This document shows, one piece after another, positions 1 through 59,943 of a DNA stretch of 59,943 nt. Within the stretch, counting starts at the first letter, position 1. Every line of letters starts with the position of its first letter. Origin of the DNA: an uncultured virus (IMG/VR IMGVR_UViG_3300012277_000001) (lineage: Duplodnaviria; Heunggongvirae; Uroviricota; Caudoviricetes); IMG/VR virus record IMGVR_UViG_3300012277_000001, positions 248,001 to 307,943 of that record; one strand, given 5' to 3'. The notes below the pieces were generated by a model. That model saw only the letters and a program-made list of their open reading frames with translations. It was not told where the DNA came from and did no database searches. Made by a program: the position numbers and the translations under genes.

Positions 1-1
1 T

Positions 2-1870
2 CGCGTATTGGAAAGTAAAGATGGCACTTACGCCATCGCTACCGCCAACACCGATATGTCCCTATTGAATCCTCTCGATGGGGAAGAAATGGTGGCAGTT
101 GCGGAAGACGAAAAACACGAAATGGTAGCGACCGCATCCGCCGATGGCGATATGGACGCTTTCTATCAGGCTTGTTCCAGTGGTTGCGGCGCACACGTTA
201 TCTCGGACGTTGAAGAACTGCTGAGTAAATGCCCGGCTTGCGCTTCCGACCTCCCACAAATGGAAGACGCCGACTTGAAAAACAAACCACAACCGAAAGA
301 AATGTTGGTTGCTGTTGCTGCCACTCGCGCCGAGGCTATCGAAGCTTTCCGTGCGTTGGCCAGCGGTAACTGCGAGACTTTCGCGGCCCAATGTGTTGAT
401 AACATGGTGCTGTCCAACCAGCCCGTGAATTTCGACATTTTCAAAGCCACCGCCGCCGAACAGGTTGCAGACTACGTGCCTCAACTGGCCGTTGCGTCCG
501 CCCTTGAAGACGGCAAAATGAAAGTGCACTATCTGGTAACTGCCAGCGATGACGGTCCAGAAATGCACATCATTTCGAACAGCGACAAAGCGATTTTCTG
601 CCCGGTAACTTCGATGGGTCTGATCGACCCTGAAGACGAATTCACCGAAGAACAGAAAGCCGTTGCGTCTGCTGACTTCGCCGCTACCGCTTCGGATGAT
701 GAAGAGGAAGAGGAAGAAGAGGAAGAAGACGACGACTTCGAGGACGACGAAGAGGAAGAAGAGGAAGAGGAAGAAGAGGAAGAAGACGATTCGGACGACG
801 AAGACGAAGACGACGATGATCTGTCGTTGGGCCTCGCTGCTGCTGAAAAACCAGCGAAAAAAGGCGGCGTAAAACGCAAGGTGAAACCGACCATGGCTAC
901 CGCAAGTACCCAGCCGGAAACCGGCGCTGCCGCTGTTCAAGCAGGCACCGAAGAAAACGTTCAAACCGAACAAACCAACGTTGCGCAAACTGGCGAACAA
1001 GCCACTGCCAACACCGAAACCCAAACCGAGCAAACCGCTGCGGCTGTTCAAGCGCAAACCGAACAAACTCCGGTTGAAGTTTCTGCTTCGTTCGTTTCCA
1101 TCGCGTCCAACGACATGAAGGAAAAATCTGTTGACGTTAATTATGTAGGTAACGTCAAAGGCGAAGCGACTTGGGTTGCTTTCCACGACGGTATTCCGTT
1201 CGCCAAAGCTGTTGCTTCGGCTGCTGAAAACCCAGCGCAATTCGCTGACCCTTCTTTTGGCCGCGCTTTCAAAGCAGTTGCAGCCGAACAGGGTGTTGCT
1301 CAAGCAATCGAGCAATTCCGTTTCGAAGAAATCAAACCTGTGATGCAAGTTGAACAGGTTGTGGCTGAACAAATCCAGTCGCAGGTTGCCGAGCAAACTG
1401 CTGTGCTGGCCCAAGCTTCCGCCAAAGATCAATCGGAACTCGCGGATCGTTTCATGACCGCCATGGCGACCGCTGCTCACGGCATTACCACTGGTTATTT
1501 CCGTGACACTTCGAACCCGATCATGTCGGCTCTGGCTTCCACTCTGGAATCCGTAGGCCTGCAAGGTGCCGAAGACCTGTTGCAACGTGCGTTCCTCGAT
1601 CACTCGCCGGAATACCACAAAGCAATTCTGGCAAAAGCCAGCGAAATCCTGAAATACGATGCCGTCGTGCAAAATCAGATGGCAACTGCTGTAACCCAAA
1701 TCGAACCGAAAAATGTGGTTGCGACCGCTTCTTCGATTTCGGTGGGCCGCCCGGTTCAAGCTCCGGTGCAAGTGCAAAACAAGGAAAGCGAACTCGCTAC
1801 CGCTTCGGCGCAGCAGTCGCAGCCTTCCAACTTCCAATCCAAGCTGCAAGGCTTGAAACTGTTCCGCTAA
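2..1870 (+). CDS. Prohead scaffold/core-like protein (5'-truncated by window)
   Basis: Frame is open from base 2. Long D/E tract, Q/A/T-rich linker, CxxxC..CxxC pair and repeated A(T/V)AS motifs. Lies upstream of the head genes. Confidence 0.6.
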   Translation, partial: RVLESKDGTYAIATANTDMSLLNPLDGEEMVAVAEDEKHEMVATASADGDMDAFYQACSSGCGAHVISDVEELLSKCPACASDLPQMEDADLKNKPQPKEMLVAVAATRAEAIEAFRALASGNCETFAAQCVDNMVLSNQPVNFDIFKATAAEQVADYVPQLAVASALEDGKMKVHYLVTASDDGPEMHIISNSDKAIFCPVTSMGLIDPEDEFTEEQKAVASADFAATASDDEEEEEEEEEDDDFEDDEEEEEEEEEEEEDDSDDEDEDDDDLSLGLAAAEKPAKKGGVKRKVKPTMATASTQPETGAAAVQAGTEENVQTEQTNVAQTGEQATANTETQTEQTAAAVQAQTEQTPVEVSASFVSIASNDMKEKSVDVNYVGNVKGEATWVAFHDGIPFAKAVASAAENPAQFADPSFGRAFKAVAAEQGVAQAIEQFRFEEIKPVMQVEQVVAEQIQSQVAEQTAVLAQASAKDQSELADRFMTAMATAAHGITTGYFRDTSNPIMSALASTLESVGLQGAEDLLQRAFLDHSPEYHKAILAKASEILKYDAVVQNQMATAVTQIEPKNVVATASSISVGRPVQAPVQVQNKESELATASAQQSQPSNFQSKLQGLKLFR

Positions 1871-1885
1871 TCGGAGAATCATCAA

Positions 1886-2623
1886 ATGATCGTTGATAAA
1901 TACACTCGCACTTTCAACACCGAATTCCGCGATGTTGAGCCGGGTCTGGACCTGCAAGAAGACGGCCAAGCGCTGGTTTTCACCAAAGTCCAAGGCCGCA
2001 CCTACGTTCGTCCGTCGCAGGGCGTTGTCGGTGAAATCTTCGCCGGTATTTCGGTGAACCGTAACACCCCTCCGAAATTCCTGCCGAAAATCATCGCTGG
2101 CGTTGTCGTTCCGGAAAGCGGCGTTGTCGATCTGACCCGTCTGCCAATCAACGGCCAAATGCTGGTCAAAGTTGACGGCGACGTTCTGGAAATTTCCGCT
2201 TCCGCACCTGTCGAAGGCAAAGTGCAAAGCGTCGGCACCAAGCTGTATTTCTTCACCGGCACCCCTGCCGATGGTTCGACCCCTGCTGTCGCTGGCGACC
2301 AAGGCAAAGAACTGTTCGTGCAATTCATGTACGAACCTCTGGTTTCCGAAGCCCTCACCGTTCGCGGTGACGCGCCAATCGGCGGCCTTTCCAGCACCGA
2401 ACGCGGTCGTATCGCTGTTCTGACCCGCGCCGAATCCGTGGCCACCACTTTCTACGATGCTTCGGCTGACTGGTCCTCGGCTCTGCGTCCGAAACTGGGC
2501 GTTGACGGCAAGTTCACCACTTCCGGTCCGGGCGAAACCGTTAACACCGTTCTCGTTCTGCAAACCCCGGTCGAAGACGCTGCTTCGTACGGTCCTCTGG
2601 TTCTGAAACTCACCAACGCCTAA
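1886..2623 (+). CDS. Virion structural protein, probable capsid decoration/cement protein
   Basis: SD GGAG, highly expressed codon usage, beta-rich, directly upstream of the major capsid gene. Confidence 0.55.
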   Translation: MIVDKYTRTFNTEFRDVEPGLDLQEDGQALVFTKVQGRTYVRPSQGVVGEIFAGISVNRNTPPKFLPKIIAGVVVPESGVVDLTRLPINGQMLVKVDGDVLEISASAPVEGKVQSVGTKLYFFTGTPADGSTPAVAGDQGKELFVQFMYEPLVSEALTVRGDAPIGGLSSTERGRIAVLTRAESVATTFYDASADWSSALRPKLGVDGKFTTSGPGETVNTVLVLQTPVEDAASYGPLVLKLTNA

Positions 2624-2659
2624 TTCGGCGCCTTTCGAAAAAATTCTGGAGAAATACAC

Positions 2660-3766
2660 ATGTTGAACAAAATCCAAGGCGCCAAGATGGTTCTGGCTGG
2701 CACCGGTGCACCACTGGAAGACCTGCGCTACTCGAAGGGCGGCGAACTGGCACTGAGTTCCGCCACCGGCGAATTCAACGCCTCTTCCACCAAGGATCTG
2801 GCGATCCAAATCGGCAAACTGATGCAAGCTGTTCAAAGCGGCGCCATCGTTCCGGAAAACCAAATCGCCACCGCTTCGAGTGCTGAAAAGCGCGAATATC
2901 GTCGCGAAGTAATGCGCGAAGCCATGGCTTCCGACGAAAACTGGCAAGCACTGGGCGCCAACATCGCCCAACAGGTTTACGAGCAAAGCGAGCGTGACGG
3001 TTTCCTGCGCAAACTTTCGCAAGGTAACACCCTGCGTCAGGGCGAAGTACAACGCGTTCCAATGCCTCCGCATGATTCGATGGCCGTAGTTGCCACCGGT
3101 CCTGCTGGCGTCGGCTACCAGAACATTCGCGCTCGCCAATTCCTGCCTGCCGAATTCGAAATCATCGCCAACGTTCGCGTTAACGCGCTGGACATGGAAC
3201 AGGTTTCGGGCGACCTGCTGGAACACGCTTACAACGACGCGCTGCAATCCATCATGGTTCAAGAAGACCGCCTGTGGAAACAGGCCGCCGATGCCACCGT
3301 TGGCATGATGAACCCGCTGGAATACATCGCTGGTGAACTGACCTCGAAAAACCTCGGTCGTCTGCGCACCGCCGTTACCGACTGGAACCTGCCAGCCACC
3401 ACCGCGATCATCAGCAACGACTACTGGTCGGATATCATCGGTTCGAACGATTTCGCAACCATGCTCGACCCGATCACCAAGTATGATTTGGCCCTGAACG
3501 GCCAGCTGGGTACTCTGGTTGGTCTGCAACTGCTGACCGATGGTTTCCGTGCACCGAACCAGAAAGTTCTGGATCGTGGCGAAATCTACGTCGTGGCCGC
3601 TCCGGAATACCACGCTGCCTACTCCACCCGTGGCGGTATCCAATCCCGTCCAGTGGATTACGCGCACGAAGGTTCCACCGCCAAAGGCTGGATGCTGTCC
3701 GAAGCGTTCTCGTTCGTTCTGGCCAACAACCGCTCCGTCGTGAAAGGCAAGCGTCTGGTTCGTTAA
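2660..3766 (+). CDS. Major capsid protein
   Basis: 368 aa, SD GGAG, strong codon bias. HK97-like features: ...LEHAYNDALQSIMVQEDRLW... and G.LGTLVGLQLLTD. Position in head module. Confidence 0.8.
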   Translation: MLNKIQGAKMVLAGTGAPLEDLRYSKGGELALSSATGEFNASSTKDLAIQIGKLMQAVQSGAIVPENQIATASSAEKREYRREVMREAMASDENWQALGANIAQQVYEQSERDGFLRKLSQGNTLRQGEVQRVPMPPHDSMAVVATGPAGVGYQNIRARQFLPAEFEIIANVRVNALDMEQVSGDLLEHAYNDALQSIMVQEDRLWKQAADATVGMMNPLEYIAGELTSKNLGRLRTAVTDWNLPATTAIISNDYWSDIIGSNDFATMLDPITKYDLALNGQLGTLVGLQLLTDGFRAPNQKVLDRGEIYVVAAPEYHAAYSTRGGIQSRPVDYAHEGSTAKGWMLSEAFSFVLANNRSVVKGKRLVR

Positions 3767-3776
3767 TAAATCTCCG

Positions 3777-3820
3777 CACTTTCCGGATTGAAAGGAGCGC
3801 CCCTTTTAATCCGGTTAGTG
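3777..3820 (+). promoter_or_regulatory. Long intercistronic stem-loop after capsid gene (mRNA stabiliser/processing site)
   Basis: ccggattgaaagg (3783-3795) pairs with ccttttaatccgg (3802-3814), extended by cact/agtg; no U-tract. Confidence 0.55.
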
Positions 3821-3844
3821 TTAGAAATTTCGGGAGATTTAACA

Positions 3845-4390
3845 ATGGACATTCAGGCACTGCTTACACTTGCGGCAGTTTGTTGCAAAAACGGAAGAGA
3901 CGAATTGGCTTTGCAGGTGCTTAAACAGGCCTGCGAATGCAGCGAGTTTTCTTCGGTCCTGAACAGTTCGCTACAGCCTGCATTGCTCGGCGCCCCTGAA
4001 TTCATGGGTGTTGAACAATGCGCTACGGTTCCTTGCGCAGAAGGTGGGGCGGATGGAAAGCTAGACGGCCTCGACTCTTACGTCGATTACGTCGAGACTA
4101 CCAGCCCAACTACCACGAAGTTTGGTACTGCTCCAAATTCGGAAAATTCCATCAACCCTTCGTTGCATGGAACTGATAGCGTAGCCCTCCAACAGATTGT
4201 TGGTTTGGCTTCCGCTGTCTACGTTCAAAAGCAGTATTTGGACGACGGTGAATACATCATCCTCGATCCTCAACTATCGGCTATTGCATCGGCTGAACTC
4301 GATTCCTACGATGAAGAATCGTTGGTGTCGCGTGAACAGCCATCGGCGAGTGAACCGCTAATTCCGGGCCGTATCAGGATCAAGCTGTAA
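3845..4390 (+). CDS. Hypothetical acidic protein, possibly head-associated
   Basis: ATG 3845 with SD GGGAG; carries GLASA/AIASA motifs like the scaffold. Confidence 0.6.
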   Translation: MDIQALLTLAAVCCKNGRDELALQVLKQACECSEFSSVLNSSLQPALLGAPEFMGVEQCATVPCAEGGADGKLDGLDSYVDYVETTSPTTTKFGTAPNSENSINPSLHGTDSVALQQIVGLASAVYVQKQYLDDGEYIILDPQLSAIASAELDSYDEESLVSREQPSASEPLIPGRIRIKL

Positions 4391-4392
4391 CG

Positions 4393-4428
4393 AAAAGGCC
4401 GCTGTGAGAAATCACCGTGGCCTTTTTT
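4393..4428 (+). terminator. Intrinsic terminator
   Basis: aaaaggccgc...gtggcc stem followed by T6. Confidence 0.8.
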
Positions 4429-4448
4429 GTTTTCTGGAGAGGAAAAAC

Positions 4449-5171
4449 ATGACTGATACGCAGCAACGGGAAAGAATTCGCGATGCGATGAACCGGCGTG
4501 ATCTGCTCGGTAAATCCAGCTTTAAACAAACACACCTGTTTGCGAGTTTCGCAGGCATTCGTGCATCGTTTCAAAAGTTCTTCAAGATCAAAGAAATTCC
4601 GTTCGTGCATAACAACGACGTAAAGCAGATGCTGCGGGCCAAGATGGAACCCAGTTATCCCTATGCGTATGTGAGCATGAACAGTATTGCAAAGTCCGAA
4701 GCGCATTTGCTTAGCCCCACGCTACGGCGTCGAGGCGTTGGCCATATGCTCGACGGCTCCAACAGCACGTTAACGCGGCTGCACTATTTTCCTGTTTCGT
4801 TGCGCTATGAATTTCATTACGTGACGAACGACTATTTCGATGCGATCCGCTTTATCGGCGAAGCCCTGATTCTTTTCGAATCGAAGGTGCTCAACGTTCA
4901 GGTAACAAGCGGAAATGTCACGTCGAAAATGACAATCAAAGCAGACAACCCCGAGGTGCAAATTCCACGCGCCGACAAGGATAACGAGGCCGAGCCTGAA
5001 GCGTTCGATCTGGTGATCAGTTGTTCGACCGAAACGTGGACCGGCATCGAGAAGAAAATCTCCAAGGTCAACAATGCGGGGGCCGTCACGTTTCATGCTG
5101 TTGTCGTCAATCCAGACGGCGCGGTTGTGGACGAAGAAACCACGGTTCTCCAAACGGCGGATGACGTATGA
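4449..5171 (+). CDS. Putative neck/tail-completion protein
   Basis: ATG 4449 with SD GGAGAGG; YPYAYVS and PVSLRYEFHYVT motifs resemble tail-terminator folds; lies between head and sheath genes. Confidence 0.5.
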   Translation: MTDTQQRERIRDAMNRRDLLGKSSFKQTHLFASFAGIRASFQKFFKIKEIPFVHNNDVKQMLRAKMEPSYPYAYVSMNSIAKSEAHLLSPTLRRRGVGHMLDGSNSTLTRLHYFPVSLRYEFHYVTNDYFDAIRFIGEALILFESKVLNVQVTSGNVTSKMTIKADNPEVQIPRADKDNEAEPEAFDLVISCSTETWTGIEKKISKVNNAGAVTFHAVVVNPDGAVVDEETTVLQTADDV

Positions 5172-6520
5172 AACCAGTCAACATTTACAAGCCACCAGCG
5201 CGCACCATCGTTACCGAAACGCGCCAGTTTTTGGTGGACAATACTCGGCGCACCGGCATCAATGCTTTTTCGGTTGCAACCAAAGTAACTGAAGCCACGC
5301 TGGAACAGAAAGACGTTACGGTCGGCCCTGATAATCCGTACACGATCAAAGACGTGCGGAATATCCTGTCTATTCAGTGCCCGCATCCGATCCAGCTGGA
5401 AATGATTTCATTCGGTGAAATTCCTGAAGAGGAAGTGCGGACGGAACAGGTTTATTTCGACGCAGAAATTGAGATTGGTGTGGCCAACGCCAGCCGCTTT
5501 GTCTCGGTTAAAATCACCGACAAAGACGTGTTTACGGCTGCCCCTATTTCGATCAACGTGCAGAACATGCGTACCGGGGAGACTGAAACTATTCAGTTGG
5601 CGCGTACCGAAACGAACGTTTACACCGGTTTTCTGGTGACGCAAAACAACGATGCACAGGGTAACGATTTCGACGGCACGATGTTCTGCCGCAAAGACGA
5701 TACGTTGCGATTCATTTACGAAGAGCCTTATGGCGCTTCCGGTAAGTCGCAGGTGGTGACGAAGGATCAGGTAGTAACCCTCGACTTCGAACCAACTGTT
5801 ATTCAGGCACCGCTCTACGTTCCTTTCGGATCGTTCCTGAATTTCCAAGTACAACATCCTGCGGCCCAAACGGCGAAGATCACCAACACCCGTTCCGGCT
5901 CCACTAAAAACGTGGTGCTGGGTAACTTTGCACCAATCGAACTCACCTATACGGATTCGGCAAATTCGTTTGCGGCTGAAGACGGTGACGCATTTGAAAT
6001 AGAAACGGTGGGTAAAGACATTTACGGTCAATTGAAGCCCGTTGTGTACACCGTAATCGTCGGTAGTTCGCAGCCTGAAGTTGCGGTCAAAACGCAGGTC
6101 AATGTAACCGAACCTTTCGACATTTTTGTCACCGATAACAACATGCCAATGGCTGCGGTTCTGAAGATCAAAAACGATTTAACGGGCGTTGAGTTCTCCT
6201 ATCCGCTGGCGCAAAAAGATTTCGCATATTCGGGTGAACTGGTTGCCCATTTCGATTCGTTCTATCACATTGGACTGCCGGGCCAGCCCGTTACGATCAG
6301 CTATAAAAGCGGTGGAATCACGGTAACGAAAACTCTGGAACTGGTGGCCAATGCACCAGCCCCGGTCGAATTACCAGCTGAAACAGAACCGGAAAAAACC
6401 GAACAATCGGCACCGGTTCGTATGACGGTAAATGGCCATTTCTTCCTGAATGGTTCGTTTGCAGGGACAATCAAACTTTCGGCGGATAAACCCGTTCGCT
6501 GCACGTTGATTAAAGCGTAA
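5168..6520 (+). CDS. Virion protein with ~3 beta-sandwich (Ig-like) repeats
   Basis: ATGA overlap; repeated pattern V.D.....(I/V).N..(T/S)G......L. Confidence 0.55.
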   Translation: MKPVNIYKPPARTIVTETRQFLVDNTRRTGINAFSVATKVTEATLEQKDVTVGPDNPYTIKDVRNILSIQCPHPIQLEMISFGEIPEEEVRTEQVYFDAEIEIGVANASRFVSVKITDKDVFTAAPISINVQNMRTGETETIQLARTETNVYTGFLVTQNNDAQGNDFDGTMFCRKDDTLRFIYEEPYGASGKSQVVTKDQVVTLDFEPTVIQAPLYVPFGSFLNFQVQHPAAQTAKITNTRSGSTKNVVLGNFAPIELTYTDSANSFAAEDGDAFEIETVGKDIYGQLKPVVYTVIVGSSQPEVAVKTQVNVTEPFDIFVTDNNMPMAAVLKIKNDLTGVEFSYPLAQKDFAYSGELVAHFDSFYHIGLPGQPVTISYKSGGITVTKTLELVANAPAPVELPAETEPEKTEQSAPVRMTVNGHFFLNGSFAGTIKLSADKPVRCTLIKA

Positions 6521-6530
6521 TTTAATAGTA
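6517..6530 (+). promoter_or_regulatory. Candidate phage late promoter GTAATTTAATAGTA
   Basis: 13/14 identical to 19618-19631; both precede structural genes. Confidence 0.45.
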
Positions 6531-6566
6531 ATCCCGAAACCTTTTGGGAGATTACGGAGATTTTCC

Positions 6567-8159
6567 ATGACCCTTCAAAACGGCAGTAACACGTCGGCGG
6601 GTGTTTATGGCGGCGAAGTCGATAACTCGCAATCGGCTTCTTCGACGTATCCAACCACGGGGGCCATCGTAAGTGAATCGAATCGCGGTCGAGTTGGGGT
6701 GCCCACACTCGTAACCAGCGTGTCCGAATTCCGGGCCAAATTTGGCCTGCGTGATGCATCGCTTACCTTTGGCCACTTCTGCGCCGAACGTTTCCTGAAA
6801 AAAGCACAACGACTGTGGATGTTCCGCGTCGATACCGAAGCCAGTTTTGGTAACGTTTCGATTGTGACCAAAGACGGTTTCGCCATCCCGAAAGCTGCGA
6901 CACAAGGCTATCTGGACCCGGCGACCGAACACAATCTGTTGCCAGATGAAATCGGTTTCTTCTACGCATCGGACCCCGGTAAGTGGAACAACAACCTTCG
7001 TGTGATCTGTTATCCGGATCAATACGACGTAGACAACGAACAATTCGTGGTCGAAGTTTACGAAACGAACATGAGCGTCCCTGTTGAATCCTATCGCGGC
7101 ACTTTGCGCGAAAAGGTTGACGGCCAACGTCGCCAGCTGAGCATTGCTTACCAGCTGGAAAACATGGAATCTCGCGTGCGTTTCATGGTGAACGAAAACC
7201 ACCCTGAGTACGTTGCGAGCAAAGGTGCGAAACGCCTGATCAACGCGATTGTAGAACTCGACCTCGCCTACGGTGACAATGGCCGCGCAGCAACTAGCGG
7301 CGATATCATCCAAGGTTGGGGCGAATTCGAAAACGAAGATGATTTCGAAGTTCGCATTCTGATCAACGCCGGTTACGCCGATCCGGGCGTTCAGCAACAA
7401 ATGATTCAGCTGGCAGAAACTCGCCGGGATTGCTTCGCGATTCTGGACCTGCCATCGGATCAGCAGACGGTGACGCGTGCGGTTAATTACCGTCGCAACA
7501 TCCTCAACACCAACACCAGTTTCGCCGCACTTTACGGTTCGGATATTCTGGAAGTAACCGACGACAACCAAGAAGTCTACGTGCCTTGTTCGGGTGCCAT
7601 CGCTGCTGTGTTTGCACAGTCTGACGAAGCTCGCGATGTGTTTTGGGCACCGGCTGGTGTGATTCGTGGTGTGATCGAAGAAATCAATGGCGTGCGTGTT
7701 AAATACTCGCTGCCTGAGCGCAACATTCTCGATCAGAACCAAATCAACATGATCCACAAACAAAGCGGCTACGGCTACTGCGTTTGGGGTGCACAAACTC
7801 TGCTTTCGACCAAATCGGCGTTGCAGGATGTGCCGGTTCGTCGTCTGATCAACCTGATCGAAACCACTGCGAAATACGATGTTCTGGTCGGCCTGTTCGA
7901 TCCGAACGACGAATTCCTGTGGGCGCAGTTGCGTGGTGTTGTTGAACGGATTCTCGATCCGATCAAGCGTGCTCGCGGCCTGTATTTCTCGGCTGTGTAC
8001 TGCGACAAAAACACGAACCCTCCTGCACAGATTGCAAACGGTGACGTTGCGCTGGTTTACGTGATCCAACCGACTCGCTATGCGAAGCGGATCAAGTTCA
8101 CGACTACCGTTGCGGCCACTGGCCAACTGAGCACCGCCGTCGAACAAATCGCGGCGTAA
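6567..8159 (+). CDS. Tail sheath protein
   Basis: SAGVYGGEVD N-terminus, G.WNN.LRV, AE.RRDCFAILD, WAPAG..RG, WGAQTL and VRRL motifs typical of contractile sheaths. Confidence 0.95.
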   Translation: MTLQNGSNTSAGVYGGEVDNSQSASSTYPTTGAIVSESNRGRVGVPTLVTSVSEFRAKFGLRDASLTFGHFCAERFLKKAQRLWMFRVDTEASFGNVSIVTKDGFAIPKAATQGYLDPATEHNLLPDEIGFFYASDPGKWNNNLRVICYPDQYDVDNEQFVVEVYETNMSVPVESYRGTLREKVDGQRRQLSIAYQLENMESRVRFMVNENHPEYVASKGAKRLINAIVELDLAYGDNGRAATSGDIIQGWGEFENEDDFEVRILINAGYADPGVQQQMIQLAETRRDCFAILDLPSDQQTVTRAVNYRRNILNTNTSFAALYGSDILEVTDDNQEVYVPCSGAIAAVFAQSDEARDVFWAPAGVIRGVIEEINGVRVKYSLPERNILDQNQINMIHKQSGYGYCVWGAQTLLSTKSALQDVPVRRLINLIETTAKYDVLVGLFDPNDEFLWAQLRGVVERILDPIKRARGLYFSAVYCDKNTNPPAQIANGDVALVYVIQPTRYAKRIKFTTTVAATGQLSTAVEQIAA

Positions 8160-8184
8160 TCCAACATAGGAAAAAAGGTGATTT

Positions 8185-8694
8185 ATGCCTAAAGTAACGT
8201 TGGACGAAGCGTACAGCCTGCTTGACCCGATGCTGAATGACAACTTTGAACTTCTGTTCACTGACATTCCGGGCGGTGGCGACGGTCGTCAATTGCGGAT
8301 TCAGTGCTTGGGTGCTGCATTGCCCGGCGCTTCCCTGCAAACTGTGGAAGTCGAACTCTTCGGCCACAAACTGATTTTTGCTGCACGTAAAACCTTCAGC
8401 CACTCGATGACGGTGGCGCTGCACGAAGTTTACGACGCACGCACTTATCAGGCCCTGAAAGATTGGGCAGCCGTAGGTCGTGCGACTCAAACTCAAACCG
8501 GTGGCTTCCACGATGCGTACATGCGCACTGCGGAATTGACCGTGTTTGACCAGACTGGTGCGGATGCTGCGAAGTGGAACATTCACCGGATGTTCCCGAC
8601 CGAAATTTCCGAATACCAGTTCGAGGGTTCGGGTGGGCAGGCACTCCGTCAGGATGCTACGTTCGCCTACGGTTACGTGGAACGTACCCTCTGA
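8185..8694 (+). CDS. Tail tube protein
   Basis: Follows the sheath; T4 gp19-like pattern (LPG....VE.....G......W......FPT.I.......D.TF.Y). Confidence 0.85.
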   Translation: MPKVTLDEAYSLLDPMLNDNFELLFTDIPGGGDGRQLRIQCLGAALPGASLQTVEVELFGHKLIFAARKTFSHSMTVALHEVYDARTYQALKDWAAVGRATQTQTGGFHDAYMRTAELTVFDQTGADAAKWNIHRMFPTEISEYQFEGSGGQALRQDATFAYGYVERTL

Positions 8695-8704
8695 TGAAAT
8701 GAAG

Positions 8705-8739
8705 AAAGCCCGGTGCAAGTTTTTGCATTGGGCTTTTTT
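8705..8739 (+). terminator. Intrinsic terminator
   Basis: aaagcccggtgcaa/ttgcattgggc stem plus T6. Confidence 0.8.
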
Positions 8740-8758
8740 CGCTTGTGTGGGGTTTGAT

Positions 8759-9262
8759 ATGCCTATCCTTTCGCTCGAAGAATTTGCAGGAAAACGCTCG
8801 GGCGACCGTAGCCCGTTGCTTGATTTTTATTGGTACTGTGTCGAGCTTCCGTTCGACTTGGACCCGTCTTATGTGGAAACGGTAACGCTGCCGGTTCCAT
8901 CCATCAACATGAAACCAGTTTTCATGGGCGCACGCTTCCGACAGTATCCGGGCTTCCGTGAATTGTCGGCCTTCGACATAACGCTATACGAAGACGTTTC
9001 TTTGCGTTCGTTCCGTTGGGTTGAAGACTGGCGTAACCGCGTGATGGACCCCGAAACAGGAACGTATTTCCTGCCGGGTAATTACAAACGAAGCATGAAA
9101 TTTGCTTTGACCGATGGGCGCACAACAGACACGCCCGTTTTGACTGCGACACTCATTGACGTTTGGCCGACTACAACCAGTGCAATTGAATTGACCAACT
9201 CTGGTGGGCAGCCGATCAAGGTTCGACAAAACTTTGCGATTGACGACGTTTCTTACGACTGA
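8759..9262 (+). CDS. Tail tube-like protein (tube initiator, T4 gp54-like)
   Basis: Tube fold motifs (ITLYED......W.EDW, DVWPTT...I.L); ATG 8759 after the terminator. Confidence 0.65.
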   Translation: MPILSLEEFAGKRSGDRSPLLDFYWYCVELPFDLDPSYVETVTLPVPSINMKPVFMGARFRQYPGFRELSAFDITLYEDVSLRSFRWVEDWRNRVMDPETGTYFLPGNYKRSMKFALTDGRTTDTPVLTATLIDVWPTTTSAIELTNSGGQPIKVRQNFAIDDVSYD

Positions 9263-9273
9263 GGGGATACACC

Positions 9274-10056
9274 ATGAAATTCGATAACTCTAACCTGCCA
9301 TCGCGCCTGATTCCGTACGCGGTGAAAACCATCGAAGCGAATCCGTTTCGGCCCCTGCATCTGCCTTACCTTTCTGAGGCAATTCTGACCAAGAACGATG
9401 CGCCGCTGATCGAGGCGGTGGGTATGGTTATCGACATGGACGTAAACCAGCTGACGGATGGGGATTTTTTCTACATTCTGACATGGCTGCGTTTCAATTC
9501 CCGCGACCTGCCGATTTATGCCGAATGGGAATGCGGCGGTATCGTTTTCAAACGGGCGGGTGATGAATCTGGCAAGATTTACACCATGGAAGAAATCGAC
9601 ACCATGGCCCAGCAATACCACGATGCACGTGGCACCGAGGCTGAAGGCCTGATGGAAGATCCTAGCAAGATTGAATGGATCGAAGAAGACTGCGACCACT
9701 ACAACAAACAGGATGTAGAGTTTGCGGATTTCGAAGTCAAGTTCATGGATGAATCCGAACTCGACCCACGGCTGGATTATCCACGGGTGCGGGATCTGGT
9801 GGCCTACAAGGAACTCGGGTCCGACGTACGCAACCAGAAGATCATCGGCCCCGTTCGCTATCTGCGTGAAGGCAATACGCTGCATGAGCGTCTGCATTCT
9901 CTCGAAAAGATCGACATGGAATTGTTCGATAAAGCGAGCCGTGCCCACTTCACGTTTGACCACGGTATTCTGCAACGCGTTTACAAGAAATGCGAACGCT
10001 GCGGCACCGAACATCCGTTCAACGTGAACATCGACGCGCATTCGTTCTTCGTGTGA
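9274..10056 (+). CDS. Baseplate hub assembly protein, T4 gp26/gp51-like
   Basis: LPSR, LT.GDF.Y.L..LR..S and YPR motifs; C-terminal CxxC followed by FF. Confidence 0.65.
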   Translation: MKFDNSNLPSRLIPYAVKTIEANPFRPLHLPYLSEAILTKNDAPLIEAVGMVIDMDVNQLTDGDFFYILTWLRFNSRDLPIYAEWECGGIVFKRAGDESGKIYTMEEIDTMAQQYHDARGTEAEGLMEDPSKIEWIEEDCDHYNKQDVEFADFEVKFMDESELDPRLDYPRVRDLVAYKELGSDVRNQKIIGPVRYLREGNTLHERLHSLEKIDMELFDKASRAHFTFDHGILQRVYKKCERCGTEHPFNVNIDAHSFFV

Positions 10057-11024
10057 TGAAAACGAACCTCGATGCGTCGTACATCGAAGTCGGGGATTTG
10101 CTCACAGGCAACCCGGCTAAAGATGATTTCTACGACTTCGACCGTATTTATTTGCGGCAGTTTACCCTTCGTGAATTGCCGTTGCTGCATACCGGTATGA
10201 ACGCCAAGACTCGGCCGCATCAGCACATTATTCGTGCGGTGCAAATGTGCTGCAACGTTGATATCGACCAATTGACAGACGGCGACTTCATGTACCTGAT
10301 GGCCCGTCTGCGTAAAAGTTCGTTCCCTGAATTTCCGGTGCGTGCGCAATACACGTGCTCCAACATGGTTTACGTGAACAGCAAAAACAACATCGGTTTC
10401 GGGATCAACCCCAAGGATGCAAAACGGTTGGGGTTCACGCTTCAGCCGTGCGGCCACCAGCAGTCAGAAGTGGTGCCGCATACGCAGGTGCTGACCAATA
10501 CACTGCCCGACGACAATAACCGCCTGAAGCATGATCGTATTTCGCTTCCTCGCGTGGGTACACTGACCGACTATTACGAATACGTGGAAGACTTCCCACG
10601 TTTCAAATACGTTGGTGACATTGCCCGTTGGGTAAAGCCCGGTAAAACATTCCGAGCAAAGCTGAATTATCTGATGGCACAGCCGGACATGAAGCTGTTC
10701 CAAGAAATCGAGAAAGTGAAGAACGATTGGTTCCATGGAGTCACGGAAAAAGTTCGCTTGCGTTGCGGACAGTGCAACCACGTGATGTTCCATGAAAGCA
10801 GCCCGTCGATGCTTCAGTTTTTCGCTGATAATTCCGACAAAGACATTTATAACATGGCCTACAACCTCATGTCGCGATTCGGCACGACGGTTGATCTGGA
10901 TATGCCTGTGCAATGGTTCCTGTATACGCATTCGGTTCTCGCGGCAGACGTACGCGACCAAGAACAGAAAGCGAAAGCGGCAGCAGCAGGCGGCGGAAAG
11001 GTCATGGGCACCCGTAGAAGGTAA
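10056..11024 (+). CDS. Second baseplate hub assembly protein (paralog of upstream gene)
   Basis: TGATG coupling; shares QLTDGDF.Y.L/M..LR..S, PRV and CxxC...FF motifs. Confidence 0.65.
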   Translation: MKTNLDASYIEVGDLLTGNPAKDDFYDFDRIYLRQFTLRELPLLHTGMNAKTRPHQHIIRAVQMCCNVDIDQLTDGDFMYLMARLRKSSFPEFPVRAQYTCSNMVYVNSKNNIGFGINPKDAKRLGFTLQPCGHQQSEVVPHTQVLTNTLPDDNNRLKHDRISLPRVGTLTDYYEYVEDFPRFKYVGDIARWVKPGKTFRAKLNYLMAQPDMKLFQEIEKVKNDWFHGVTEKVRLRCGQCNHVMFHESSPSMLQFFADNSDKDIYNMAYNLMSRFGTTVDLDMPVQWFLYTHSVLAADVRDQEQKAKAAAAGGGKVMGTRRR

Positions 11025-11029
11025 AAAGC

Positions 11030-14000
11030 ATGGCTGCACTTGAGGCACTGAATGCAATCGTAGATAAGCATGGCTCCGAGCACGACGCAAAAGAGCCACC
11101 AAAGCGGCGCAGTATTCATGAGCAGACCCCGCGCCTCATGCAGCATGCGCACGTTCCACAAAATGATGGTGTGTCTTTTTCTGGCCAGAAAAAACATTCT
11201 TATGCACGTTCTGGCCAGCGCAATGAAAACCAGAAAACCAATCTGCCTGCCGTTCGTACCCAAGCACAGCAGCACGACCGCCAAGCGGAAGCAATCGACG
11301 GCCAAACGCAGGTAATTCGTGCACAGGCAGTTGGTCAACAAAAGCAATCGAACCTGATGCTGCAACAATCTGGTTTGATGCAGGATCAGTTGCACGCTAC
11401 GCAGGAAATGTCGGACGTAATCAATCGTCTGGCAGAATACATGCAAAAGCAAATGACCCGCCCCGAAGCCAAAGTGCAGCGGATGGGTAACACGTACGAA
11501 GGCGAATTCACGAAGATCAACGAAAAGCAGTTGGCGGCGCAAGAACGCCGTATGACTGTGCTCGACGAACTCCGTGAAAAGCGTCGTGAAATGCAGCGTA
11601 TTCGCGCATCGAAACAGGAACGTGATCGCCTCGGTCGATTCACGCGCAGCGCCCCCAAAGGCCCCAAACTGCAACGTGTCGGTGGGGGTGTGCGTGGAAT
11701 TGGCGGGATGCTCGAAGGCGGCATGATGGAAGGCATGGGCGGACGTGCTGCTGGTATGGCGGCGCGGGCTGCATGGCCCCTGCTTGCACTGGCTGCTGCC
11801 TACTACGGTTCCAAAGCAATGACTGCCGCTTCGGATAATTATACGTTCGAAAAGAAAGATTCGAACATGGTTACTCGCGGCTGGCAAAACACCAAGGATT
11901 GGGTGGGTGATAAATTCCGCGACGATCCGGGCGAATCTTTCCTCGACAAAGCCACGGTTAAATCGGGCGGTAAGCAGCAAGGCGAACTGATGGGCGAAAG
12001 TGCCCGTCATAAAGATTTTGGTTCGATCAGCGCTGCATTCGAATCAGGCAATAAAGGCGTGGGCACCGTGTCCACCGGCAAAGGTGACAAAGGCGGTGTT
12101 TCCTACGGTAAGCACCAGCTAAGTTCCAAAGCCGGGACCATGACCGCATTTTTGCGTTCGGAAGATGGCCAGAAATACTACAACGATTTCCGGGGTATGG
12201 CACCCGGCTCCGAAGAGTTCAACAAGAAATACAAAGAGGTTGCAGACCGCGACGGCGAAGGCTTTGACAAAGCGCAACAGGCGTTCACCACAAAGACCCA
12301 CTACAACCCGGTCGCTGCGTGGTTTGAAAAGCAATACGATATCAAACTGGATGAACGTTCCCGCGCTCTGAAAGAATGCGTTTATTCGGTTGCAGTTCAG
12401 TACGGTTTGAGCACCGCCAAGTCTGTTTTGGCTGATGCATTTGGTAATCGCGACATTACCAAAATGCCCGATGCCGAAATGATCGACCGCGTGCAGGAAA
12501 CTCGCGCCGCGACCGTGGGTACACGTTTCCGTTCCAGTAGCCAAGACGTGCAGGATAGCGTTTACAAACGCGCCGGTACTGAAAAAGCTGCGCTGCTGAA
12601 AATGTTGAACGAAGAACAAGGCGGCCCCGGTTCTGCCAAGGCTTCCGGTTCCGGCATCGGCTCGCAGTATTCGCAGCAAATGATTGGCGTTTACGGTGGT
12701 AAAACATCGGGCGCAAATCAGAGCGGGACCGCATCTAACGGCACGGTCGGTGTTATGGCCATGCCTCAAGGTGGTGGCGGTGGAATGTCTGGCGCTGGCG
12801 ACGAAGCCGGGGGCGGAACTGCTGCTGGAATGCTGTCGCCTGCAAATGGCGCGCTGTATGCGTTGGGTCAGAAACACGTACGCCCCAACGACAACTCGGT
12901 AAATATGTCTGGTTTGAATGATAAATTCAAGCAAGCATTTTTCACCATGGTTGGTGACTGGGTACAAAACAGCGGAGGCACCGTTGTAAACGTGGCATCT
13001 GCTTTCCGTACGCGTGCTGAACAGGAAAAGCTGTGGATTAAATACGGACGTAACACCAAACGCGTTGCACGTCCGGGCACCAGCCGCCACGAATCAGGTT
13101 TTGCAATCGACATTGACCGCAATTCTGCGAGTGCGATGGAAGGTGCGGGCCTGTTCAAGAAATACGGTTTCCATCGACCACTTTCCAACGAGCCGTGGCA
13201 CGTTGAAATGATTGGTGCAGGGAAAGGCGGTGCGGGTGGTGGCCCTCAAGTTGCGGCGGCCAATGCCAGCCCCCAACTGATGCAGCAGCAAGCATCGCAG
13301 GAAATGGACAAAGCCGCTGAGGCCACTGTAAACCGCGCCGAAGAAAACACGAAAGGTACGGAAAAAACATGGTCGCAAAAGCTTAACGAGAAAAAGCCTC
13401 CTACCGATTCTGAGACTGGCGGCACCTCCAAAGCAGCCGAAGCAAACGGCGCTAAAGCCAAGGCCGGACTTGAGGAAGAGGAAGAAGAGGAAGAGGTAGG
13501 CGAAAAGCCAGATGACATTGGTGAAAACGACACCAAAATAATCAACAAAGAGGTTATGCCTCCGACCGTTGATGTTATGGGCGGTGCACCGACTACGCGC
13601 ACACCTGAAGAGCAGGCGCTTTATGAGCAATACCTGAAACAGGCTGGCGGTGATCCTCGCGGTGTTCCTGAAACGATTTCGAACCCCGGTCAAAATCCGT
13701 TCGGCAGTCCAGAATTGCAACGCACGAATCCGGGGTCTGGAACGCCTACGTGGTCACAGCGTAATGCAGGGCGCGGGGCTAATGGTGTACCGGGTTCCAA
13801 TGGCGGCTATACGTCTGGTCAGTATGGGCAGCGTGCACGGCCATGGTCGCAAAGCCAAACCGGTCGGGCGATTACGGGCGCCGCAACGAAAATAGGCAAC
13901 GTTTATGGAATGGGTGGGTTCGGTACAATGGCCCCCGGTGTGTTCGGTGGGTTGCGGAAAGTTGACGGAAAAGTAAACGATGTTTTGAACAAGGTTCCGG

Positions 14001-14587
14001 GCCTCCGTGAGCTTTCCCGTTTGCCGGGTATTCCACAAATTCCACGGCTGTCTAATGGCCTGCCGAGTTTCGGAAATATCGTGACGGGCGTTGCGGATCG
14101 TGCAGCTGGTTTGTTTGGCGGCAACGATGCGCCTGTAACTGTTCCTGCGAATGAACGCCCCAAAGTGATGAACGGAATGAAAGTCACTTATGACGGTCCA
14201 GCCGTAACATCGACCGATCAAATTGGCACAACCTCCGTTAACGCTTCTGTGCCTCCAATGTCGCCAGCTTCGCCTACCTATTACAACAATGATGCACCTG
14301 TTGTAACGCGCAGCGCAGGCGCCCCGGTAGCCACGCTTTCTTCCCCGGCGCCGACTTCGTTAGCGCCTGCACCTGATAAGATCGAACGTAATTCGTACGA
14401 TGGTGTGCAGAAAGTTGCCATTAGTTCTTCGGATGTTCCAATGGGCGGTAGTGCACCTGCACCAGCAGCACCGGGGGCACCGGGGGCCGGTAGTGGTGGC
14501 GCGAAAAACGATATGCCGTCAATCGACGACGTGCCTGCAATCATGGATGAATACGGGCTTCTCTTTGTGAATATGGGAATGGTGTAA
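11030..14587 (+). CDS. Tape-measure/baseplate hub protein with VgrG3-C-like muramidase and peptidase M15 domains
   Basis: Coiled-coil N-terminus; ES...G.VSTGKGD.GGVSYG.HQL (~12017-12616); SAFRT..EQ..L, PG.S.HE.G.AID and EPWH motifs (~12878-13210). Confidence 0.75.
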   Translation: MAALEALNAIVDKHGSEHDAKEPPKRRSIHEQTPRLMQHAHVPQNDGVSFSGQKKHSYARSGQRNENQKTNLPAVRTQAQQHDRQAEAIDGQTQVIRAQAVGQQKQSNLMLQQSGLMQDQLHATQEMSDVINRLAEYMQKQMTRPEAKVQRMGNTYEGEFTKINEKQLAAQERRMTVLDELREKRREMQRIRASKQERDRLGRFTRSAPKGPKLQRVGGGVRGIGGMLEGGMMEGMGGRAAGMAARAAWPLLALAAAYYGSKAMTAASDNYTFEKKDSNMVTRGWQNTKDWVGDKFRDDPGESFLDKATVKSGGKQQGELMGESARHKDFGSISAAFESGNKGVGTVSTGKGDKGGVSYGKHQLSSKAGTMTAFLRSEDGQKYYNDFRGMAPGSEEFNKKYKEVADRDGEGFDKAQQAFTTKTHYNPVAAWFEKQYDIKLDERSRALKECVYSVAVQYGLSTAKSVLADAFGNRDITKMPDAEMIDRVQETRAATVGTRFRSSSQDVQDSVYKRAGTEKAALLKMLNEEQGGPGSAKASGSGIGSQYSQQMIGVYGGKTSGANQSGTASNGTVGVMAMPQGGGGGMSGAGDEAGGGTAAGMLSPANGALYALGQKHVRPNDNSVNMSGLNDKFKQAFFTMVGDWVQNSGGTVVNVASAFRTRAEQEKLWIKYGRNTKRVARPGTSRHESGFAIDIDRNSASAMEGAGLFKKYGFHRPLSNEPWHVEMIGAGKGGAGGGPQVAAANASPQLMQQQASQEMDKAAEATVNRAEENTKGTEKTWSQKLNEKKPPTDSETGGTSKAAEANGAKAKAGLEEEEEEEEVGEKPDDIGENDTKIINKEVMPPTVDVMGGAPTTRTPEEQALYEQYLKQAGGDPRGVPETISNPGQNPFGSPELQRTNPGSGTPTWSQRNAGRGANGVPGSNGGYTSGQYGQRARPWSQSQTGRAITGAATKIGNVYGMGGFGTMAPGVFGGLRKVDGKVNDVLNKVPGLRELSRLPGIPQIPRLSNGLPSFGNIVTGVADRAAGLFGGNDAPVTVPANERPKVMNGMKVTYDGPAVTSTDQIGTTSVNASVPPMSPASPTYYNNDAPVVTRSAGAPVATLSSPAPTSLAPAPDKIERNSYDGVQKVAISSSDVPMGGSAPAPAAPGAPGAGSGGAKNDMPSIDDVPAIMDEYGLLFVNMGMV

Positions 14588-14590
14588 CAC

Positions 14591-15307
14591 ATGTCAATTA
14601 TCGCGAATGCTTTCACTCCGAAATTGCCATCCCCCACGCGCTCCAAACCGAACATTTCCAGCATCTACACGATTCAAATGGACGTGCGCCGGGATGGAGC
14701 GAGCTACATGACCTTGGATACGCCGTTGCCTGAAAACTTCGGCTTTTCCTTGGCTTCCCAGTACGACCGACCGTTTGCAAAACCGCTTTCGCAAATTGCA
14801 GGTGATGCGGTCGGTATGGGAAGCAGTGCGGGTTCGGCAGAAGACGTGTTGCGTGCCTCGACAGGCGTAACGTCGATCATGAAATATCTTTCGGGTGCCG
14901 TTTGGTCGTCGGGTTCTTCGATGACCATTTCTGTTCCGTTTGTGATCGTGGCCCACGATAACGCCTATCTCGAAGTTACGGACACAATCAAAAAACTTAC
15001 GCAGCTGGCCGCCCCTTCCGAATCGGAATCGGGCACGCTGGTTGCGCCCGGCCCACACGTCGGTAACACGGGTGCTTTGCTGGCCGGTGATTTTTCTGGA
15101 GGTATGCAGCTGGGCGGCGACGAAATCATTTTGAGGATTGGTCGCTTCCTGAAATTCACGCCCTGCATTATCAATTCGGTGCACACTACGTTCGACTCTC
15201 AATTCGACGGAATGGGCAACCCAATTGCGGCCACAATCAACGTTGAATTCGAAGCCTTCTGGACCACAACGAAAGAAGACCTCGATAAATTCTTTACCAT
15301 GATCTGA
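14591..15307 (+). CDS. Putative baseplate/tail tube cap protein (T4 gp48-like)
   Basis: C-terminal C.I.SV...FD......G.PI.A.I.VEF pattern; position after the tape measure gene. Confidence 0.55.
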   Translation: MSIIANAFTPKLPSPTRSKPNISSIYTIQMDVRRDGASYMTLDTPLPENFGFSLASQYDRPFAKPLSQIAGDAVGMGSSAGSAEDVLRASTGVTSIMKYLSGAVWSSGSSMTISVPFVIVAHDNAYLEVTDTIKKLTQLAAPSESESGTLVAPGPHVGNTGALLAGDFSGGMQLGGDEIILRIGRFLKFTPCIINSVHTTFDSQFDGMGNPIAATINVEFEAFWTTTKEDLDKFFTMI

Positions 15308-15317
15308 CGGGTGAGTT

Positions 15318-15647
15318 ATGCCAGTTTTCAATCAGCGTGAATTTGTGTCAGTGGACGAATTCGGCATCGACCCGCTTTTGGATGAATCGTACGACGCCAT
15401 CGCTGGTACGACCTCTTTCAAAAACTATACGGTTAGTGCCACCGAGCAATTCAACCCCGGCCTGATCGCGTACAACACGTACCGCAACGTGAAGTGGTGG
15501 CGGGCCATCATGGTCTATAACGGCTTCATCGACATTTGGGAAATCACGGAAAACACCAAGATAAAAATTCCGGATATCAACGAAATGACGACCCGGTTGC
15601 AGCGTGCTAAGACCGGCGCCACCAGTAGTGTGACGCTAACCCTCTAA
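15318..15647 (+). CDS. LysM-like baseplate wedge protein (T4 gp53-like)
   Basis: P.LIAY..Y.....W..IM.YN...D.......IKIP motif. Confidence 0.75.
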   Translation: MPVFNQREFVSVDEFGIDPLLDESYDAIAGTTSFKNYTVSATEQFNPGLIAYNTYRNVKWWRAIMVYNGFIDIWEITENTKIKIPDINEMTTRLQRAKTGATSSVTLTL

Positions 15648-15668
15648 ACTGTAAATCCATAGCAACAC
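15648..15668 (+). promoter_or_regulatory. Candidate phage promoter ACTGTAAA(T)...AGCAACAC
   Basis: Recurs in or at intergenic gaps at 21460, 29090 and 35163. Confidence 0.4.
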
Positions 15669-15684
15669 AAACTAGGAACCTGTC

Positions 15685-16956
15685 ATGGCTCAAGCATCCC
15701 TCAATATCGAAGGTATGGCTTTTTGCACGCTCGACATTGCAGGTAGTTCCATGCCGCCTTCCATGAGCATGATCGAAAGCATTCTGATCATGGAAGGTTT
15801 TGGTATGGGTTTGCCTACAATGCGTCTTAGCCTGTTCGACGAAAAAGAAACCTTGAGCCGTGACCTCAACCTCAAGGAAGGGACAACAATTGCTATTCGT
15901 TTGGGGAAGACGGCGGACGCTGCGCCAGAATTCAAATTCCGGGTGTTTGGTTGGGGCCGACACCGGAACTCTAGCGGTAAAGTATTGAACGTGGTGTGCA
16001 TCCTCGACGCACCTAAATTCGGCGCCGGATCTTTCGCAGAATCATTCGACGGATCTTCTGCTAACGTCATGCAGCAAATTGCCGAACGTTCTAATCTGCG
16101 TTACGAAGGCCCAACCGGGGATACCAAAGACACGCAGGTCTGGCTCAACATAAACAACAATCGCCTGTCGTTTTCTGAAGACGTGGCGCTGCGTGGTTTT
16201 ATCAGTGAATCTAGCTGCATGGCTCGCACCGTGCGCATGGACGGCACACTGGTTTACAAAGACCTGATGGCCGTTCTAAAAGAGCAACCGAAAAACACGT
16301 TGGTTCACAACAAAGACGGGGCTGGTGCTAGCGGGAAAGCGGTAGACGTGCGCGAAGCTAAAGACCGTTCCTACTCCGGACTGTTTGCGCATTTCGTCAA
16401 TTACGGGCACAAGCTGTTCGGTCATGATTTCGGCTCCGAGGATGCAACATTTTCTATTGAATCCATCGACGTTGACGCACCATCGTCTGCTGGCGTTCCT
16501 GTAAACGCTGAAGTGCTGGCCATGCTCAAGGATCGCGGGGCGCGGGTGACGTACGCCGGTTATGATCCGGGCACTGGTCCTGAAGAAGGTTTCAACATTC
16601 ACGAAAACTATGAACGTGCGTATTACCAAAACGTGCGTTTCCTCTCGATGTTTAGTGAGGGCGTTATTGCACTCACTGATTCGGCGACCGAAGTAAAAAC
16701 TTTCGAGTCCATCGACTATCAGCAGGGCGCAGGCGCCAAAGGGCCGGGCACCCCAGCACCAAACGATATTGCAGGTCGGTACATTGTGGGTGGTAAGTCG
16801 ATTTTGATCAAAGGCGGTAAGAAGTATTCCGAACTCTTTTATCTCTATCGTCCGTTCCTCACTGAGGCCGGGAACCCCAACGGAACCGACGCACCTAAAA
16901 AGACCGTGAGCGCCAGCCAATCCGGCGTCAACACTAGCAGCAGAAACTTCACTTGA
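15685..16956 (+). CDS. Putative baseplate hub protein (gp27/GPD-like)
   Basis: Follows the LysM gene; beta-rich; G.Y.V.G motif near the C-terminus. Confidence 0.55.
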   Translation: MAQASLNIEGMAFCTLDIAGSSMPPSMSMIESILIMEGFGMGLPTMRLSLFDEKETLSRDLNLKEGTTIAIRLGKTADAAPEFKFRVFGWGRHRNSSGKVLNVVCILDAPKFGAGSFAESFDGSSANVMQQIAERSNLRYEGPTGDTKDTQVWLNINNNRLSFSEDVALRGFISESSCMARTVRMDGTLVYKDLMAVLKEQPKNTLVHNKDGAGASGKAVDVREAKDRSYSGLFAHFVNYGHKLFGHDFGSEDATFSIESIDVDAPSSAGVPVNAEVLAMLKDRGARVTYAGYDPGTGPEEGFNIHENYERAYYQNVRFLSMFSEGVIALTDSATEVKTFESIDYQQGAGAKGPGTPAPNDIAGRYIVGGKSILIKGGKKYSELFYLYRPFLTEAGNPNGTDAPKKTVSASQSGVNTSSRNFT

Positions 16957-17204
16957 TCATCGAAATCTACATCGACAATCACGCAAAGCCAGACCACGTT
17001 GCAGAAACTGTAAACACAATGGGTCTGGAGGTGATTAGCCTCGAACACGCCGACGACGTTAGCTGCATTCAGTTGCCTAACCGTAATGGTATTGAAAAAC
17101 TTCAAATGCTGGATATTATGCATGTCCGAACAGCCGAGCAAAATGAGTTGTATCGAAGAAGCAATCGAACAGGTCAAGATGATCAGTTCGATCAGCCTCG
17201 TTAG
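16953..17204 (+). CDS. Hypothetical protein (uncertain)
   Basis: TTGA overlap start, but overlaps the next ORF by ~80 nt. Confidence 0.35.
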   Translation: MIIEIYIDNHAKPDHVAETVNTMGLEVISLEHADDVSCIQLPNRNGIEKLQMLDIMHVRTAEQNELYRRSNRTGQDDQFDQPR

Positions 17205-17445
17205 TCAGAATAATCTAAAGTACGTGCCGCTACCGCACGTGCTGTTCCAGCTGGAAATTGCAGCCGAGCGTGATCAAGTTTCCCGCCAGCTACAAATTTC
17301 GCAGGTGCTTAACGAACTGTTGATTTCCATTCAACGTGAGCTAAATAGCCGTGATCCGGATCAGCGCCGCAACCTGACTATGGAAGACGTGACGCTCGCG
17401 TTCCTGAACAAAATCCAGCAAGTGCAATCGGGGCAAACGAAATGA
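17122..17445 (+). CDS. Hypothetical helical protein
   Basis: Open frame with ATGA coupling to the next gene; start uncertain. Confidence 0.6.
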   Translation: MSEQPSKMSCIEEAIEQVKMISSISLVSQNNLKYVPLPHVLFQLEIAAERDQVSRQLQISQVLNELLISIQRELNSRDPDQRRNLTMEDVTLAFLNKIQQVQSGQTK

Positions 17446-17672
17446 GCAACAGCGATGAAATTCCACCATGCGATCAGGAAGTTTACGATAAAGGCGTAGG
17501 CATCTACGTTGGGGAATTGTCGAAGCACATGGCCGAGCATATCTGTAAAGGTTTGACAGAAGTGCTCCAACCTTCCACTGGCGTCAAGGTTGATTGGCAT
17601 TATATGGGTGGTCGTGTGATCATGCGTGTATTGCTGCCTGAAGCCAAGCAAGACCAAAATTCTGCGACTTAA
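17442..17672 (+). CDS. Hypothetical protein
   Basis: ATGA overlap; VDWHYMGGR motif. Confidence 0.65.
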   Translation: MSNSDEIPPCDQEVYDKGVGIYVGELSKHMAEHICKGLTEVLQPSTGVKVDWHYMGGRVIMRVLLPEAKQDQNSAT

Positions 17673-17687
17673 AAAAGGGGAAATACA

Positions 17688-18431
17688 ATGCCGGGTATCA
17701 TGTCGGATCGTTGGATCGAAACCATGTGCCAGCCACAACGCAAAGCGCTGTTTATCAACGGTGAGTTTTATGCGTGGGCCAATACACACAAGGCACGTAA
17801 AGCCCGCGAAGTTCCACCGTGCGGCGCCCGTATTCTGAATGAACGTTTCATCGACCAAACGCCGATGATCAGCCCGTTCTCGAACAAGCAGGTTTCGCAG
17901 GTCGAGTACAAAGCTGTAGGCGACGACGACGGCGAACGTTCTGTACACAAGATCATTCCCTACGGTCTGAGCAGCTACGGCTACGACATTCGCTGCGGTA
18001 ACGAATTCAAGATTTTCACCAACCTGAATACCACGGTTGTTGATCCAAAGAATTTCACCGAAGACAACTTCGTAACGAAGACGGTCCGCGACGGCCAAGC
18101 AGTGATCATTCCGCCGAACTCTTTTGCGCTGGCAAACACGCCTGAGCAATTCAAGATCGACCGTGACACGCTGGTGGTGTGCTTGGGCAAATCGACGTAT
18201 GCCCGCTGTGGCATTATCGTAAACGTTACGCCATTAGAGCCTGAATGGGAAGGCTCACTCACGCTGGAATTCAGCAACACCACGCCGCTTCCTGCCATGA
18301 TTTATGCGGGTGAGGGCTGTGCACAAATTCTGTTCTTCTCCGGCGACGATGACTGCGATATTTCGTACGCAGATCGCAAGGGCAAGTACATGAATCAGTC
18401 GGCAGTTCCGACCTCCCCGAAAATGCTGTGA
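17688..18431 (+). CDS. dcd: dCTP deaminase
   Basis: [42 protein letters not shown] and YADRKGKY motifs. Confidence 0.95.
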
Positions 18432-18437
18432 GGCCCC

Positions 18438-18782
18438 ATGAGCGACGATTTTGATGTTGCTGAATTGTTGGATTGCTTCGCCCGAATCTTCACAGAAGCA
18501 TTCGAAAGTAATTCTGTTGCACCTGTGTCTGCGAGCGTATTACCAGCCAAACCAATCGAAGTTCCGCCACCGAATCCAAAATATCCGGAAGGTGCTAAAT
18601 ATCGGGTTCTGGAAAACGAATGGTGGGACAATGTAACGACCAACGACGTTCTGACTGTGGTTTACTCTACCAGTTTGGAAGTTCTTTTCCGCCATCCACG
18701 CGGCGGCAATCTCGTTGTTCCTATGGGCATGATTGACGACTTTGAAAAGGTTGGCGACGATGCGAATAACTGTATCAGTTAA
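18438..18782 (+). CDS. Hypothetical protein (SH3-like beta C-terminus)
   Basis: SD GAGG; compact ORF in an operon. Confidence 0.65.
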   Translation: MSDDFDVAELLDCFARIFTEAFESNSVAPVSASVLPAKPIEVPPPNPKYPEGAKYRVLENEWWDNVTTNDVLTVVYSTSLEVLFRHPRGGNLVVPMGMIDDFEKVGDDANNCIS

Positions 18783-19104
18783 CGACAAGCCAGTGCCACC
18801 TGTAGATCGGCTGTGCCGGTGGTTGCGTGTCTATTTCACGCTGTGGCACCCGGCATTGATGCTGTTCCTGTGCGGGCGGTTCCTGTGGATTTACGGCGTA
18901 GATCGCTCCACGGTCCTCATGGATAAAATGGTGGACGGTGCACGAATTGTCGTTACCCAAAACCTCGACCACTGGAGCACCTTTGATCGCATCATGATTT
19001 TCGCGGTAATCGCGTGCATCTGGTTCTACGTTTCGAACTACATTCCGCGTTGGTGGAAAATCGTTCGTCGTATGAATTACAACCGTGTTTCGAGGATCGG
19101 ATAA
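18760..19104 (+). CDS. Membrane protein (2 predicted TM segments)
   Basis: Two hydrophobic stretches and a basic C-terminus. Confidence 0.6.
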   Translation: MRITVSVNDKPVPPVDRLCRWLRVYFTLWHPALMLFLCGRFLWIYGVDRSTVLMDKMVDGARIVVTQNLDHWSTFDRIMIFAVIACIWFYVSNYIPRWWKIVRRMNYNRVSRIG

Positions 19105-19262
19105 TGTTCGGCTTTCTGAAATACGTTGGCGCCACATGGGCTGAAAAAGTGGATCGCGAAAAACCCAGCGTAACGTGCTGCGTTAAAGGCTGCAAACCAA
19201 TCAAGGGCCGTGCCTATTTTTGGCGGGGCCACTGCCAACGCTGCGGGCATAAGCCGCGCTAA
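19104..19262 (+). CDS. Small Cys-rich (Zn-ribbon) protein
   Basis: TAATG coupling, SD GAGG, CC...C and CxxC. Confidence 0.6.
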   Translation: MFGFLKYVGATWAEKVDREKPSVTCCVKGCKPIKGRAYFWRGHCQRCGHKPR

Positions 19263-19268
19263 AACCAT

Positions 19269-19301
19269 ACGGGATTTGCCTTTCGGTAGATCCCGTTTTT
19301 T
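19269..19301 (+). terminator. Intrinsic terminator
   Basis: acgggatttgcc-tttc-ggtagatcccgt plus T-run. Confidence 0.85.
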
Positions 19302-19326
19302 GTTTCTACACAATAAGGACAAAATC

Positions 19327-19578
19327 ATGTTCCGTACTCTGCTTGTTTGGTTTATTTGTGTGCTTGCCACACTGATATCGGTATTACTGGCTCACGTAGG
19401 CATTATGGTGTTCGAAATCCTCATTCGATTGCCGGGCAAAGCCTCAATTACTTTGCTGGTGGCTACTCTATTGCCCATTTTCTTTCTAGGCTTTATGTCT
19501 GTCTGCCTTGCCTTCCTGTCTATTTGGACAATCAAGCGGCTGTTTCGTAAGCCTGCAACCCTTCCGGATTTCATGTAG
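19327..19578 (+). CDS. Small membrane protein (2 TM), holin-like topology
   Basis: SD AAGGA; two long hydrophobic helices and a KRLFRK tail. Confidence 0.55.
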   Translation: MFRTLLVWFICVLATLISVLLAHVGIMVFEILIRLPGKASITLLVATLLPIFFLGFMSVCLAFLSIWTIKRLFRKPATLPDFM

Positions 19579-19617
19579 TGGCATTTTGCTAATTCGAATC
19601 CAAAGGGCAATAAAAGG

Positions 19618-19631
19618 GTAATTTAATGGTA
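19618..19631 (+). promoter_or_regulatory. Candidate phage late promoter GTAATTTAATGGTA
   Basis: Near-identical to 6517-6530. Confidence 0.45.
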
Positions 19632-19678
19632 GGGTTCGCATTTATTGCGTTCATCTTTCCACCAACAAAGGATCTTTT

Positions 19679-20608
19679 ATGAACGTCCAGAACTATACTG
19701 GCGTGCTGGCTGAGATTGTCGCAGCCATGCAGGAGGCCGGTGATCCCTCTGCGATTCGCCGCATCCAAGTCACCGAAGATGAAATGGATGAAATCGTTAA
19801 ATCTGGCGCGTTCCGGAAAACGACCAATACCCATTATGGCGGTTCTGATACTCCGGTGTTCTCCAACATCGAATCTGGCTCCGACGGTAAAATCATTTCG
19901 ATGTATTTGGGCGGTACGCTGATTTGCCTCGGCCCTTGGCAACCACGCGGTGCACTGGCCACCGTTACCTACGGCCCATTGACTGTTCAGCAAAAAGCAA
20001 AAAGCAAATTCGTCCGTACCGTTGACGGCAAAGATTACATGCTGGTTGGCACCGGCAATCCCGCTGACGATTTTGTACTCGGATCGAACGCTAACATCGA
20101 ACTCGGTTTGGCTGTTCGCAAAGTCAAAGATTCGACCTACTACGGCGACGGCGCAGGCGGCTTCGATATCGAGTTGGACGAAGCACTGGGCGAGTCGTGG
20201 AACTTCGCGGTTACTGTCGGCTCGCTGAAAGACGGTGTAACTGACGTAACGGAAATGTACGACATTTCCCTTTACATCGACACCGATGCTACCGGTGAAG
20301 AAAATGCCATCAAGTGGGATTTGCAGTACACCCCGCGCCTCGACGGCAAAGGCAAAAACTATGCATGGTACAACCAAGGCATTCGCGTAATCAACGACGC
20401 GACGACCAACCCGGACGGCTCCGTTTCGCAGATGATTCAGCGCTACGAATTCCCGTTCATTTCCAACGCACTTCCTGCCGATACCGAGCGCACCAAAACG
20501 GGTGTTCCGCTGGGAATCTATGGCATCAAATTGGAAGCCCGCCCACGCTTGGCAACTGGTGACGCAGTTTCCGTTGAAGTAATGGCGACCGTCGCAAAAA
20601 AGTCGTAA
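19679..20608 (+). CDS. Probable virion structural protein (short, zero-frame product)
   Basis: SD AAGGA; beta-rich; ends GCA AAA AAG TCG TAA. Confidence 0.75.
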   Translation: MNVQNYTGVLAEIVAAMQEAGDPSAIRRIQVTEDEMDEIVKSGAFRKTTNTHYGGSDTPVFSNIESGSDGKIISMYLGGTLICLGPWQPRGALATVTYGPLTVQQKAKSKFVRTVDGKDYMLVGTGNPADDFVLGSNANIELGLAVRKVKDSTYYGDGAGGFDIELDEALGESWNFAVTVGSLKDGVTDVTEMYDISLYIDTDATGEENAIKWDLQYTPRLDGKGKNYAWYNQGIRVINDATTNPDGSVSQMIQRYEFPFISNALPADTERTKTGVPLGIYGIKLEARPRLATGDAVSVEVMATVAKKS

Positions 20609-20649
20609 AACCTGTTCCGCGACGTTCGCTGGTTGTCGGTGGTTCAGGT
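20596..20649 (+). other. Programmed -1 ribosomal frameshift signal (A AAA AAG plus downstream hairpin)
   Basis: Heptamer 20596-20602 is in the correct phase; stem acctg..ccgc.gacg / tgtc.gtgg..caggt at 20610-20649. Confidence 0.8.
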
Positions 20650-21408
20650 ACGACCCAAGATGGAAACGGTTTATACGTTCAGTCTAATGGTTTCGTACCT
20701 GCGTCTGTTGCTGCGGCCATCACTGGTGTTGCTGCCGGTTTAGACCGGTACATCGCCATAGGTTCGCAAGTCTACGAATCGGTCGATAAAACCGAGTGGA
20801 CTGCAATGGATGTAAATCTCGCATTTTCCCAAATTGTTTTCGCCGATAAGTTCTACGCATCTGTAGACGGTGTTGGGATCTATGTATTGGATTCAGACTG
20901 GAAGCTGGTCTATGAGTTTGATGGGAATTTCGTCTGTGCGCGCAACATTGGCCAGCCTGCATTCGGCACTGATCGGGGAACGGTTATCGTCGGCCCTGAA
21001 TGGAGCGAAATTTCTGTAGGTACGGGCCGTGTTTGGTTGACGAATCAAGCGGCAGGATTCCGCTTGGCAACGCACAATGGTGACGTACTGGAAACGTTCG
21101 CCGGTCCCGTGACTTCGCTTGTGTCTGAGGGCACGACGAACATCGAGGGCCTAGACATTTCCGGTTGCTGGTACGATGCAAAAAATGGCTACTCGGTTAT
21201 TTGTGGATCGTTCGGCGGGCAGCCTGTTTTCGCCACGTACAAAAACCGCTGGATCTTCGAGTTCTCGGATCTTGAGGCGCCTGCTGTTTCACTGTGTGAT
21301 GGCTACGTGCTGACCCACGATGCTGTGTACAGCACTACGGATTATTCGAGCTTCAACCTGCTGCACAGGTTCGAACAGTTCGATGCAAAAACTTTGGTGC
21401 TGGTTTGA
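20602..21408 (+). CDS. -1 frame extension (beta-propeller-like); fusion product ~576 aa
   Basis: Frame is open 20578-21405 with no ATG/GTG/TTG before 20806; 20602-20805 translates to protein-like sequence. Confidence 0.75.
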   Translation, partial: VVKPVPRRSLVVGGSGTTQDGNGLYVQSNGFVPASVAAAITGVAAGLDRYIAIGSQVYESVDKTEWTAMDVNLAFSQIVFADKFYASVDGVGIYVLDSDWKLVYEFDGNFVCARNIGQPAFGTDRGTVIVGPEWSEISVGTGRVWLTNQAAGFRLATHNGDVLETFAGPVTSLVSEGTTNIEGLDISGCWYDAKNGYSVICGSFGGQPVFATYKNRWIFEFSDLEAPAVSLCDGYVLTHDAVYSTTDYSSFNLLHRFEQFDAKTLVLV

Positions 21409-21412
21409 AAGT

Positions 21413-21445
21413 GGCCCTCGGTTCTCAAGGAATCGGGGGCTTTTT
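21413..21445 (+). terminator. Intrinsic terminator
   Basis: ggccctcggttc/gaatcgggggc stem plus T5. Confidence 0.8.
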
Positions 21446-21496
21446 CGTTTGCGGAGCATACTGTAAATACTTGTCATACAATCATGGAGTCTCGCT

Positions 21497-21979
21497 ATGA
21501 AAGACCACCTCGATATTTACCATGACATTGCCCGCACAGTAGTCAACTCTGACGATGTTCAATCGTCGTATATTTTCGATTGGGAAATCTTGGGCCAGTC
21601 CGCCGTATGCGAAGTGCTGAACCAACGTGAAATCCACGCGGGATTGAATCCTGCACCGTTGATCCGCCTTGGAATGGCGATGCACGATCGTATCAGCTTC
21701 GAGCCGATTCGCCTGCGTGTGCACACGGTGGATAATCTGGAAAACCGACGCCCGGTCCCGATCTTCCCTCTGGTGATGGCGCTGCGTGTGAAAATGCAGG
21801 AAAGCATGGCTGCTTGGGAAAAGTACAACGGCCCCGATCCGATGTGGTGTATTCGACCGCTGATGCACCAGCTGCATGGGCACTATTTCTACGTGCAGAG
21901 CTACGAAGAAATTTCTTTGAATAGTGAATTCGAATTCAACCTTTCCATCGTCCCTTACTTTGGCAAACTCGATGACTGA
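21497..21979 (+). CDS. Hypothetical protein
   Basis: SD GGAG; preceded by ACTGTAAAT at 21460. Confidence 0.7.
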   Translation: MKDHLDIYHDIARTVVNSDDVQSSYIFDWEILGQSAVCEVLNQREIHAGLNPAPLIRLGMAMHDRISFEPIRLRVHTVDNLENRRPVPIFPLVMALRVKMQESMAAWEKYNGPDPMWCIRPLMHQLHGHYFYVQSYEEISLNSEFEFNLSIVPYFGKLDD

Positions 21980-22628
21980 TCTTAACTCCCGCCTGATCGC
22001 ATATAAATACCACAAAGCCTTCGGTAAATTTTCCGATGACTTGTTCCGTCTGTTCGGCACCGAGCGTAAGAAGCCACATTACGTGGCGCTCAAGTTGGGC
22101 GGGCAGCAATTGTGGTTGCAGCCCCTCGATGTTACGCACCGGCATGAATTGAACATGGTTGAATTGGCTCATATGGGCCACTCGCTACGATTCCCCGGAA
22201 CACCGACAAGGCCGAAGGTCATTGCACGCTTTGCGGCGCGAGGTGATAGCAGCTACTCCAAATTCCTCCTTAATCAGGAGGTGTACCGAACACCTGTGGT
22301 AATTCTTGGCCAGCCGTTCTACTTGACAGACTATTCGCTGGATAATATCCACGAAGGTGAAGCGCTGTTCGAATTTGAACACTTCCAAGATACCTATCTG
22401 TTTTCTTCGCATGTGCAACACCGCGAGAAAGCACGCCGCCTTCAGAAAAACTTCGAACCTCAAACACTTTTTGGTTCGCCTCAATTTGATGCATCTTTGC
22501 TGCGGTGGCGGGACATGAACAACTGGTCGCCACGCAACCGCAAACGACGCGAGACGCGCAAAGTTAACCCTAACTTCGAACCCGACTATGGGTTTGAGTA
22601 CGACTATCCCGAAGAAGAATTCGAATAA
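21972..22628 (+). CDS. Hypothetical protein
   Basis: Overlapping start, operon context. Confidence 0.65.
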   Translation: MTDLNSRLIAYKYHKAFGKFSDDLFRLFGTERKKPHYVALKLGGQQLWLQPLDVTHRHELNMVELAHMGHSLRFPGTPTRPKVIARFAARGDSSYSKFLLNQEVYRTPVVILGQPFYLTDYSLDNIHEGEALFEFEHFQDTYLFSSHVQHREKARRLQKNFEPQTLFGSPQFDASLLRWRDMNNWSPRNRKRRETRKVNPNFEPDYGFEYDYPEEEFE

Positions 22629-22636
22629 GGAACATC

Positions 22637-22978
22637 ATGGAAATTCAAGAACAGCTGGAAGCTGTGCGGGCATATCGCGGTACGGTCCGCGTTACCATCG
22701 GTAACGATACGGTGGACGCTTCCGTTCTTAGTACGCAGCATACACCGGAACAAAAAGGTATACCGGAGCATATCGACGCCTCGTTTCGCTTGGCCGCCAA
22801 GCCGGAACAGCTGATCAGTATCCAACAGCATGTTATTGACGACATGTTGATGCAAAACTTCTGCACGGTTTACGTGCTGGCGCAATCCCGTAGTAGCTGG
22901 ACCTTGCGCGAGACGATAGAACTTGTAAAGAGTGGGCAGAACTATATGTGGCAGATTCACGCGAGGATTTATCTGTGA
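22637..22978 (+). CDS. Hypothetical protein
   Basis: SD AAGGA. Confidence 0.7.
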   Translation: MEIQEQLEAVRAYRGTVRVTIGNDTVDASVLSTQHTPEQKGIPEHIDASFRLAAKPEQLISIQQHVIDDMLMQNFCTVYVLAQSRSSWTLRETIELVKSGQNYMWQIHARIYL

Positions 22979-23427
22979 GTAGCTTTACAACGCCGCTGGT
23001 TGCGGAATTCGAGAACGACGGTATTCATTACGTCATTTGGCAAATCTTCGCCTATGCAATCGGCATGCTGGGTTCCGGAATTGTGGTCAGTGTTCCAGTT
23101 GGCTATCGCACCGATCTGGCGTCCGTGCCGTGGTGGATTCGCTGGCTATTGCCACCGAACGGGAAGTACGGGAAAGCGGCTGTCATTCACGATTACATTT
23201 GCTCGTACAGAACTGTAAATATCAATGGGACCAACGTCTACGTTACGCGTAAGACTGGCGACCTGATCTTCCTCGAAGCCATGGGTGTACTCAATGTTCC
23301 CGCGTGGCAGAAATGGTCGATGTTTGCAGCGGTCCGCGCCTATGCAATTGCGACCGGCATCGACCGGGCGGATCAGAAGAAAGCGGCAAACGATCCGAGC
23401 TATTTTACTGATGTGCTAGCCGCGTAA
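22975..23427 (+). CDS. DUF1353 family protein
   Basis: VP.G..TDLASVP, AAVIHDY, D.IFLEAM..L.V and AVR motifs; GTGA overlap start. Confidence 0.85.
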   Translation: MSSFTTPLVAEFENDGIHYVIWQIFAYAIGMLGSGIVVSVPVGYRTDLASVPWWIRWLLPPNGKYGKAAVIHDYICSYRTVNINGTNVYVTRKTGDLIFLEAMGVLNVPAWQKWSMFAAVRAYAIATGIDRADQKKAANDPSYFTDVLAA

Positions 23428-23436
23428 GGACCGAAA

Positions 23437-23856
23437 ATGACGGACGAAAAACTGGATAAAAAAGAAGCTGAGAAAATACTCCGGCGTCTGGTGGACCAAC
23501 ATACCGAATCCGGTCAACCGTATGACAATTCTTTTTATGAGCTAGGGACAGCGATTGCCCGAGATATCGAAATGATGGCTTGGGGGCCACGGCTTAGTGC
23601 CGGACGTTGGATTATATTTCTGAACGCGTTGAAAAAGAACGACGTAGCAGCTTTGAAAAAGGCTGACGAATCCTACGAAAACTGCTGCCTCGAATTCATC
23701 AAACGTTTTGGCATTGAAGAAATGTGGGAACGTACGCACAGCTTTGATCGGCCTGAATTTCGCCAGCAGCTGGTGGATCAGGGGCTACCTGTCACCTTCA
23801 CCAACCTTGCCCGCGCTGAACTTGCGCGTGTCCTCAAAGAACAGGAATCGAAATGA
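23437..23856 (+). CDS. Hypothetical protein
   Basis: SD AAGGA. Confidence 0.7.
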   Translation: MTDEKLDKKEAEKILRRLVDQHTESGQPYDNSFYELGTAIARDIEMMAWGPRLSAGRWIIFLNALKKNDVAALKKADESYENCCLEFIKRFGIEEMWERTHSFDRPEFRQQLVDQGLPVTFTNLARAELARVLKEQESK

Positions 23857-24200
23857 AAATCTCCCGCGCAATCTCGGAAAAACTTTATGCCGAGGCGCCT
23901 AGCTTGCTGGCACTCCCTATCCAGACTCAAATCGTTCTGGAATCCGTAATCACACATCTGATCTGTGTTACGCAAAACTTCAAAGAAAAACGTTTTGAAA
24001 TCGTGCTGGGTCTGAACAACCCGGAACCTTCCGACACGATCCGCCACATGGCAGAACAGGGCGCCCTGTATTGCGTGTGGCAGGGTATCCACATGCAGCA
24101 AGGCCCTGCGTTCGATCCGGACGAAAACGAATCGGGCTTAGAGCACTGGGAAGTCGATAGTTACGACACCTACCTTACCTTCCAAGTTGAGGTTGAGTAA
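23853..24200 (+). CDS. Hypothetical protein
   Basis: ATGA overlap, SD AGGA. Confidence 0.7.
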   Translation: MKISRAISEKLYAEAPSLLALPIQTQIVLESVITHLICVTQNFKEKRFEIVLGLNNPEPSDTIRHMAEQGALYCVWQGIHMQQGPAFDPDENESGLEHWEVDSYDTYLTFQVEVE

Positions 24201-24757
24201 TGGCTGCTTTCGTCTGTTCCGATTTGCATTTGGGGCACCGCAACATTCCCGCTTATCGCGGGTTTGATTCTCTCGAACAGCATGACGATCTTATCTGCGA
24301 AAACTGGGAAAAAGTAGTGCGTTCCAATAAGCGCGACACTACCTATGTTTTGGGCGATATCGCCTTCAGCAAAGAAGGCTGGTTGCGCTTTGACGAACTA
24401 CCGGGCCGCAAAATTGTGATCCTCGGCAACCACTGCACCGAGCGTGTGGACGTAGGTTTTATCGCCGGACTGAAAACTGTAAACAGTGTACATAGCATGT
24501 ACAGCCATAAGGGCCTGATCATGACCCACGCGCCACTTCATCCGGCGCACCTTCGTGGCAAGCGCAACTTGCACGGTCACTTGCATGCACACCTTGTACA
24601 CAACCGCAAGTTCTTCAATTGTTCCATGGAGCAAATCGGTATGCAGCCGATCAACATGGAAGAGGTTTTCGAAGAGTTCGAACGTCGTCAATCGCTGGCG
24701 TATGTTCGGCGTAAACTGGGCTGGGGCGCCGCTGCGCGTATGCTGATCAATGGGTAA
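24200..24757 (+). CDS. Calcineurin-like metallophosphoesterase
   Basis: SDLHLGH, LGD, LGNH, TH.P and NLHGHLH motifs. Confidence 0.92.
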   Translation: MAAFVCSDLHLGHRNIPAYRGFDSLEQHDDLICENWEKVVRSNKRDTTYVLGDIAFSKEGWLRFDELPGRKIVILGNHCTERVDVGFIAGLKTVNSVHSMYSHKGLIMTHAPLHPAHLRGKRNLHGHLHAHLVHNRKFFNCSMEQIGMQPINMEEVFEEFERRQSLAYVRRKLGWGAAARMLING

Positions 24758-25100
24758 AGTTCTGAAAGGTCGTCAGTTGTTTCTGGCTTCGTTGAAAAAG
24801 CCGCACGCGGATGAAACGTTGTTTCGCCTGTGCCACAAACGGGGATTCATGCAGGCCAACTATTACACGCATAAAACGCGTGATGACAACCCCGAAGATT
24901 TGATGCTGGTCGTGACGGTGTTTTCGCACCAGCATTCGTTGGAACTGCCGGATGAATTTGAGGTCGTTGGCCAGCACGACGAATCCGTAATTATTCCGAT
25001 GCGTCGTGTCCGCCACAAGCGACTGATGCGCGAAAAGTGCGGGTTTGTTTATCTGGTTAAGCTACAAGGCAACACCAGCCAATGGAGCCGTAGCCTCTGA
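24750..25100 (+). CDS. Hypothetical protein
   Basis: Overlapping start in an operon. Confidence 0.6.
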   Translation: MGKVLKGRQLFLASLKKPHADETLFRLCHKRGFMQANYYTHKTRDDNPEDLMLVVTVFSHQHSLELPDEFEVVGQHDESVIIPMRRVRHKRLMREKCGFVYLVKLQGNTSQWSRSL

Positions 25101-25182
25101 AGCAACAAGCGTTAATTAAGGGAATGAATCGGTGTATGCCGAGCAGGATAACTTGGATCACACATCGAACGGAGTAAACAAA

Positions 25183-25749
25183 ATGAATGAACATGTTGAT
25201 GGTATGAATTCCGCACACGCTGCGCCATACGATGTGCAAAACAAAGGCGTGATCGACTGGACCGAAAGCGAGGGCGAACAGGCGGCGCGTATGGCCAAAG
25301 TTCATGAAACTTACGGCGAACAAATCGCACGTGTTCCGGCACACACGCACGAAGAAAACGCACGTAATTTCTTCGACCGCGAACCTGACCAGACTGTGAG
25401 CCGCTGCCAGCGGATTCGCGGCGCCAATCCTGAATTCGTCCACTTCGATGACGCCGCATTCCTGCACAAAGAGCCTGTGAAGAAAGCACGCGGTATGGAC
25501 CCCAACTTCACCGTATACGAAGACATGACTTATCTGTCGGAAAACCCGGCTGACAAGATCGAAAAGATCCTGCAAAAGCTTGAAGACGAAGGCCTCGATG
25601 AACCAACCAACGAACAGCTGGCCGACCACTTCAACCAAAAATTGATTGCTCAAGGCCGTAACCCGGTTTTCAGCGCTCAAATGCTGGCTGCGCAGAATGC
25701 CGCTGCACTGCGTAAGCAGCAACAAAACCGCAAAAAGAAACGCAAATAA
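25183..25749 (+). CDS. Hypothetical protein with basic C-terminal tail
   Basis: SD GGAG at 25171; strong codon bias. Confidence 0.7.
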   Translation: MNEHVDGMNSAHAAPYDVQNKGVIDWTESEGEQAARMAKVHETYGEQIARVPAHTHEENARNFFDREPDQTVSRCQRIRGANPEFVHFDDAAFLHKEPVKKARGMDPNFTVYEDMTYLSENPADKIEKILQKLEDEGLDEPTNEQLADHFNQKLIAQGRNPVFSAQMLAAQNAAALRKQQQNRKKKRK

Positions 25750-25761
25750 ATGGAGATTCTC

Positions 25762-26109
25762 ATGTCGCACAACCAAACCCCGTACGTCGGCGCCCTGACA
25801 GCTTTCTGCAACACCCCTGTGGCAATGACTGTTCACCACGTGGCGTACGCCGAAGACGGCACCATTGAAAATGTGACCTGCGTTTTCTTCACCAAAAACG
25901 GCAAGCTGGATTATGCCAGCGGCAAGCCTGAGTTCTACGTGGGCTTCGGTGAAAGCCTGATCTTCGAAGGCGGCGCATTCGTCGGTGCGTTCAACAACAT
26001 CGAGGACGAAGAAGAACTCGAAGAAGAGGAAGAAGAGGAAGAAGAACTCGAAGACGAAGACCCAGTAAATTCCCAGTACACCGAAGGCGACAACGCCTTG
26101 AACCAGTAA
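25762..26109 (+). CDS. Small protein with poly-acidic C-terminus
   Basis: SD GGAG; EDEEELEEEEEEEEELEDED tract. Confidence 0.7.
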   Translation: MSHNQTPYVGALTAFCNTPVAMTVHHVAYAEDGTIENVTCVFFTKNGKLDYASGKPEFYVGFGESLIFEGGAFVGAFNNIEDEEELEEEEEEEEELEDEDPVNSQYTEGDNALNQ

Positions 26110-26117
26110 ATCCCCAT

Positions 26118-26133
26118 GGGCCAAGGATGGCCC
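26118..26133 (+). promoter_or_regulatory. RsmA/CsrA-type GGA hairpin
   Basis: gggcc-AAGGAT-ggccc; twin at 30201-30216. Confidence 0.6.
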
Positions 26134-26150
26134 AACCTTGAGGAATTTCT

Positions 26151-26477
26151 ATGTCTCTTTTCCAATGTGAAGTTTGTGGCTGTTGCGAAAATACAGCGTT
26201 GGCTGCCCAAGGCTTCAAGATCAGTTTCATGCAGCAACTCTTCGACTGGAGCTACGCACCAGAACGCAAAGGGCTTTTGCTGTGCAGCGCATGTGGCCCG
26301 GTGAAGTATCGTAGTGGTGCGCCTACCGAATACGGCAAATGGCACGACGAATTTCCGCGCAACTTCCTGCCTATGGGTCAGTTCAAAACCAACGACCGGG
26401 GCAACCTCGAACACATCGAGTACGGCGACGAAGATTTCATGGCTTACGAAATTCCTAAGCCTGATCACGTCAAGTAA
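26151..26477 (+). CDS. Zn-finger-like hypothetical phage protein
   Basis: SD GAGGA; CxxCGC..NT and LCSAC motifs. Confidence 0.75.
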   Translation: MSLFQCEVCGCCENTALAAQGFKISFMQQLFDWSYAPERKGLLLCSACGPVKYRSGAPTEYGKWHDEFPRNFLPMGQFKTNDRGNLEHIEYGDEDFMAYEIPKPDHVK

Positions 26478-26482
26478 TCGCC

Positions 26483-26764
26483 ATGAACGAATATATCGTT
26501 TTGTTTGCTGATGATGCGCATGCAGAACGAGCCGGGCTTAGCGCCTGCTACCTAACGACTGTTGCCCAGCTGAAGGCAATTCGTTTGGTTCTTCCCTTCC
26601 TCCCTTGGGGCGTTATTCGTGAGTCCGTTTCGTTCGCACACCTTGTGGGAAATCACTACCATCATAAATCGGTTTCTTCCGACTACACACGAAATTTCTT
26701 GTACGGCGCCACACAATCGGCGGCGAAGCTGAATCTCGTTCCGATACAAATCAACCAGTGGTGA
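26483..26764 (+). CDS. Hypothetical protein
   Basis: Fills the gap between genes. Confidence 0.55.
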   Translation: MNEYIVLFADDAHAERAGLSACYLTTVAQLKAIRLVLPFLPWGVIRESVSFAHLVGNHYHHKSVSSDYTRNFLYGATQSAAKLNLVPIQINQW

Positions 26765-26768
26765 GATT

Positions 26769-27125
26769 ATGAACAGCGAAAAGCTGGCAGGCATTTACGC
26801 TAATCTGTGTAAAGAGGTTGACGAACTGCATGACAAATTCGAAGCCCTGAAAGTTGGGCCTAATGTGCACGTGATGGACCGCTTCCATCTGCTGACTTTC
26901 CGTAAAGCGGCAGGCCCCGTGGACTACAGTGTTTCATCCCTATACACCGTGCCTTATCTGCTGTATGAAATCAATAAAAAGCGCAACGAACGTCGCGACC
27001 TCCAACACAAAATTTTGTGGCTTTCTGATACGGCGGCGCACAAGCAGTTACTTGATGTTCTTAACGGCGAAGAGCAACTAGCTATGCTGACTGCACAAGC
27101 TCAAGCACGCGGCGAGTACAACTGA
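26769..27125 (+). CDS. Hypothetical protein
   Basis: SD GGTGAG; helical. Confidence 0.65.
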   Translation: MNSEKLAGIYANLCKEVDELHDKFEALKVGPNVHVMDRFHLLTFRKAAGPVDYSVSSLYTVPYLLYEINKKRNERRDLQHKILWLSDTAAHKQLLDVLNGEEQLAMLTAQAQARGEYN

Positions 27126-27709
27126 AAAAGTGGACCGGCGTCGGATCACAGAAAACCCCGAAGGTCGTTTGTGAATTGCAGACTTTGTTCGCTGAAACGA
27201 AGCCCAATTCCATTTTACGATCCGGGGCTGCAAAAGGTTCCGATGAAGCATTCGAACTTGGGGCAAAGCATGCGGAAATCTACCTGCCCAATCGCGGGTT
27301 TCGCGGCCACCAAACCGGGATCTATGACTACACGCCCGAGCAAACGGCATGGGGCGAATATCTGGCACAAAAAGTTTACCCAATTGTGATCCAGAATCCC
27401 ATGCACATGCGGCTATTCCGCCGCAACGCATTTCAAGTGGTCGGTCTATCGACATGTGTCGAAGATTCCGACCCTTCAGAATTTTTGATGTGCTGGACGC
27501 CTGACGGCTGCACCAAGCCATCGGAGTACCTACGCGGTAGAACCGGGGGAACCGGAATTGCAATCATGATCGCGTGGGAATTTGACGTTGAAGTCTGGAA
27601 CTTGAGACTGAAGCCGCACATGAAATTGCTGCTGGCACGTCTCGATGATTTCGGCGTCGATATCAAACCTTACAAAGAACGGCTGATGGCCGAGGGACTT
27701 TACGGATGA
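27122..27709 (+). CDS. SLOG/DprA-like nucleotide-binding protein (CTG start proposed)
   Basis: WTGVGSQKTP, LRSGAAKGSD.AFE, RN.FQV.G, CWTPDG and GGTG motifs. Confidence 0.75.
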   Translation: MKKWTGVGSQKTPKVVCELQTLFAETKPNSILRSGAAKGSDEAFELGAKHAEIYLPNRGFRGHQTGIYDYTPEQTAWGEYLAQKVYPIVIQNPMHMRLFRRNAFQVVGLSTCVEDSDPSEFLMCWTPDGCTKPSEYLRGRTGGTGIAIMIAWEFDVEVWNLRLKPHMKLLLARLDDFGVDIKPYKERLMAEGLYG

Positions 27710-28311
27710 ATTTGATCGACCTGCAATACAACATGCTGCAACACTGCAACCGCTACATGGCCGATATTTCGAACATGAAGACCAGCGAAAAGATCCAGCA
27801 TTTTGCGTTGGTGGTTGGCCGTCTTTCCAGCGACTACCATACGAATTCGCCGGTCAAAGATCCGTCCACCAATCATGGTTTGGCCCTGATGTATCCGGTA
27901 CTGGCGCTGTCGAGTATGCTGGGCCTGAACCTCGGCAATCAGTACGAACGGCCAGTAAGCAATCTGTATTTTTGCAGCCTGAATTGGGCGAAGTCTCAAC
28001 ACCAGCGCAATGGCGGCCTGAACCACGACGAACTGCTGATCGAGTATATCGTGGTCATGGGCGAATACTGCAAAGTGGCCGAAGCAATCGACCATATGGA
28101 ACCGATTGATTTCCGCACCGCAACCCACAAAATTCTGGCGCGCCTTTTCAAACTGAGCGTGCAGATTTGTGCTTTCGAGGGGATCTTGGGCGAAGACCTG
28201 CACCGAGCATTCGGGCAATGGGTGCGGCGCATCGAGCGTCGCCATGCGATGTATGAAAATCTCGGTTTCTTCCCGTTCGAAGAAGGCTCCGATCCATACC
28301 CGGTGTTCTGA
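27706..28311 (+). CDS. All-alpha protein, possibly MazG-like NTP pyrophosphatase fold
   Basis: Helical; G...K..E..DH.E pattern. The function call is weak. Confidence 0.4.
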   Translation: MNLIDLQYNMLQHCNRYMADISNMKTSEKIQHFALVVGRLSSDYHTNSPVKDPSTNHGLALMYPVLALSSMLGLNLGNQYERPVSNLYFCSLNWAKSQHQRNGGLNHDELLIEYIVVMGEYCKVAEAIDHMEPIDFRTATHKILARLFKLSVQICAFEGILGEDLHRAFGQWVRRIERRHAMYENLGFFPFEEGSDPYPVF

Positions 28312-28319
28312 GGTCCGCT

Positions 28320-28754
28320 ATGCTGGCAGCAATTAAAAACTGGATGAACCCGCCGATTCGCCAGTACAACATCACTGACTGCCCAAGCTGCGGTCGGTCG
28401 ATTCGCGACGAAATGACCCGGACCCAGCAAAGCCGGTGCACCTTCACTACGGCCCCGCGTCCACATACGCAAGTTTTCTGGTGTGGTCGTTGCAGCGGTG
28501 AATCGGAGTGGCACGGAGAACCCGGCGAAACGCAGCTAGTTTTCAAACGTGTAATTCGCCCACTGAATCCCGGTATTTACCGTGACCTGATTCAGATGGC
28601 CGAGGACGCGCAGTCCCAGTACAACATCGCGCTTATCACCAGCGGCATTCGCGGCATCAAGCCTGATGAAACAGACTTTTCGAAGTTGGATCGAAAAGGG
28701 GTGATGCACAAAATTAAACAGTTGCGTCGCCGTACACGAACATTCAGAAGGTAA
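28320..28754 (+). CDS. Zn-ribbon protein
   Basis: CPSC...CGRC; SD GAGGT. Confidence 0.7.
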   Translation: MLAAIKNWMNPPIRQYNITDCPSCGRSIRDEMTRTQQSRCTFTTAPRPHTQVFWCGRCSGESEWHGEPGETQLVFKRVIRPLNPGIYRDLIQMAEDAQSQYNIALITSGIRGIKPDETDFSKLDRKGVMHKIKQLRRRTRTFRR

Positions 28755-28760
28755 CAAATC

Positions 28761-29096
28761 ATGGAAATGATTGACGACATGATCACTCCGGAAATTGCGC
28801 TGCGTGTTATGGATCGCGTGAACGATCATTTCGTTTACGATGGCCTGCCTCAACGTCTTGAGGATTTGGTCCCATTGGTCCAGTTCAACGCATGCGCCGG
28901 AGAGTTCGGCCTTGAATTTTGCGGTATGTGCATCTGGCATACTGCAAGCGACAACCAGTACATTTCTGAAAATGCGCTGGAAACCTTCGTACAGTCCCGT
29001 ATCGCAGAAATGCGTAAGGTACTGAATCATGTCACCATTGGCATCACCAACTCTGTTGTGGATCAGGTGATCGACGAAGCAGACGAGAAACTGTAA
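28761..29096 (+). CDS. Hypothetical protein
   Basis: SD AAGGT. Confidence 0.7.
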   Translation: MEMIDDMITPEIALRVMDRVNDHFVYDGLPQRLEDLVPLVQFNACAGEFGLEFCGMCIWHTASDNQYISENALETFVQSRIAEMRKVLNHVTIGITNSVVDQVIDEADEKL

Positions 29097-29188
29097 ATTC
29101 TCAAAGCAACACCGCTGTATCCGGTGGCGCGGTAAGCGTCGCCGACCTAACCTAACTAGACTGTTGTGCGGAAAGCACAGAGGGCTAT

Positions 29189-30193
29189 ATGCAATACAAA
29201 TTCGAACGTTCCGTTTTTGATAACAGCCGCGTGTATGAAACCGTGGTGAATACTCTGCTGATTGGTTACGCGAAAAACGTAAATCGTCTGAGCGAGTGTG
29301 CCACCGATGGTTCGATGTTCGATACCAACGTGATCCTGTATGGCGTCACCGAGTCGTCGGCAAAGATCCGCGCCAGCGACACGTTCAAGGGCACCAACTA
29401 CGTCAACATTCGCTGCGCCGGTTCCGATACGGATCTGGAAGGCCTCCAAAACGCGCTCGGAAAAAACCGTTTCAACGGCCATGTGATCATCTGCCCTGAC
29501 GTTGAGCATGCCCGCGATCACGTGTATTACCATCTGGCTAAGCTGCTGGAAGTTGTGGCCTGCGATCACGACTACCGCAAGGGCCGCTACAATCGCGAAT
29601 TCCTGACGTTGATTCCGAACACAAACGTCGAAAATGATCTGCTGTGGGCGATGTTCGAAAACTGGAAAGCCCGCACCTTCGGTTCGCATCGGAATATCCT
29701 GATCGAAAATGCCGAGTATCGTTTTTCGCGCTACTTCGGGACCAAGGACGACGGCTTCGAATACCGCCAGAAGAACATGGCGAAGAGCATCGCTAATGGT
29801 GAACCGGGCGCGTTGCGCATCGCACCTCCGCACGAACTCGATCCTGCGCTGACTTACGCTGCATTTTTGGACCGCTCGAAAACGTTCGACACGACCAACC
29901 TGCATCCTGTGCGCCTCGGTCGTGATTTTGCCCAACTTCGTCATTCGTACCTGCGCGAAATCATCGACGCGCTTTCCCCGTACGGCCTGCAAGTGATCGG
30001 TGCTGATGGTGAAAATGTGCCTTCCCGTGTCGTCTGCCTCGACGATTACGTTGCGTGGAAAATGTTTGAAACTTCCATCACTACTAATGTGATGTATCCG
30101 CCAGAATACCAGACGGGCGGTGCTGCATGTTGTGGCTCTGACACTTCGACCAAACCCACTATTGTCTCCATGGAAGAAATTTCCAAGCGCTAA
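29189..30193 (+). CDS. Hypothetical protein with degenerate AAA+-like N-domain
   Basis: NVILYG at the Walker A position (no GKT); VIICPDVEHA...VYYHLAKLLE resembles Walker B and the following helix. Confidence 0.5.
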   Translation: MQYKFERSVFDNSRVYETVVNTLLIGYAKNVNRLSECATDGSMFDTNVILYGVTESSAKIRASDTFKGTNYVNIRCAGSDTDLEGLQNALGKNRFNGHVIICPDVEHARDHVYYHLAKLLEVVACDHDYRKGRYNREFLTLIPNTNVENDLLWAMFENWKARTFGSHRNILIENAEYRFSRYFGTKDDGFEYRQKNMAKSIANGEPGALRIAPPHELDPALTYAAFLDRSKTFDTTNLHPVRLGRDFAQLRHSYLREIIDALSPYGLQVIGADGENVPSRVVCLDDYVAWKMFETSITTNVMYPPEYQTGGAACCGSDTSTKPTIVSMEEISKR

Positions 30194-30200
30194 ATAGACC

Positions 30201-30216
30201 GGGCCAAGGACGGCCC
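30201..30216 (+). promoter_or_regulatory. RsmA/CsrA-type GGA hairpin
   Basis: gggcc-AAGGAC-ggccc; twin at 26118. Confidence 0.6.
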
Positions 30217-30233
30217 TCTGCTTTGGGGAAGTC

Positions 30234-30533
30234 ATGAAAACTTTTTCAGAACGTGGCGTTACGGTTGTGGCCTACATCGAGCACTGGCAATTCATTAGCC
30301 CGCGCTATGGTTGGATGTACGCTGGTACACATCCGCACAACGTGTCGAACAGCCACGATCCATATTTTGAAGCCAAAAGATTGTGTGTCTTGTGGGCTGA
30401 AACTGAGCATCGCTATAAGCTACGCGACCATGAACCTTTTGGTGTGGCCACCAAGGAACAAACGGGCAACATGAGTGCCGAACAACTTCGCAATTTGGTG
30501 CAACGTTCAAATAAACTGGATGCGTGTCTATGA
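30234..30533 (+). CDS. Hypothetical protein
   Basis: SD GGGGA. Confidence 0.65.
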   Translation: MKTFSERGVTVVAYIEHWQFISPRYGWMYAGTHPHNVSNSHDPYFEAKRLCVLWAETEHRYKLRDHEPFGVATKEQTGNMSAEQLRNLVQRSNKLDACL

Positions 30534-30982
30534 ATGCTAGTCCTTGGGGTCCGTATCGACTGCGTGAGCCGTGGCCGCGCATAACACCGGAAAAGCTGAT
30601 TGAAATCGGCAACTCTGATTGCGAGTATCGTGATTATTGCGGGCAGCTGATCGAGGCCACGTTTGATGACGTGCATGGGGCACTCGAAGACTGTGACGTG
30701 GATTACCTGAGTTCGCTTGTAAAAGCTGCGCACCATATTCACAGCACGTCACGGAAAACTACGGTGCTTCGGCATTTTTATATCCGGCGCCATCATATCG
30801 AAGGCTGGTACGAATTACGTTGTCATTCGTGGGTTCAAACTGCACGTGAAGAGGGGCCTGCAAAGGCCAATCGTCACCATCGTGGGTTATGGAATGAGGT
30901 GAACAATGTCGCAGGACCACTTAGGAAATATGTACCTCGATTTACTTGGGACGAATACGTGGGCTGGCTTGCGCGTAGTTGA
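30530..30982 (+). CDS. Hypothetical protein
   Basis: ATGA overlap. Confidence 0.65.
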   Translation: MNASPWGPYRLREPWPRITPEKLIEIGNSDCEYRDYCGQLIEATFDDVHGALEDCDVDYLSSLVKAAHHIHSTSRKTTVLRHFYIRRHHIEGWYELRCHSWVQTAREEGPAKANRHHRGLWNEVNNVAGPLRKYVPRFTWDEYVGWLARS

Positions 30983-31286
30983 AGACCCGGCGCAGCTAGA
31001 AATCGTGGAGCATAAGCAGGAACGCAAATGGGCACGCCGCAAAATGTGGCAGCCGTTTCGCCGTTTCGACATAATCCGCTCTGTGAAACCTTCGCGCACT
31101 ATCATGCAGATGGGTGATATGCTGATCATGCACCCGGAAATGGCGAAAGAGGTTCGTGCCGCGATAGACGCGGCAGAAAAACCGAAGAACTCTTCGGTCG
31201 GGGCCTCGACTCACATGCCTACGGTGGACTGGATGCCTGATATTCCGATTAAGTCGAATCGAGATATCGCCAAAGGACTTTTCTGA
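30930..31286 (+). CDS. Hypothetical protein
   Basis: SD AGGA; LIMHP motif. Confidence 0.6.
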   Translation: MYLDLLGTNTWAGLRVVEDPAQLEIVEHKQERKWARRKMWQPFRRFDIIRSVKPSRTIMQMGDMLIMHPEMAKEVRAAIDAAEKPKNSSVGASTHMPTVDWMPDIPIKSNRDIAKGLF

Positions 31287-31696
31287 TGCGCAAAAACCTT
31301 CGTGATCGTAAGACCACTCTGTGGTACAAGGCCAGCCGTCGTGTCCGTTGGAAATATACGGACGATTTGTGGTTTGCGTTTGTGCTCGATCCGGAAACTA
31401 TCGAGTGGCGACAGCAGGGTATTGCTCACCGGCAAATCGGGCGTGATGGAGCCGGTCGGCTTGTCTGGCCCGACCAATCCATTCACCAGTTTAAACGGGT
31501 TGATGTGGTGTTGCTAACCTATCGGATCACGGGTGAATACTCTGTGGCCGAAATCGTGAAAAATGTGCTGCACCAACTCAACGATTTGAGTGGCACTAAG
31601 TGGTATCCACCGGTAGGCACTGAGCAAGGGCCGTTTAGTCCGTATGCCATGAAAATTTCCCAATCTACTTTTGAGTACCAAAAGGACGTGCAATGA
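31286..31696 (+). CDS. Hypothetical protein
   Basis: TGATG coupling. Confidence 0.65.
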   Translation: MRKNLRDRKTTLWYKASRRVRWKYTDDLWFAFVLDPETIEWRQQGIAHRQIGRDGAGRLVWPDQSIHQFKRVDVVLLTYRITGEYSVAEIVKNVLHQLNDLSGTKWYPPVGTEQGPFSPYAMKISQSTFEYQKDVQ

Positions 31697-32001
31697 TCAT
31701 CGGTAAATTTCATCTGGCAATTACTGACCGTCAGACGCTGGAGATTCCGTCTCCTGCACGCATCTTGTCCGTGATTGCCAAGCCCGACGAATTCAACCAT
31801 GAAGACGTTCTGCTCTATGCCGAAATGGAAAAAGGGGCGCCGCTTCTGTATCGCAAAATTCGCATTTACGGCACCGGCCATGAAATGGACGAACCGCATA
31901 CGGGTATTTTTCTCGGCACTGTTCACACTGAAAATGGCCAGCTGGTTTGGCACATTTACGACGTAACCGACTACGACGCCGAACACCACTACGGGCCATG
32001 A
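31693..32001 (+). CDS. Conserved hypothetical phage protein (IYGTGH...LGTV...LVWHIY family)
   Basis: ATGA overlap; motif seen widely in phage hypotheticals. Confidence 0.75.
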   Translation: MIIGKFHLAITDRQTLEIPSPARILSVIAKPDEFNHEDVLLYAEMEKGAPLLYRKIRIYGTGHEMDEPHTGIFLGTVHTENGQLVWHIYDVTDYDAEHHYGP

Positions 32002-32207
32002 AAAAGATCAAGGATCACGAACACAAACCGTGGTGCACGTGGTGTAAAACCCAAGGCAAAGAAACTGTAGCCATGTGGCGCCAAGGTGCACACGGTGGAG
32101 CGTGGGCCTGCCAAGATCACCAAAAAGATTTGCAGGAACGTGAAAAGAAAATGGCCGGGGATACCCACATGTCCGAGGCCGATTATCAAACATGGGGCCG
32201 CTTATGA
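31998..32207 (+). CDS. Small Zn-finger protein
   Basis: CxxC..CxxH; MSEADYQTW tail. Confidence 0.7.
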   Translation: MKKIKDHEHKPWCTWCKTQGKETVAMWRQGAHGGAWACQDHQKDLQEREKKMAGDTHMSEADYQTWGRL

Positions 32208-32413
32208 AAAACGCTTTTCATCTGATGGACGCTTACCGCTTCCAACGTGATGTAGAAATCACACGCATGTTGAAGTGCATGGGTGACATTTTGAGCACTG
32301 ACAAAACGGCGCTTGCCAAGCGTAAGGCCTACTGGAAAGCCAGCCGCAAGATCAGCGCAAAAATCTTTCCACGTGGCAAAAACTTCGCCCTGCACTGGGA
32401 GCGTCCACTGTGA
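32204..32413 (+). CDS. Hypothetical protein
   Basis: ATGA overlap. Confidence 0.6.
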   Translation: MKNAFHLMDAYRFQRDVEITRMLKCMGDILSTDKTALAKRKAYWKASRKISAKIFPRGKNFALHWERPL

Positions 32414-32943
32414 AAACGCGTGTCCTCCACAAAGACGGCTGTTATATACCGCAGATGCGCCCGACCGCGTGGCCGTTCTGGTTCAACATCACCGACGATA
32501 TTTTCGAACGTGAATCTGAAGAACTCGATAACTACAACACCGAACTTTCGGCTGACGATGTGGCAGAAGGCTGTGCCCGCCGTCTGGTTGGGAATCAAAA
32601 GGATTTCGTGGGCGAAGTTTACTATCGTTCGTGGCGCCAGCGCGTTCGCAATTTCTTCCGTGGTGTTCCGGGTCCGCAAGGTGCCTGTGGCGCTATGGGC
32701 ATGAGCGGACGCGATGGCAAATCACGCGGTGCCCTCGACCTACAGTGCCCAAACTGTAAAAAGTTTGTACAGGATGAACCTGTACAGGAAATTCGATTCC
32801 GTTTCTGGCATACGCAAGCCGAGCCTACTTTCACCCTACATTGTGACGGCTGTCGTCGTTGTTCTGTGTGGAAAATCGTAAACGGCCTACCAATCCCGTG
32901 CAGCATGCTGCGTAAGGAAGAACCCGATGCAACTTCTGGTTGA
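32410..32943 (+). CDS. Protein with short collagen-like (GXY) segment and Zn ribbon
   Basis: GVPGPQGACGAMGMSGRDGKS; CPNC..CDGC. Confidence 0.65.
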   Translation: MKTRVLHKDGCYIPQMRPTAWPFWFNITDDIFERESEELDNYNTELSADDVAEGCARRLVGNQKDFVGEVYYRSWRQRVRNFFRGVPGPQGACGAMGMSGRDGKSRGALDLQCPNCKKFVQDEPVQEIRFRFWHTQAEPTFTLHCDGCRRCSVWKIVNGLPIPCSMLRKEEPDATSG

Positions 32944-33655
32944 CGGAAAGCTATACAAAACTTCGTTGGATAGTCCGGGTATTGTCGTTGCATTGAACGT
33001 GCTTCCGCTGGACAAGACTTACGTGGAAGCAGCGACCCTACGTTACGTTCAGAACGTGATGCGGGAGTCTTTTAACGGCCACCGGAATGCAGTGCATCAC
33101 CAGAAGCTGATTGCGGCGCTGGAACGTATCGGCGGAATGTCCGAGATTTCATTCGAAGACTCTTTAGAGTTTCCGGGTATTATCGCACTTAATGCTTCTG
33201 CGCAGAACTGGCGGTATTCGAACACTCTGGATCTGCTTGGCCTCATGCTCGAAAACTTCCTTACGGGTAACGTCATGCGTTGCCTGTCGGGTTCAGTTTT
33301 CTACGATAAATTTGAGCATGAAACAATCTTCAATGTACGGCAGCAAACCGAAGAACGTTTGGCCCACGTCATTCAAACTCTACACCGCGTGATGGATTTT
33401 GTGGGCGGGGCCACAAGGGTTAGCCTCAACGCCGGGGAAGTGGCAGAAAACGGAAATGTTAACCTGCACTACTCTATCCACTACGGTGACACGCACATGT
33501 ATCAGGCAATGCCGACGCGGGGCAAAAAGCAACCTGAAAAGTGGATCAACTGGATGCGGTTAAACTTCGTTGACCACGTGGCGGAAACCCGCGCCATGGA
33601 TCAAGTAGATCGGTTGAATAGTGCGCTTCAATGGCTGCCTGAAATGAAAATCTGA
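32927..33655 (+). CDS. Hypothetical protein
   Basis: SD AAGGA. Confidence 0.7.
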   Translation: MQLLVDGKLYKTSLDSPGIVVALNVLPLDKTYVEAATLRYVQNVMRESFNGHRNAVHHQKLIAALERIGGMSEISFEDSLEFPGIIALNASAQNWRYSNTLDLLGLMLENFLTGNVMRCLSGSVFYDKFEHETIFNVRQQTEERLAHVIQTLHRVMDFVGGATRVSLNAGEVAENGNVNLHYSIHYGDTHMYQAMPTRGKKQPEKWINWMRLNFVDHVAETRAMDQVDRLNSALQWLPEMKI

Positions 33656-33661
33656 GTTCGT

Positions 33662-33705
33662 GTAATTTAGACATAGCATCTAAAAAGGAGAATGCTATGT
33701 CTAAA
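33662..33705 (+). promoter_or_regulatory. Start-codon-sequestering hairpin overlapping candidate late promoter
   Basis: Perfect 14-bp IR 33666-33679/33692-33705; SD in the loop, ATG in the 3' arm; GTAATTTA at 33662. Confidence 0.8.
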
Positions 33706-34302
33706 CCACGCGAAATTACCGGGAACATTTCCGGTAAGTATGAGTCGGGCGGTCGCGGTGTCAAAACTGTGTCCACTGGCAAAGGCGACAAAGGCGGTGT
33801 GAGCTACGGCAAGCACCAGCTGGCATCGAACACCGGGACCATGGCGGATTTTTTAAAGTCGTCGTTTGGTCGTCCGTACGCTGTACGCTTCGGCGCCACG
33901 ATTCCGGGCACTAAAGAATTCACCGCGATCTACAACGCGATTGCGAGTGAAGCGCCTGAAGAATTTGAAATGGCGCAATTCATGTACATCGGCCAAACAC
34001 ACTACGACCCGCAGGCTGCAAAATTGGCTGCGAATTACATTTTCGTAGACGACCGCCATGTCGCGGTTCGCGAATGTGTGTTCAGCGTTTCTGTTCAGTA
34101 CGGCCCAAATACCAGCTTCATCATCAAGGCGCTGGGGCCGAACTTCAAAGGCACTGATCGGGAATTCATCGAGAAAGTGCAGGACTATCGCGCCTCTTCG
34201 GTTGGCGTGTATTTCAAATCCAGCAGCAAGGCGGTTCAAAAAAGCGTGGCTGATCGTGCAGCCGACGAGAAAAAAGATTTGCTAGCTTTGCTCAACACCT
34301 AA
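33697..34302 (+). CDS. Stand-alone VgrG3-C-like muramidase, candidate endolysin
   Basis: YESGG.G..TVSTGKGDKGGVSYGKHQL, THY.P and SVQYG motifs; paralog of the domain in 11030-14587. Confidence 0.8.
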   Translation: MSKPREITGNISGKYESGGRGVKTVSTGKGDKGGVSYGKHQLASNTGTMADFLKSSFGRPYAVRFGATIPGTKEFTAIYNAIASEAPEEFEMAQFMYIGQTHYDPQAAKLAANYIFVDDRHVAVRECVFSVSVQYGPNTSFIIKALGPNFKGTDREFIEKVQDYRASSVGVYFKSSSKAVQKSVADRAADEKKDLLALLNT

Positions 34303-34312
34303 AGGATTTCGC

Positions 34313-34699
34313 ATGTGTGACCACGATCTGCCCTTCGACGTAGAATCAGAACCTGTTGTTGAACCTTACCGTTACAAGTTTGGTGCGACTTCGATTGAAT
34401 GGCTCGACCCCGACGTTGTTGCATTCGAGGCTTCTGCTAAATACGTCGAAGTTGTGTTGCGTTGGGATAACCGCCGTCCGCTGCTGACTGATACTCTGAA
34501 AACGTTGATTTCGGATCAACGATATTCGGAGCATTTCATTCAGATTCACCGCTCGACCCTCATTCGGGCGGCGGACGTTCACCGTATGCGGCACATCACA
34601 GCAACCGGGCAGCATGAGGTGGTCACGCTATGCGGTCTGGTGTTCCCCGTGTCCCGTCGCTTTGTCCGGGCTGTACGGCAAGCCCTAGCGGCCCTGTAG
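34313..34699 (+). CDS. LytTR DNA-binding domain protein
   Basis: FEA..KYV, FIQIHRSTLI and PVSRR motifs. Confidence 0.88.
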   Translation: MCDHDLPFDVESEPVVEPYRYKFGATSIEWLDPDVVAFEASAKYVEVVLRWDNRRPLLTDTLKTLISDQRYSEHFIQIHRSTLIRAADVHRMRHITATGQHEVVTLCGLVFPVSRRFVRAVRQALAAL

Positions 34700-34704
34700 G
34701 CGCC

Positions 34705-34789
34705 TTGACACGCCAGTTCTGACGGTGGCATACTTGGCGGGTGGCAGCTGTTGCCCGCTGCTTTAACACTCACAAAATTTGGGAAGTTT
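34705..34789 (+). promoter_or_regulatory. Sigma70 promoter plus conserved leader, copy 1
   Basis: TTGACA-18-CATACT (TGn); hairpin; CACTCAC-N7-GGGAAGTTT. Confidence 0.8.
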
Positions 34790-34792
34790 TCC

Positions 34793-35155
34793 ATGAGCAA
34801 GCAACGCCCCAATCTGCTGCTGTGCTACGAACAGGTTCCGGATCGCACCGATTTCTATTTTGTGCCTTCCGATTCCGATCTTCCTGCACCGCTGTTCAAT
34901 GCGTTGATGCGCGTCAATAACCTGATCGTAAATTCCGTGGAATCTGCCCCGCAAAACGAAAAGCAGTGGCGCGACATTATGTACATGCAGGCGGCCACCA
35001 CGATCCGGCGTGACTACCTCGAAGAAGAAAACACGTACGGTCAAAATCGCTTTTTCAACCTGTTGACGCCTTACCTCCTTAATGAGGATGCGGGGCCTGC
35101 AATCCTGAACATTAGCGGTACGCTGACCCTGATCCGTACCGCATTCATCCAGTGA
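34793..35155 (+). CDS. Hypothetical early protein
   Basis: First gene after leader copy 1. Confidence 0.75.
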   Translation: MSKQRPNLLLCYEQVPDRTDFYFVPSDSDLPAPLFNALMRVNNLIVNSVESAPQNEKQWRDIMYMQAATTIRRDYLEEENTYGQNRFFNLLTPYLLNEDAGPAILNISGTLTLIRTAFIQ

Positions 35156-35256
35156 TGCAAAAACTGTAAACACTACAGAGCAGCAAACACTAGGCGGTGG
35201 TGCGCTGGCCGCTGCCGCCCGGTGAATCCTATTTGACCAGCAAAGGAAATACAGCA

Positions 35257-35730
35257 ATGACTAAATTTGATCGCGCAGACTTCACCAAAATCGACGCAGC
35301 TGTTGTTGATCTGGTGCGTGCCACTATTGCAGCCGGTAAAGATCGTGCAGTGTTCGAATGTTACGATCTGTTCAAGTCGCTGCACCTTTCTCGGATGACT
35401 CGCCACAAATTCCCTAGCGCACTGATGGACGTTCCGTCCGGTTCTGCCTTCTGTGCAGAATTTGGTGACTGGATTATTGCCGAGGTGGGCGACGACCAAT
35501 ACGTGTTGATCAAACTGGGCGACCGTGAAACACCGTGGTACGACGCGGACGAATTCTACAAGGCAAATTACCGCGCCGCGCAGAACCCACGCAATCCCCG
35601 CAGCCGTCGCCCGGATGATAAACAAGCACGTGGTGTTCTGAACATCACGTTGCCTGAAGGCATGAGCACCGACGACGCGCAAAAGATTCTGGCATTCGCC
35701 GCTAGCCTGCAAGGTGGCAAAGGTCAGTAA
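35257..35730 (+). CDS. Hypothetical protein
   Basis: SD AAGGA; ACTGTAAA at 35163. Confidence 0.75.
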   Translation: MTKFDRADFTKIDAAVVDLVRATIAAGKDRAVFECYDLFKSLHLSRMTRHKFPSALMDVPSGSAFCAEFGDWIIAEVGDDQYVLIKLGDRETPWYDADEFYKANYRAAQNPRNPRSRRPDDKQARGVLNITLPEGMSTDDAQKILAFAASLQGGKGQ

Positions 35731-35740
35731 TCAGTAACAG

Positions 35741-35767
35741 AAGCCCCGGCCTACGCTGGGGCTTTTT
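35741..35767 (+). terminator. Intrinsic terminator
   Basis: aagccccggc/gctggggc plus T5. Confidence 0.85.
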
Positions 35768-35793
35768 CGTATATGGATCTAGGAATTTTCGCA

Positions 35794-36309
35794 ATGAAGC
35801 TCGATGGCCGCAAACTTCAAAAATGGCGCATGCGCCTCGGTATTAAGCAGCTGGATTTGGCGCAGTATTTATGCCTTGACCAACGCGATTTGAACAAGAT
35901 AGAAAATCGTATGCCGGTGCCCCGTGCGTGGGAAGTGCGCGAACATATTCAAACGGCCCTGACCTATTTTCAGGATACGCCACTTTATGACCTGCATGTG
36001 GATTCGGCGCGCATGGCGAAGAACACCGAGGGCTTTTTGGCCACGCTCCAAGTGACCACTAAACACGACACGACAGCCGATTTCTACGTGGACAAGCGCG
36101 AACAGGCTCGGGCGTTTGTGCGCATTGTGGATGCGTTGCGTTTTGAGAAAGGCGGTTTGCCTCATGAATCGTTGCTGCTGATCAAATTCAACGAAGGTCG
36201 GCACCTGCGCATCATTGCTAACCCGCTGCGCGTTATGCAGCACGTCGAAAAGTTTTACGTGCAGGGTCGCCAAATCGTGAGCGTCGAAAGGCAAATTGAA
36301 GCTGCATGA
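35794..36309 (+). CDS. XRE-family HTH protein
   Basis: L..WR..LGI.Q..LA..L......L..IEN motif. Confidence 0.8.
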   Translation: MKLDGRKLQKWRMRLGIKQLDLAQYLCLDQRDLNKIENRMPVPRAWEVREHIQTALTYFQDTPLYDLHVDSARMAKNTEGFLATLQVTTKHDTTADFYVDKREQARAFVRIVDALRFEKGGLPHESLLLIKFNEGRHLRIIANPLRVMQHVEKFYVQGRQIVSVERQIEAA

Positions 36310-36800
36310 ATTTGTTCGTAACAGGTCCGTCGCCTACCTTGAGTGCACGCGCCCACTGTGACGTGCACCTTATTAAGATGACGACGGAAGCGGCACAGCT
36401 GCTATCGACCACGCAATTTGTTTTGACGGGTGAAGTGGTCGGCTACAAACCCACGCATCGAAATCACCCGTGTGCAATTTGGATCAGGGAATCAGCGGCT
36501 AACTATCGCTGGGCCTACCTGTTCTATTGCTGCCTGCTGACTGAATACGAATACCGATTCGGCAAGCAGCATAAAGCGGGCGCCTTCCGGCAAGCGTTCG
36601 GACGTGTGCCGCCGTTACCCGAAAACGGGCTGACCCCATTTGCGCAAGTGGTGGCCCCGGTGTTTCAGCAATGCAACACCTTCGCCGCGTACCGCCAGCA
36701 CATCCGGGCAAAGCTTCTAGAGTGGCCCCAACGCACACGCCCAGTGCGCACCACGTTCACCCGGCGCCAACGCCCGGCCTTCCTTTCCGACCTTCCCTAG
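36306..36800 (+). CDS. Pyrimidine-dimer DNA glycosylase (T4 endonuclease V-like family)
   Basis: MNLF..., D.H..KM..E.AQLLST, YKPTH.NHPC..W.RES and EY.YRFGK.H motifs. Confidence 0.85.
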   Translation: MNLFVTGPSPTLSARAHCDVHLIKMTTEAAQLLSTTQFVLTGEVVGYKPTHRNHPCAIWIRESAANYRWAYLFYCCLLTEYEYRFGKQHKAGAFRQAFGRVPPLPENGLTPFAQVVAPVFQQCNTFAAYRQHIRAKLLEWPQRTRPVRTTFTRRQRPAFLSDLP

Positions 36801-36819
36801 CCCGCCCTGTGCGGGCTTT
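36799..36819 (+). terminator. Hairpin/terminator, CMYGT-loop family
   Basis: agcccgc-cctgt-gcgggct-tt. Confidence 0.6.
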
Positions 36820-36887
36820 GTCGTTTCTGGCGCCCGCTCTGCCTATATGCGTACACGCGCACGCGTAGATAGCGAAACACGCCCCAG

Positions 36888-36975
36888 TTGACGTTTGGCG
36901 GTCGCTTTGTTACCTTTGGGGCAACTCGGGCACCGGCTGCCCGCAAAACAGACGCTCACGGTATTAGGGAAGTTT
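36888..36975 (+). promoter_or_regulatory. Sigma70 promoter plus conserved leader, copy 2
   Basis: TTGACG-17-TACCTT (TGn); cgggca/tgcccg hairpin; CGCTCAC-N7-GGGAAGTTT. Confidence 0.8.
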
Positions 36976-36979
36976 AGAC

Positions 36980-37204
36980 ATGGCCCGCTCGTTTCAGGTT
37001 ATGCAGCGCAAGACCAACAGCAAAGGCGTTACCTACTCGCTCCAAATCGAGAGCGGCGACTTTGTAAAGCAGGAAGCCCCATACGGCGTTTGGAAGCTGT
37101 GCATCAATTACAAGCATGGCAAGGACGTTAAGACTTGGCGCTACATCGAAACTGGGTTGACCCTCGAAGCCGCCCAAAAACTTTTTGATCGCCGTTCGAA
37201 ATAA
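36980..37204 (+). CDS. Hypothetical early protein
   Basis: First gene after leader copy 2. Confidence 0.75.
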   Translation: MARSFQVMQRKTNSKGVTYSLQIESGDFVKQEAPYGVWKLCINYKHGKDVKTWRYIETGLTLEAAQKLFDRRSK

Positions 37205-37216
37205 GGAGCATCACAA

Positions 37217-37417
37217 ATGAATCTTAAAGACCTGCTGTGGAACCTGTGGAAAATCGCTGAAAGCCCTGTCGTTGAAAAGGAGATTCGCGAATCCGTTAAA
37301 GAGGCGCATTGGACGCTTAGCGAAGTTCGCAACATGCTTGAACTTCCAGCCGATGCAGAACCCCGCGCCATCATCAGCGCTGTTTACGACCTGAAGCAAA
37401 AACGGGAGCAAAAATAA
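37217..37417 (+). CDS. Hypothetical protein
   Basis: SD AAGGAG. Confidence 0.75.
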   Translation: MNLKDLLWNLWKIAESPVVEKEIRESVKEAHWTLSEVRNMLELPADAEPRAIISAVYDLKQKREQK

Positions 37418-37830
37418 TGGACTACGAATTCCGCCAACATGAAATGGCTACCGATCCAGAAGACAAACGTTACTCGCAGTGGCTCGCAGCCGTAGGTAAA
37501 AAGCTGGGTCGCGACATTGGGATCGGTAGCGATCTGGAAAGTGATTTGTTCGATTACTACTCGGATGGTGCCGACCCCGAAGACGCGGTGGACGAAGTTC
37601 GCGCCATTGAAGAAATGCAGCGCAACGTTTCACCCGGCACCTGTCGCGATGTGCTCGACTACTTCAAAGACAAGCGGCTGCGCCTGAAGCGTGATGAAAA
37701 GATGAATCGCATGGTCTGGTGCCTTGACGGCACGACACACCAGCAAATCAGCGAAGCGCCGCACCTCGACCACTGGTCGCTGTTCAACTGGATTCAAAAG
37801 GGACGTGAATTTTTGGAGGCGTCGAAATGA
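37417..37830 (+). CDS. Hypothetical protein
   Basis: TAATG coupling, SD GGGAG. Confidence 0.75.
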   Translation: MDYEFRQHEMATDPEDKRYSQWLAAVGKKLGRDIGIGSDLESDLFDYYSDGADPEDAVDEVRAIEEMQRNVSPGTCRDVLDYFKDKRLRLKRDEKMNRMVWCLDGTTHQQISEAPHLDHWSLFNWIQKGREFLEASK

Positions 37831-38057
37831 TTTTGGATATCCTGCTGGGGGTCGTCGTGTTGTACCTGCTGATCGGTGCCGCAATGAGTTACATCGCGAT
37901 CAGTTTCATGCTGAAAACGAAAGACTCTGACTTTGCGTCCACGCGCCAGCGCTGGCAAGAATACAGCCTGTTGCAGAAAATCAAATCTGTGGTTCTCGGC
38001 ATGTTCATCTGGCTTCCCGCCGCGCTGGGCATAAAACGCAGCCACTTCTTCAAATGA
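37827..38057 (+). CDS. Small membrane protein
   Basis: SD GGAGG; two hydrophobic segments. Confidence 0.7.
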   Translation: MILDILLGVVVLYLLIGAAMSYIAISFMLKTKDSDFASTRQRWQEYSLLQKIKSVVLGMFIWLPAALGIKRSHFFK

Positions 38058-38066
38058 TGCACCCAC

Positions 38067-38088
38067 AACCCCGCCCCGTGCGGGGTTT
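38067..38088 (+). terminator. Hairpin/weak terminator, CMYGT-loop family
   Basis: aaccccgc-cccgt-gcggggtt-t. Confidence 0.55.
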
Positions 38089-38131
38089 GTCGGTAGTAAA
38101 CCAAACTGACCTTTATCAAGGAATCGCCAGC

Positions 38132-38866
38132 ATGACCATTCGCCTCACACGCATTCGTAAGTTGGGCCGTTATGAGCACAAAACCACCGGCCAGCAGGTA
38201 AACGTCCATAAAGGCCAGCGCCGTGACGGCGGGGTTGGTGATATTCACTTTTACACGCGTAGCGGCGAACGTGTGTTGCTTCCAGAAGCGGAATTTTATC
38301 GTGACTGGAAACGCGTCGAAGAAACCACAAAGGAAATCAAAGCCGTGACCAACCCAGCCAAGCCCGAAGACAAAGCACTGAACGAAAAAATCAAATTCCT
38401 GAATTGGACCATCGAACCAATGGGCGTGCGCATTGCGCCTATGGGGCGCGGCTGGGGCTTCGTGCATCAGGGCCTTTACCGTGGCCTGTCGCGCTTCCTG
38501 AGCAAACCCCTGATCGAAACGCCCGACCTCGATTTGATCGAATTCGCGAAGCTGGCAAAGGAAAGCATCCAGCAACAAATCGACGAAGACGCCGGGCCAC
38601 AATACAGCGTGGCGATTACCACGGTCGGTCAGAACTGGAACGATTCCGGAATGCGTCACCGTGTCGAATGCAGCGATGGTCGTGTTTCCGGCTGGGCACG
38701 TTACGAACAGGTGGCGTACCTTGATAATGTCGCCAGCCTGACCCCGTATTTTGTCGGCGGCGATAACGTGGTGGCTCGCAGTATTTCGGAAGCTCTGACG
38801 TTTATTGCAGTGGGGCCAAACGACAACCAAGACGACGAATCGGAAGTTGAGGAAGCTGGCGAATGA
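38132..38866 (+). CDS. Hypothetical protein
   Basis: SD AAGGA. Confidence 0.75.
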   Translation: MTIRLTRIRKLGRYEHKTTGQQVNVHKGQRRDGGVGDIHFYTRSGERVLLPEAEFYRDWKRVEETTKEIKAVTNPAKPEDKALNEKIKFLNWTIEPMGVRIAPMGRGWGFVHQGLYRGLSRFLSKPLIETPDLDLIEFAKLAKESIQQQIDEDAGPQYSVAITTVGQNWNDSGMRHRVECSDGRVSGWARYEQVAYLDNVASLTPYFVGGDNVVARSISEALTFIAVGPNDNQDDESEVEEAGE

Positions 38867-39276
38867 TTATTGGACGTAGCGCAAAAATTTCGGACGTAAA
38901 CAAACGCCTGAAAAAATCCGGACTGAAGATCGAACGCAGCAGCGATGGCAAGCAATGGGCGTGGTATGTGTTCAACGGAAAAGAGCGCGTGCGCAAAGTT
39001 TCCAGCCTGCTTGTGAATGATTTGTCGGTCGATCTGCTGGTCGATCTGGCAGAACGTTTCGCGGCCCCGGTTTACGTGCCGCCTGTGCATCGCGACGTAA
39101 GGGGCCTAGTGGTCGAGATTGGTGACGTGGTAGCCGTAGGGTACGACAACGGTTCTACGCTCGCCTACGGCACCGTTACGGCCCTTTCGGAATACGTCTG
39201 GTTGAGCAAGTCGGGCGAGACTGGTGGGACTCGACGCGTATCCAAGCGCGTTGCAATTTTGGAGAAAGTGAAATGA
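38863..39276 (+). CDS. Hypothetical protein (SH3/KOW-like C-terminus)
   Basis: D.RG..VEIGD.VA motif; ATGA overlap. Confidence 0.7.
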   Translation: MIIGRSAKISDVNKRLKKSGLKIERSSDGKQWAWYVFNGKERVRKVSSLLVNDLSVDLLVDLAERFAAPVYVPPVHRDVRGLVVEIGDVVAVGYDNGSTLAYGTVTALSEYVWLSKSGETGGTRRVSKRVAILEKVK

Positions 39277-39560
39277 GCAACCGTCCCAATAAGGTTCCGC
39301 ATTTTGAATGGCGCGGGCAGAAAATTGTGCCGGGCACCCGCATCAAAATTCGCAGCCGTCACGGCTCCACCGGCAACGGCACCGTGACCGCCGTCCTGTA
39401 CTGGTCGAACAGCCCGGATACAATCTGCGCGGAAATGGACCCTGACACGGAATATGCACCTGACTCTGCCATTCAAGCAGGTTGGGGCCGCGATCAAGAA
39501 CGCATCGCCGACATTGGTTTGTTCGGCGGCGAAATAAAAGAAATCCTGCAAAAGAACTGA
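39273..39560 (+). CDS. Hypothetical protein
   Basis: SD GGAG; ATGA overlap. Confidence 0.7.
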   Translation: MSNRPNKVPHFEWRGQKIVPGTRIKIRSRHGSTGNGTVTAVLYWSNSPDTICAEMDPDTEYAPDSAIQAGWGRDQERIADIGLFGGEIKEILQKN

Positions 39561-39569
39561 GGCCTCAAA

Positions 39570-39977
39570 ATGCAAACTCTGATTTCGCAATTGCCGCAAA
39601 TTCGGGCGCTGATTACTGGAAAACAAAACCGCGTCAAATCCCTGCTGGCCGATCCGGTTTTTGAACTGAAGGTTTTCCGTGACAAGGCACGCTCCTACGT
39701 GCGTCTTGAAATCAAACAGTTCTGCTTTGCGCGCCATGCGATCACGATCCGCGCCGATGGTTCTGGTTTCACCATCACGGCCCCCGGTGAAAGTGGCCCT
39801 GATCCAATCCACGGCCCTGACGATTTCCGCGTGCTGCATCGCGCTCTTTACGAACTAGGTTACACCGAAACGCCGCCAACCCCGGAACAACAACTGGCGA
39901 AGCTTTTCAGCACCGCCCGCAAGCAGAAACCAAACCGCAAAGGCGCCAGCCTGTCGCGCAAGAAACGCCGCGCCTGA
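39570..39977 (+). CDS. Hypothetical protein with basic tail
   Basis: SD GAGG. Confidence 0.7.
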   Translation: MQTLISQLPQIRALITGKQNRVKSLLADPVFELKVFRDKARSYVRLEIKQFCFARHAITIRADGSGFTITAPGESGPDPIHGPDDFRVLHRALYELGYTETPPTPEQQLAKLFSTARKQKPNRKGASLSRKKRRA

Positions 39978-39987
39978 TTCACCACTT

Positions 39988-40008
39988 ACCCCGCCACGTG
40001 CGGGGTTT
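39988..40008 (+). terminator. Hairpin/weak terminator, CMYGT-loop family
   Basis: accccgc-cacgt-gcggggt-tt. Confidence 0.55.
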
Positions 40009-40041
40009 GCCAATAACAGCCCTTTAGAAAGGAAATCGAAC

Positions 40042-40536
40042 ATGCTTTTTATTGCCGTGTTGGCCGAACAGCCGCCTAAGCCAGATGACGTGTGGGCCAT
40101 CCTCGCACAGAATCCAGAACTCGCCACGGTTGCCAAAGAATGGTTGACCTTGGATTGCAAAATGAATGTCTCGGTGCGTACGTCGGCCCCGTGTGAAAAA
40201 CCCGGCCTGCATCCCTACATGTTTTGCATGCGCGTCGTCAAAAACAATGAGGAACTGAATTATCCAGACCTCACGTGTGTCGTCATGCGAAACGCAACCA
40301 CGGAACGGCAGGAAGAGGCCCACACAAAACAGGTAATGAAATTCATGCAGCGCACGATAGAAACTGTGCTGTTCGATTTCTTGGGCGACCTCGAATTTGA
40401 TGTGATGGACCAATGGATCACAAGCACCGGCAACGGCGTTGTGGTGCTACGCAATATTGAACTGCATGAATTGGAAGACGCGTTCTTCCGCTCCAATCGC
40501 GCTAATTTTCAAATCGTCGAAGGATCAAAATCATGA
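40042..40536 (+). CDS. Hypothetical protein
   Basis: SD AAGGA. Confidence 0.7.
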   Translation: MLFIAVLAEQPPKPDDVWAILAQNPELATVAKEWLTLDCKMNVSVRTSAPCEKPGLHPYMFCMRVVKNNEELNYPDLTCVVMRNATTERQEEAHTKQVMKFMQRTIETVLFDFLGDLEFDVMDQWITSTGNGVVVLRNIELHELEDAFFRSNRANFQIVEGSKS

Positions 40537-41090
40537 CCAACCGCAACCAAGTAATTTCGAAGCTGGCACAGGCCATTCTGGACGTACAGCAGGCAGACGG
40601 AAACGCTGCGCTTACTTTGGTGCTGGCACGCCTGAGTTCGGATCTTGACGATCTGCAAGTTGGCAAAGTTGAAAACGCTGCACTGCCAGTTGCAAATCGC
40701 GACCCGCAGTTAATCCAAGTCGAAAACTATTTCGATCAGCTAGGCACCAACTGCCCGATTCCGAAAGGCTACAAAATGTTCGTGGCGTTGGTCACGGATT
40801 TGGTGTGGCCGCAGGCGTTCTCTATCACGAAGGGCCGCCCTGTATACGAAGCCTCACCAAATGGCAGCGGTGCAGAGTTTGTAGATATGTGGCTGGCTCG
40901 CGATCCAGAAGTGGAGCCACACCCGAGCACCATGGAGGCCTTCAAGGCGCTGCTGTTGGAAGACGGGTATCTGGTTAAGACCGCCAAGGAATTCAACCAA
41001 TGCACCGATACACACTCGTTTGTTGTGCGTCTCATGGTGCACCACGAAAAGTTCTGCAAGCATCAACAAATCGCACTGCCCCATCAGTAA
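40533..41090 (+). CDS. Hypothetical protein
   Basis: ATGA overlap. Confidence 0.7.
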   Translation: MTNRNQVISKLAQAILDVQQADGNAALTLVLARLSSDLDDLQVGKVENAALPVANRDPQLIQVENYFDQLGTNCPIPKGYKMFVALVTDLVWPQAFSITKGRPVYEASPNGSGAEFVDMWLARDPEVEPHPSTMEAFKALLLEDGYLVKTAKEFNQCTDTHSFVVRLMVHHEKFCKHQQIALPHQ

Positions 41091-41099
41091 GGAAGCATC

Positions 41100-41399
41100 A
41101 TGGCATTCGTAAACGAAATCAAAAAGCACGAACAGTTGACCGAAGCGGAATTCGAATTGGTTGTGCGCCAGATGCAGGTCAAGCGCCAAGCCGCTTCAAT
41201 CCGTGCGGCGCATCTTGTGCTGACTCAAGACACCCCGGCCTATGTCGCATCGAAAGTCATGGGTTCTAGCCAATCGAACGTGCACGATACGGTCAAGCGC
41301 ATTCTTAGCCGCCACCATGACAACATGTCCGTATATGGCCGCCGTGACCCCGATTTCGAAAATGCTACTTGGAAATTGGAAATGCGGGTGCACCTATGA
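41100..41399 (+). CDS. TrfB/KorA-like HTH repressor
   Basis: LTEAEF...I.AAHLVL........A...G.S...V...V.RI matches the recalled IncP KorA/TrfB pattern. Confidence 0.65.
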   Translation: MAFVNEIKKHEQLTEAEFELVVRQMQVKRQAASIRAAHLVLTQDTPAYVASKVMGSSQSNVHDTVKRILSRHHDNMSVYGRRDPDFENATWKLEMRVHL

Positions 41400-41632
41400 G
41401 CACGAAACAGTGCAAGCCCGGCACCTGCATTGTGGGCGAAATCAAAAACGTTGCCATTAGCGAACGCGACTGGCTGAAGAAAGCCAAAGCCTTTCAAAAG
41501 GTGATTGCCGACTGGAACGAAAAGACGAAGCGGTTTGCTGTTCCGCATCCCGGCTTTTGTTACCGCTCTAACTACTGCGCTATGTGTGGTCGTTCGCTAG
41601 AAGACTTCCACAAAGAAAACACTTACCTCTAA
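41396..41632 (+). CDS. Small Cys-rich protein
   Basis: C...TC and YCAMCG motifs. Confidence 0.65.
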   Translation: MSTKQCKPGTCIVGEIKNVAISERDWLKKAKAFQKVIADWNEKTKRFAVPHPGFCYRSNYCAMCGRSLEDFHKENTYL

Positions 41633-41646
41633 GCAAGGAAAACGAC

Positions 41647-42525
41647 ATGACTGCTCAACTGACCCACTTTGTAATTCCTGCTGGCCGCACCATGCACGAA
41701 ATCGTTTGCCGCATCCCACAACCCGATGGTGAAGCGCCGGGTGAAACTTCGTGGGGCGATGCAAATCTCAACCACCTGTTCACCACGACTGAAGGCGACG
41801 GTTCGACCATTGTTGAACTGCTGGATGAATATATGATCGTGTCGCCTTCCACTGGCCTGAGCGCTCGCGGTGAAACCGTCATGGACGCAAACGAGGGCCT
41901 TTATTTGGGCCTGAATGAAAAAGACCCGGTGTTCGAGAAAATCGCCATCAGCGACAAGTGGCTTTACACCATTTCCAAGAAATTCAACGGTGACGCCAGA
42001 AACAGCGATGAAACGACGATTCGTCGCCTGTGCAAAATCGGAGTCCGCAAGAAACAGAAAGCGGCTGCAAAAGACACGCGGACCGAAGCCGAGGTTTCTT
42101 TTGACACCTCACGCGGTCGCATCGGTTCCATCATGCACCACCCGGACTTCCGCGACAAAATGCCGTTGTTCCTGCTGGTTGCTGAATACCTGCTCGACGC
42201 ACACGCGGTAGCAGGCAAGAACGGGGCGGCCATCACTTCGGAAGCTGTCCACGATCTACAGCGCGAATTGGACACGCTGAAAAAGCAACTGCCGTTCCTG
42301 ATGGACGTGAAAGTTGGTGCATCCGCCGATAGCCGCGCCAGCAACCATTACGAAGACGTTTACGATCAGCTGGTGGAATTGTTCGATCCGCACATTTTCC
42401 CCGATCAGCACGGTTCCTATATCGGGGCGCGCACGCTTTGCTGTTCCGTTGTGGAAAACACTACGGCACTGGTGCAGTTCTGGTTGAACAACCGCGACAC
42501 TGCAAAACATCCCCTCGACGAATAA
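41647..42525 (+). CDS. Hypothetical protein
   Basis: SD AAGGA; good codon bias. Confidence 0.75.
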   Translation: MTAQLTHFVIPAGRTMHEIVCRIPQPDGEAPGETSWGDANLNHLFTTTEGDGSTIVELLDEYMIVSPSTGLSARGETVMDANEGLYLGLNEKDPVFEKIAISDKWLYTISKKFNGDARNSDETTIRRLCKIGVRKKQKAAAKDTRTEAEVSFDTSRGRIGSIMHHPDFRDKMPLFLLVAEYLLDAHAVAGKNGAAITSEAVHDLQRELDTLKKQLPFLMDVKVGASADSRASNHYEDVYDQLVELFDPHIFPDQHGSYIGARTLCCSVVENTTALVQFWLNNRDTAKHPLDE

Positions 42526-42543
42526 TCGTCGGCGGTTAACAGG

Positions 42544-42568
42544 AAGCCGGGCACGTCCCGGCTTTTTT
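42544..42568 (+). terminator. Intrinsic terminator (CACGT loop)
   Basis: aagccggg-cacgt-cccggc plus T6. Confidence 0.85.
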
Positions 42569-42595
42569 CGTAGGAGGACAAAAAGAGGGCTGATC

Positions 42596-42805
42596 GTGGA
42601 TTTCGCACTTTGGAGAAATTTCACAATGGGCGCCATCGTGTTTCTGGCGGTTCTGCTGCTGGGCATTCTGGTGATCTACATATGGAACGAATACGCGTCG
42701 ATGAAAAATCGGCAAGCGGAGGAAGAGCGGCGAACCCAAGAACGGGAAGCCGAACTTAGGGCACACCTTCACCACAAACCAAAACCCGAGGACAAACAAC
42801 CATGA
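42596..42805 (+). CDS. Small single-TM membrane protein
   Basis: GTG start, SD GAGG; hydrophobic helix then charged tail. Confidence 0.65.
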   Translation: MDFALWRNFTMGAIVFLAVLLLGILVIYIWNEYASMKNRQAEEERRTQEREAELRAHLHHKPKPEDKQP

Positions 42806-42975
42806 CCCTGTTCGACGTTTTGCAGTCTATCCCTATCGGTTCTGCCATCTTCGTTTGTGTAGGCTTCTGTTTCCTGTGCTGGTACGACCGGAAGCACGGT
42901 TCTGTTTACGAACGGTCGGCCCGTGAAATCGAGTCGCACCTAGCAGAACTGCAAGCCCGGCATCCCAAAAAGTGA
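42802..42975 (+). CDS. Small single-TM protein (57 aa, below ORF-track cutoff)
   Basis: ATGA overlap, SD GAGGA; MTLFDVLQSIPIGSAIFVCVGFCFLCWYDRK... Confidence 0.65.
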   Translation: MTLFDVLQSIPIGSAIFVCVGFCFLCWYDRKHGSVYERSAREIESHLAELQARHPKK

Positions 42976-43027
42976 CGCGTGCGCGCCCGCACGTATAGAA
43001 GGGCAGCAAAACTTTTGGGCCAACCGC

Positions 43028-43112
43028 TTGACACGGGAACCCGGTTTTGCGAATCTTTGGTTGCGGCCAAGTCGTGCCTGCAAAACACACACTCACGGAA
43101 TAAGGGAAGTTT
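43028..43112 (+). promoter_or_regulatory. Sigma70 promoter plus conserved leader, copy 3
   Basis: TTGACA-17-GAATCT (TGn); CACTCAC-N7-GGGAAGTTT. Confidence 0.75.
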
Positions 43113-43117
43113 GAACC

Positions 43118-43480
43118 ATGAAACGGAATCGCCGCATCGCTTTCACCGCCATCGAAGATTGGGCAGTACCAAAAACCGCTGGCACGCTTTCGTTCTTCGA
43201 AACGATCTGCCTGTCGTCTTTGGAAGGCAAAGAAATTCGCCTCGACGCCAAAACTCAACGCGCAGTGATCGGCTACCCTGTTTTTGGTAAGCAGCCTTTT
43301 ACTGTGAACGTGGATGGCACCGTTACCGTTCGTAAAAGCATTGCGTTCGGGCAAGATTCTGAAGAGCGTAAGTATTGCGCCCGCGAAGTGGATTACGCCC
43401 GCTTGAATAAATTGCGCATGGAACCCGGCACGCAGGGTGAAGGCATCTTCAGCAGCATTCCACAACCGGAGCACTACTAA
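43118..43480 (+). CDS. Hypothetical early protein
   Basis: First gene after leader copy 3. Confidence 0.75.
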   Translation: MKRNRRIAFTAIEDWAVPKTAGTLSFFETICLSSLEGKEIRLDAKTQRAVIGYPVFGKQPFTVNVDGTVTVRKSIAFGQDSEERKYCAREVDYARLNKLRMEPGTQGEGIFSSIPQPEHY

Positions 43481-43894
43481 ATGGCATACCCGCAGAAAAT
43501 ATTACTCACGAAGCACCAGCGCGAAGTGCTGCTGCATCGCCTTCGTTACCTGTCGTACCTGACGGATGAACAACTGTCCGAACTTTGGTCTAACGACAAA
43601 CGCGAAGCCCCGTTGAGCATCGCCGCGCTGGAAACGGCACTGGGCGAGTACGACCAGCTTTTCAGCCGCTGCGCTGGAAACCAGTTGATCGCAATCAGCA
43701 TCGAACGTGTGGAACAGGCCGAAGCGTTGGCCGAAGCACTCGAAGGCTCGACGTATTTCGCAACGCGTGTAAAAGGTGACGGGGTTTACGTCCACGCAGC
43801 AAACGCAGTCGCGGAACTTTTGTCCACGATTCTAGATCGTGATGTGGTTCCCAACGTCGGCCCGCGTAAGCCGCACTGTAAGGCAGACAGATAA
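43481..43894 (+). CDS. Hypothetical protein
   Basis: SD GGAG; abuts upstream stop. Confidence 0.7.
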   Translation: MAYPQKILLTKHQREVLLHRLRYLSYLTDEQLSELWSNDKREAPLSIAALETALGEYDQLFSRCAGNQLIAISIERVEQAEALAEALEGSTYFATRVKGDGVYVHAANAVAELLSTILDRDVVPNVGPRKPHCKADR

Positions 43895-43931
43895 ACCTGT
43901 TTGCGCATCTAGGATGGTGCGCAAGCCGGTT
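43894..43931 (+). promoter_or_regulatory. GCAU-Y-N6-R-GUGC hairpin, copy 1
   Basis: aacctgtttgcgcatc-taggat-ggtgcgcaagccggtt. Confidence 0.75.
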
Positions 43932-43961
43932 GTACTGAAACCTACCCTCGGAGAAACAGAC

Positions 43962-44246
43962 ATGGCACGTAAAGCTGCCGATTCGGAAATCGTACTAGAG
44001 GCACCTGCGAACCTCGACCCGGCGCTGACACATTTCATTGTCTGCGATTTTGGGGATTGGGCTATCGGTGCCACGATTCGTGAAGCCCTGACTAACGTTC
44101 CTTTCGGCAAACGCACGGAACTGGAACCGACTATGCAGGTCTGGCACGTAACCCCCGGCACTTTCATAAGTGCATCCGGCGAGTTCTGGAATCACGATTG
44201 CCAGATTCGCCCGGTACTGAACGAAAGTCGCCGCAAAACCCGTTGA
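43962..44246 (+). CDS. Hypothetical protein
   Basis: SD GGAG. Confidence 0.7.
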   Translation: MARKAADSEIVLEAPANLDPALTHFIVCDFGDWAIGATIREALTNVPFGKRTELEPTMQVWHVTPGTFISASGEFWNHDCQIRPVLNESRRKTR

Positions 44247-44329
44247 CACCCGGCGCCTGTAATGGCATTCTGAAATCCAATCGGCAACCACGCCGACATA
44301 GTTTGACACTCACACTTTAAAGGAAGTTA
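44243..44329 (+). promoter_or_regulatory. Sigma70 promoter plus conserved leader, copy 4
   Basis: TTGACA-17-CATTCT (TGn); tcggc/gccga hairpin; CACTCAC-N7-AGGAAGTTA. Confidence 0.8.
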
Positions 44330-44333
44330 CCCC

Positions 44334-45809
44334 ATGACCAACGTTACCCACACCCAAACTGCTCTGCTGGTTGCTGCTGTTGAAACCCTGAACAAAGTTC
44401 TGTCGGATGCCAAAAAGGGCGGCGTTGCCGTTCCGGGCCTCGGCACCGAAGTTGGCGAAGGCATCAAACTGCGCGACCTGAAAAACTTCCTGAAGGAATT
44501 CAAGGCCAAGCAAGCCAGCGCCAAAGCACCAGCTGAAAAAGCTGCTGCACCGAAAACCGAAGCGCCTAAAGCAACCCCAGCCAAGGCCGAACCGGTGGAA
44601 CTGAAAAGCGCTGCCATCGTCGAAGCTGGCACCGTCAAAATCGGTCGCAACACCGAAACCGTTCTTCGCGTCCGCAACATCAGCGGCGTGCGCACTGCTG
44701 TAACTGACAAAGGCACCCGCATTGCCGCCGCTGATCTGGAGTTCAACAATCGCGGCGCCCTGCGCGTGAAGCTGGATTGCGAAGCCAAGTACAACGGCAA
44801 AGCCGCCCCGGCCAAAAAGCCAGCCGCCGAAGTGCAGGAAGACTTCGCAGAAGAGAAATCGAGCAAGCCTGCGAAGCCTGCAACCAAGCCAGCCGCCAAA
44901 GCTGACGACACCCGCAAGTTCCCGATCCGCGTCCTGAAAATCAAAAAGACGCCGATGATCGAAAGCATCGAGTATGACCGCAACACTAAAACCCTGTTCG
45001 TTACCCTGAAAGGCGGCGTGCAGTGGGCATACGAAGGCGTTGCACTGAGCGAAGCCCGCGATCTGGAACAAGCGGCGCAGCCGTGGAAGCATTACAGCGC
45101 GCATATCGCCAACGGTAAGAAAGGCGAGAAAGTGACCAAAGCACAGGCCACTACTGCCCCTGCACCAGCCCCGAAAGCTGGTAACAAAGCCCCGGCAAAA
45201 CCTGCTGCATCGGCGCCTATCAGCACTTCGCGCCTGCGTGCCGAAGGTTTTGTAGATGGCCGCACCAAAGAGCAAGTGCTGAACATTTCCAAAAACAAGG
45301 AAACCGGTGAGCGCTTCGTGAACACCGTTAGCGGCAAGAAAGTACCGCTGGCGTTCATCATCGAAGTGAAAAACAAGTTCCGCGTTTCCGATCTGGCAGG
45401 CATCGCAGACGCTATGGAAAAGGCCGGTGTGGCTTCGCGTGACGCCAAAGCAGGTTCCAAGGTTGCCGCCGAAAAGCCAGCCGAGAACACCCGCAAGGCG
45501 CAGGCAAACGGCAAGGCTGAAAAGCTGAATTTCGCAGCCGCTGAAGGCAAAGGTAGCACCAAAGCACGCGCCAAAGTGGTATCGGAAAAACCTACCCGCG
45601 CTTTCGTCAAAGAACAGGGGGTGCGCGTGGTGAAAGGCTCCAAAGAAAAGCTGGTCGATATCCTGCGTGTCGTTAAGCGCGGTGAAGTTCTGACCGCTGT
45701 ATCGGCTGCTGAAGGCCACGCGGGTATCCCGTTCGATCTGATCATGTCTTTTGATGGTCAACCAACCTTCACCGGCAAGCTGACCGCCGCCGAGTTCCAC
45801 GCCCTGTAA
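44334..45809 (+). CDS. Lys/Ala/Pro-rich histone-like protein with internal KTSC domain
   Basis: KPAAK-type linkers; I.SI.YD....TL.V..KGG..W.YEGV.......L..A.....Y...I matches KTSC; extreme codon bias. Confidence 0.75.
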   Translation: MTNVTHTQTALLVAAVETLNKVLSDAKKGGVAVPGLGTEVGEGIKLRDLKNFLKEFKAKQASAKAPAEKAAAPKTEAPKATPAKAEPVELKSAAIVEAGTVKIGRNTETVLRVRNISGVRTAVTDKGTRIAAADLEFNNRGALRVKLDCEAKYNGKAAPAKKPAAEVQEDFAEEKSSKPAKPATKPAAKADDTRKFPIRVLKIKKTPMIESIEYDRNTKTLFVTLKGGVQWAYEGVALSEARDLEQAAQPWKHYSAHIANGKKGEKVTKAQATTAPAPAPKAGNKAPAKPAASAPISTSRLRAEGFVDGRTKEQVLNISKNKETGERFVNTVSGKKVPLAFIIEVKNKFRVSDLAGIADAMEKAGVASRDAKAGSKVAAEKPAENTRKAQANGKAEKLNFAAAEGKGSTKARAKVVSEKPTRAFVKEQGVRVVKGSKEKLVDILRVVKRGEVLTAVSAAEGHAGIPFDLIMSFDGQPTFTGKLTAAEFHAL

Positions 45810-45829
45810 GGCAGGGCGTTACATTTGCA

Positions 45830-45865
45830 AACCCCCGGCGTAGAAATACAAAGGGGGTTATTTTT
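45830..45865 (+). terminator. Probable intrinsic terminator
   Basis: aaccccc...gggggtt with internal gta-gaaa-tac, then attttt. Confidence 0.6.
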
Positions 45866-45900
45866 CGTCCGTGGTTTTCCATTAGCAAGGAGGAATTCTA

Positions 45901-46542
45901 ATGGAACAATTTTTCGGCTTTAAAGGCGTAATGATCACCATCGGGTTAGGTATCGTTGTCTGCTTTTTCATTCTTTGGCGATTGACCGCCAACGAAAAGC
46001 GCGAAGTTCGTACAACCGAAACCCTGTCAGATTTTGACGCTGCCGTTTCCCCTGCATTGCAGGAGGAAAGTTTCTGGTCTGCGCCCAAGCAGGATATGCC
46101 GCTTCGTGACATTGCGTTCACACGCGAAGAACGCGAACTAGCAAGGCAGGCCGCGAACGCTCTTCAGGCCGTTGCAGATTCCGACCCTGTGCCGGAAACT
46201 GTAAATGTTGAAGTAGCGCCAAAACCCCGGTTCGATTATCCCAACTACGAAGGCTTTCCCTGTGAAGGCACGTCGTATGACGAATTCGAACTCTCGATGC
46301 GGCAACACGGCTTCGTGATGCGCTTCGACATGCGGGCACAGCAGGTTCACGTTTTCTATTCGCAGCCAAAAGTGGCACGCGGCCCGATGGATGTTTTGCG
46401 GCGTCTGTATCGTGCGCCGCTAGAAATCTTCCCGTCGAACCTGCTGCACGAAGAGGGCCGCAAGCGCACCGCCCTTTGGGCCATGCGTAAATTTAAATCG
46501 GAAGAGAAACGGGCCGAACTCGACTCTTTCACCTACCTGTGA
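45901..46542 (+). CDS. Membrane-anchored hypothetical protein
   Basis: SD AGGAGG; N-terminal TM segment. Confidence 0.75.
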   Translation: MEQFFGFKGVMITIGLGIVVCFFILWRLTANEKREVRTTETLSDFDAAVSPALQEESFWSAPKQDMPLRDIAFTREERELARQAANALQAVADSDPVPETVNVEVAPKPRFDYPNYEGFPCEGTSYDEFELSMRQHGFVMRFDMRAQQVHVFYSQPKVARGPMDVLRRLYRAPLEIFPSNLLHEEGRKRTALWAMRKFKSEEKRAELDSFTYL

Positions 46543-46548
46543 GGCTAC

Positions 46549-47001
46549 ATGAAAACTGGTAAGTCGTATCCGATCACCATGGACGTTAATCGCCGCGATA
46601 TAGATTTCGACGACCGTGTGGAAACGCACGACCAGCACGGCGATTTCGATCTGGAAATTGTGCTACGTGACGACGCTTGCCGCCGTAAATTCGCAACCGT
46701 GATGATTCCTGCCGGTCGCATGATGGCGGCATTGGGCAACCGCTCACACGTCCCGTGCACAATCGAATTCGGGGAACATTTCCCGCTGTTTGGGAAATCC
46801 CGCGAAACCAAAACGATCTGGATTAAAGAACAGAAAAAAACCGGCGGTAAAAGCGAACCCAAGATTCCTGCAAAGTACATAGCCGAAGGCTGGGAATATT
46901 ACAGCGGTTACGGCAGTTCCCGTTCTGGTGAATTGCGCGATGGCCAGTGGCATTACCCATGCACCCTGCAACGTTTTGTCGAAGAAGAACCCGAGGAATA
47001 A
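46549..47001 (+). CDS. Hypothetical protein
   Basis: SD GAGG. Confidence 0.75.
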   Translation: MKTGKSYPITMDVNRRDIDFDDRVETHDQHGDFDLEIVLRDDACRRKFATVMIPAGRMMAALGNRSHVPCTIEFGEHFPLFGKSRETKTIWIKEQKKTGGKSEPKIPAKYIAEGWEYYSGYGSSRSGELRDGQWHYPCTLQRFVEEEPEE

Positions 47002-47003
47002 AA

Positions 47004-47588
47004 ATGGCACGTGCAAAAAAGAAAGTCGAAGAACCGGCCATCGACCCAGCTATTGCGTGGAGCGCCAGCGAAACCGTACGCCTTGAAGGGCTGCGCGAAC
47101 TGTTCAAAGCGACCGGCCTGCAAATCGACGAACTGAAGGCCGCGCAACATCGCGGAATCAACGTCGAAGAATTCCGCCGCCGCGTTAAAGCCGAAGAAAA
47201 ACGCCAAGACAAAATCGTGGCGCGTTTGAAAGCAGCGACCGAAGAAATGGGCGGCACCGTTTCCAGCGTCGAATCCACCGGCATTTTCGGTGACGCGCAA
47301 TACACGTGGTATTTCAAATTCAAGCTGAGCAACAAATGGTCACTTGAATTTACGCTGTGCCGTGGGCCGGAAGCAGACGCCTACGATTTGCCGCTGTCGT
47401 TCCAGTGGCGTGTCTGGTGCCATGGTCGCAAGGCATTCGGGCGAACCGCTTTCGTCACCCCATACAACGATCACGATTATCACGATTGTGAATCGGTGCC
47501 TGAACTCAAAAAGGCAATTAAAATGGCCGTCAAGTGGTTGAACGACACACGCGGCTCCGACAACAAAAAAGAAATCAAACTCGCCTGA
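47004..47588 (+). CDS. Hypothetical protein
   Basis: SD GAGGA. Confidence 0.75.
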   Translation: MARAKKKVEEPAIDPAIAWSASETVRLEGLRELFKATGLQIDELKAAQHRGINVEEFRRRVKAEEKRQDKIVARLKAATEEMGGTVSSVESTGIFGDAQYTWYFKFKLSNKWSLEFTLCRGPEADAYDLPLSFQWRVWCHGRKAFGRTAFVTPYNDHDYHDCESVPELKKAIKMAVKWLNDTRGSDNKKEIKLA

Positions 47589-47606
47589 TCAGGCTAAGGG
47601 ATAATT

Positions 47607-48002
47607 ATGCTTTCGCTGATGTTGAATTTGTGTCTTGCGGGTCAACCGTGCAAGGAAGTGCGTGTCGCGGATTTCTTCACGGCGCAGGCTAGTTTCATGT
47701 GCGAGTTTAATCGCGAAGGTATGCAGGAATCGGCCCGCAAAGAAAACCGACCGGGCACCTTCAGCTGCAAAGCCGGGCAGGCACAGGAAAAGTTGAAACC
47801 GCTGGCCACCCTGAATTTCAGCGTGTGTCTCGCCAGTGGAAAACCCGGTGAAGCCTGCGAGGGTTTCGCGCTTGCTTATTTCTACGGCGCAGAATATGCG
47901 GAACCGGCATGTGCAAAGAATGCCGCGCTTATGCGACCTGCGTTTGAGCAAGCCGCGAATGAGTCTGGCGCCCGCGCTAAACTCGACTGCTCTTCTATCT
48001 AG
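47607..48002 (+). CDS. Cys-containing protein with internal duplication
   Basis: Two L...CLA..(PC/AC).....A.F......C..N...M units. Confidence 0.7.
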   Translation: MLSLMLNLCLAGQPCKEVRVADFFTAQASFMCEFNREGMQESARKENRPGTFSCKAGQAQEKLKPLATLNFSVCLASGKPGEACEGFALAYFYGAEYAEPACAKNAALMRPAFEQAANESGARAKLDCSSI

Positions 48003-48011
48003 GGGCATATC

Positions 48012-48290
48012 ATGGTTTTGAGTTCTGGACAGGTAGCAATACTATTTCTGGTGATGGGGTGCGCAGCCGCGATTCTGAGCATGCTACAAATTCACAGCCG
48101 GTTGCGTAACGCTCAAATCAGGGCGCAGTTGGCAGAATCGAAAGCAATGTTGTTGGAGGTCGAGAACCTGCAACTGCGCAATCGTAGGAAGTACGCCAAT
48201 CATGGGCAAGGTCCAACAAACGCAAAACCCGAACCGGAAGGTGCAACGTTCGAGCTTTGCAAGAAGACCGGCAGTTGGCGCGTGACATGA
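48012..48290 (+). CDS. Small membrane protein with coiled coil
   Basis: SD AGGGG; N-terminal TM segment. Confidence 0.65.
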   Translation: MVLSSGQVAILFLVMGCAAAILSMLQIHSRLRNAQIRAQLAESKAMLLEVENLQLRNRRKYANHGQGPTNAKPEPEGATFELCKKTGSWRVT

Positions 48291-48293
48291 ACG

Positions 48294-48326
48294 AAAGGCT
48301 CCCCAGTTTGCGCTGGTGGGGCCTTT
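48294..48326 (+). terminator. Probable terminator
   Basis: aaaggctcc.cag/ctg..ggggccttt stem. Confidence 0.6.
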
Positions 48327-48426
48327 CTGCGTTTCTGGCCCCGACCCACGGTTTCCCCCTGCCCTATACGCGGGCGGGCGCGTGTGCGCTTGTATAGGGG
48401 CCGTTGCGGGGCTTCAACATCGGCTG

Positions 48427-48514
48427 TTGACATTGGGTAGGCCGTTTGTTACCTTTGGGCCAAGTCGGGCATCGCCTGCCTGACAAACAGCCACTCACGC
48501 AATTAGGGAAGTTT
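48427..48514 (+). promoter_or_regulatory. Sigma70 promoter plus conserved leader, copy 5
   Basis: TTGACA-17-TACCTT (TGn); gtcgggca/tgcctgac hairpin; CACTCAC-N7-GGGAAGTTT. Confidence 0.85.
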
Positions 48515-48518
48515 AGAA

Positions 48519-48665
48519 ATGGCCTACGCAACGACAGTCAAACGCAAACCCGCTGTAGCCGCTAAATCGTGGGATTGGGATTCCGCGTTCCGCAAGGAAA
48601 GCGCTACCCGCGAAAAAGAAGTGACGGACGCCGCTCGCCGCTTCCGCAAATCCATCAGCCAATAA
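48519..48665 (+). CDS. 48-aa basic early peptide (below ORF-track cutoff)
   Basis: ATG at the same offset from the leader motif as in copy 2; MAYATTVKRKPAVAAKSWDWDSAFRKE... Confidence 0.75.
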   Translation: MAYATTVKRKPAVAAKSWDWDSAFRKESATREKEVTDAARRFRKSISQ

Positions 48666-48677
48666 GGAACCGCCATC

Positions 48678-48956
48678 ATGGGCCGCATTGCAAACCGCAT
48701 TAAACCGCTGGGTTACGAAATCCGTTTGAAATCGGGCGTCACTGTTTTGAGTCGGGGCGTCGGTGATTCCCAGCTGACCATGAAACAGCAGGCACACAAA
48801 GTCTGCACCAGCGAAACAAAAGGTGCTGTCGTGCTGCGCTACTTCAAACGCCCTGACGACACCATTCAGGAGGATCGGTTCTACGCCGTCGAATGGTCGG
48901 AAACGTTGGGTCACGCAAAAGAAGTAAATGCCACTGCGTTCACCTTCGCCCCGTAA
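48678..48956 (+). CDS. Hypothetical protein
   Basis: SD AAGGA. Confidence 0.75.
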   Translation: MGRIANRIKPLGYEIRLKSGVTVLSRGVGDSQLTMKQQAHKVCTSETKGAVVLRYFKRPDDTIQEDRFYAVEWSETLGHAKEVNATAFTFAP

Positions 48957-48965
48957 GGAGGCGCC

Positions 48966-49184
48966 ATGCGAACGGCGACCATCATCAAAGCGCTAGGCTC
49001 GGATAAGCTGGCACTGTACAAGGGGAGTGGTTACTTTTACTTCACGTACGACGACCCACAACAAAACATTTTCGAAACGCACAGCATCGACGCTGTGTGT
49101 CGCCTAACCGACCTGACCCTAGAACAGTGGATCAGCGAAGGCAAAACCCTACTTACCAAAATCGAAACGGAGTACGCACAATGA
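48966..49184 (+). CDS. Hypothetical protein
   Basis: SD AAGGAGG. Confidence 0.8.
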   Translation: MRTATIIKALGSDKLALYKGSGYFYFTYDDPQQNIFETHSIDAVCRLTDLTLEQWISEGKTLLTKIETEYAQ

Positions 49185-49309
49185 ACCACCTTCCAGTTAA
49201 CGACCTGCTGACCGTTGTAGTTTTCGCCGCTGTTTTTGCGGTGCCTGTATACATCGAATGGCTGCGCAAACAAAGCCAACCCAAACCACGCGGCGCCACT
49301 AAAATCTAA
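49181..49309 (+). CDS. Small membrane peptide (42 aa)
   Basis: ATGA overlap, SD GGAG; one TM segment and basic tail. Confidence 0.65.
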   Translation: MNHLPVNDLLTVVVFAAVFAVPVYIEWLRKQSQPKPRGATKI

Positions 49310-49315
49310 CAGTGA

Positions 49316-49353
49316 GTTTTTTCTGCGCATCTAGAACGGTGCGCATATGAAAC
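49316..49353 (+). promoter_or_regulatory. GCAU-Y-N6-R-GUGC hairpin, copy 2
   Basis: tgcgcatc-tagaac-ggtgcgca with lower gtttt/gaaac stem. Confidence 0.75.
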
Positions 49354-49402
49354 GAAGCTGCATCCATAACCGCAACACACGATCCTTATCAGGAGCCACA
49401 AA

Positions 49403-49678
49403 ATGTTCCTAATGCATAACATCATCAAATCGCTTTTCCCCCAAGACCACGAAGTCAAATTGGTCGGCAAGTTTTCCAACGCCTGTGCCTACACCGTGGA
49501 AACCAAATTGGGCGACATTGAAATGCTTGTCGCGACCTTCACCGTGGATGCTGGCGACGAATTCGCCCTGACTACGTTGAACGGCGAAGCGTGCCAGAAA
49601 GGAACAGGCTTTGCGCAATTCAAGAAGGCGCTGAAATCGCAAGACCTGCTGTGCAAATTCGAAACCATCGAGGAATAA
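49403..49678 (+). CDS. Hypothetical protein
   Basis: SD AGGAG. Confidence 0.75.
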   Translation: MFLMHNIIKSLFPQDHEVKLVGKFSNACAYTVETKLGDIEMLVATFTVDAGDEFALTTLNGEACQKGTGFAQFKKALKSQDLLCKFETIEE

Positions 49679-49679
49679 A

Positions 49680-50012
49680 ATGGAAGCCCACGCACGGAGT
49701 CACCCACGCGCCGCCCGCATTCGTACGCTGGTCGAGGCCATGGACGAACACATGGTGCGCTTGACCCGGTTGCAGTTCAGCTATCTAGAAAACTTTTACT
49801 GCACCGAAAAGGAAATCGCTACGGCGATTTTCCTGCTTTACGATGGTTCTGAAATCTTTGGCCATTTCAAGGCCCACCACAAACACGGCACCAGCGTAAT
49901 TGATTTCGAAATCGAGAGAAATAACGTGGTGCTCGCAAAAGGAAGTGGTATCACAGAGTGGTGCCAGTATATGAAACAACGGGGCGTGCTGCGCCCTTGG
50001 GTAAGGCTATAA
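49680..50012 (+). CDS. Hypothetical protein
   Basis: SD GAGGA. Confidence 0.7.
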   Translation: MEAHARSHPRAARIRTLVEAMDEHMVRLTRLQFSYLENFYCTEKEIATAIFLLYDGSEIFGHFKAHHKHGTSVIDFEIERNNVVLAKGSGITEWCQYMKQRGVLRPWVRL

Positions 50013-50021
50013 GGAGGCACT

Positions 50022-50351
50022 ATGGAAAAGGTTGTCTGCATTAAAACCAAACAGGCGGTGAACGCTAGCGATGTGCAGCAGAAATTCCCCGCCGTGTATC
50101 AAACGCTGACCGAATCCGAAGCCCGCTGGGGAACGCGCCCTGACGGTTTTCTGGTGGCGTTGTCTGCCGCTGCTTTTCGTGCCCGCGCCAAAGATATCAT
50201 GGATGCGTGCAGTTACGAAGAATACACCCGCGTCGATGGTGATCCTATACCCTGCTTCGTCACTGCGGAAACTTACAAGGCAATGGCCGAAGGTAATGGT
50301 TCCCTTTGGCTACACATTAGCCAAAATGACAAAAGCTGGATGGTGCAGTAA
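50022..50351 (+). CDS. Hypothetical protein
   Basis: SD AAGGAGG. Confidence 0.8.
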   Translation: MEKVVCIKTKQAVNASDVQQKFPAVYQTLTESEARWGTRPDGFLVALSAAAFRARAKDIMDACSYEEYTRVDGDPIPCFVTAETYKAMAEGNGSLWLHISQNDKSWMVQ

Positions 50352-50629
50352 TGGCCGCAATTAAAGTGGGCAGCTACACACGCACAGCCGCAACGACCCA
50401 CGTTGTAAACCGCTGGCACATTCCCAACGGTAGCGATTACCATATGGCCCGCGTCGTGAATATTTTCTTCGACGATGAACAGGCGGCAATCGAATACCAA
50501 AAAGAATACAGGATGCCACCAGAAATGGCAGACCTGATGACGGTGGCCAAATACGATGATCTGATGGCGGCATCCTCCAAATCCTATTCGCAATACAAAA
50601 AGCGATTCCAGCAAGACTTCGATAAATAA
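50351..50629 (+). CDS. Hypothetical protein
   Basis: TAATG coupling. Confidence 0.7.
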   Translation: MAAIKVGSYTRTAATTHVVNRWHIPNGSDYHMARVVNIFFDDEQAAIEYQKEYRMPPEMADLMTVAKYDDLMAASSKSYSQYKKRFQQDFDK

Positions 50630-50632
50630 TCG

Positions 50633-50662
50633 CCGGTACGCATTCCAACGAGTGCGTATCGG
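50633..50662 (+). promoter_or_regulatory. GCAU-Y-N6-R-GUGC hairpin, copy 3
   Basis: ccggtacgcattc-caac-gagtgcgtatcgg. Confidence 0.75.
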
Positions 50663-50686
50663 GATGAAACACCGGAGGATCAACAA

Positions 50687-50890
50687 ATGGCTGTAGGTTG
50701 GGCACGCGAAGGCGACACTGAAAAAGAAACCGAGAACGCGATAGCGATGGAAATTTACCGGGCGCGTAAATCGCTGGCAGGGCCACCCCGTACCGAGTGC
50801 ATCGACTGCGACGAACCAATAGGCGAAGCGCGGCTGCGTGTTCACCCAACGGCCCAGCGCTGCATACGTTGCCAAGCCGCTAGGGAGTGA
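50687..50890 (+). CDS. DksA/TraR-family C4 zinc finger (YbiI-like)
   Basis: MA.GWA N-terminus; C.DC.EPI.EAR....P....C..CQ motif. Confidence 0.9.
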   Translation: MAVGWAREGDTEKETENAIAMEIYRARKSLAGPPRTECIDCDEPIGEARLRVHPTAQRCIRCQAARE

Positions 50891-51111
50891 TGCGTATGTT
50901 TGATTTCAAGGTTCACCAAATAACGGGCAGCACCTACGCCAGTCTCGAAATGATCGACGGCGATTACACGCTGTCGTACGATATCAATTTCCAAGACGAC
51001 CCGGAGGCCCGCGATTTCCCCGAAGAAAACGTGTGGGCGCGGGCGTGCTGCTACAACCATACAGAAAATAAATACTGGCCGGATGACGGCGAAACCGAAA
51101 ATTCCTACTGA
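50887..51111 (+). CDS. Small acidic hypothetical protein
   Basis: Overlap with upstream stop; SD GGGAG. Confidence 0.65.
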   Translation: MMRMFDFKVHQITGSTYASLEMIDGDYTLSYDINFQDDPEARDFPEENVWARACCYNHTENKYWPDDGETENSY

Positions 51112-51121
51112 GGACCGCATC

Positions 51122-51502
51122 ATGGAAAAATATCTGACGGTGCAACATTTCTTCTCGCTGTTCCCGTACTGGTACATAGCAGCCTGCTTCGTTACGGGCT
51201 TTATCGCGTTCCCGGCCATGTTGGCTGTTCTGGCTAAGCCGCTGGCGCGTGGTGTGTCTCACGGCCTGTACGAAGTTGTGCTGTATTGGAAAGCGGGTGT
51301 ACCCGTGTGGGGCATCTTCAAACGTTTCCTGCGCGTGATCTATTTCGATTTGCCGCTGTGGGGCATCCTGAATAGCACTGTAACCAAAACCAGCATAGGC
51401 CCCGCTTGCTGGTACGGCATATTCGGTTGGTACTACGAAAAGAGTTTCACCCGCGCCAATTCCCTGACCACCATAAAGGCCAATAAGGAGGCTACCAAGT
51501 GA
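51122..51502 (+). CDS. Membrane protein
   Basis: SD GAGGA; hydrophobic. Confidence 0.7.
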   Translation: MEKYLTVQHFFSLFPYWYIAACFVTGFIAFPAMLAVLAKPLARGVSHGLYEVVLYWKAGVPVWGIFKRFLRVIYFDLPLWGILNSTVTKTSIGPACWYGIFGWYYEKSFTRANSLTTIKANKEATK

Positions 51503-51735
51503 AAGCACGTGAACCGATGTGGACTCTTTCCGATTTGGCTGAAAATCAAAAGGTGGCGATTTCCACGCTGCGCGACCGCCTGCGCAAAGCACCGTTGCCC
51601 GAACGTAAAGTTGAATCTGCGCTGCCTGCCGGTAAGTTCGGCGCCGTGGCTAAATCTGATCGCTACTGCCGTTCTATGTTGCTGGAGTGGTTCCGCCAGC
51701 AGGATCAGCAAACCCCTTTTAAACGGAAGGCCTGA
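51499..51735 (+). CDS. Small HTH (excisionase/AlpA-like) protein
   Basis: WTLSDLAE...V..STLR.R motif; SD AGGAGG with GTG start. Confidence 0.65.
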   Translation: MKAREPMWTLSDLAENQKVAISTLRDRLRKAPLPERKVESALPAGKFGAVAKSDRYCRSMLLEWFRQQDQQTPFKRKA

Positions 51736-51737
51736 GC

Positions 51738-51935
51738 ATGCGTCCAGCGAATTACGTGACTGACCCGGAATGGTTGGCCGGTTCTGACTACAAGGAATGT
51801 GTACGCTGGGCGATTTATTCCCACAAACATTTTCTCAATACTCGGCGCCATGGTTTTCACATGGCTGCCGCTGAATACAAAATCGACCGTGCGTCGTTCC
51901 TACAGCGTGCGCGTCAATTGAGGCCTAAGCAATGA
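51738..51935 (+). CDS. Hypothetical protein
   Basis: Operon context. Confidence 0.65.
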   Translation: MRPANYVTDPEWLAGSDYKECVRWAIYSHKHFLNTRRHGFHMAAAEYKIDRASFLQRARQLRPKQ

Positions 51936-52285
51936 TCGAACTATTGGACAACCCCGAATCTGTAAATGAGTTGGTGGACGACCAGCGTGTAATGGTCGGC
52001 GGTGTTGAATGTATTTTCAGCTGCGACAACAAACGCGTGCCGCAATCCACCTATGTTTATCTGACCACCGCAAGTTCCCGAGTTACTGCCTACCACGAAG
52101 AGTTAGAAAGACTCGAAAAGAAAATGCGCGACGAAGGGCAGGACGAATTCGTTATCAGCATGGCCGGTCACTGCATCTACGGAGATTACATTTATAATTT
52201 CCGCCAGACTGAAAACGGGGCGGCTATGATGAACCGCGAACAGATGATCGACATTCTTAAAAGCGGCCAGTACGTTCTGGCGTAA
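51932..52285 (+). CDS. Hypothetical protein
   Basis: ATGA overlap, SD GAGG. Confidence 0.7.
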   Translation: MIELLDNPESVNELVDDQRVMVGGVECIFSCDNKRVPQSTYVYLTTASSRVTAYHEELERLEKKMRDEGQDEFVISMAGHCIYGDYIYNFRQTENGAAMMNREQMIDILKSGQYVLA

Positions 52286-52294
52286 GGAGACACA

Positions 52295-52984
52295 ATGAAT
52301 ATTCCAACTTGGGCCACCGTAATTCTTTTGGCGTGCGCGCTGTTTGTTCTGTGGCGACACGTATTGCCAAAATTGCCCTACGCAGTTGCGGCCTTCGTCG
52401 GGTTTATGCTCCACCAGCAGGCAGCCAAGGCAATCGGCGTACATCGCGGGCCTATTTGGGCACACGCCCCGCATTTCATTTTGCGAGCGTATAAAACGCG
52501 CATGCAGTACCAAACAACCCTGCGCTATCCAGACCTCGATTACAATTACGCGAAGGGCATCGTCAACAACATTACCAAGGGCGAGCGTTGGTTAGATTCG
52601 ATGGCGCATTACCTTTCCATGGGCCGACACAACGCCACGGTTACGGTGATCAAGAATGGCCCCGATCTGAAAGTTAATGAAACGCTGGAATACGTGGTAG
52701 GTGTTTTGCCCGGTAACGAAGATTACGCACCGATGCGTGCGTTGATCTTGCACCCAATGTCGGACGCCGTTGAATCCATTATCGGCTTCGATCTGGCCAA
52801 ACTTCAAAAAGCTGTAAAACACTATATGCCTGACGTTGAGGCCATCATGGTTTACGAACCGCGCTCGCTGGTTGACGGCAAGTGGAACACCATCGCTTAC
52901 CTGTCGGCATTCGAAGGCAGTATGTGCGGCGAGTGGTACGACGTAGACCACCTGATGTTTAAAATCCCCAAGGACGAAAAATGA
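52295..52984 (+). CDS. Membrane-anchored hypothetical protein
   Basis: SD AAGGAG; N-terminal TM segment. Confidence 0.75.
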   Translation: MNIPTWATVILLACALFVLWRHVLPKLPYAVAAFVGFMLHQQAAKAIGVHRGPIWAHAPHFILRAYKTRMQYQTTLRYPDLDYNYAKGIVNNITKGERWLDSMAHYLSMGRHNATVTVIKNGPDLKVNETLEYVVGVLPGNEDYAPMRALILHPMSDAVESIIGFDLAKLQKAVKHYMPDVEAIMVYEPRSLVDGKWNTIAYLSAFEGSMCGEWYDVDHLMFKIPKDEK

Positions 52985-53346
52985 AGCGCTATCATATTTA
53001 TCTGCGTGGCACCAAACACATCGGTTCAGTTACGGCCCAACTCATGGCGCAATGCATCCGCGACTATGACCGGTTTGATTATCCGTGGATGGCAAACTTG
53101 CTTCGTGACCTGTGCGCAGATGCAAAAGAGCGGGCAAAGCCGGACTGTCCGCCAGTGCGCCCACTGGTTGTCAACGAAGTGCAGGCTTCCGCGTGGGCCA
53201 TCGCAGTTAACGCCACCAAAGCAACCCGCAAGGCGTTGGAATGCACGCTCGCTACGCAGCGCCACGGCATGTTCATTGGTTGGAGCGAAACACCCCTGCC
53301 CGATCCCGACACCGTGCGCTGTGCGCACTGCCAGCGCCCCTACTGA
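52981..53346 (+). CDS. Hypothetical protein with C-terminal CxxC
   Basis: ATGA overlap, SD AAGGA. Confidence 0.7.
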   Translation: MKRYHIYLRGTKHIGSVTAQLMAQCIRDYDRFDYPWMANLLRDLCADAKERAKPDCPPVRPLVVNEVQASAWAIAVNATKATRKALECTLATQRHGMFIGWSETPLPDPDTVRCAHCQRPY

Positions 53347-53360
53347 GGCTTACAGGTCGA

Positions 53361-53389
53361 TTGACCGTCTGTCGGCCTTTGGGTACAAT
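53361..53389 (+). promoter_or_regulatory. Sigma70 promoter, copy 6
   Basis: TTGACC-17-TACAAT. Confidence 0.8.
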
Positions 53390-53394
53390 GAAAC

Positions 53395-53462
53395 CTCTTC
53401 GCCCAACTGTGGGCCGAGAACATACAGTCACACGATAAGGGAAGTTTAGGACTTCCCTTTTT
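53395..53462 (+). ncRNA. Candidate ~70-nt small RNA or attenuated leader carrying the TCAC-N7-GGGAAGTTT motif
   Basis: 5' hairpin gccca/tgggc; motif 53425-53447; aagggaagt pairs with acttccctt (53451-53459), then T-run; no ATG at the usual offset. Confidence 0.55.
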
Positions 53463-53489
53463 CATATTGGACCCAACGAGGAAATAACC

Positions 53490-53954
53490 ATGAACTTCAA
53501 ACAATCGCTGATCACCATCCTGCAATTCAACCGCGTTACCTCCGAAGAGGTGGGCGACATTTCTGTGGCACTCGCTTCGGGGTTGATCACCGAAACCGAG
53601 TTTCTGAAAAAATTGATCGACCTTGCGAATCGCAGTAACTCGGTTCCCAAGGAAGCGCTGGAAAAGATGGCGCAGGAATCTTTCCCGTATAGCGTGGCCA
53701 CCGGCAGCTATGATGACGATGGTGAAAACTGCAAATACTGCGATGACTTCGCCAGCATGCGCGATGCGATTACCGCGTGGGAAGAGTATTCGCCGGGTGC
53801 TGCATGGGCACGCATCGAGTTCACGTGCGACGGATTCACCTACGGCCTCGATCCCTACAAGATCCGCAAAGCCAAGCGGGTGAAAATGGACGATGGCGAA
53901 ACGCGCACCATGTACATGCGCTGCAACGAGCGCGGCGAATTCATCGACCAGTGA
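53490..53954 (+). CDS. Hypothetical protein
   Basis: Own SD GAGGA downstream of the terminator-like hairpin. Confidence 0.75.
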   Translation: MNFKQSLITILQFNRVTSEEVGDISVALASGLITETEFLKKLIDLANRSNSVPKEALEKMAQESFPYSVATGSYDDDGENCKYCDDFASMRDAITAWEEYSPGAAWARIEFTCDGFTYGLDPYKIRKAKRVKMDDGETRTMYMRCNERGEFIDQ

Positions 53955-53956
53955 TA

Positions 53957-53992
53957 ATTCTCAAGGGCATCTAGATCGGTGCCCTTCGGAAT
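53957..53992 (+). promoter_or_regulatory. GCAU-Y-N6-R-GUGC hairpin, copy 4
   Basis: attc-tc-aagggcatc-tagatc-ggtgccctt-cg-gaat. Confidence 0.75.
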
Positions 53993-54020
53993 GACCACAA
54001 ACAGAAATAGAGGAAAGCAG

Positions 54021-54590
54021 ATGGAAAATATCAAATACCACGTTGTTAAAGCATCGCGTTCTTATAGCGGTGTGGGTTACAGCGGGCCTGCCTTGAAGCG
54101 CACCACATTCTCCGAAATGGAAAGTGCATCGTTCGACAATCTGACCACCGCCATTCACTGTGCGACGCAACTGAACGAAGAAAATCCGGTAGGCTTCGAG
54201 ATTTACCATCGGGGCCAATTGGTGTGGCCTGAAAAGGGCGTGCGGAAACAGGCGGGCAACAACCCAGCGGTTCCCGATGAACACGCGCTGCGTCTCGCAG
54301 GCTATGTTCTGGCGTCGGCCAAATGCCACGAAGACAACTACGACAAAGAGGCGGCCAGCGAGGCCGAAAAAGAAGCGGGGGCCGAATACGACAATGCGAA
54401 AGCATCGGGCGACCCCTATTACTACATGCACGTTGTAGACTTCGCCAAGTTCTACAAACTGACGTTGCGCCAAGCTGTAGAAGCCACGGCGCCCGCTGCA
54501 TTTGTGGAGCCGGTTTACCTGCTGCTGCAACTAAGCTGGAACGACGCCCTCGACTGGGCCAAGCGCATCACGGAAGGCCAGCCGAGCTAA
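54021..54590 (+). CDS. Hypothetical protein
   Basis: SD GAGGA. Confidence 0.75.
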   Translation: MENIKYHVVKASRSYSGVGYSGPALKRTTFSEMESASFDNLTTAIHCATQLNEENPVGFEIYHRGQLVWPEKGVRKQAGNNPAVPDEHALRLAGYVLASAKCHEDNYDKEAASEAEKEAGAEYDNAKASGDPYYYMHVVDFAKFYKLTLRQAVEATAPAAFVEPVYLLLQLSWNDALDWAKRITEGQPS

Positions 54591-54657
54591 GGAGAGACGA
54601 TGCACCTGCAATTCGTATTTATTCAGTGGCGATCACCTAAGCCACTGAGAACGCAAA

Positions 54658-54978
54658 ATGTCGCGCACTATCCGACGCCATAACCTGTGCCCATACAACA
54701 CCGGAGACGTTTACCACGTAGACGATTCCCGCTGGCGTGATGTGTGGCCCGGTTTGGATTATCAGCAGTATCAGAAATTGGCGCTGGCACATTTCCACCG
54801 TGACAACGCCGACATTTTTGGCACTGAGTATTCGATCCCTCGGCTGTACGGCCACCTTTGCCAAGAACGCCCACAACGGCGCCAGATTCGCGCACAGCTT
54901 TATCGTGCGTGGCGCTATGATGAATGGGACGACCTGAGCGTCAAACGTTGGCCCAAGGATTGGACGATTTACTACTGA
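54658..54978 (+). CDS. Hypothetical Arg-rich protein (MSRTIRR N-terminus)
   Basis: Open frame; N-terminus typical of phage hypotheticals. Confidence 0.7.
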   Translation: MSRTIRRHNLCPYNTGDVYHVDDSRWRDVWPGLDYQQYQKLALAHFHRDNADIFGTEYSIPRLYGHLCQERPQRRQIRAQLYRAWRYDEWDDLSVKRWPKDWTIYY

Positions 54979-54981
54979 CGA

Positions 54982-55018
54982 TCCAGTGAAGGGCATTCAC
55001 CCGAGTGCCCTTTGCGGA
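54982..55018 (+). promoter_or_regulatory. GCAU-Y-N6-R-GUGC hairpin, copy 5
   Basis: tcc-a-gtgaagggcattc-accc-gagtgccctttgc-gga. Confidence 0.75.
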
Positions 55019-55031
55019 AACATCAGGGTAC

Positions 55032-55445
55032 ATGAAAATGGAAAATGATCTGCAACTGACGACGCAGCATTTAGATCCAGATAAGCGCGCCTATTCGCTG
55101 CACAAAAATGGGCAGGCTGTTGCTTATTTGGAAGTTGACGCCTATTCGAAATTCTTGGCACTCGAAGACGTTGTGACCTACGACGCACATCGCCGCAAAG
55201 GCTACATGCGGCAGATGATTACCGAGGTAGTCAAACGCGAAGGGGCTGAAGTGGTTCGCTTGCTGGTCTATCCAGACAATAAGCCTGCGATCAAACTTTA
55301 TCGGTCGCTAGGTTTTCGGTTTGCCAAAGACGGCGTTTATCGTAAGTCATTGGGCGCCCGATGTGCTGATCCGGAAGACGCAAAGATTTTGGAAAAGCTG
55401 CCTGAAATGGTTTGGGCCGCGTCGAGGAAATTGGAGGAAGTATGA
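55032..55445 (+). CDS. GNAT acetyltransferase
   Basis: V.T...HRRKGYMR motif A; L.V..DN.PAIKLYRSLGF motif B. Confidence 0.9.
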   Translation: MKMENDLQLTTQHLDPDKRAYSLHKNGQAVAYLEVDAYSKFLALEDVVTYDAHRRKGYMRQMITEVVKREGAEVVRLLVYPDNKPAIKLYRSLGFRFAKDGVYRKSLGARCADPEDAKILEKLPEMVWAASRKLEEV

Positions 55446-56395
55446 ACCGCAAGGATCTGGAAAAACTGTTCGACCGTTACGATGTTTACTACGACGAAGT
55501 TGGGTTGGACGTACGCGATGTTCGCACAGGCAGGCATATCGGTTCGGTGCACTACATCAGCGGCACCACCGGTTCCGAAGTGCTGGCAGTCTGCAATAGC
55601 GAATTGAGTACACTGCGCCAACCCAAGCTGATTTCGATTGGCGGCGAATGCAGTTTCCGCAACGTTCACGAATTGGCCAACTCGCTAAACAGCGACCGCC
55701 GTCTGGAAGGCAAACGGCCTGCAAGCGAGCGCATGCTTAATCGAGAATTCAAAGCGTGCGCCAAATTCGATTTCGAATCGTGCGTGAAGCTGTTAAAGGC
55801 GTGGTTGGACTTCCTGTTCTTCGCAGACGGCAATAACGAACTGCCCGAAGACGTTACCGACCGCCTGAACAAAGCGGGCAAACGCCACTATGGCAAAGTG
55901 CGCAAGGCACGTACCAGCGTTGTAGCCGAGGCGCCTAAACCCTATACCGGCCCCCATGGCTGGAACGATGCCATACGCGCCCTGCACGGCCCAAAGGAGA
56001 GCGATTCGGACGAACCCGATGCTACCCTAGCGCCTACCGAGAAAAACGCGCCTCTGATCCTCGGAACGCTCAAGGCGTTGGATGCCAACGCCACGCACGA
56101 AGGCAGGCATCAAGCGGTGTATGAACACGTGCTGAAGAACGGCCCGGTGTGTCGCCGGGAGTTGGTCGAAAGCGTAAGCATTTCGCGGGTAAACGTTACA
56201 CGGATCATCCGCCGTCTGGAAAATTGCGGGCTGTTGATCGAAAAGCCCTGCGGGATCGGCAAACACTTTGTGGCGTTGGCATCGTGTGGCATCGACGTAA
56301 CTCGCGTGGCAGCCGCGTACGCAGTGCTGGTAATGCAACGCACGTACGAAGAAATGGCTGACAAATATAAATCTGCATACGGGACCATGCCATAA
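55442..56395 (+). CDS. Protein with C-terminal winged-HTH (MarR/ROK-type)
   Basis: VYEHVLKNGPVCRRELVE...ISR..VTRII.RLE..GLL. Confidence 0.75.
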   Translation: MNRKDLEKLFDRYDVYYDEVGLDVRDVRTGRHIGSVHYISGTTGSEVLAVCNSELSTLRQPKLISIGGECSFRNVHELANSLNSDRRLEGKRPASERMLNREFKACAKFDFESCVKLLKAWLDFLFFADGNNELPEDVTDRLNKAGKRHYGKVRKARTSVVAEAPKPYTGPHGWNDAIRALHGPKESDSDEPDATLAPTEKNAPLILGTLKALDANATHEGRHQAVYEHVLKNGPVCRRELVESVSISRVNVTRIIRRLENCGLLIEKPCGIGKHFVALASCGIDVTRVAAAYAVLVMQRTYEEMADKYKSAYGTMP

Positions 56396-56856
56396 TGCAC
56401 AGCATCACGTTCATAAAAACCAACACCACCAACGCAGTTTCCATCAAGTTGGCTCGCATGCTGGGTTACGAACCTTACCCGGATGGCGAATGGCGTTACA
56501 AAAGCGACACGAAAATTGGTTGCATGTACCGCCCGATCAAACCCGCGCCGGGCATCGAATTCGATAATCGCTGCCCAACCGATTTCGATCCGTTCCGTGA
56601 TGGCGTGGATACGATGGCAGTTCAATCGCTGCTGAATATCGAAACCAAGTTTCAGACAATTGGCGGCGACCGCTACGTGGCTGCAACCAACGGCGAATTT
56701 TCGGTGCGGGTGAACGTGCCCAAAAGCGAACACCATCGCGGGGCCGCTGGCGCACTTCAGGCCGCGACCATGGCCGTGGCAATGCTGTACCTTGAGCACC
56801 ATTTCGGCATTGTTTACGTGCCTGATGAAATTGTGCAGGTGGGGGCCGATGAATAA
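56395..56856 (+). CDS. Hypothetical protein
   Basis: TAATG coupling. Confidence 0.7.
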   Translation: MHSITFIKTNTTNAVSIKLARMLGYEPYPDGEWRYKSDTKIGCMYRPIKPAPGIEFDNRCPTDFDPFRDGVDTMAVQSLLNIETKFQTIGGDRYVAATNGEFSVRVNVPKSEHHRGAAGALQAATMAVAMLYLEHHFGIVYVPDEIVQVGADE

Positions 56857-57211
56857 GCCAATTGATAAGATGCGCCAACACCTTATCGCAACGGTCAACG
56901 TTTACATCGGCCACGAAAAAGACAGAACTGTAAATGTACTCTACTGGCCCGGCTACGGCGTTGTCATGCCTTCAGCCGTAACCACGAACGGCAATGTTTG
57001 GTGCGCCGCTGAGTACATACACGGGCAACAAAACAACAAACGCCAGCTGGAAAAGATGGAGCCGGGAACGCCGGTCAAGGTCGTGTGTACCGTGCTGGAT
57101 GGCGAAGCTTTCGTGGAACTGGACTACACCAGACCTGTAGAAGAGATTCGCGAAAAACTTCTTAAAGCTGCCAAGCAATTCGATGGGGTTTCAGAAAATG
57201 CAGTTGATTGA
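56849..57211 (+). CDS. Hypothetical protein
   Basis: Overlapping start, SD GGTGG. Confidence 0.7.
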   Translation: MNKPIDKMRQHLIATVNVYIGHEKDRTVNVLYWPGYGVVMPSAVTTNGNVWCAAEYIHGQQNNKRQLEKMEPGTPVKVVCTVLDGEAFVELDYTRPVEEIREKLLKAAKQFDGVSENAVD

Positions 57212-57533
57212 CCCGCGTAACCAAGTAGTTTCCGGCTGGACTGTTGACCAGTTCTTGCTGGTGCAGAAATTCATGCCTACGCACCTGTACACCAGCCGCG
57301 ACGTTTTCGGTTTGGACGTTGGGCAAGTTTTGGAATTGTCGCTGAGCGAGTTGGAAATCCAGCTTGGCCGTGCACACGAAAACATCATGTGCGGCCTGCA
57401 ATCTGCCGTACACTTCGATCAAATTGCCCAGCTGCATCGAGCCGGTTTGCTGATTGCATTGCTGCAAGATCGTTTGGCGCGTATGCAGTTGTCGGGGGAT
57501 ACGCCGATCCGCTGCCTGATTGCTGATAGCTGA
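57198..57533 (+). CDS. Hypothetical protein
   Basis: Overlapping start. Confidence 0.65.
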   Translation: MQLIDPRNQVVSGWTVDQFLLVQKFMPTHLYTSRDVFGLDVGQVLELSLSELEIQLGRAHENIMCGLQSAVHFDQIAQLHRAGLLIALLQDRLARMQLSGDTPIRCLIADS

Positions 57534-57557
57534 CAGAAAATTTGGGAGCATGCTTTA

Positions 57558-58265
57558 ATGACTGATCAGAAAATCATCGTCGATCTTTCGTGTGGGGGTT
57601 ATACCGACCCCGACACCAAGGAAGTGAAAAGCTGGTTGAGTTCCAATATCGGCCACATGTACGACCATGAAAAAGAACTGTTGGCCAAAGCACCGGGTTT
57701 CGTCGGTTATCCGCACGGCAATTTCTACGGTTCTGCTTTCATCGAAGGTACGGCAGCGGAACTGGAAGCATTTTTCGCGGAATTCGTCAAAGAATATGAC
57801 GACGAACATACGGCCCGCGAAGTGCCGATGATCATGGAGCGTGTGCGTCGGGGCGACCGCCTGATTCGCTGCTACCACATTGTATGGCCCGGTCGCTACC
57901 CCGAAGAGCGTGTAGACAGTCAGACGTTCGCCAGAATGCACCAAGTGCTGGCACACGAAGAATGTCGCAGCTGGAGCCACCTCGGTTCCATGCGTGACCA
58001 CATGCGACAATACGCATTGTGGGAAGTTGTAAACGTCGGCTTGTATGACACGTGGTTCAGCATCGAATACCGCAACGGACACAAGCCAAATTTCTCGTAC
58101 TACGAAATCGGGTTCGAGTTCAACACTGACGAAACAGCGCCGGAAAAACCGAAACCTGCTGGTGAAGATTTTGTGCAGTTCATGAAATGCGTGGAAGCAG
58201 TGGCCGGACGCTACAACGAAAAGCTCGCATGGTTTGAGCAGCACATGCGCCAAGAACCGCGTTAA
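57558..58265 (+). CDS. Hypothetical protein
   Basis: SD GGGAG. Confidence 0.75.
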   Translation: MTDQKIIVDLSCGGYTDPDTKEVKSWLSSNIGHMYDHEKELLAKAPGFVGYPHGNFYGSAFIEGTAAELEAFFAEFVKEYDDEHTAREVPMIMERVRRGDRLIRCYHIVWPGRYPEERVDSQTFARMHQVLAHEECRSWSHLGSMRDHMRQYALWEVVNVGLYDTWFSIEYRNGHKPNFSYYEIGFEFNTDETAPEKPKPAGEDFVQFMKCVEAVAGRYNEKLAWFEQHMRQEPR

Positions 58266-58282
58266 AGGTGGAGTAATATTCT

Positions 58283-58744
58283 GTGAATTTCACATCGGGG
58301 TTTTCGCTGGACTACGATAAGGAAGTGGAAAAGTGCGACCAGCTTCGCAAGTGGGGCCACGTCCGCGATATACGCAATACCAAGCTGAACCCCGATGCGA
58401 AATCGCCTGACGGCATTGTTTACTTTGGCCAACGCATCGTTTCCAAAAAGGGCACTGTTCGTTTTGCCGGTGAAATTTGGCAAACTGAATTCTTGCTGCC
58501 CTTTGCTGGGTTTCAGGTTGGTTTGTGCGTATGGGATTACTGGATTACGAAAATCCAAGTGTACCGACCGGACTACCCAAGCGGTACTTACATGTTCACC
58601 CTGCACAGTGAACGCGAAGGCGACAAAGAACGGCATGAAGAATACCTGCTGCGTCAAGAACGCATTCAGGAAATGGACGAACGAAACGGCGGGGCCTATT
58701 TCAGGATGCCCGGCCTTAAATTGGTTAAGGGTAGGGCAGAATGA
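58283..58744 (+). CDS. Protein with Mu-transposase C-terminal-like beta domain
   Basis: RIVSKKGTVRFAGEIW....L..FAG.QV....WDY.....IQVY; GTG start, SD GGAG. Confidence 0.55.
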   Translation: MNFTSGFSLDYDKEVEKCDQLRKWGHVRDIRNTKLNPDAKSPDGIVYFGQRIVSKKGTVRFAGEIWQTEFLLPFAGFQVGLCVWDYWITKIQVYRPDYPSGTYMFTLHSEREGDKERHEEYLLRQERIQEMDERNGGAYFRMPGLKLVKGRAE

Positions 58745-59252
58745 AACGACCTCGTTTTGAAGATATGCGCCAAGGCGTTACCGTCTACACCGTATGGGTT
58801 TTGATCCGCTGTGCTGCGATGTGTTCGGCAACATCTGGAAATCTACCATCGAAAAGCATTTTGTGACCGGTAAACCCTACATGTACACCGATATCGGTTG
58901 GCGTGTTCCAACCGAACGTGTGACCAGCTGGGGCACCACGAACGACGAAGGGTTTTTCTTGGGCACCTACGACGTGCCCAATACACCAGAGGCCATGGGC
59001 AACCGAACGGCGCATCGCTGCTTCTGGACCTACAAGGCGGCCAAGCGCTACTCCGAACGCATGCGTAGCGGCTGCCTCACTGCGAAGGAATGGCAGCATG
59101 CCAAAAGCTGGGCCGAGTTCCGCGACGATCTGCACAGCATGTCGGCCTACATTGACGATTACGATTACGGGTGTGACGACAGCTACGCGGAACGCGTGGA
59201 CTTTGACGACCTAGAGGAAGAAATGGAAAATGACGAACATAGTCGGATTTAA
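58741..59252 (+). pseudogene. Hypothetical gene split by an apparent 1-nt frameshift near 58795-58802
   Basis: ATGA-coupled start 58741 stops at 58866; the body continues in the -1 frame (58794-59252), whose ATG lacks an SD. Confidence 0.5.
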
Positions 59253-59652
59253 AGAACGCACTTTGCGTGGCCCGATGGAAAATAATCGGGTTATGCCCGA
59301 TCAGGTCAAACCGGGCTGCACTATCTTTCGCGTGACAGCCCCCGGCCACCGCCCACCGCGTGTAGAAGAACTGCTGGTTAAAACCGCGCCACGCCCCCAC
59401 GGTACGAACGGCGCAATGGCGTTCAAGGCCCAGCAGGTCATAGATGGGAAACCGCGCCGGTTTGAATCGTTCTGCACGTTGCAGGATTTCGGAATTATCA
59501 TCAACGATTACAACATGTCGATGACGTTTCACGACCGTGCAAATGCCGAGGCCTACCGCGACCGTCTCATACGCCAAGACCTGACGGCGTTCGAGCATAA
59601 ACGCCTGACGAAAGTCCGGATACACAACCTTCACAAATTTCTCAATGGGTGA
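59230..59652 (+). CDS. Hypothetical protein
   Basis: Overlapping start; good codon usage. Confidence 0.7.
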   Translation: MTNIVGFKERTLRGPMENNRVMPDQVKPGCTIFRVTAPGHRPPRVEELLVKTAPRPHGTNGAMAFKAQQVIDGKPRRFESFCTLQDFGIIINDYNMSMTFHDRANAEAYRDRLIRQDLTAFEHKRLTKVRIHNLHKFLNG

Positions 59653-59658
59653 CAAATC

Positions 59659-59943
59659 ATGCGCTTTGAAATCGGACAGAATGTTTGGGTAATGTGGGCC
59701 GACCATCAAGACGGCTGGTTGTATCCTTTCTACACAACGCTGCAAAACTTCGACAAAGTTGAAAAGTGGCCAGAATTGCAGTTCCGCAAAATGAACATCA
59801 CCGAGCACCATCGAGTGCGCGGCGAGTGGGACAACAACGACGCTACGCCCGCCTATGACGGCTTTGTGGCCGTCGATGAAAAAGGCAGCGTGTGGCACAA
59901 TCAATATCCGATCTGCCATACGGGCAGCCAGACCAGTGATGGC
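59659..59943 (+). CDS. Hypothetical protein (3'-truncated by window)
   Basis: ATG 59659, open to the end: MRFEIGQNVWVMWADHQDGW... Confidence 0.7.
   Translation, partial: MRFEIGQNVWVMWADHQDGWLYPFYTTLQNFDKVEKWPELQFRKMNITEHHRVRGEWDNNDATPAYDGFVAVDEKGSVWHNQYPICHTGSQTSDG

Follow-up and report, generated by a model that had tools for sequence, protein, structure and literature searches.

A predicted programmed -1 frameshift joining a 309-aa protein to a beta-propeller-like domain in Lu11/HRDY3-like jumbo phages

Background

Phages can produce a C-terminally extended minor form of a protein by a -1 slip near the end of a late gene, as in the capsid proteins 10A/10B of T7 and T3 and in G/GT of lambda. 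Of these, the 10B extension of T7 is short and does not fold independently, and G/GT is a chaperone encoded between the tube and tape-measure genes. The shift in gp17.1 of phage SPP1 is +1. Outside phage structural genes, orfA-orfB of the IS3 family use the heptamer A_AAA_AAG plus a 3' stem-loop, and in dnaX of E. coli the slip shortens the protein and is helped by an upstream Shine-Dalgarno (SD)-like element. The dnaX signal is likewise described as A_AAA_AAG plus a 3' stem-loop (PMC7412058).

Two described systems come closest in the kind of product. In the Bacillus siphovirus SPP1, frameshifting at the end of the gene for the major tail (tail tube) protein, a virion protein, adds a folded FN3 domain of about 100 residues and yields gp17.1 and gp17.1* at 3:1; this domain is reported to be dispensable, and a contact with host surface carbohydrate was proposed for it (PMC8718954). 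In TpeX, the major tail protein extension of the lactococcal 936-group phages, the region for an Ig-like adhesin domain is followed by a programmed frameshift that yields an extended product carrying an extra binding module. Frameshift efficiency sets how many modules a virion has, and host-specific binding was demonstrated experimentally (PMC6669499).

In the present study, we analysed a locus that shares with dnaX and IS3 the same heptamer, a stem-loop a few nucleotides downstream and tandem Lys-tRNAs that would slip. It differs from dnaX in that the slip would lengthen the protein, by 268 residues, the upstream SD-like element is not conserved and the genes are unrelated. Compared with what is described for SPP1, the added domain would be a propeller of about 245 residues on a candidate virion protein of a jumbo myovirus. 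Compared with TpeX as described, the host, the protein family and the fold of the cargo are different, and the present extension is a candidate binding module.

Organization of the locus

The window, that is the whole stretch of DNA analysed (59,943 nt), is the end of a 308-kb jumbo Pseudomonas myophage of the Lu11/HRDY3-like group; the full genome analysed comprises 307,943 bp, for which 395 gene proxies based on open reading frames were used. In the public records of Lu11 and HRDY3, the regions that we call the N and C parts are annotated as separate genes, and across the group the public annotations amount to two hypothetical proteins plus an unexplained gap. The prediction made in a preliminary description of this DNA, that standard annotation would call two unrelated genes, is thus true of the public records. 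The features of the unit are as follows.

19668..19672, + strand: SD-like AAGGA, 6 nt 5' of the ATG of the N gene
19679..20608, + strand: N gene in the 0 frame, encoding the short form of 309 aa (read from the sequence)
20596..20602, + strand: slippery heptamer A_AAA_AAG, in X_XXY_YYZ phase
20603..20609, + strand: 7-nt spacer holding the 0-frame stop TAA (20606-20608)
20610..20649, + strand: putative stimulatory hairpin of 13 bp (from folding and alignment)
20602..21408, + strand: -1 frame extension of 268 codons plus stop, which would be read after the slip (from the codon-position pattern)
20665..21405, + strand: predicted beta-propeller domain, residues 24-270 of the modelled C part (from the structure model)
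21413..21451, + strand: terminator-like hairpin plus T tract, 5 nt past the stop of the extension

The N gene (309 codons) ends GCA (20594-20596) AAA AAG (20600-20602) TCG TAA (20606-20608), which was described before and can be read directly. At its start, all 10 sequences examined have an SD-like motif 5' of a conserved ATG, with duplex energies of -4.3 to -7.3 kcal/mol as scored against a 9-nt anti-SD motif. The unit from 19679 to 21408 is closed by the terminator-like site at 21413, and no terminator-like site was found between the N gene and the extension. Inside the N gene there is one promoter-like match (20277-20305), against 2.0 expected by chance. The 13-nt core of the 'middle/late promoter' annotated in Lu11 has 11 matches in the window at up to 3 mismatches, against 9.6 expected, and one match to this type of core lies 5' of the N gene (19621-19633); since such matches are no more frequent than by chance, we make no promoter claim. 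An Rfam search of 20400-20900 gave no match.

Proposed mechanism

We propose, with a probability of about 0.85, that this one transcription unit yields two proteins by -1 programmed ribosomal frameshifting. Ribosomes would decode GCA AAA AAG with Lys-tRNAs on AAA and AAG, at which point the 13-bp hairpin, 7 nt downstream, would sit at the mRNA entrance. A fraction of the ribosomes would slip back by one base onto A_AAA_AAA and continue in the -1 frame through a short Pro/Lys/Arg linker into the propeller of about 245 residues, giving a long form of 576 aa; those that stay in the 0 frame would read one more codon, stop at UAA and release the short form of 309 aa. No phage tRNAs that might tune the decoding of Lys were found by ARAGORN in the 308-kb genome.

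The claim of the preliminary description that a programmed -1 frameshift joins the 309-aa protein to a propeller is supported by comparative evidence together with the propeller model, because the signal is conserved, its synonymous sites are constrained, the apparent gap between the two genes is coding, no start codon is conserved and a related fusion is joined at the slip position. The slipping itself, the presence of the protein in the virion and a role of the propeller as an accessory module for binding, displayed on some of the copies, are what we infer beyond this. If correct, this reading changes how a conserved gene pair should be annotated in Lu11, HRDY3 and no fewer than nine related genomes of jumbo phages, and adds a well-supported recoding event in a jumbo myovirus outside the tail-chaperone genes. 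A tail chaperone of the lambda G/GT type was also considered and is ruled out by position and size; the window has its tube genes at about 8.2-9.3 kb, and the 309-codon gene is found at 19.7 kb, after a dCTP deaminase gene.

Conservation of the slip site and the hairpin

In all loci with the extension, the heptamer (20596-20602 in the window) is in slip phase (phase 2). Its conservation in homologs, which had been put forward earlier as a check, was complete: A_AAA_AAG is invariant in all 11 distinct sequences with a C part (the window, HRDY3, Lu11, L003, L005, L006, L007, L009, L010, L011 and L017, where L003 is identical to L004 and L016 and was counted once). These 11 share the heptamer, its phase, the hairpin, a nearby 0-frame stop and an open -1 frame of 276-283 codons, and nucleotide identity among the 10 sequences compared is 55-88%. 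The 0-frame stop directly follows the heptamer in Lu11 and L017 and comes one codon after it in the other sequences. The codon before AAA varies (GCA, GTA or ACA, for Ala, Val or Thr), and its third base is A in 10/10. Over the whole genome, AAAAAAG occurs 48 times in the gene proxies and five times in slip phase; a long -1 frame follows only at the present site (270 codons), the other four being followed by 4, 5, 23 and 39 codons.

When nucleotide identity is averaged over sequence pairs in 30-nt windows, it is highest over 20588-20662, at 0.82-0.89, compared with 0.44-0.80 elsewhere in the 1.73-kb unit, so that the slip site and hairpin form its best-conserved stretch. The conserved peptide KPVPRRSLVVGGSG accounts for part of this conservation. 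At the degenerate amino-acid columns that are invariant, the codon was also invariant at 7 of 14 within the slip site and hairpin, as against 17 of 143 elsewhere, with mean codon identities of 0.81 and 0.54, respectively; for synonymous conservation over the slip/hairpin stretch, p was 1.2e-4 (Mann-Whitney) and 0.0014 (Fisher). By this comparison of aligned sequences, the signal is conserved beyond the need of the encoded proteins.

Stimulatory RNA structures are expected about 5-9 nt 3' of the heptamer. Between the G of the heptamer and the stem-loop (20610-20649) there are 7 nt, as had been described, and a hairpin after a 7-nt spacer is present in all of the sequences examined. Its stems are formed by ACCUG/CAGGU (outer) and CCGCGACG/UGUC.GGUG (inner, with one bulged G), closed by a 9-nt loop. 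The pairing is kept in 126 of 130 cells across the alignment, with three one-sided compatible changes, and the hairpin is the minimum-free-energy structure in all seven sequences folded singly (dG -15.3 to -19.7 kcal/mol; z -1.9 to -2.9). This stability is moderate, as 2-14 of 200 shuffles fold as well. There were no double compensatory changes over the 13 pairs, and the shuffle control, in which 500 of 500 shuffles reach the observed values, has no power to separate structure from plain conservation. An SD-like stimulator upstream of the heptamer is not conserved: GAGG occurs about 16-19 nt 5' of it in L003 and Lu11, and the window has GAAG. The three-element signal of the dnaX type, with a conserved SD-like stimulator about 10 nt upstream, was accordingly rejected as a description of this site.

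One alternative explanation is transcriptional slippage, in which RNA polymerase inserts one additional A into the A6 run, so that the 576-aa fusion is encoded in a single frame by some mRNAs. RNA polymerase recoding on A runs occurs in bacteria and IS elements, and the product would be identical (AKK-VVKP). However, runs of at least six A's number 109 in the genome, only three of them reaching A7 or more, and an A6 run is therefore not special for the polymerase. The conserved phase and G of the heptamer, the preceding third-position A and the hairpin fit a ribosomal slip and would have no role in polymerase slippage; thus we regard transcriptional slippage as very unlikely.

Coding in the -1 frame

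The preliminary description of the -1 frame was accurate: after a TGA at 20575-20577 it is open from 20578 to 21408 (276 codons), has no ATG, GTG or TTG before 20806, and gives by direct reading a long form of 308 + 268 = 576 aa, as had been estimated. Directly after the slip comes a Pro/Lys/Arg-rich linker, VVKPVPRR. That the apparent gap up to 20805 reads as protein was borne out by a coding substitution pattern. Between 20653 and 20805, differences at codon positions 1/2/3 of the -1 frame are 0.29/0.23/0.53, and the corresponding values for the annotated open reading frame of the C part are 0.35/0.29/0.59. In the first 213 nt, the -1 frame has no stop in 10/10 sequences, the 0 frame has 1-4 and the +1 frame 2-5. 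The pattern thus places about 68 codons 5' of 20806 under -1-frame coding selection, and these include the best-conserved peptide of the C part.

Depending on the genome, the -1 frame first offers a start-type codon 36 to 270 nt past the heptamer, with no conservation of position, and the candidate starts of the C part have weak SD scores. The ATG at 20806 is present in the window, L006 and L007 and is ACG in HRDY3. The public gene calls for the C part start at differing places, and all 10 database homologs were called truncated, at 178-226 aa. In the aligned sequences, the downstream open reading frame has no conserved start or ribosome-binding site of its own.

Fused and N-only relatives

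A distant homolog of 582 aa, P0019, encoded on a 115-kb contig, contains both parts in one uninterrupted frame. Its residues 1-305 match the N part (40% identity, E 4e-71) and residues 305-580 the C part (30% identity, E 3e-30). Word-based searches aimed at longer, fused homologs of the N or C part were negative, and P0019 was found by a later profile search. Its junction falls at the predicted slip residue, and by hand count the junction stretch has 26 residues in both proteins with no gap; P0019 lacks Lys-Lys there. We know this in-frame fusion at the protein level, from one protein in one assembly.

An alternative reading is that there are two separate genes, the propeller starting at ATG 20806 or at an upstream non-canonical codon, perhaps by termination-reinitiation, with the heptamer as a by-product of a C-terminal Lys-Lys. 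The public records annotate the region in this way, the ATG exists in three of the sequences, and a 0-frame stop near the start of the open -1 frame could permit coupling. Against this, no start is conserved in position and SD scores are weak, the codons 5' of 20806 are under selection in the -1 frame, the synonymous sites of the signal are constrained, and P0019 joins the two parts in one frame at the slip point. We consider this reading even less probable than polymerase slippage, and give it little credence.

Other relatives have the N part only. In L013 (identical to L014) and L033, the gene ends at the same place and is followed by a terminator-like hairpin, which indicates that the short form is viable alone. 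An assembly or sequencing error, with a true A7 run and a single 576-aa gene, can be set aside: homopolymer miscalls are common, but 11 distinct sequences, from isolates and several metagenome assemblies, have six A's and then G, with the 0-frame stop 0-1 codons on, the N-only relatives end at this position, and the sharing of the A6 arrangement by relatives excludes such an error.

Returning to the proposed ribosomal frameshift, all of the sequences that bear it form one group in the tree of the N part (support 87/92), and thus it is one inherited feature rather than the result of repeated independent origins. Together, N alone, N with a frameshifted C part and N-C in frame provide a natural series, which may be a tool to ask why a mixture of short and long forms is made.

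The predicted propeller extension

The likeness of the extension to a beta-propeller, suggested in the preliminary description, agrees with the model of the C part (pLDDT 68.8, pTM 0.69) and its fold matches. In Foldseek, 467 of the best 500 matches had E <= 0.001 and the top matches listed were propellers; structure comparison gave Z values as high as 15.3, and 607 chains had Z >= 8. On the basis of this model, the extension is predicted to be an independently folded domain, a beta-propeller of about 245 residues.

A profile search with the C part gave 2965 matches at E <= 0.001 and 682 at E <= 1e-10, many of them multi-repeat proteins. Among the 150 matches listed, each protein has 6-20 stretches that match the C-part blade motif (profile positions ~40-105). 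The same blade motif occurs in the multi-repeat propellers of DUF6242 and Beta-prop_HVO_0234, the Pfam families of profile matches; the C part of the window differs from these and from BNR in reaching no Pfam gathering threshold. Two of nine C parts of relatives match Beta-prop_HVO_0234 (best E 0.0016). A sequence search of the PDB with the C part gave no matches, and its weak leads in the ESM Atlas were clusters of WD40/YVTN/BNR-like type, with a best score of 0.91 and recognition short of the usual level.

The N part

The N part was modelled with low confidence (pLDDT 57.5) as an N-terminal alpha/beta part followed by an Ig-like beta-sandwich at about residues 137-309. Foldseek with this model gave no matches at E <= 0.001. 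The VIA fold search pointed to Ig-like domains with Z at most 6.8, which therefore indicates no more than a common arrangement. Neither part of the window matched a family in PHROGs or Pfam. A PDB sequence search with the N part gave no more than leads, namely 'Linking protein 1, gp16' (E 0.0099) and a protein of a mobile intron (E 0.13), and the ESM Atlas gave no usable match. Proteomic labels are absent for both genes in the Lu11 and HRDY3 records. In phage PA5oct, EST35_0383, annotated as 'structural protein, ESI-MS/MS', is similar to residues 121-307 of the N part (29% identity over 61% of the N part). On the basis of this distant similarity, the N part may be a virion structural protein.

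Possible role of the two forms

If the propeller binds the host, phages infecting bacteria of the Pseudomonas putida group would have in the long form a candidate factor for host range or adsorption. One further possibility, which we consider speculative and improbable, is that the frameshift serves as a stoichiometry device, in which most of the Ig-like surface copies would be bare and a set fraction would carry a propeller lectin that makes the first reversible contact with Pseudomonas surface glycans. Slipping on A_AAA_AAG depends on the supply and modification of host Lys-tRNA, and therefore the density of propellers on the progeny would report the state of the producing cell. With such a device, adsorption properties would vary from burst to burst.

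Slip site and reading frames

It was previously proposed, in a preliminary description of this DNA, that a programmed -1 frameshift fuses a structural protein to a hidden beta-propeller-like domain, and direct reading of the sequence bears out each particular of the proposed site. The upstream gene (N gene) begins at ATG 19679 and ends with GCA AAA AAG TCG TAA at 20608, encoding 309 aa, and the heptamer A_AAA_AAG at 20596-20602 has X_XXY_YYZ phasing. After a TGA at 20575-77, the -1 frame has no stop from 20578 until the TGA at 21406-08, and ATG 20806 is its first ATG, GTG or TTG; a hairpin (20610-20649) starts 7 nt past the heptamer. Slippage at the heptamer would give a product of 308 + 268 = 576 aa, as opposed to 309 aa without slippage. 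In bacteria, dnaX and IS3-family elements use A_AAA_AAG with a hairpin on its 3' side as their efficient -1 signal. A fraction of ribosomes would slip at the heptamer and produce the 576-aa form, and those that do not slip would terminate at the UAA one codon on, leaving the short form. No tRNA genes were found by ARAGORN in the 308-kb phage genome, and thus the slip would rely on host Lys-tRNA. The two parts (N part, and C part after the slip) are flanked by the following elements.

19668-19672, + strand, AAGGA motif upstream of the N gene ATG (read from the sequence)
21413-21441, + strand, terminator-like hairpin after the C part (terminator scan)

In the scanned stretch, there were no terminator-like sites between the two ORFs, and the single promoter-like match (20277-20305, within the N gene) is below the 2.0 expected by chance. 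AAAAAAG occurs 48 times within 395 ORF-based gene proxies of the whole genome: 38 times in the harmless AAA-AAA-G phase, five times in phase 1 and five times in the slip phase. After the slip-phase heptamers, the -1 frame continues for 270 codons at this site and for 39, 4, 5 and 23 codons at genome coordinates 66946, 159556, 180147 and 295015, respectively; the last corresponds to window position 47015, inside the gene at 46947-47588.

Distribution among related phages

Alignment scans with the N part found 12 loci in IMG/VR and two in metagenome contigs, and a wider alignment later added locus L033. Identical copies were merged (L004 and L016 with L003; L008 with L002, which is Lu11; L014 with L013), and L012 was uninformative because the gene runs off the contig. 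Conservation of the heptamer in homologs, a check set by the preliminary description, was observed: A_AAA_AAG is in phase in 11 distinct sequences (the window, HRDY3, Lu11, L003, L005, L006, L007, L009, L010, L011 and L017). The -1 frame is open for 276-283 codons in all 11, and the 0-frame stop comes directly after the heptamer in Lu11 and L017 and one codon later in the other nine. Ten of the sequences were used for quantitative comparisons; L009, which was left out, has the same slip site and hairpin as L006, from which it departs at 81 of 1724 positions.

Two relatives, L013 and L033 (approximately 44% aa identity in the N part), lack the heptamer, and the C part is absent within 3 kb. Their N gene stops at the same place as in the frameshift-bearing relatives, and a hairpin and T tract come next. 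These N-only genes show that the predicted short form exists as an ordinary protein. A maximum-likelihood tree built from 13 N parts places the ten frameshift-bearing rows in a single group (support 87/92); L013 pairs with L033 at 100/100, and P0019, a 582-aa database protein, is on a long branch. Because the ten N parts form one group, the putative frameshift arrangement is best read as a single inherited feature. It has persisted through a divergence of more than 50% at third codon positions.

Constraint on the signal

Overall identity among the ten sequences is 55-88%. Averaged over sequence pairs in 30-nt windows, identity reaches 0.82-0.89 over 20588-20662, a peak that comprises the heptamer, spacer and hairpin, versus 0.44-0.80 along the rest of the unit. 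The conserved peptide KPVPRRSLVVGGSG accounts for part of this peak, and we therefore restricted the test to invariant, degenerate amino-acid columns, both column sets being drawn from the same ten sequences. Within 20596-20660, 7 of 14 such columns also keep a single codon throughout (mean codon identity 0.81), versus 17 of 143 elsewhere in both ORFs (0.54); the p values (Mann-Whitney, 1.2e-4; Fisher, 0.0014) are indicative only, since the sequences are related. The codon preceding AAA is GCA, GTA or ACA (Ala, Val or Thr), with A as its third base, the X of the heptamer, in 10/10.

The hairpin is paired in 126 of 130 cells and is the minimum-free-energy structure in all seven sequences folded singly (-15.3 to -19.7 kcal/mol; z -1.9 to -2.9). 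Three pairs show one-sided compatible changes (U-A to U-G, G-U to A-U, and A-U to G-U). No two-sided pair change, and thus no covariation, was found in the hairpin, for which the shuffle control was uninformative, and the slip region has no Rfam match. Transcriptional slippage on the A run would yield the identical protein, but the run has only six A's, and the conserved phase, the G and the downstream hairpin would be left unexplained; we consider it unlikely.

Probable translation of the gap

The stretch between the N gene and the annotated ORF (20609-20805) is an apparent gap. From the hairpin to 20805, codons read in the -1 frame show pairwise differences of 0.29, 0.23 and 0.53 at their first, second and third positions, a pattern like that of the annotated ORF at 20806-21405 (0.35, 0.29 and 0.59). 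The first 213 nt past the heptamer are free of -1 frame stops in 10/10; over this length the 0 frame has 1-4 stops and the +1 frame 2-5. The distance from the heptamer to the nearest downstream start-type codon of the -1 frame varies between genomes, from 36 to 270 nt; ATG 20806 is common only to the window, L006 and L007, and HRDY3 has ACG. With an assumed anti-SD motif, the SD scores at candidate C-part starts are mostly weak, and the N gene has a conserved ATG with an SD-like motif in 10/10. In databases, all ten C-part homologs appear as truncated gene calls of 178-226 aa. These comparisons show a gap with the signature of -1 frame coding and a C part with no independent start of its own.

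A profile built from nine C parts was run against 1.84 billion representative proteins and had 2965 matches at E <= 0.001; one of them, P0019, matches over its residues 309-582. By BLASTP, residues 1-308 of the window N part align with P0019 1-305 (40% identity, E 4e-71) and residues 2-268 of the C part with P0019 305-580 (30% identity, E 3e-30), so that the two alignments join at one residue. By hand count, 26 residues separate the conserved V of '..VEV/VQA..' from '..GGSG/GGNG' in both proteins, without a gap. P0019 has Tyr-Lys-Glu at the position of Lys-Lys-Val in the window, and therefore an A6 run is impossible there. P0019, known from its protein sequence, is a case of the predicted long form occurring elsewhere as an ordinary protein. 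Its source is a single 115-kb contig in a read-archive assembly, and it is the sole member of its cluster. Its linker (residues 305-314, KEPTPTPKKT) includes Pro-Lys-Lys-Thr, for which the coding could be A-rich, a possible slippery site for that lineage a few codons past the junction.

Two separate genes, with the C part translated from an internal or non-canonical start, are thus very unlikely: the gap is under selection in the -1 frame, synonymous sites of the signal are constrained, and P0019 joins both parts. A homopolymer miscall is scarcely credible, given 11 distinct sequences from different assemblies. At the sequence level, the frameshift is solidly supported.

Predicted nature of the two parts

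No Pfam or PHROG family matched the N or C part of the window. The C-part model (from a nine-sequence alignment) is all-beta, with pLDDT 68.8 and pTM 0.69; blocks at about residues 41-190 have mean pLDDT 75-97, and the first 32 and most of the last 48 residues are below 50. Among the best 500 Foldseek matches in PDB, 467 have E <= 0.001, and the top ones are WD40, Kelch and designed six-bladed propellers (TM 0.39-0.56). VIA-align against 48,161 chains gave 607 at Z >= 8, the best being virginiamycin B lyase (Z 15.3, 198 residues aligned, rmsd 3.0), and the best 50 are nearly all propellers (WD40, YVTN, NHL, YWTD). Most matches in BFVD are uncharacterised phage proteins; the others are a few proteins named as BNR-like, DUF6242 or tail proteins, together with giant-virus WD40 proteins. 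Among the profile hits, many are long and match the blade motif 6-20 times, some with DUF6242 or Beta-prop_HVO_0234. From the model and these matches we conclude that the extension is a predicted beta-propeller, as had been proposed; six or seven blades is a guess from the strand count and top matches. A Pro/Lys/Arg-rich linker precedes the propeller.

The N-part model is poor (pLDDT 57.5), with no Foldseek match at E <= 0.001; VIA matches of residues ~137-309 to Ig-like sandwiches reach Z 6.8, under the level meaning more than a common arrangement. By tblastn, residues 121-307 match EST35_0383 of PA5oct ('structural protein, ESI-MS/MS'; 29% identity, E 5e-7), and there are further matches, over residues 99-303, to products of Yersinia phage fHe-Yen9-04 and Xanthomonas phage Xoo-sp14 that carry surface or virion protein annotations; the N-terminal domains of these proteins are different. 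These matches form the sole basis for a virion role of the N part. The Lu11 record carries no proteomic labels, head and tail genes included.

As the preferred functional reading, the extension may be an accessory binding module displayed by only some copies of a virion surface protein. We give this reading about even odds, by analogy with SPP1 gp17.1* (PMC8718954) and lactococcal TpeX (PMC6669499), described as having frameshift-made modules, and from the weak PA5oct link. Frameshifting of this kind, and its use to give a phage protein an accessory domain at the C-terminus, are already well known. No prior description of this frameshift was found in the literature on HRDY3, Lu11 and jumbo-phage frameshifting, a coverage that did not extend to the Lu11 genome announcement; the frameshifting passages of the PaBG phage paper concern dnaX.

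Genome setting

The window is the final 59.9 kb of one 307,943-bp contig, and the + strand carries all of its large ORFs, including the following (PHROGs, except the 1185-aa protein).

2660-3766, + strand, major head protein
6567-8159, + strand, tail sheath protein
about 8185-9262, + strand, two tail tube paralogs (both match phrog_45)
11030-14587, + strand, 1185-aa protein with a VgrG3-like C-terminal domain (PF21277, E 1.9e-53, residues 331-519)
17688-18431, + strand, dCTP deaminase
+ strand, baseplate-like protein

The nearest public genomes are the jumbo myophages Pseudomonas phage HRDY3 (83% of a 3-kb query aligned, at 81% nt identity) and Pseudomonas phage Lu11 (69% identity). In their records, the region consists of two 'hypothetical protein' genes, the second with differing starts, and the frameshift is useful for annotation of this gene pair.

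About 1.5 kb downstream of the slip unit is a DUF1353 protein (22948-23427, + strand; PF07087, E 1.4e-24; phrog_1158, 'tail assembly chaperone'), with a Lu11 counterpart named 'putative tail assembly protein'; this gene points, weakly, to a morphogenetic neighbourhood.

The hairpin and T tract downstream of the N-only genes (L013 3935-3975; L033 about 3930-3975) have the loop/stem sequence ACTGTAAAGGGTGAGTA, which, judged by eye, looks like the 'putative middle/late promoter' CTGTAAATGGTAGGTA annotated in Lu11 (L002 3880-3895). In the window, ACTGTAAATACTTG is immediately past the terminator-like hairpin (stretch 21413-21480). Phages of this group may thus place terminators and late-promoter motifs side by side in the spaces between genes; matches to the Lu11 promoter motif in the window were not above chance.

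There are two tandem paralog pairs on the + strand, the tail tube pair and a pair at 9274-11024 (both phrog_13792). The listed ORFs overlap only through an upstream TTG or ATG start of the second, and the PHROG matches start later. The gene at 11030-14587 comes after baseplate-hub-like genes; its product also has a VanY D-Ala-D-Ala carboxypeptidase domain (Pfam, E 5.2e-9) and probably acts as a cell-wall hydrolase carried on the tail. In Lu11, the corresponding gene is labelled 'putative endolysin'.

Follow-up and report, generated by a model that had tools for sequence, protein, structure and literature searches.

Why should six predicted promoters, five of them heading unrelated genes, be followed by one and the same bipartite sequence, TCAC-N7-RGGAAGTT? 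The question is raised by the window, the whole 59 943 nt stretch of phage DNA that was analysed, in which copies of the motif start at 34770, 36956, 43093, 44310, 48495 and 53428. The chance expectation is 0.01 copies, and none of 100 shuffles reached six; the sequence-only reading that had first reported the six copies and their exact 7-nt spacer was correct at every position.

Distribution of the motif

A wider search, as that reading had proposed, found nine strict copies of TCAC-N7-RGGAAGTT in the whole 308-kb genome of this phage, nine in Pseudomonas phage HRDY3 and eight in Lu11, and reversed-pattern controls gave no match in any of the three. When the spacer was allowed to range from 5 to 9 nt, no further copy appeared anywhere in the genome, and the 7-nt spacing is therefore exact. 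The motif is absent from phage PaBG. Five Pseudomonas genomes (~33 Mb in total) gave 5 motif matches vs 2 control matches; the host does not use the motif. A scan of IMG/VR yielded 42 further loci, 37 of which, judged by inspection, show the cassette build. Neither motif nor leader matches an Rfam family, whether the gathering threshold or E <= 5 is applied, and a full-text literature search found no description of the motif.

Each of the nine copies has a syntenic counterpart in HRDY3; over these pairs the motif agrees at 99 of 99 letters and the flanks are 75–84% identical, and Lu11 keeps the motif although the downstream protein is only 41% identical. Between copies the flanks, hairpin loops, linker and N7 have diverged, while the 11 motif letters are unchanged. 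On these comparisons, the motif is clade-wide and under selection.

Promoters and early units

In this phage, HRDY3 and Lu11 together, each of the 26 motif copies has a TTGAC -35 element upstream of it, the spacer to the -10 is 17 or 18 nt, and, by consensus, TG precedes the -10 in 22. In the window, five copies have a 17-nt spacer and one an 18-nt spacer, and copy 6 has GG in place of TG; these findings agree, again at the level of sequence consensus, with the six -35 boxes, the 17–18 nt spacers and the five TG-extended -10 elements described previously. A generic consensus scan recovered two of the six window promoters as sigma70-like; with 8 such sites in the region vs 10.6 expected, it showed no enrichment. 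It is therefore the invariant TTGAC and the constant geometry of all 26 copies in the three phages that mark these sites as predicted promoters.

All nine genome copies stand behind TTGAC promoters and none ahead of an internal gene, so that the motif is tied to promoters and not to genes; every copy behind such a promoter points the same way with respect to transcription. The units are 1–6 kb long, with many small genes each and few terminator-like sites within. To judge from this arrangement, the cassette is the standard front end of predicted host-sigma70 early units in Lu11-like Pseudomonas jumbo phages, with about nine units per genome. The earlier proposal of an element dedicated to early units is supported.

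The six cassettes of the window

All six cassettes are on the + strand. Cassette 1 (34705..34795) has TTGACA at 34705, an 18-nt spacer and TG followed by CATACT, the -10 ending at 34734; its leader comprises a hairpin at ~34736–34759, TCAC at 34770–34773, GGGAAGTT at 34781–34788 and an ATG at 34793 that opens a 120-aa ORF. A terminator-like hairpin on the + strand (36799..36817) closes this unit just 5' of cassette 2 (36888..36982), which has TTGACG, a 17-nt spacer, TG plus TACCTT with the -10 ending at 36916, the hairpin CGGGCA/TGCCCG, TCAC at 36956, GGGAAGTT at 36967–36974 and an ATG at 36980 opening a 74-aa ORF. Just upstream of cassettes 3, 4 and 5 no terminator-like site was found on the + strand. 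Cassette 3 (43028..43120; TTGACA, 17-nt spacer, TG plus GAATCT) has a weak hairpin, followed by TCAC at 43093, GGGAAGTT at 43104–43111 and the ATG of a 120-aa ORF at 43118. Cassette 4 (44243..44336; TTGACA, 17-nt spacer, TG plus CATTCT) continues with the hairpin CGGC/GCCG, TCAC at 44310, AGGAAGTT at 44321–44328 and an ATG at 44334; its first gene encodes a 491-aa protein with a KTSC domain, the orthologue of the Lu11 gene behind the Lu11 cassette at 4447–4465. In cassette 5 (48427..48521; TTGACA, 17-nt spacer, TG plus TACCTT), the hairpin CGGGCA/TGCCTG is followed by TCAC at 48495, GGGAAGTT at 48506–48513 and an ATG at 48519 opening a 48-aa ORF.

Cassettes of one genome are ~56–65% identical overall. 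The five first genes are, as had been noted, mutually unrelated (BLASTP E >= 0.7), and they are mostly without a Pfam match; the ATG follows GTT by 4–6 nt in these five window copies and by 3–6 nt in 21 of the 26.

Cassette 6 (53361..53466; TTGACC, 17-nt spacer, TACAAT, -10 end at 53389) has no start codon. Its leader has a 5' hairpin, a single-stranded stretch containing TCAC at 53428, and a terminator-like stem at 53437–53459 followed by a T run, the motif itself forming the 5' arm of that stem. Such a leader is predicted either to yield an RNA of roughly 70 nt or to attenuate transcription into the gene at 53490 that follows. The same build recurs at HRDY3 locus L146 and at the IMG/VR loci L172 and L182; the terminator form is absent among the Lu11 copies found.

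Hairpin, linker and register

A hairpin is predicted in most leaders (mean z -1.6; z below -2 in 23 of 48), and the weakness of copy 3, already remarked on, is confirmed (-7.4 kcal/mol, z -0.5). It is followed by a linker of 12 nt that is poor in G and closes with ACA(C/G), then by UCAC, 7 nt and RGGAAGUU(U); the linker is CA-rich with no T run, and linker and N7 are mostly unpaired in predicted folds. Linkers are variable and loop sequences widely different. The 3' hairpin arm, TGCC, occupies -18 to -15 in 21–23 of 25 copies, and T is found at +8 in 25 of 25. Across the 26 copies TCAC lies 35–40 nt from the -10 (once 49) and GTT 3–6 nt from a following ATG, variable spacings in contrast to the fixed distance between motif and hairpin. 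Such fixed spacings could in part be the heritage of one ancestral cassette.

Variation in the hairpin arms is mostly wobble-compatible, with 37 G-U cells and 73.6% of cells paired vs 29–46% when the partner columns were slid. Covariation is weak: both sides change in two of six pairs, no measure rose above shuffles and RNAalifold yielded no consensus structure. The arms are mostly conserved in sequence, which would suit a DNA palindrome equally. From its position, the hairpin could protect the RNA 5' end.

A Shine-Dalgarno site and what exceeds it

By its complementarity, RGGAAGU is the extended Shine-Dalgarno site of the first gene, with moderate predicted strength: the 16S tail can pair with it at 8 of 9 letters, the spacing to the ATG is normal and the predicted pairing is -5.4 to -6.8 kcal/mol vs a genome median of -5.2. 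A single A-to-G change in the motif would give pairing of -13 kcal/mol, and that A never varies. The ordinary ribosome sites of this phage are AGGA (82), GAGG (59) and GGAG (45) among 375 crude gene starts.

The copies without a nearby ATG are informative here. In these, GGG has been lost or masked while TCAC and AAGTT are kept. At genome position 169243 the variant CGCAAGTTT is followed by its own GGAG; Lu11 has the variants CGTAAGTTT and GGTAAGTTT; and at 151091 there is a degenerate variant, TTAC...GGGAAGTTT, set back to back with a second degenerate copy at 151175 within a region of divergent promoters. Masking takes the form of a downstream complementary arm that pairs with GGGAAG, as in cassette 6, HRDY3 L146 and L195, and IMG/VR L171, L172 and L182. 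Because the motif occurs only at promoters, because GGG is lost or masked where no ATG follows and because the distance to the hairpin is fixed, the conservation goes beyond the needs of a ribosome site, as the sequence-only reading had maintained.

Discussion

The cassette kind itself has a precedent. PeSL (promoter-early stem-loop) cassettes of T4-type phages are repeated intergenic units of a strong sigma70-like early promoter, a GC-rich stem-loop, a Shine-Dalgarno sequence and a start codon, and the small genes that they precede are unrelated and have no known function (Arbiol et al., 2010; PMC2839356). In that account, their stem-loops are terminators whose position with respect to the promoter varies, and PeSLs number about 50 per genome, lie in hyperplastic regions and drive shuffling (PMC2839356). 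The cassettes described here likewise combine a sigma70-like early promoter (by consensus), a stem-loop, a Shine-Dalgarno sequence and an ATG ahead of unrelated ORFans. They differ in number and placement (about nine per genome, at syntenic sites), in a hairpin that lies 3' of the -10 with no T run, and in the added TCAC-N7-RGGAAGTT in fixed register, which is absent from the PeSL description as far as we have it (PMC2839356). The synteny of all nine copies with HRDY3 argues against frequent shuffling of the PeSL sort. What is new relative to PeSLs is the fixed-geometry bipartite motif; the promoter/stem-loop/ribosome-site cassette was already known. That the kind is known, that RGGAAGU reads as an extended Shine-Dalgarno site and that copy 6 is a promoter-plus-terminator unit had escaped the earlier reading.

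What, then, is the motif for? We tentatively favour a leader-RNA site for a putative phage-made factor that controls whole early units. UCAC and G..AAGUU stand in fixed register with the hairpin and most probably form its recognition site on nascent RNA. Phage factors of a related kind exist: T4 RegA and RegB act on early ribosome-binding regions, RegB cleaving Shine-Dalgarno sites, and so end early expression. Their targets are many individual genes, whereas here the promoter-proximal gene alone is involved, and the motif is not theirs. Of the three mechanisms proposed earlier, a translational operator acting gene by gene, as for RegA, fits poorly because there is one motif per promoter and no RegA homologue (PF01818 gave no match in the genome at E <= 1); of the other two, nut/put-like antitermination found no support in sequence and a DNA operator may apply. 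CsrA/RsmA proteins recognize A(N)GGA, and 18 of 25 copies have ANGGA over the ribosome site, with a second GGA in the predicted hairpin loop in one orthologue group only. Such a site would leave UCAC unexplained, however; in the CGYAAGTTT variants GGA is gone and the rest of the motif persists, and no CsrA homologue was found in the phage genome. A Pfam scan of 218 of 400 crude ORFs found no recognisable RNA-binding protein.

It is possible, though somewhat improbable, that TCAC and AAGTT(T), at ~+35 to +55, are instead bound on duplex DNA by a phage-encoded protein, which would stand in the way of elongating host polymerase and shut all early units at once. Should the motif act as DNA, the best candidate reader is a stand-alone 128-aa LytTR DNA-binding-domain protein (Pfam E 5.8e-11) whose gene (34313..34699, + strand) lies immediately 5' of cassette 1. 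The LytTR gene is directly 5' of a cassette in this phage, HRDY3 and Lu11, the only three members of the phage collection in which it was found, and LytTR regulators bind GTT-centred boxes, which AAGTT resembles. The lack of motif use in host genomes, the conservation of the hairpin arms in sequence more than by covariation, and the back-to-back copies at 151091/151175, an arrangement typical of DNA sites, point the same way. However, LytTR proteins usually bind direct repeats, and the motif is asymmetric and without them; an ACAGTT box that is no worse a fit to LytTR is found in the promoter-like motif most common in this genome, read as its reverse complement. Nor would a DNA site readily account for the single orientation of copies behind TTGAC promoters, for a distance that varies to the promoter and is fixed to the RNA hairpin, or for the complementary arms, a feature of the RNA level, that several loci have evolved against the motif.

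An unlikely reading is that the cassette is a constitutive, PeSL-like leader with no dedicated factor, in which a stabilising 5' hairpin, an unstructured CA-/AU-rich ribosome-loading stretch and a tuned Shine-Dalgarno site would suffice, and invariance would reflect overlapping general constraints and common descent. The leaders of E. coli ompA and T7 gene 10 have this architecture of 5'-end hairpin, unstructured stretch and ribosome site, but they are not known to have an invariant bipartite sequence common to a set of operons, as the present cassettes do. The extensive pairing with the 16S tail, the normal spacing to the ATG and the mostly unpaired linker and N7 would all be expected of such a leader, and T4-type promoter/stem-loop/ribosome-site cassettes share the layout (PMC2839356). 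Left unexplained is the invariance of UCAC, of the A mismatch inside the ribosome site and of AAGUU, while the ribosome-site G's go in ATG-less copies, as well as the retention of a motif that serves no start codon at the 151-kb locus, the 169-kb locus and cassette 6.

Processive antitermination has a slimmer prospect. The lambda nut and HK022 put sites are promoter-proximal RNA elements, one per early operon, with a hairpin and a nearby conserved stretch, and put RNA has two stem-loops in about 70 nt. Here too there is one element per unit, directly after the promoter, with hairpin and single-stranded box at a fixed mutual distance, and these, by themselves or together with a Nus or phage factor, might modify host polymerase for terminator read-through in 1–6 kb units of many small genes. 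Compared by eye, some linkers resemble the boxA core, with no general match to the boxA consensus; linkers vary, and the hairpin, unlike boxB with its loop bound by an N-like protein, has no conserved loop. The hairpin is single where put has two, and no Rfam family is matched. Few terminator-like sites lie inside the units, and the element differs further in overlapping the ribosome site: in most copies the motif is that site, and ribosome loading would compete with any RNA-polymerase complex.

That the similarity arose solely because a promoter cassette was recently duplicated or gene-converted is scarcely credible: within-genome identity of ~56–65% and the recombination of repeated promoter cassettes in T4-type phages (PMC2839356) would suit it, but it is contradicted by syntenic copies in three phages with downstream proteins 41–63% identical, by unchanged motif letters amid diverged flanks, loops, linker and N7, and by unrelated first genes.

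We return to the leader-RNA site and how it might work. The putative factor would bind UCAC and G..AAGUU on the nascent leader and cover the promoter-proximal ribosome site; translation would then be uncoupled from transcription at the start of the unit, and the whole early unit would be silenced via polarity and decay. In E. coli, promoter-near ribosome coupling is reported to be required for productive early transcription. At cassette 6, binding of the factor would compete with the terminator hairpin that has the motif as one arm, and with the terminator prevented, polymerase would read into the next gene block.

It is conceivable, if rather doubtful, that Lu11-like jumbo phages carry an undescribed post-transcriptional switch, in which one phage-encoded factor reads the hairpin-anchored UCAC...AAGUU on every host-polymerase early transcript, silences eight units and opens a ninth by averting a terminator built from the motif itself. 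If so, the ninth unit would otherwise give only an RNA of roughly 70 nt.

Distribution of the motif

The motif TCAC-N7-RGGAAGTT, whose 3' half reads RGGAAGU in the leader RNA, was found at the six places in the window claimed by the sequence-only reading, behind -35 boxes at 34705, 36888, 43028, 44243, 48427 and 53361 (cassettes 1–6). All six copies lie on the plus strand; 0.01 copies were expected by chance and none of 100 shuffled sequences reached six. The spacer is exactly 7 nt as claimed, since allowing 5–9 nt yielded no extra copy in the whole genome. The genome-wide and cross-phage search that the same reading had proposed gave nine strict copies in the phage's own genome (eight forward, one reverse), nine in HRDY3 and eight in Lu11, and a reversed-pattern control gave no match in any of the three. 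Pseudomonas phage HRDY3 (313 kb, ∼78% identity where alignable) is the nearest named relative of this phage, whose record of 307,943 bp, with the window as its final 60 kb, has a G+C content of 52%. Lu11, a Pseudomonas putida phage of 280,538 bp, is more distant, with 41% identity between the two phages' orthologues of the protein (491 aa) encoded behind cassette 4.

In the phage's own genome, HRDY3 and Lu11, a covariance model (R1), built on an alignment (A2) of 48 distinct leaders, gave nine strong hits apiece (E < 1e-8) and four, three and one weak hits, respectively. The model found no cassette in PaBG, which belongs to the wider group named in PMC7412058. A pattern scan of IMG/VR, in which the pattern also demanded the hairpin arm and from whose hits the copy numbers in four IMG/VR relatives derive, returned 42 loci, of which inspection left 37 full cassettes and five chance hits; the majority come from some six additional contigs of ∼300 kb. 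Five Pseudomonas genomes (∼33 Mb) contained five motif matches against two control matches, which is chance level and rules out mimicry of a host regulon. Judged from this distribution in phages, PaBG and Pseudomonas genomes, the element is specific to Lu11-like phages and not taken from a host regulon. No Rfam family matched the window plus three loci at the gathering threshold, and at E ≤ 5 there were three chance-level hits only, none inside a cassette. A full-text literature search brought up no account of the motif or of the Lu11 and HRDY3 promoters.

Anatomy of the cassette

Five of the window's promoters have a 17-nt spacer and one an 18-nt spacer, and in five of the six the -10 is extended by TG. 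An ATG follows in five copies, 4–6 nt past GTT, and the five first genes are unrelated to each other (BLASTP E ≥ 0.7); on promoter geometry and the unrelatedness of the first genes the earlier description was borne out. A generic sigma70 consensus scan picked up only two of the six promoters, and promoter-like sites in the region were not in excess by that scan (8 found, 10.6 expected). The sites upstream of the motif are therefore assigned as predicted sigma70 promoters from the invariant TTGAC and the geometry common to all copies.

This geometry was tallied on the 26 strict copies from the three complete genomes, selected by motif alone. TTGAC is present in every one, with a promoter spacer of 17 nt in 21 and 18 nt in five, and TG ahead of the -10 in 22. 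Between the end of the -10 and TCAC lie 35–40 nt in all copies but one, which has 49 nt. ATG lies 3–6 nt past GTT in 21 copies; among the remaining five it lies at 2 nt in two and at 25 nt in one, with none nearby in two. Letters absent from the search pattern, scored on the 25 copies with full flanks, are also nearly fixed: T at +8 in all 25, C at -3 in 24, T at +19 in 23 and, at -18 to -15, the TGCC of the 3' hairpin arm in 21–23. The register of hairpin and motif is therefore fixed. The distances from hairpin to TCAC and from TCAC to RGGAAG do not change across copies; those from promoter to hairpin and from motif to ATG vary, as does loop size. A single clear predicted terminator (36799–36817) closes a unit before the next cassette in the window.

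At genome position 115126 (+), a TTGACA-17-TACCTT promoter is followed without a hairpin by CCACTCAC, two bases, AGGAAC and ATG; this leader is a shortened relative of the cassette. A second promoter within the leader, whether antisense or internal (ECF-like -35, sigma54 or sigma70), was rejected by eye for want of a conserved partner at the right spacing, as were IHF or CRP half-sites and a type I restriction-like bipartite site.

The leader hairpin

Predicted folds placed a hairpin after the promoter in most leaders, and it is weak in copy 3, as the sequence-only reading had noticed. In the 48-sequence alignment the mean z was -1.6, with z below -2 in 23 of 48, and 73.6% of cells pair in the gapless alignment against 29–46% with partner columns slid; these hairpin statistics carry a bias, since the TGCC arm was a selection criterion for the IMG/VR rows. 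The alignment holds 37 G-U cells. Covariation is weak: two-sided change occurs in only two of six hairpin pairs, no covariation measure exceeds shuffles, and RNAalifold gave no consensus structure on the gapless alignment.

RGGAAGU as a ribosome-binding site

Together with its two preceding letters, RGGAAGU pairs at eight of nine positions, with one A-C mismatch, with the 3' tail of 16S rRNA, and its spacing to ATG is normal. By these features RGGAAGU is a ribosome-binding site. Its predicted pairing energy lies between -5.4 and -6.8 kcal/mol, the genome median being -5.2, and a single A-to-G change would give -13 kcal/mol. Because the predicted pairing is ordinary and so easily strengthened, the invariance of RGGAAGU is not, on this calculation, due to selection for strength. 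Other phage genes use AGGA (82), GAGG (59) or GGAG (45), and AGGAAG in only eight, of 375 starts, an approximate count because the crude greedy ORF caller that supplied gene starts picks spurious antisense frames. A loose RNase E consensus matches the AG/UUU junction; an RNase E site was nevertheless rejected as the cause of invariance, since that consensus is too degenerate.

Copies without an adjacent start codon

All nine genome copies stand behind a TTGAC promoter and none lies ahead of an internal gene. Each has an orthologous partner in HRDY3, and 99 of 99 motif letters are identical in these pairs against 75–84% in the flanks. With the letters also kept where the Shine–Dalgarno function is unused, the earlier claim of more conservation than a Shine–Dalgarno sequence needs stands.

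In cassette 6 (-35 at 53361) the motif makes up the 5' side of a hairpin of 10 bp, and a T run follows. Its predicted ∼70-nt RNA would fold into two hairpins flanking a single-stranded stretch with UCAC (-24.7 kcal/mol, z -4.5). HRDY3 and one IMG/VR lineage share this architecture but differ in the loop, and another IMG/VR lineage keeps the hairpin without the T run. Base-pairing of this RNA in trans was rejected, as the arm complementary to the motif is already paired within the RNA's own 10-bp stem.

At genome position 169423(-) (locus L003, 169220–169497), the motif is followed by ∼170 nt of conserved extra leader with long predicted stems and no Rfam match; a second, degenerate copy, TCAC-N7-CGCAAGTTT, lies directly before a normal GGAG and ATG. 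Downstream of this cassette is the gene for a protein of 649 aa, whose basic domains are repeated and whose tail is long and rich in glutamate. In Lu11, TCAC-N7-CGTAAGTTT lies 20 nt upstream of a start codon, and a further copy, TCAC-N7-GGTAAGTTT, lacks a nearby start. Two degenerate copies, with TTAC, stand back to back at 151091(-) and 151175(+) (loci L196/L197), 65–68 bp apart in a divergent intergenic region (151091–151193), an arrangement kept in three phages (locus L198 in Lu11); in HRDY3 one of the two is followed by an arm pairing with GGGAAG. The pair heads a cluster with a GNAT gene at one end and a DnaB-like helicase at the other. An isolated TTAC-N7-GGGAAGTT at 95033 (-) in HRDY3 (locus L194) has no recognisable promoter and precedes a terminator-like hairpin.

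Among the variants, the letters that change are R, the final G in GGG and the C in TCAC; T0, A2, C3, G12 and AAGTT are kept. Read in this way, the predicted ribosome-site function is removed or masked where it is unused and the remaining motif letters are kept.

A probable second promoter class and candidate regulators

The 308-kb genome holds 52 copies of ACTGTAAA, set within a longer (A)AAACTGTAAAT: at 13325, 15648, 17007, 21460, 23212, 24476, 29090, 32753, 35163, 46198 and 56927 in the window and at 41 further sites. Its strand matches gene direction and it often lies 20–60 nt before a start codon. It is probably the phage's own later (middle or late), phage-directed promoter class. The reverse complement contains an ACAGTT box, of the kind bound by LytTR regulators. 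The genome also encodes a 337-aa sigma70-family factor, in which only region 2 was detected (155076–156086, minus strand; L335:11076–12086 in locus numbering). A protein with a Tad2-like anti-Thoeris domain adjoins this gene (156361–156897, minus strand). Given the 52-copy motif and the phage's own sigma70-family factor, the roughly nine cassettes plausibly represent the early class read with host sigma70.

Early-region proteins mostly had no Pfam match in a scan of 53 + 115 + 25 frames, about half of the crude frames. A stand-alone 128-aa protein with a LytTR DNA-binding domain is encoded at 34313–34699 in the window, directly upstream of cassette 1, and this gene-then-cassette order recurs in HRDY3 (261046–261393) and Lu11 (11738–12082, minus strand). 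Early unit 5 includes a 67-aa DksA/TraR-type zinc-finger protein (50687–50887). Proteins of the DksA/TraR family bind the polymerase secondary channel, and this one may retune host transcription. A GNAT acetyltransferase and a winged-helix protein are also encoded in the early region (Pfam); no CsrA or RegA homologue was found in the genome.

Proposed recognition of the leader

Specific recognition of TCAC and AAGTT, at transcription-unit level, is supported by these data. Where no analysis is given here, the parallels drawn with nut, put, RegA/RegB, ompA, the T7 leader, CsrA sites, LytTR boxes and RNase E sites are general background. We tentatively favour RNA as the molecule recognised, because the motif is in fixed register with the transcribed hairpin rather than with the promoter, because every copy behind a TTGAC promoter has the same orientation to transcription, and because complementary arms have evolved against the motif. 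A phage factor bound to the leader would cover the promoter-proximal ribosome site, translation would be uncoupled from transcription and the unit would be silenced; at cassette 6, binding of the same factor would oppose the terminator. A recent study in Escherichia coli (PMC12445685) reports that promoter-near coupling of transcription and translation is needed for productive early transcription.

A DNA operator acting as a roadblock, with the LytTR protein encoded beside cassette 1 as its candidate reader, is a rather doubtful alternative, and the register with the hairpin instead of the promoter favours RNA over it. We consider it unlikely that the leader is simply a constitutive cassette that combines stabiliser, enhancer and ribosome site; RGGAAGU has the predicted pairing of such a site, at ordinary strength. 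Antitermination of the nut or put kind, one of the proposals of the sequence-only reading, seems improbable. Mere recent duplication of a promoter cassette, which that reading had held up against its own proposal, is excluded as an explanation of the similarity by the identity of the motif in the HRDY3 pairs amid diverged flanks and by its persistence in Lu11.

The cassettes share with PeSLs (Arbiol et al., 2010; PMC2839356) a sigma70-like promoter, a stem-loop and a ribosome site before ORFans. As far as the available part of that report describes them, PeSLs differ in numbering ∼50 per genome against roughly nine cassettes here, in having stem-loops at varied positions, whereas the present hairpin is in fixed register with the motif, in the action of those stem-loops as terminators and in driving gene shuffling; no fixed bipartite leader motif is described there. 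Because promoter, stem-loop and ribosome site are shared but the bipartite motif is lacking from that description, we class the element as a PeSL-like early cassette that carries an additional, putative recognition element.

To our knowledge, very little is known of the timing of gene expression in jumbo phages that depend on the host polymerase. All early units predicted to use host sigma70 in one phage clade bear the element; the clade has a cultured member in Lu11, grown on P. putida. At ∼20 nt, the element offers a compact handle on early-gene control. A dedicated reader, should there be one, would represent a new phage regulator, acting in early shut-off or in delayed-early read-through; without one, the cassette would still be a ready-made, compact and strong expression module for Pseudomonas.

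Follow-up and report, generated by a model that had tools for sequence, protein, structure and literature searches.

Covarying intercistronic hairpins in a Pseudomonas jumbo phage match RNase III substrate rules and the early processing sites of T7 and T3

In bacteriophage T7, the host polymerase synthesizes the early RNA, which is cleaved at five sites (PMC4858673). These sites (R0.3, R0.5, R1, R1.1 and R1.3), like those of T3, are hairpins located between the cistrons of long early transcripts. The rules for such substrates come from the E. coli enzyme and a minimal substrate (Pertzev and Nicholson 2006, PMC1540722; Nicholson 2014, PMC3867540). In T7 R1.1, the distal box beside the tetraloop is the canonical UA/UG with a stringent U.G requirement, and changing UG to GU or to AU brings a 50-fold or a more than 30-fold decrease, respectively (PMC1540722). 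Position 2 of the proximal box prefers AU or UA, and GC or CG there blocks binding; G-C at proximal-box position 4 of the minimal T7 substrate makes cleavage 14-fold lower and does not lower binding (PMC1540722, PMC3867540). Distal-box sequences may not be conserved between species, because the RNase III loop that touches the distal box differs among them (PMC1540722).

We analyzed a window of 59,943 nucleotides, which forms the final 60 kb of a Pseudomonas jumbo-phage genome of 308 kb (307,943 bp in full, 448 predicted proteins) related to phages HRDY3 and Lu11. The pattern GCATYNNNNNNRGTGC matches six times in the window, where 0.70 ± 0.96 matches are expected by chance and 0 of 100 shuffles reached six. 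Five matches lie on the + strand and form the hairpins W1–W5 (Table 1); the sixth is on the - strand at 5250, within a predicted gene (5168–6517). Genome-wide there are nine matches, including a further hairpin copy at genome position 892 (+), just past the window end, which is the sixth of the genome (W6); the three matches other than these six hairpin copies fall outside the hairpin gene block and are not recovered by the covariance model.

An earlier note on this DNA had described five hairpins with a GCAU-Y-N6-R-GUGC core, and all five are found where it placed them. It also quoted the cores correctly, as well as the outer stems tgc/gca, tac/gta and aagg/cctt. As claimed, the U.G wobble occurs in 5/5 and the Y:R pair covaries, three sites having C-G and two having U-A. 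Pairing continues beyond the core through small internal loops and bulges into further stems. The N6 loop needs revision. The family has two forms, type I (GCAUC-N6-GGUGC) and type II (GCAUUC-N4-GAGUGC); in type II, two of the six 'loop' bases pair. Counting from the loop, W1 has 11 continuous bp followed by a 1x1 internal loop at nt 12 of the 3' strand; in W2, a 3x3 internal loop separates 8 bp from a lower stem of 5 bp (GUUUU/GAAAC). The type II copies W3 and W5 each have 13 bp and then a single bulge, a G on the 5' strand in W3 and an A in W5. Cores start 10–17 nt past the stop of the preceding ORF, in agreement with the placement near stop codons noted before, and the TAA of the ORF ahead of W3 falls within its lower stem. 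Between each stop and the start codon that follows, the intergenic gap holding the core measures 53–93 nt.

Table 1. Hairpins, promoters and terminator in the hairpin gene block (window positions); bonds are predicted by analogy with T7
Feature	Position	Strand	Core or sequence	Score (bits)	Predicted scissile bond	Upstream ORF	Downstream ORF	Remark
W1	43889..43936	+	type I, GCAUC-UAGGAU-GGUGC, 43905-43920	42.8	43927/43928	43481-43894	43962-44246	
W2	49311..49358	+	type I, GCAUC-UAGAAC-GGUGC, 49327-49342	48.2	49349/49350	49181-49309	49403-49678	
W3	50624..50671	+	type II, GCAUUC-CAAC-GAGUGC, 50640-50655	42.5	50662/50663	50351-50629	50687-50890 (DksA/TraR-type)	
W4	53951..53998	+	type I, GCAUC-UAGAUC-GGUGC, 53967-53982	47.1	53989/53990	53490-53954	54021-54590	
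W5	54977..55024	+	type II, GCAUUC-ACCC-GAGUGC, 54993-55008	44.4	55015/55016	54658-54978	55032-55445 (GNAT acetyltransferase)	
Sigma-70-like promoter	43028..43056	+	TTGACA-17-GAATCT					consensus match; would drive the W1 transcript; conserved leader reaches ATG at 43118
Sigma-70-like promoter	48427..48455	+	TTGACA-17-TACCTT					consensus match; upstream of W2 and W3; conserved leader reaches ATG at 48519
Sigma-70-like promoter	53361..53389	+	TTGACC-17-TACAAT					consensus match, 10/12; upstream of ORF 53490; would drive W4, W5 and probably W6
Intrinsic terminator	45833..45870	+	G+C-rich stem and U-tract					closes the unit containing W1

The family extends to related phages. HRDY3 carries seven copies and Lu11 six, as many as the studied genome, and in these three phages every copy is intercistronic and on the gene strand. 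The HRDY3 and Lu11 hairpins occupy matching intercistronic places with compensatory changes in their stems. W1 has orthologs in both, the one in Lu11 with its loop enlarged to 22 nt; in the HRDY3 counterpart of W2, the hairpin itself is identical; the HRDY3 ortholog of W3 replaces uac/gua with ugc/gca; and in Lu11 the copy that precedes the acetyltransferase gene gp372 carries a wholly different outer stem, augc/gcau. An extra HRDY3 copy, with an ACAU/GUGU core, adjoins an extra gene missing from the studied genome. PaBG has three copies and the Dickeya phage JA11 one; because the covariance model that detected the copies in PaBG, JA11 and Alexandra gives weight to the core, the search itself accounts for part of their core conservation. 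Phages whose neighboring proteins are only ~41% identical share an invariant A-U/U.G core.

The stem covariation is real, and the family is real and strand-specific. In the alignment of 17 copies, which come from three phages, pairing is seen in 94.7% of cells, compared with 75.7% after shuffling (0/500 shuffles as high) and 26.6–52.4% when partners are slid; for 23 copies the corresponding values are 90.6%, 69.1% (0/500 as high) and 30–51%. Orthologs also show uaa/uua exchanged for uag/cua, a further compensatory change. The two arms of a lower stem pair more favorably with each other than with arms of other copies (-4.6 versus -2.4 kcal/mol; 0/5000 permutations as low). Model scores are 42–51 bits on the gene strand and 15–29 bits on the reverse strand, where the invariant U.G and several other G.U pairs become C.A mismatches.

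That strand dependence bears on whether the element might act as DNA, as a recombination or mobility cassette (T4-type promoter-stem-loop or REP-like) or as a single-stranded DNA site. Arbiol, Comeau and Krisch reportedly described in 2010 promoter-early stem-loop cassettes in T4-type phages, with ~70 bp of conserved DNA including the promoter, thought to be recombinational. There are likenesses: in both cases, a large myovirus has intergenic stem-loops that recur between its small early genes. All copies here share a single orientation, and the one extra copy beside an extra gene in HRDY3 is a possible cassette junction. Here, however, the conserved part is only ~10 nt, an RNA-pairing core with compensatory changes and G.U pairs whose flanks diverge freely, and the promoters belong to a repeat family of their own. 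The copies are also stably syntenic in the studied genome, HRDY3 and Lu11, and their orientation tracks the genes, including the Lu11 and PaBG blocks on the - strand. We consider action at the DNA level highly improbable.

Instead, the conserved features correspond to what RNase III reads. The U.G pair is invariant (23/23), one or two pairs below the loop, and matches the distal-box determinant in the required orientation. The loop-side pair next to it is U-A in 14 of the 23 copies, as in the minimal E. coli substrate, and C-G in the other nine, as in T7 R0.3 and R1. Six pairs below the wobble, at column pair 14–37, all 23 copies have A-U or U-A and never G-C, while the neighbors of this pair are mostly G-C. 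If the minimal substrate retains the native R1.1 upper stem, this is proximal-box position 2, and the pair matches the preference there, under rules measured on the E. coli enzyme whereas the host here is Pseudomonas. One caveat for reading the hairpins as RNase III substrates is that W3, H3 and LuC (3/17 copies) have G-C at proximal-box position 4, a departure from the minimal-substrate rules. The predicted bonds lie 10 nt past the wobble G, placed by analogy with the T7 cleavage coordinates, and at least 11 bp-equivalents separate them from the loop, as in the minimal substrate. A bulge or internal loop sits at this bond in 16 of 22 copies and the helix is interrupted 1–2 nt closer to the loop in the other six; under the E. 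coli substrate rules, such an irregularity at the target limits cleavage to one strand.

The likeness to T7 and T3 extends to the sequence itself. Folded from the T7 record, R0.3, R1 and R1.1 have stems near-identical to those of the jumbo phages: the top of the stem is CAUC/GGUG in R1 and CAUUC/GAGUG in R1.1, and the W4 stem (AAGGGCAUC/GGUGCCCUU) differs from that of R0.3 (AAGGGUAUC/GGUGCCCUU) by one base. Both groups share an upper stem of ~9–13 bp topped by CAUC/GGUG or CAUUC/GAGUG, the U.G by the loop, the A-U pair six steps below it, the absence of a U-tract, a 3'-side A/G-U-G-A motif and an internal loop ~10 nt past the wobble G; in all three T7 sites examined, the unpaired stretch occupies that position. 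Both also lie in long early transcripts of host RNA polymerase, presumed so for the jumbo phages. The phages themselves are nonetheless unrelated: T7 and T3 are small E. coli podoviruses, the others jumbo myoviruses infecting Pseudomonas and Dickeya, with RNase III cleavage predicted for their hairpins. The lowest core pair is G-C in the jumbo phages and U.G or U-A in T7. Compared with the T7/T3 sites, the jumbo-phage loops often measure 6 nt, a single-base bulge replaces the 3-nt internal loop in several copies, and the type II upper stem reaches 13 bp.

A search of phage genomes with a covariance model, suggested in the earlier note, recovered known RNase III sites. Trained on jumbo-phage hairpins alone, model R2 has a sole match in the T7 genome, the hairpin before gene 1.1 (R1.1; E 0.0017). 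Run without filters on the T7 early region, it returns seven matches, with the hairpins before genes 1.1, 1.3, 0.3 and 1 at ranks 1, 2, 3 and 5 and R0.5 not among them. Its two matches in T3 both fall in annotated sites, 'RNase III recognition site R1.1' and 'R1.3'. The five control phages lambda, T4, phiKZ, T5 and phiKMV (662 kb in total) gave 0 matches at E<=1. R2 found no match in the T7-like Pseudomonas putida phage gh-1, in which four folded stem-loops annotated 'putative RNase III' look different from the jumbo-phage hairpins.

The operons that contain the hairpins have sigma-70-like promoters and, as separate elements, U-tract terminators. The promoter-leader is a four-copy repeat, a family distinct from the hairpins, and the Lu11 record has an annotated sigma-70-type promoter within its hairpin cluster. 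Besides the terminator in Table 1, similar U-tract terminators lie near 35745, 36802, 38072, 39990, 42545 and 48300; ordinary terminators are thus in use in this phage, and they differ from the GCAU hairpins, none of which is followed by a U-tract, as had been claimed. The hairpins could still be passive RNA structures, barriers to 3'-to-5' exonuclease or weak U-less pause or attenuation sites with no specific endonuclease, that set unequal levels of promoter-proximal and distal genes. They are stable (-18 to -32 kcal/mol per 64-nt segment) and sit at the usual spot of 3' stabilizers, 10–17 nt after stop codons, and their structure is under selection, because the stems covary. A passive role leaves unexplained, however, the single orientation of the U.G, the exclusion of G-C at one position and the positioned interruption, and the block has ordinary terminators elsewhere. 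It differs from RNase III processing only in how the 3' end forms, protection by the hairpin being common to both. We regard a purely passive role as quite improbable.

The same setting recalls lambda nutR, which lies downstream of an early promoter and ahead of a terminator. The hairpins might be sites for a dedicated phage RNA-binding protein or for some host factor that is not RNase III, as in boxB/N-type antitermination or a translational operator that reads the stem and U.G. Like boxB/nut elements, they are small RNA hairpins between genes of early transcripts, a few genes past early promoters, one of them ahead of a terminator, and an A-U/U.G core held constant beside divergent proteins fits sequence-specific recognition. 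A partner protein could hide in the block, where 46 of the 56 proteins scanned have no Pfam match at E<=0.01 (the scan covered 167 of the 448 predicted proteins). Yet boxB-type recognition reads the loop, on a short stem of free sequence, whereas here the stem is conserved and the loop varies freely in sequence and size (3 to 22 nt); for this reason the boxB-like alternative offered by the earlier note is not favored. The studied genome, HRDY3 and Lu11 also carry 6–7 copies each, without an identified boxA-like partner. Nor are these classical translational operators, because the hairpins end 14–60 nt upstream of the next start codon and leave the ribosome-binding site uncovered. Moreover, RNase III rules cover the conserved U.G, the A-U/U-A pair six below and the interruption ~10 nt beyond, and the model cross-matches known T7 and T3 sites. 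A dedicated binding protein is therefore unlikely.

We consider it likely that the hairpins are processing signals for host RNase III and share their design with the T7/T3 early sites. The RNase III reading in the earlier note is strongly supported by the U.G, the A-U/U-A pair, the near-identity to T7 and the cross-detection by the model. Host RNA polymerase would transcribe long early operons from the sigma-70-like promoters, and each hairpin would fold in + sense RNA right after a stop codon. RNase III would then dock on the U.G distal box by the loop and on the A-U/U-A proximal-box pair six steps lower, and cut the 3' arm ~10 nt past the wobble G, at the bulge or internal loop in most copies. 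Because most copies have such an interruption at the bond, the cut would probably be on one strand only. The upstream product would be a message with a protective 3' hairpin and the downstream product would begin with a new 5'-monophosphate end, typically ...GAUGAAAC. Given their closeness to T7 RNase III signals, the hairpins most likely allow long early messages to be cut into pieces by the host enzyme. If so, the operons would be segmented, and the pieces could differ in stability or translation.

The strict pattern GCATYNNNNNNRGTGC matches the window six times: at the five plus-strand positions where an earlier note had placed intercistronic GCAU-Y-N6-R-GUGC hairpins (here W1–W5), and once on the minus strand, inside a predicted gene. 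The chance expectation in the window is 0.70 ± 0.96, and six matches were reached in 0 of 100 shuffles. Across the whole genome the pattern occurs nine times, five of these being W1–W5; a good sixth copy, W6, lies in the same gene block shortly past the window end, and matches at three positions outside the block were missed by the covariance model. Re-inspection of the sequence bore out the cores and outer stems described in the note, together with the covariation of the Y:R pair and the invariant U.G in the five hairpins. Their proximity to stop codons and lack of a U-tract also held: the cores start 10–17 nt past a stop, none has a U-tract, and the gaps that hold W1–W5 measure 53–93 nt. The hairpins take two forms, type I (GCAUC-N6-GGUGC) and type II (GCAUUC-N4-GAGUGC).

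All six copies belong to an uninterrupted block of small plus-strand genes that runs to the end of the window, itself the final 59,943 bases (248001-307943) of a single virus record (307,943 bp, 52% G+C), and continues at the start of the genome. Rough gene calling yielded 448 ORFs in the genome. Within the block, 46 of 56 scanned proteins have no Pfam match at E≤0.01; the few matches include a DksA/TraR zinc finger and a GNAT acetyltransferase. Among the 167 of 448 predicted proteins scanned against Pfam there was no RNA-processing enzyme, the tRNA scan found none, and a terminase family search of the genome returned no match. Elsewhere, the genome carries two tail-sheath paralogs and two proteins with a VgrG3-like C-terminal domain, one of which (1185 aa) carries a VanY-type peptidase fusion. 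The genome's closest public relatives are HRDY3 and Lu11, both jumbo phages of Pseudomonas. HRDY3 shares 75–79% nucleotide identity with the window region, and Lu11 is 41% identical in the 491-aa protein adjoining W1 and 80% in DNA polymerase. Kinship is more remote with PaBG, NCTB and the jumbo phages of Dickeya and Erwinia (DNA polymerase 45–54% identical); passages of PMC7412058 describe this grouping as well. A search for IMG/VR relatives through the 491-aa protein found none.

HRDY3 carries hairpins in the matching gaps: five strict copies, one with an 8-nt spacer, and one extra with an ACAU/GUGU core, in which the first core pair is altered on both sides while the U.G is kept. This extra copy adjoins a gene missing from the W2–W3 interval of the studied genome. 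Lu11 has five strict copies plus an ortholog of W1, all on the minus strand, matching the strand of the genes there; in the ortholog the stem and flanks are kept, and the loop has grown to 22 nt with a small hairpin of its own. Covariance models, a check proposed in the note, were built from these jumbo-phage hairpins and extended the family. Model R1 recovered three copies in PaBG, one in Dickeya phage JA11 and a weaker one in Erwinia phage Alexandra, with no copy in NCTB or AD1; model R2, trained on jumbo-phage copies only, gave one further weak match, in AD1. Every copy in the studied genome, HRDY3 and Lu11 lies between co-oriented ORFs (19 of 19), as do the three PaBG copies (3 of 3) and the JA11 copy. 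In PaBG and JA11 the hairpins come after stop codons and share the strand of the genes; the Alexandra copy, 340 nt past an annotated stop, is less certain. In the regions concerned, the Lu11, HRDY3 and PaBG records contain no annotation of the hairpins. Rfam returned nothing at gathering score across the whole window; at E≤5, positions 42500-56000 gave three weak matches, none centred on a hairpin core, with the RT-19 match reaching just the final 4 nt of the W3 model span.

The stems vary in sequence and keep their pairing. Compensatory changes separate W3 (uac/gua) from its HRDY3 counterpart H3 (ugc/gca), W6 (uaa/uua) from H6 (uag/cua), and W5 (aagg/ccuu) from the Lu11 copy upstream of an acetyltransferase gene (augc/gcau). 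On 17 copies, 94.7% of alignment cells pair versus 75.7% in shuffles (as high in 0 of 500), slid partners give 27–52%, and both sides vary in six of 10 pairs. On 23 copies pairing is 90.6% versus 69.1% in shuffles, a level again reached in 0 of 500. In these 23 the A-U and U.G pairs never change, core conservation of the later-added copies being partly built in by the model search; of the two pairs beneath them, one varies as G-C in 20, C-G in two and A-U in one, and the other is C-G in 22 of 23.

Folding gives a three-tier hairpin: an upper stem of 8–13 continuous pairs, a second stem of 3–5 bp beyond a bulge or small internal loop, and a third stem of 3–6 bp beyond a larger internal loop. 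The TAA stop is often part of the second stem, as UAAUC...GAU. Below the upper stem, each flank pairs more stably with its own partner than when matched to the flanks of other copies (mean −4.6 vs −2.4 kcal/mol; 0 of 5000 permutations as low). Model scores are far lower on the reverse strand than on the gene strand, and the U.G and other G.U pairs would be C.A on the opposite strand; the sense RNA is therefore the form in which the element is read, in line with the plus-strand claim of the earlier note. A DNA-level cassette is an unlikely explanation of the repeats: the conserved core is short, the copies are syntenic, G.U pairs occur and the orientation follows the genes. The extra HRDY3 copy next to an extra gene leaves this explanation a small probability. 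Taken together, the copies form a family of RNA hairpins that are conserved, covary and occupy intercistronic gaps on the sense strand. Separately, at locus L019 an intercistronic minus-strand hairpin, GGGCAUC-N8-GGUGCCC, has the same core followed by ACUUUAUU; with its 8-nt loop it scores 9.4 bits with R2 as a partial match (E 0.38), and may represent either a seventh, diverged site or a terminator.

The pairs conserved in this family can be set beside the substrate rules of E. coli RNase III. According to passages of PMC1540722, the distal box adjoining the loop is canonically UA/UG with U on the 5′ arm; changing UG to GU costs 50-fold and UG to AU more than 30-fold. Passages of PMC3867540 and PMC1540722 add that at least 11 bp are required between loop and cut with the loop sequence free, that AU/UA is favoured at proximal-box position 2 and GC/CG there is blocking, and that with internal loops only one strand is cut, so that a protective hairpin remains at the 3′ end. 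At proximal-box position 4, G-C or C-G permits binding and slows cleavage, 14-fold in a minimal substrate (PMC1540722). These are the rules of the E. coli enzyme, and distal boxes may vary by species (same source).

In our alignment the U.G is present in 23 of 23 copies, and the pair above it is U-A in 14 and C-G in nine; T7 sites R0.3 and R1 likewise have C-G above the wobble. Six pairs beneath the wobble, column pair 14-37 is UA in 17 copies, AU in six and GC in none, with neighbours that are mainly G-C. This column probably corresponds to proximal-box position 2, to judge from the published numbering (C9:G30, 6-nt 5′ product, 11-bp helix, GCAA loop) together with the native T7 stem. Column pair 12-39, taken as proximal-box position 4, has a mixed make-up across 17 copies (GC 3, GU 3, UA 3, AU 1, UG 1, unpaired 6), and its G-C cases are W3, H3 and the Lu11 copy LuC, all at site 3. 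On the 3′ arm, the bond that lies 10 nt beyond the wobble G coincides with a bulge or internal loop in 16 copies of the 22 counted; in the remaining six the interruption is 1–2 nt closer to the loop. The count leaves out the Lu11 copy LuF, whose expanded loop upsets the numbering. T7 R0.3, R1 and R1.1 have an unpaired stretch at the same place, and the T7 cleavage coordinates, reportedly 890, 3138 and 5887 (Dunn and Studier 1983), fall at the end of it. Purely passive hairpins would leave the oriented wobble, the excluded G-C and the positioned interruption unexplained.

RNase III processing of T7 and T3 early messages is textbook knowledge. T7 early RNA has five cut sites, as stated in a passage of PMC4858673. 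Folded from the T7 record, R0.3 reads AAGGGUAUC-GCAA-GGUGCCCUU, the R1 site CAGGUCAUC-UGCG-GGUGGCCUG and R1.1 AAGGUCAUUC-GCAA-GAGUGGCCUU. The type I core and the T7 R1 site have CAUC/GGUG in common, the type II core and T7 R1.1 have CAUUC/GAGUG in common, the W4 stem is one base away from T7 R0.3, and T3 R1.1 carries a 6-nt loop on CAUC/GGUG. On the whole T7 genome, model R2 has a single match, the hairpin between genes 1 and 1.1 (E 0.0017). Run unfiltered on T7 700–6600 it gives seven matches, of which ranks 1, 2, 3 and 5 are the hairpins preceding genes 1.1, 1.3, 0.3 and 1; R0.5 is absent from these seven. In T3, both R2 matches fall within the annotated 'RNase III recognition site R1.1' and 'R1.3'. 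Five control phages (lambda, T4, phiKZ, T5 and phiKMV; 662 kb) gave no match at E≤1, and one above it, in T4 (E 1.93).

The T7-like P. putida phage gh-1 gave no match with R2. The four gh-1 stem-loops annotated 'putative RNase III recognition site' that we folded are weak folds without the T7-type features, namely a U.G adjoining the loop and an A/U pair six pairs beneath. This result counts against assuming that the signal is common to all Pseudomonas phages.

The hairpin family thus matches both the distal-box and proximal-box rules and the T7/T3 sites. The earlier note had offered two alternatives, RNase III-type processing sites and boxB-like protein-binding elements. The former is strongly supported by this likeness, and the hairpins are most likely processing signals for the host's RNase III; recognition by a dedicated boxB-type binding protein is unlikely, as the loops range from 3 to 22 nt and the stem is the conserved part.

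The block has promoters and terminators of its own (table). In a second repeat family, present in four copies, a sigma-70-like promoter runs into a conserved leader containing a small hairpin and ending CTCACGnAATwAGGGAAGTTTAGA directly before the ATG; in the 53.4-kb copy an extra hairpin with a T-run is inserted ahead of the start codon. Intrinsic terminators have G+C-rich stems and U-tracts, and several have a common stem, ACCCCGCC...GCGGGGT. The hairpins lie inside promoter–terminator units, one of which runs from promoter ~43028 through two genes, W1 and two more genes to terminator ~45833, and the Lu11 record annotates a sigma-70-type promoter within its hairpin cluster. With this separate promoter family, the U-tract terminators and the hairpins' position within units, the hairpins are distinct from both the promoters and the terminators of the region. 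Judging from promoter and terminator consensus matches, polycistronic transcription probably runs across them.

Coordinates of the hairpins and of other features in the studied genome and related phages
Feature	Location	Strand	Remark
Hairpin W1, core	window 43905	+	
Hairpin W2, core	window 49327	+	
Hairpin W3, core	window 50640	+	
Hairpin W4, core	window 53967	+	
Hairpin W5, core	window 54993	+	
Hairpin W6	genome 892	+	
Strict-pattern match	window 5250	−	in predicted gene
Strict-pattern match	genome 80668		outside block
Strict-pattern match	genome 177418		outside block
Strict-pattern match	genome 253265		outside block
Small-gene block	window ~40,000 to end; genome 1-4,762	+	
HRDY3 extra copy	L001 9433-9480 = PQ015379 277328-277375		
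HRDY3 gene adjoining extra copy	276901-277326		
Lu11 W1 ortholog	L031 1501-1566 = NC_017972 5431-5496	−	
Promoter-leader repeat	window 36888-36982		all four repeats: TTGAC-17-TACCTT, GAATCT or TACAAT
Promoter-leader repeat	window 43028-43120		
Promoter-leader repeat	window 48427-48521		
Promoter-leader repeat	window 53361-53492		
Extra hairpin with T-run	window 53437-53459		
Intrinsic terminator	window ~35745-35775		
Intrinsic terminator	window 36802-36825		
Intrinsic terminator	window 38072-38095		
Intrinsic terminator	window 39990-40012		
Intrinsic terminator	window 42545-42572		
Intrinsic terminator	window 45833-45870		
Intrinsic terminator	window ~48300-48345		
Rfam RT-19 match	window 50668-50776		
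CTGTAAAC/CTGTAAAT-like word	genome 910		directly 3′ of W6
CTGTAAAC/CTGTAAAT-like word	genome ~3770		
CTGTAAAC/CTGTAAAT-like word	genome ~7277		
CTGTAAAC/CTGTAAAT-like word	window ~35166		
L019 hairpin	genome 102586-102603	−	
Tail-sheath paralog	window 6567-8156		
Tail-sheath paralog	genome 233332-234969 (L054 12332-13969)		
VgrG3-like protein	window 11030-14584		
VgrG3-like protein	window 33697-34299		
gh-1 annotated stem-loop	L073 845-893		
gh-1 annotated stem-loop	L073 3836-3885		
gh-1 annotated stem-loop	L073 4362-4418		
gh-1 annotated stem-loop	L073 5684-5732		

Four other candidate functions were considered. W1–W5 are not intrinsic terminators: they have no U-tract, none appeared in the terminator scan, and genuine terminators lie nearby. 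A promoter role for the 3′ motif RUGAAAC, raised by a Lu11-type 'middle/late promoter' word, CTGTAAAT, directly after W6, fails as a general explanation: part of the motif belongs to the 3′ arm of the lower stem, and some Lu11 copies have a ribosome-binding site straight after it. The GAAAC ending also raised a CRISPR-repeat mimic (an RNA anti-CRISPR); the motif's fixed position is explained by the RNase III match. Finally, the GGA of a CsrA/RsmA site is present in the W1 loop UAGGAU and absent from the other loops. As an observation in its own right, words like CTGTAAAC/CTGTAAAT occur at four places in the genome and resemble the Lu11 16-mer annotated 'putative middle/late promoter'; the layout of the word beside W6 is the same in HRDY3.

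We infer that host RNase III cuts the hairpins. The host enzyme would be used, since a PF14622 search of the studied genome, HRDY3 and Lu11 detected no RNase III gene of the phages' own. The 3′ arm would be cut close to the positioned irregularity, the hairpin left behind would stabilise the upstream piece, and the downstream piece would begin near GAUGAAAC. A bolder and improbable extension is that the RNase III signal, a U.G distal box with an A/U proximal pair, is a near-universal sequence-specific address that either converged or was exchanged as a cassette with genes between E. coli T7-like podoviruses and the Lu11/PaBG/JA11-like jumbo myoviruses of Pseudomonas and Dickeya; the exchange route would fit the extra HRDY3 copy beside an extra gene. 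As part of the same speculation, site 3 (W3, H3, LuC) might be binding-only, holding or titrating host RNase III and so tuning the host enzyme.

Searching the literature for Lu11 promoters and for jumbo-phage RNase III, we came across no report of such processing. The mechanism itself is known; what stands out is a near-identical signal in unrelated phages with different hosts. If the proposed cleavage is true, the hairpins would chart the segmentation of the long host-takeover operons in this group of jumbo phages, and 20-odd natural variants would independently back the U.G distal-box and A/U proximal-box rules, which came from a single T7 substrate. It would also suggest that RNase III of Pseudomonas and of Dickeya shares its determinants with the E. 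coli enzyme. The hairpins could then be used as compact, portable processing or insulation parts for Pseudomonas.

Follow-up and report, generated by a model that had tools for sequence, protein, structure and literature searches.

A candidate terminator built from the ribosome-binding box of a repeated early leader in a Lu11/HRDY3-like jumbo phage

At the locus studied here, a sixth copy of a repeated promoter-leader cassette lies between the last gene of an upstream operon and a set of + strand genes extending as far as the genome end. The stretch of DNA analysed (the window, 59,943 nucleotides) corresponds to bases 248001-307943, at the right end of a virus record of 307,943 bp, and thus to the last 60 kb of a 308-kb genome. 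The nearest named relatives of this virus are Pseudomonas phage HRDY3 (313,683 bp), which shows 72.6% identity across 79% of window positions 52000-56000, and, more distantly, Pseudomonas phage Lu11. The locus contains the following features, all on the + strand:

52981-53346, + strand, last ORF (121 aa) of the upstream operon, which begins at the fifth promoter-leader (ATG 48519)
53361-53366, + strand, -35 hexamer TTGACC of a promoter with 10 of 12 consensus matches and a 17-nt spacer, conserved in five orthologous lineages
53384-53389, + strand, -10 hexamer TACAAT, sigma70-type, with a predicted transcription start at about 53395-53397
53396-53419, + strand, 5'-proximal leader hairpin (UCUU.GCCCA / UGGGC.GAGA, loop ACUG), dG -11.4 kcal/mol, z -3.06
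53425-53431, + strand, CAGTCAC box (consensus CACTCAC) of the leader motif, separated by N7 from GGGAAGTTT
53439-53447, + strand, GGGAAGTTT box, the ribosome-binding site (RBS) in 29 of 34 leader copies, here with no start codon after it
53437-53459, + strand, hairpin 2, a perfect 9-bp inverted repeat with 5' arm AAGGGAAGT (53437-53445), loop (53446-53450) and 3' arm ACTTCCCTT (53451-53459)
53458-53462, + strand, T-run (U-tract directly 3' of the stem), followed by CATATT, the T-rich tail TTTCATATTG extending to 53469
53478-53483, + strand, second, canonical Shine-Dalgarno (SD) sequence GAGGAA, serving the ATG at 53490, with 31 nt from the stem end to this ATG
53490-53954, + strand, first downstream ORF (154 aa), which starts the gene set running to the genome end and has orthologues in the related lineages G001 and G006 and in Lu11

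These parts include everything that the original prediction had described, namely the -35 and -10 hexamers, the hairpin, the CAGTCAC-N7-GGGAAGTTT motif, the complementary arm and the T-run, all of them at the positions where it had placed them. It had also proposed that this copy has the best -10 of the set and that no ATG follows the motif, the next gene having its own SD. Both points hold: TACAAT is the best -10 among the six copies, the other five having a TGn extended -10 that the sixth lacks; there is no ATG or GTG in 53448-53489, hence no leader peptide there, and the first start codon is that at 53490, with its SD GAGGAA. Transcription of this copy would start near 53395-53397. We also considered the CATATT after the hairpin as a -10 for the gene at 53490 and rejected it, as it is conserved neither in HRDY3 nor in G001. 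The 154-aa ORF itself matched no family in Pfam or PHROGs and yielded no Atlas lead.

The leader motif is a real family. With up to 3 mismatches, its pattern has 7 matches in the window versus 0.60 expected, a number reached in none of 100 shuffles; six of the seven are promoter-leader cassettes, the other one (at 49452, 3 mismatches) having neither promoter nor leader context. In the whole genome there are 12 instances with up to 2 mismatches, and matches with 3 mismatches are at chance level. We assembled 34 distinct leader sequences from the genome and related contigs, in which TTGAC lies 45-75 nt upstream of the motif. Their invariant core is CTCAC...GGAAGTT, and in 29 of them a start codon follows GGAAGTT by 2-7 nt (one of these 29 opens just a 13-codon ORF), so that the box is the ribosome-binding site in those copies. 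The five leaders that lack one are all orthologous to the sixth copy, and all of them pair GGGAA with TTCCC. GGGAAGT is not the general SD of this phage: on the + strand of the window it occurs 11 times, five of them in leaders, and one other occurrence precedes a start codon. Folded individually, the stretches from the -10 to the core form a hairpin in most copies, with negative z-scores in 27 of 28 (-2 or lower in 11 of 28). RNAalifold did not recover the 5' hairpin from the MAFFT alignment, and in a covariance-model search of 29 sources, which aligned 35 matches, the pairs amounted to 60.8% versus 60.0% in shuffles (score 0.133 versus 0.130), an absence of excess that we attribute to the almost ungapped alignment produced despite shifts in stem register. 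Generic scans detected no enrichment of promoters (11 sites versus 11.6 in shuffles) or terminators (30 sites versus 28.5) as classes, so the evidence rests on the specific architecture of the elements and on their conservation.

Several other members of the family, elsewhere in the genome, have unusual settings. At position 151112 (- strand, locus L011), a leader copy CACTTAC-N7-GGGAAGTTT opens a 4-codon ORF only; the SD of the real gene lies about 40 nt further on, and there is no masking hairpin. A second orphan promoter-leader (169520-169220, - strand, L012:1246-1616) has the promoter TTGACC-17-TACCGT, the leader and the motif, and then only a 13-codon ORF followed by two terminator-like hairpins, one of which pairs GGGAAGCC with GGCTTTCCC before TTTGG; after these, a further, weaker promoter and another leader lie ahead of the real gene. 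A 451-nt stretch of this locus is 93.6% identical to HRDY3, versus 72.6% around the sixth copy. We regard 169520-169220 as a candidate non-coding RNA locus, and short early RNAs may be a recurring feature of this phage. Finally, an inverted form of the motif, CA(G/C)TCAC-N7-(C/G)GGAAGTT, occurs at genome 115103-115124 (- strand, L010) as well as at G001:268229-268256 and G005:114987-115014. It abuts the -35 of a + strand sigma70-like promoter, just past a bidirectional-looking terminator, and the leader of that promoter has no full motif. This placement at a -35 is not explained by an RNA-level role.

The hairpin that distinguishes the sixth copy exceeds chance. The probability of finding ACTTCCC within 3-9 nt after one of the 12 motif copies of the genome is about 0.005, and perfect 9-bp hairpins with a T-run number seven in the genome versus 0, 0, 0, 0, 3, 0, 0, 0, 0 and 0 in 10 Markov resamples. 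Hairpin 2 (53437-53459) has nine Watson-Crick pairs plus a U.G pair and a dG of -12.1 kcal/mol. G-C pairs make up 4 of 10, the stem being AT-richer than the other terminators of the phage, but it presents a stem-loop with G-C pairs and with a dG in the range of the phage's compact terminators, followed directly 3' by a U-tract. In the nascent RNA its pair probability is 0.93-1.0 in all five lineages that have the hairpin. We detected no mutually exclusive antiterminator fold in the ensemble of any of these five lineages, nor a second complement of either arm within the leader.

The surrounding early region gives this hairpin a context. Compact + strand terminators with an AAG-stem-CTT-T shape are found at 35763, 36817, 38086, 42563, 45861, 48324 and 53458, the last being the sixth-copy hairpin and the others having dG values from -12.6 to -20.1; a further compact terminator lies at about 40006 (+ strand). 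A leader promoter follows the terminator at 36817 and 48324 only, whereas behind those at 35763, 38086, 40006, 42563 and 45861, which are GC-rich, an SD and a start codon come within about 25-60 nt, with no sigma70-like promoter. Terminator-SD-ATG is thus a standard predicted junction in this phage, and since so many terminators have an SD and ATG but no promoter behind them, read-through must be frequent; genes behind intra-operonic terminators would have to depend either on it or on promoters of a class that escaped recognition. The stretch from the fifth promoter (48427) to 53437, which holds about 15 closely spaced + strand ORFs, has no compact terminator, which makes the sixth-copy hairpin also the first stop signal for the upstream operon. 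Downstream of it, we found neither a compact terminator nor a convincing promoter up to the end of the record.

Among 38 upstream and 14 downstream ORFs, the sole Pfam matches were GNAT, a weak winged HTH, Phage_g100-like (twice), DksA/TraR zinc finger, Pyr_excise, KTSC and a weak KorA-like match; the ORFs past 53490 are mostly of no known family and include the GNAT acetyltransferase (55005-55445, + strand), the weak winged-helix match and the two Phage_g100-like proteins, which are adjacent (58794-59652, + strand) with a 23-nt overlap. In the fifth early operon, a 67-aa ORF (50687-50890, + strand) carries a DksA/TraR C4 zinc finger (PF01258, E 1.4e-10) and possibly modulates the host RNA polymerase, and an ORF at 36306-36800 (+ strand) resembles pyrimidine-dimer DNA glycosylases (PF03013). 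Concerning the transcription machinery, the genome has one ORF with sigma70 region 2, at 155.4 kb; a search for single-subunit, T7-type RNA polymerases (PF00940) had no match in the genome, its control being silent everywhere as well. The window contains repeats of other kinds too: runs of GAA/GAG/GAC codons (acidic low-complexity) in three ORFs (686-826, 13460-13531 and 25993-26085) dominate the direct-repeat families D1 and D2, and an 89-nt direct repeat with 80% identity (12065-12153 and 33766-33854, 21.7 kb apart) suggests paralogous gene segments.

Comparison with relatives shows what has been kept at this locus. A first scan of the sequence collection returned 62 loci, the leader being carried only by the window's own copy and HRDY3; a second returned 81 loci (2 relevant), a third at least 119 stretches (4 relevant among the 80 loci listed), a fourth 95 stretches, of which a filter kept 8 and 2 were relevant (L345, which is G001, and L428), and a fifth 6 loci, 3 of them relevant and all previously identified in the same analysis. 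A protein-seeded scan of the collection had no result. For Lu11, the promoter annotation was taken from the GenBank features. The sixth-copy promoter is conserved in five lineages, with 22-26 of 29 bases identical and GAAA(C/T)C after the -10, and what follows it takes four forms:

State A (L253, L266): a terminator hairpin adjoins the -35, and only 3-4 nt separate the leader RBS from the ATG of the orthologue
State B (window, HRDY3 and G001, which equals G006 at this locus): no upstream terminator; AGGGAAGT pairs with (A/G)CTTCCCT, followed by T4-5, GGACCCAACGAGGA and ATG
State C (L428, L276): the arms still pair, over 7 bp in L428 and over 5 bp in L276, and the tail is CAAACGG (L428) or GCCACGG (L276), with no U-tract
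State D (Lu11): the leader RBS opens the 51-codon ORF Lu11_0373, which is separated from the orthologue Lu11_0372 by a canonical GC-rich terminator and then a new SD

Lu11_0373 has no homologue in the genome of the window's phage (best E 0.046). Sequence upstream of the equivalent gene is conserved in HRDY3, G001/G006, L428 and L276, and the complementary arm noticed in the original prediction recurs in HRDY3, G001/G006 and L428 and, shortened, in L276. Conservation is uneven along the leader. Against HRDY3, 53439-53459 is identical at 21 of 21 positions and 53470-53489 at 20 of 20, but the 5' hairpin at only 12 of 24 and the N7 spacer at 4 of 7; against G001, 53470-53489 is identical at 17 of 20 positions. 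The segment CTTCCCTTTTC is kept also in G001/G006, where the downstream protein is just 56% identical. In the 5' hairpin, two adjacent stem pairs are flipped between the window and G001 (C:G to G:C), and the loop of hairpin 2 differs among lineages. All five insertion-bearing lineages have the hairpin, with GGGAA-to-TTCCC spacings of 9, 9, 9, 10 and 6 nt, and all five have a second SD, GAGGA, 34-43 nt downstream, whereas the T-run is present in three of the five (window, HRDY3 and G001/G006). Termination is therefore not the universally conserved output and, since two lineages keep the stem and not the U-tract, the feature apparently under the broadest selection is the sequestration of the orphan RBS box. 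L428 and the G001 locus L129 are nearly identical in the flanking coding sequence and differ widely in the leader, that of L428 being partly like that of L276, which suggests recombinational exchange of leader cassettes between phages that circulate together.

We propose, with a probability of about 0.5, that the element is an intrinsic (Rho-independent) terminator placed in the 5' leader of the sixth early promoter, which would end the upstream operon, truncate most transcripts from its own promoter and throttle the downstream genes; from the sequence we infer promoter activity, termination, the short RNA and the downstream dependence on read-through. Host RNA polymerase with sigma70 would start near 53396 and transcribe in order the 5'-proximal hairpin, CAGUCAC and GGGAAGUUU. 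Because this copy has no start codon, its RBS-like GGGAAGU would pair with the inserted arm ACUUCCC, and the U-run would release most transcripts at a length of about 65-70 nt. Polymerases coming from the upstream 15-ORF operon would meet this hairpin as their first terminator, and it would mark the end of that operon. As the genes from 53490 on have their own SD but no recognisable promoter, they would be expressed only by read-through polymerases, and the element would throttle, and possibly delay, the 6.4-kb gene set 53490-59943. Two further observations favour a terminator. The hairpin has the same shape as the other compact + strand terminators of the phage, its 31-nt distance from stem to ATG fitting the promoterless junction type, and the arrangement in relatives is reciprocal, those without the hairpin (L253, L266) having a terminator directly upstream of the promoter and Lu11 having its canonical one after the 51-codon ORF. 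Against it stands the absence of the T-run in two of the five hairpin lineages, the universally kept feature being the GGGAA:TTCCC pairing; the low G-C content of the stem and the lack of enrichment in the generic terminator scan also count against it. The original prediction that a leader copy had been turned into a terminator holds as regards the RBS-like motif locked in a terminator-shaped hairpin and falls short in the two lineages where the T-run is missing. If termination were efficient, 6.4 kb of genes would be silent for want of another recognisable promoter, and so this terminator must be leaky or overridden; we prefer constitutive leakage to read-through controlled by a factor.

A second explanation, which we find unlikely but worth serious consideration, is a hairpin selected for masking the RBS. 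The stem would hide the orphan GGGAAGU, either stopping unproductive ribosome binding or letting the operon escape a control acting on early mRNAs, translation would proceed from the ordinary SD, and termination would be a lineage-specific extra. The pairing retained by 5/5 lineages against 3/5 for the T-run, the second SD common to all five, and the case of L428, which is near G001 in flanking coding sequence and yet has loop and tail replaced and the arms kept, are all as expected from it. It leaves unexplained, however, the conservation of the T-run and CTTCCCTTTTC between the window and the distant G001, as well as the retention of the motif instead of its simple loss, and no known nuclease or repressor acts on this motif. 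Masking is in any case compatible with termination in the window's own clade. As for the original claim that the motif acts as RNA, it fits the GGGAAGU box, whose pairing arms are kept while the loop varies and the pair probability is close to 1, but not the inverted whole motif that abuts a -35 elsewhere in two lineages.

Gated antitermination, one of the mechanisms originally put forward, appears improbable. In that model, or in a processive variant of it, a phage or host factor on the leader would let polymerase pass, making 53490-59943 a delayed-early unit. The order promoter-terminator-gene recurs in three clades (window/HRDY3, G001/G006 and Lu11), the same leader is common to all early units, and the many intra-operonic terminators without a promoter downstream would make a general antitermination mechanism possible. 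Lacking an alternative antiterminator fold, the leader would nevertheless need an additional factor. A search of the genome confined to the Q-type antiterminator family PF03589, whose control gave a match in E. coli, found no such gene, and Rfam had no match at E<=1 across 33000-59943; moreover, two lineages lack the T-run, and the fixed 2-7 nt spacing between motif and start in 29/34 copies points to translation. An equally doubtful version would have the shared leader (5' hairpin, CACUCAC and GGGAAGUUU) as the recognition site of a phage or host factor whose binding on the sixth copy competes with the GGGAAGU:ACUUCCC stem, so that the factor working at early RBSs would also open the delayed-early operon, with the abundant ~67-nt RNA buffering the factor; if this were true, a single motif family would serve as RBS, sensor and decoy.

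A functional role of the ~67-nt product itself, as the decoy of the original prediction or as a sponge for a leader-binding protein or a host RNA chaperone, seems to us slightly harder still to credit. The strongest -10 of the family drives an RNA without an ORF, the promoter is conserved in all orthologues, the second orphan leader at 169.5-169.2 kb is accompanied by about 150 nt of structured non-coding sequence 93.6% identical to HRDY3, and abundant RNAs derived from 5'UTRs are reported for phiKZ (PMC10914365). In the product, however, GGGAAGU is base-paired, leaving only the 5' hairpin and CAGUCAC exposed, and the two lineages without the terminator would make no discrete RNA. Sponges of CsrA/RsmA present GGA in hairpin loops; here a loop GGA is found solely in the window and HRDY3 and not in G001, L428 or L276, and we found no phage CsrA gene in the genome.

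Recognition at the DNA level is very improbable for this copy. The perfect 9-bp inverted repeat GGGAAGT-N5-ACTTCCC could bind a dimeric repressor acting as a roadblock at about +45 to +65, and the inverted whole motif that abuts the -35 at genome 115.1 kb in two lineages hints at recognition of DNA; nevertheless, the variable spacing between GGGAA and TTCCC (6 to 10 nt) is incompatible with the fixed helical register of a dimer and fits an RNA hairpin. Least probable of all is the trans-acting antisense RNA originally suggested, in which ACUUCCCU would pair with the AGGGAAGU RBS of other leaders, because, although nine canonical leaders of the genome have an RBS box exactly complementary to it, ACUUCCC is closed by pairing in cis (probability ~1, dG -12.1 kcal/mol), with just a 3-5 nt, unconserved loop exposed and hence no accessible conserved seed.

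The locus offers a compact entry to the transcription of Lu11/HRDY3-like jumbo phages, since its strong host-type promoter is predicted to yield no immediate product other than a short leader RNA. Our literature search found no paper on the transcription of Lu11-like phages, no published transcription map of a Lu11/HRDY3-like phage and no paper with both motif boxes in a phage context. The natural variants sample four informative genotypes: the hairpin with its U-tract or lacking it, an upstream terminator in place of the hairpin, and a small ORF with a canonical terminator. Together with the promoterless terminator-SD-ATG junctions, the locus suggests terminator read-through as a main way of grading or timing early expression in this phage, and if the hairpin proved to be controlled by a factor, the function of the conserved early leader would be identified too.

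Several known systems resemble parts of this arrangement. In phage lambda, the strong promoter PR' and the terminator tR' yield a short terminated RNA (6S RNA) unless Q makes polymerase terminator-resistant. The sixth copy likewise combines a strong promoter, a predicted short RNA and genes placed behind a terminator but, unlike in lambda, the genome gave no PF03589 match and there is no sign of a pause or loading site, and the genes are of early instead of late type. Some expression platforms of riboswitches and attenuators carry a Shine-Dalgarno sequence inside the terminator stem, much as here an SD-like sequence makes up one side of the leader's terminator hairpin; in contrast with them, the leader has no aptamer, leader peptide or competing antiterminator fold, and the masked SD is not that of the downstream gene. 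Phage T4 RegB and RegA control early mRNAs at Shine-Dalgarno regions. The leader family, as distinct from the hairpin, is comparable to their targets in that early messages of one class have a distinctive RBS context in common and may constitute a shared post-transcriptional target, although the motif is different. The leader element also resembles 5'-terminal stabiliser hairpins.

The closest parallels come from Pseudomonas phages, in which 42 terminators have been located inside 5'UTRs (Putzeys et al. 2024, PMC10914365). In phiKZ, more than 90% of the transcripts of the P112-T102 pair are stopped at T102, which gives a ~71-nt RNA that a Northern blot confirmed (PMC10914365). As in those cases, the sixth copy has a promoter, a terminator at once after it and genes that need read-through, with a predicted RNA of less than 250 nt, and like the 5'UTR ncRNA candidates of the same study its sequence is retained ahead of the corresponding gene in relatives (PMC10914365). 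The element differs from P112-T102 in that the 5' arm of its terminator is an RBS box belonging to a repeated family of early leaders, a box with which the paralogues start translation, and in being predicted from sequence. By its predicted architecture, the sixth-copy element thus belongs among the premature terminators of phage 5'UTRs, with the twist that its stem is built from the RBS box of the leader family.
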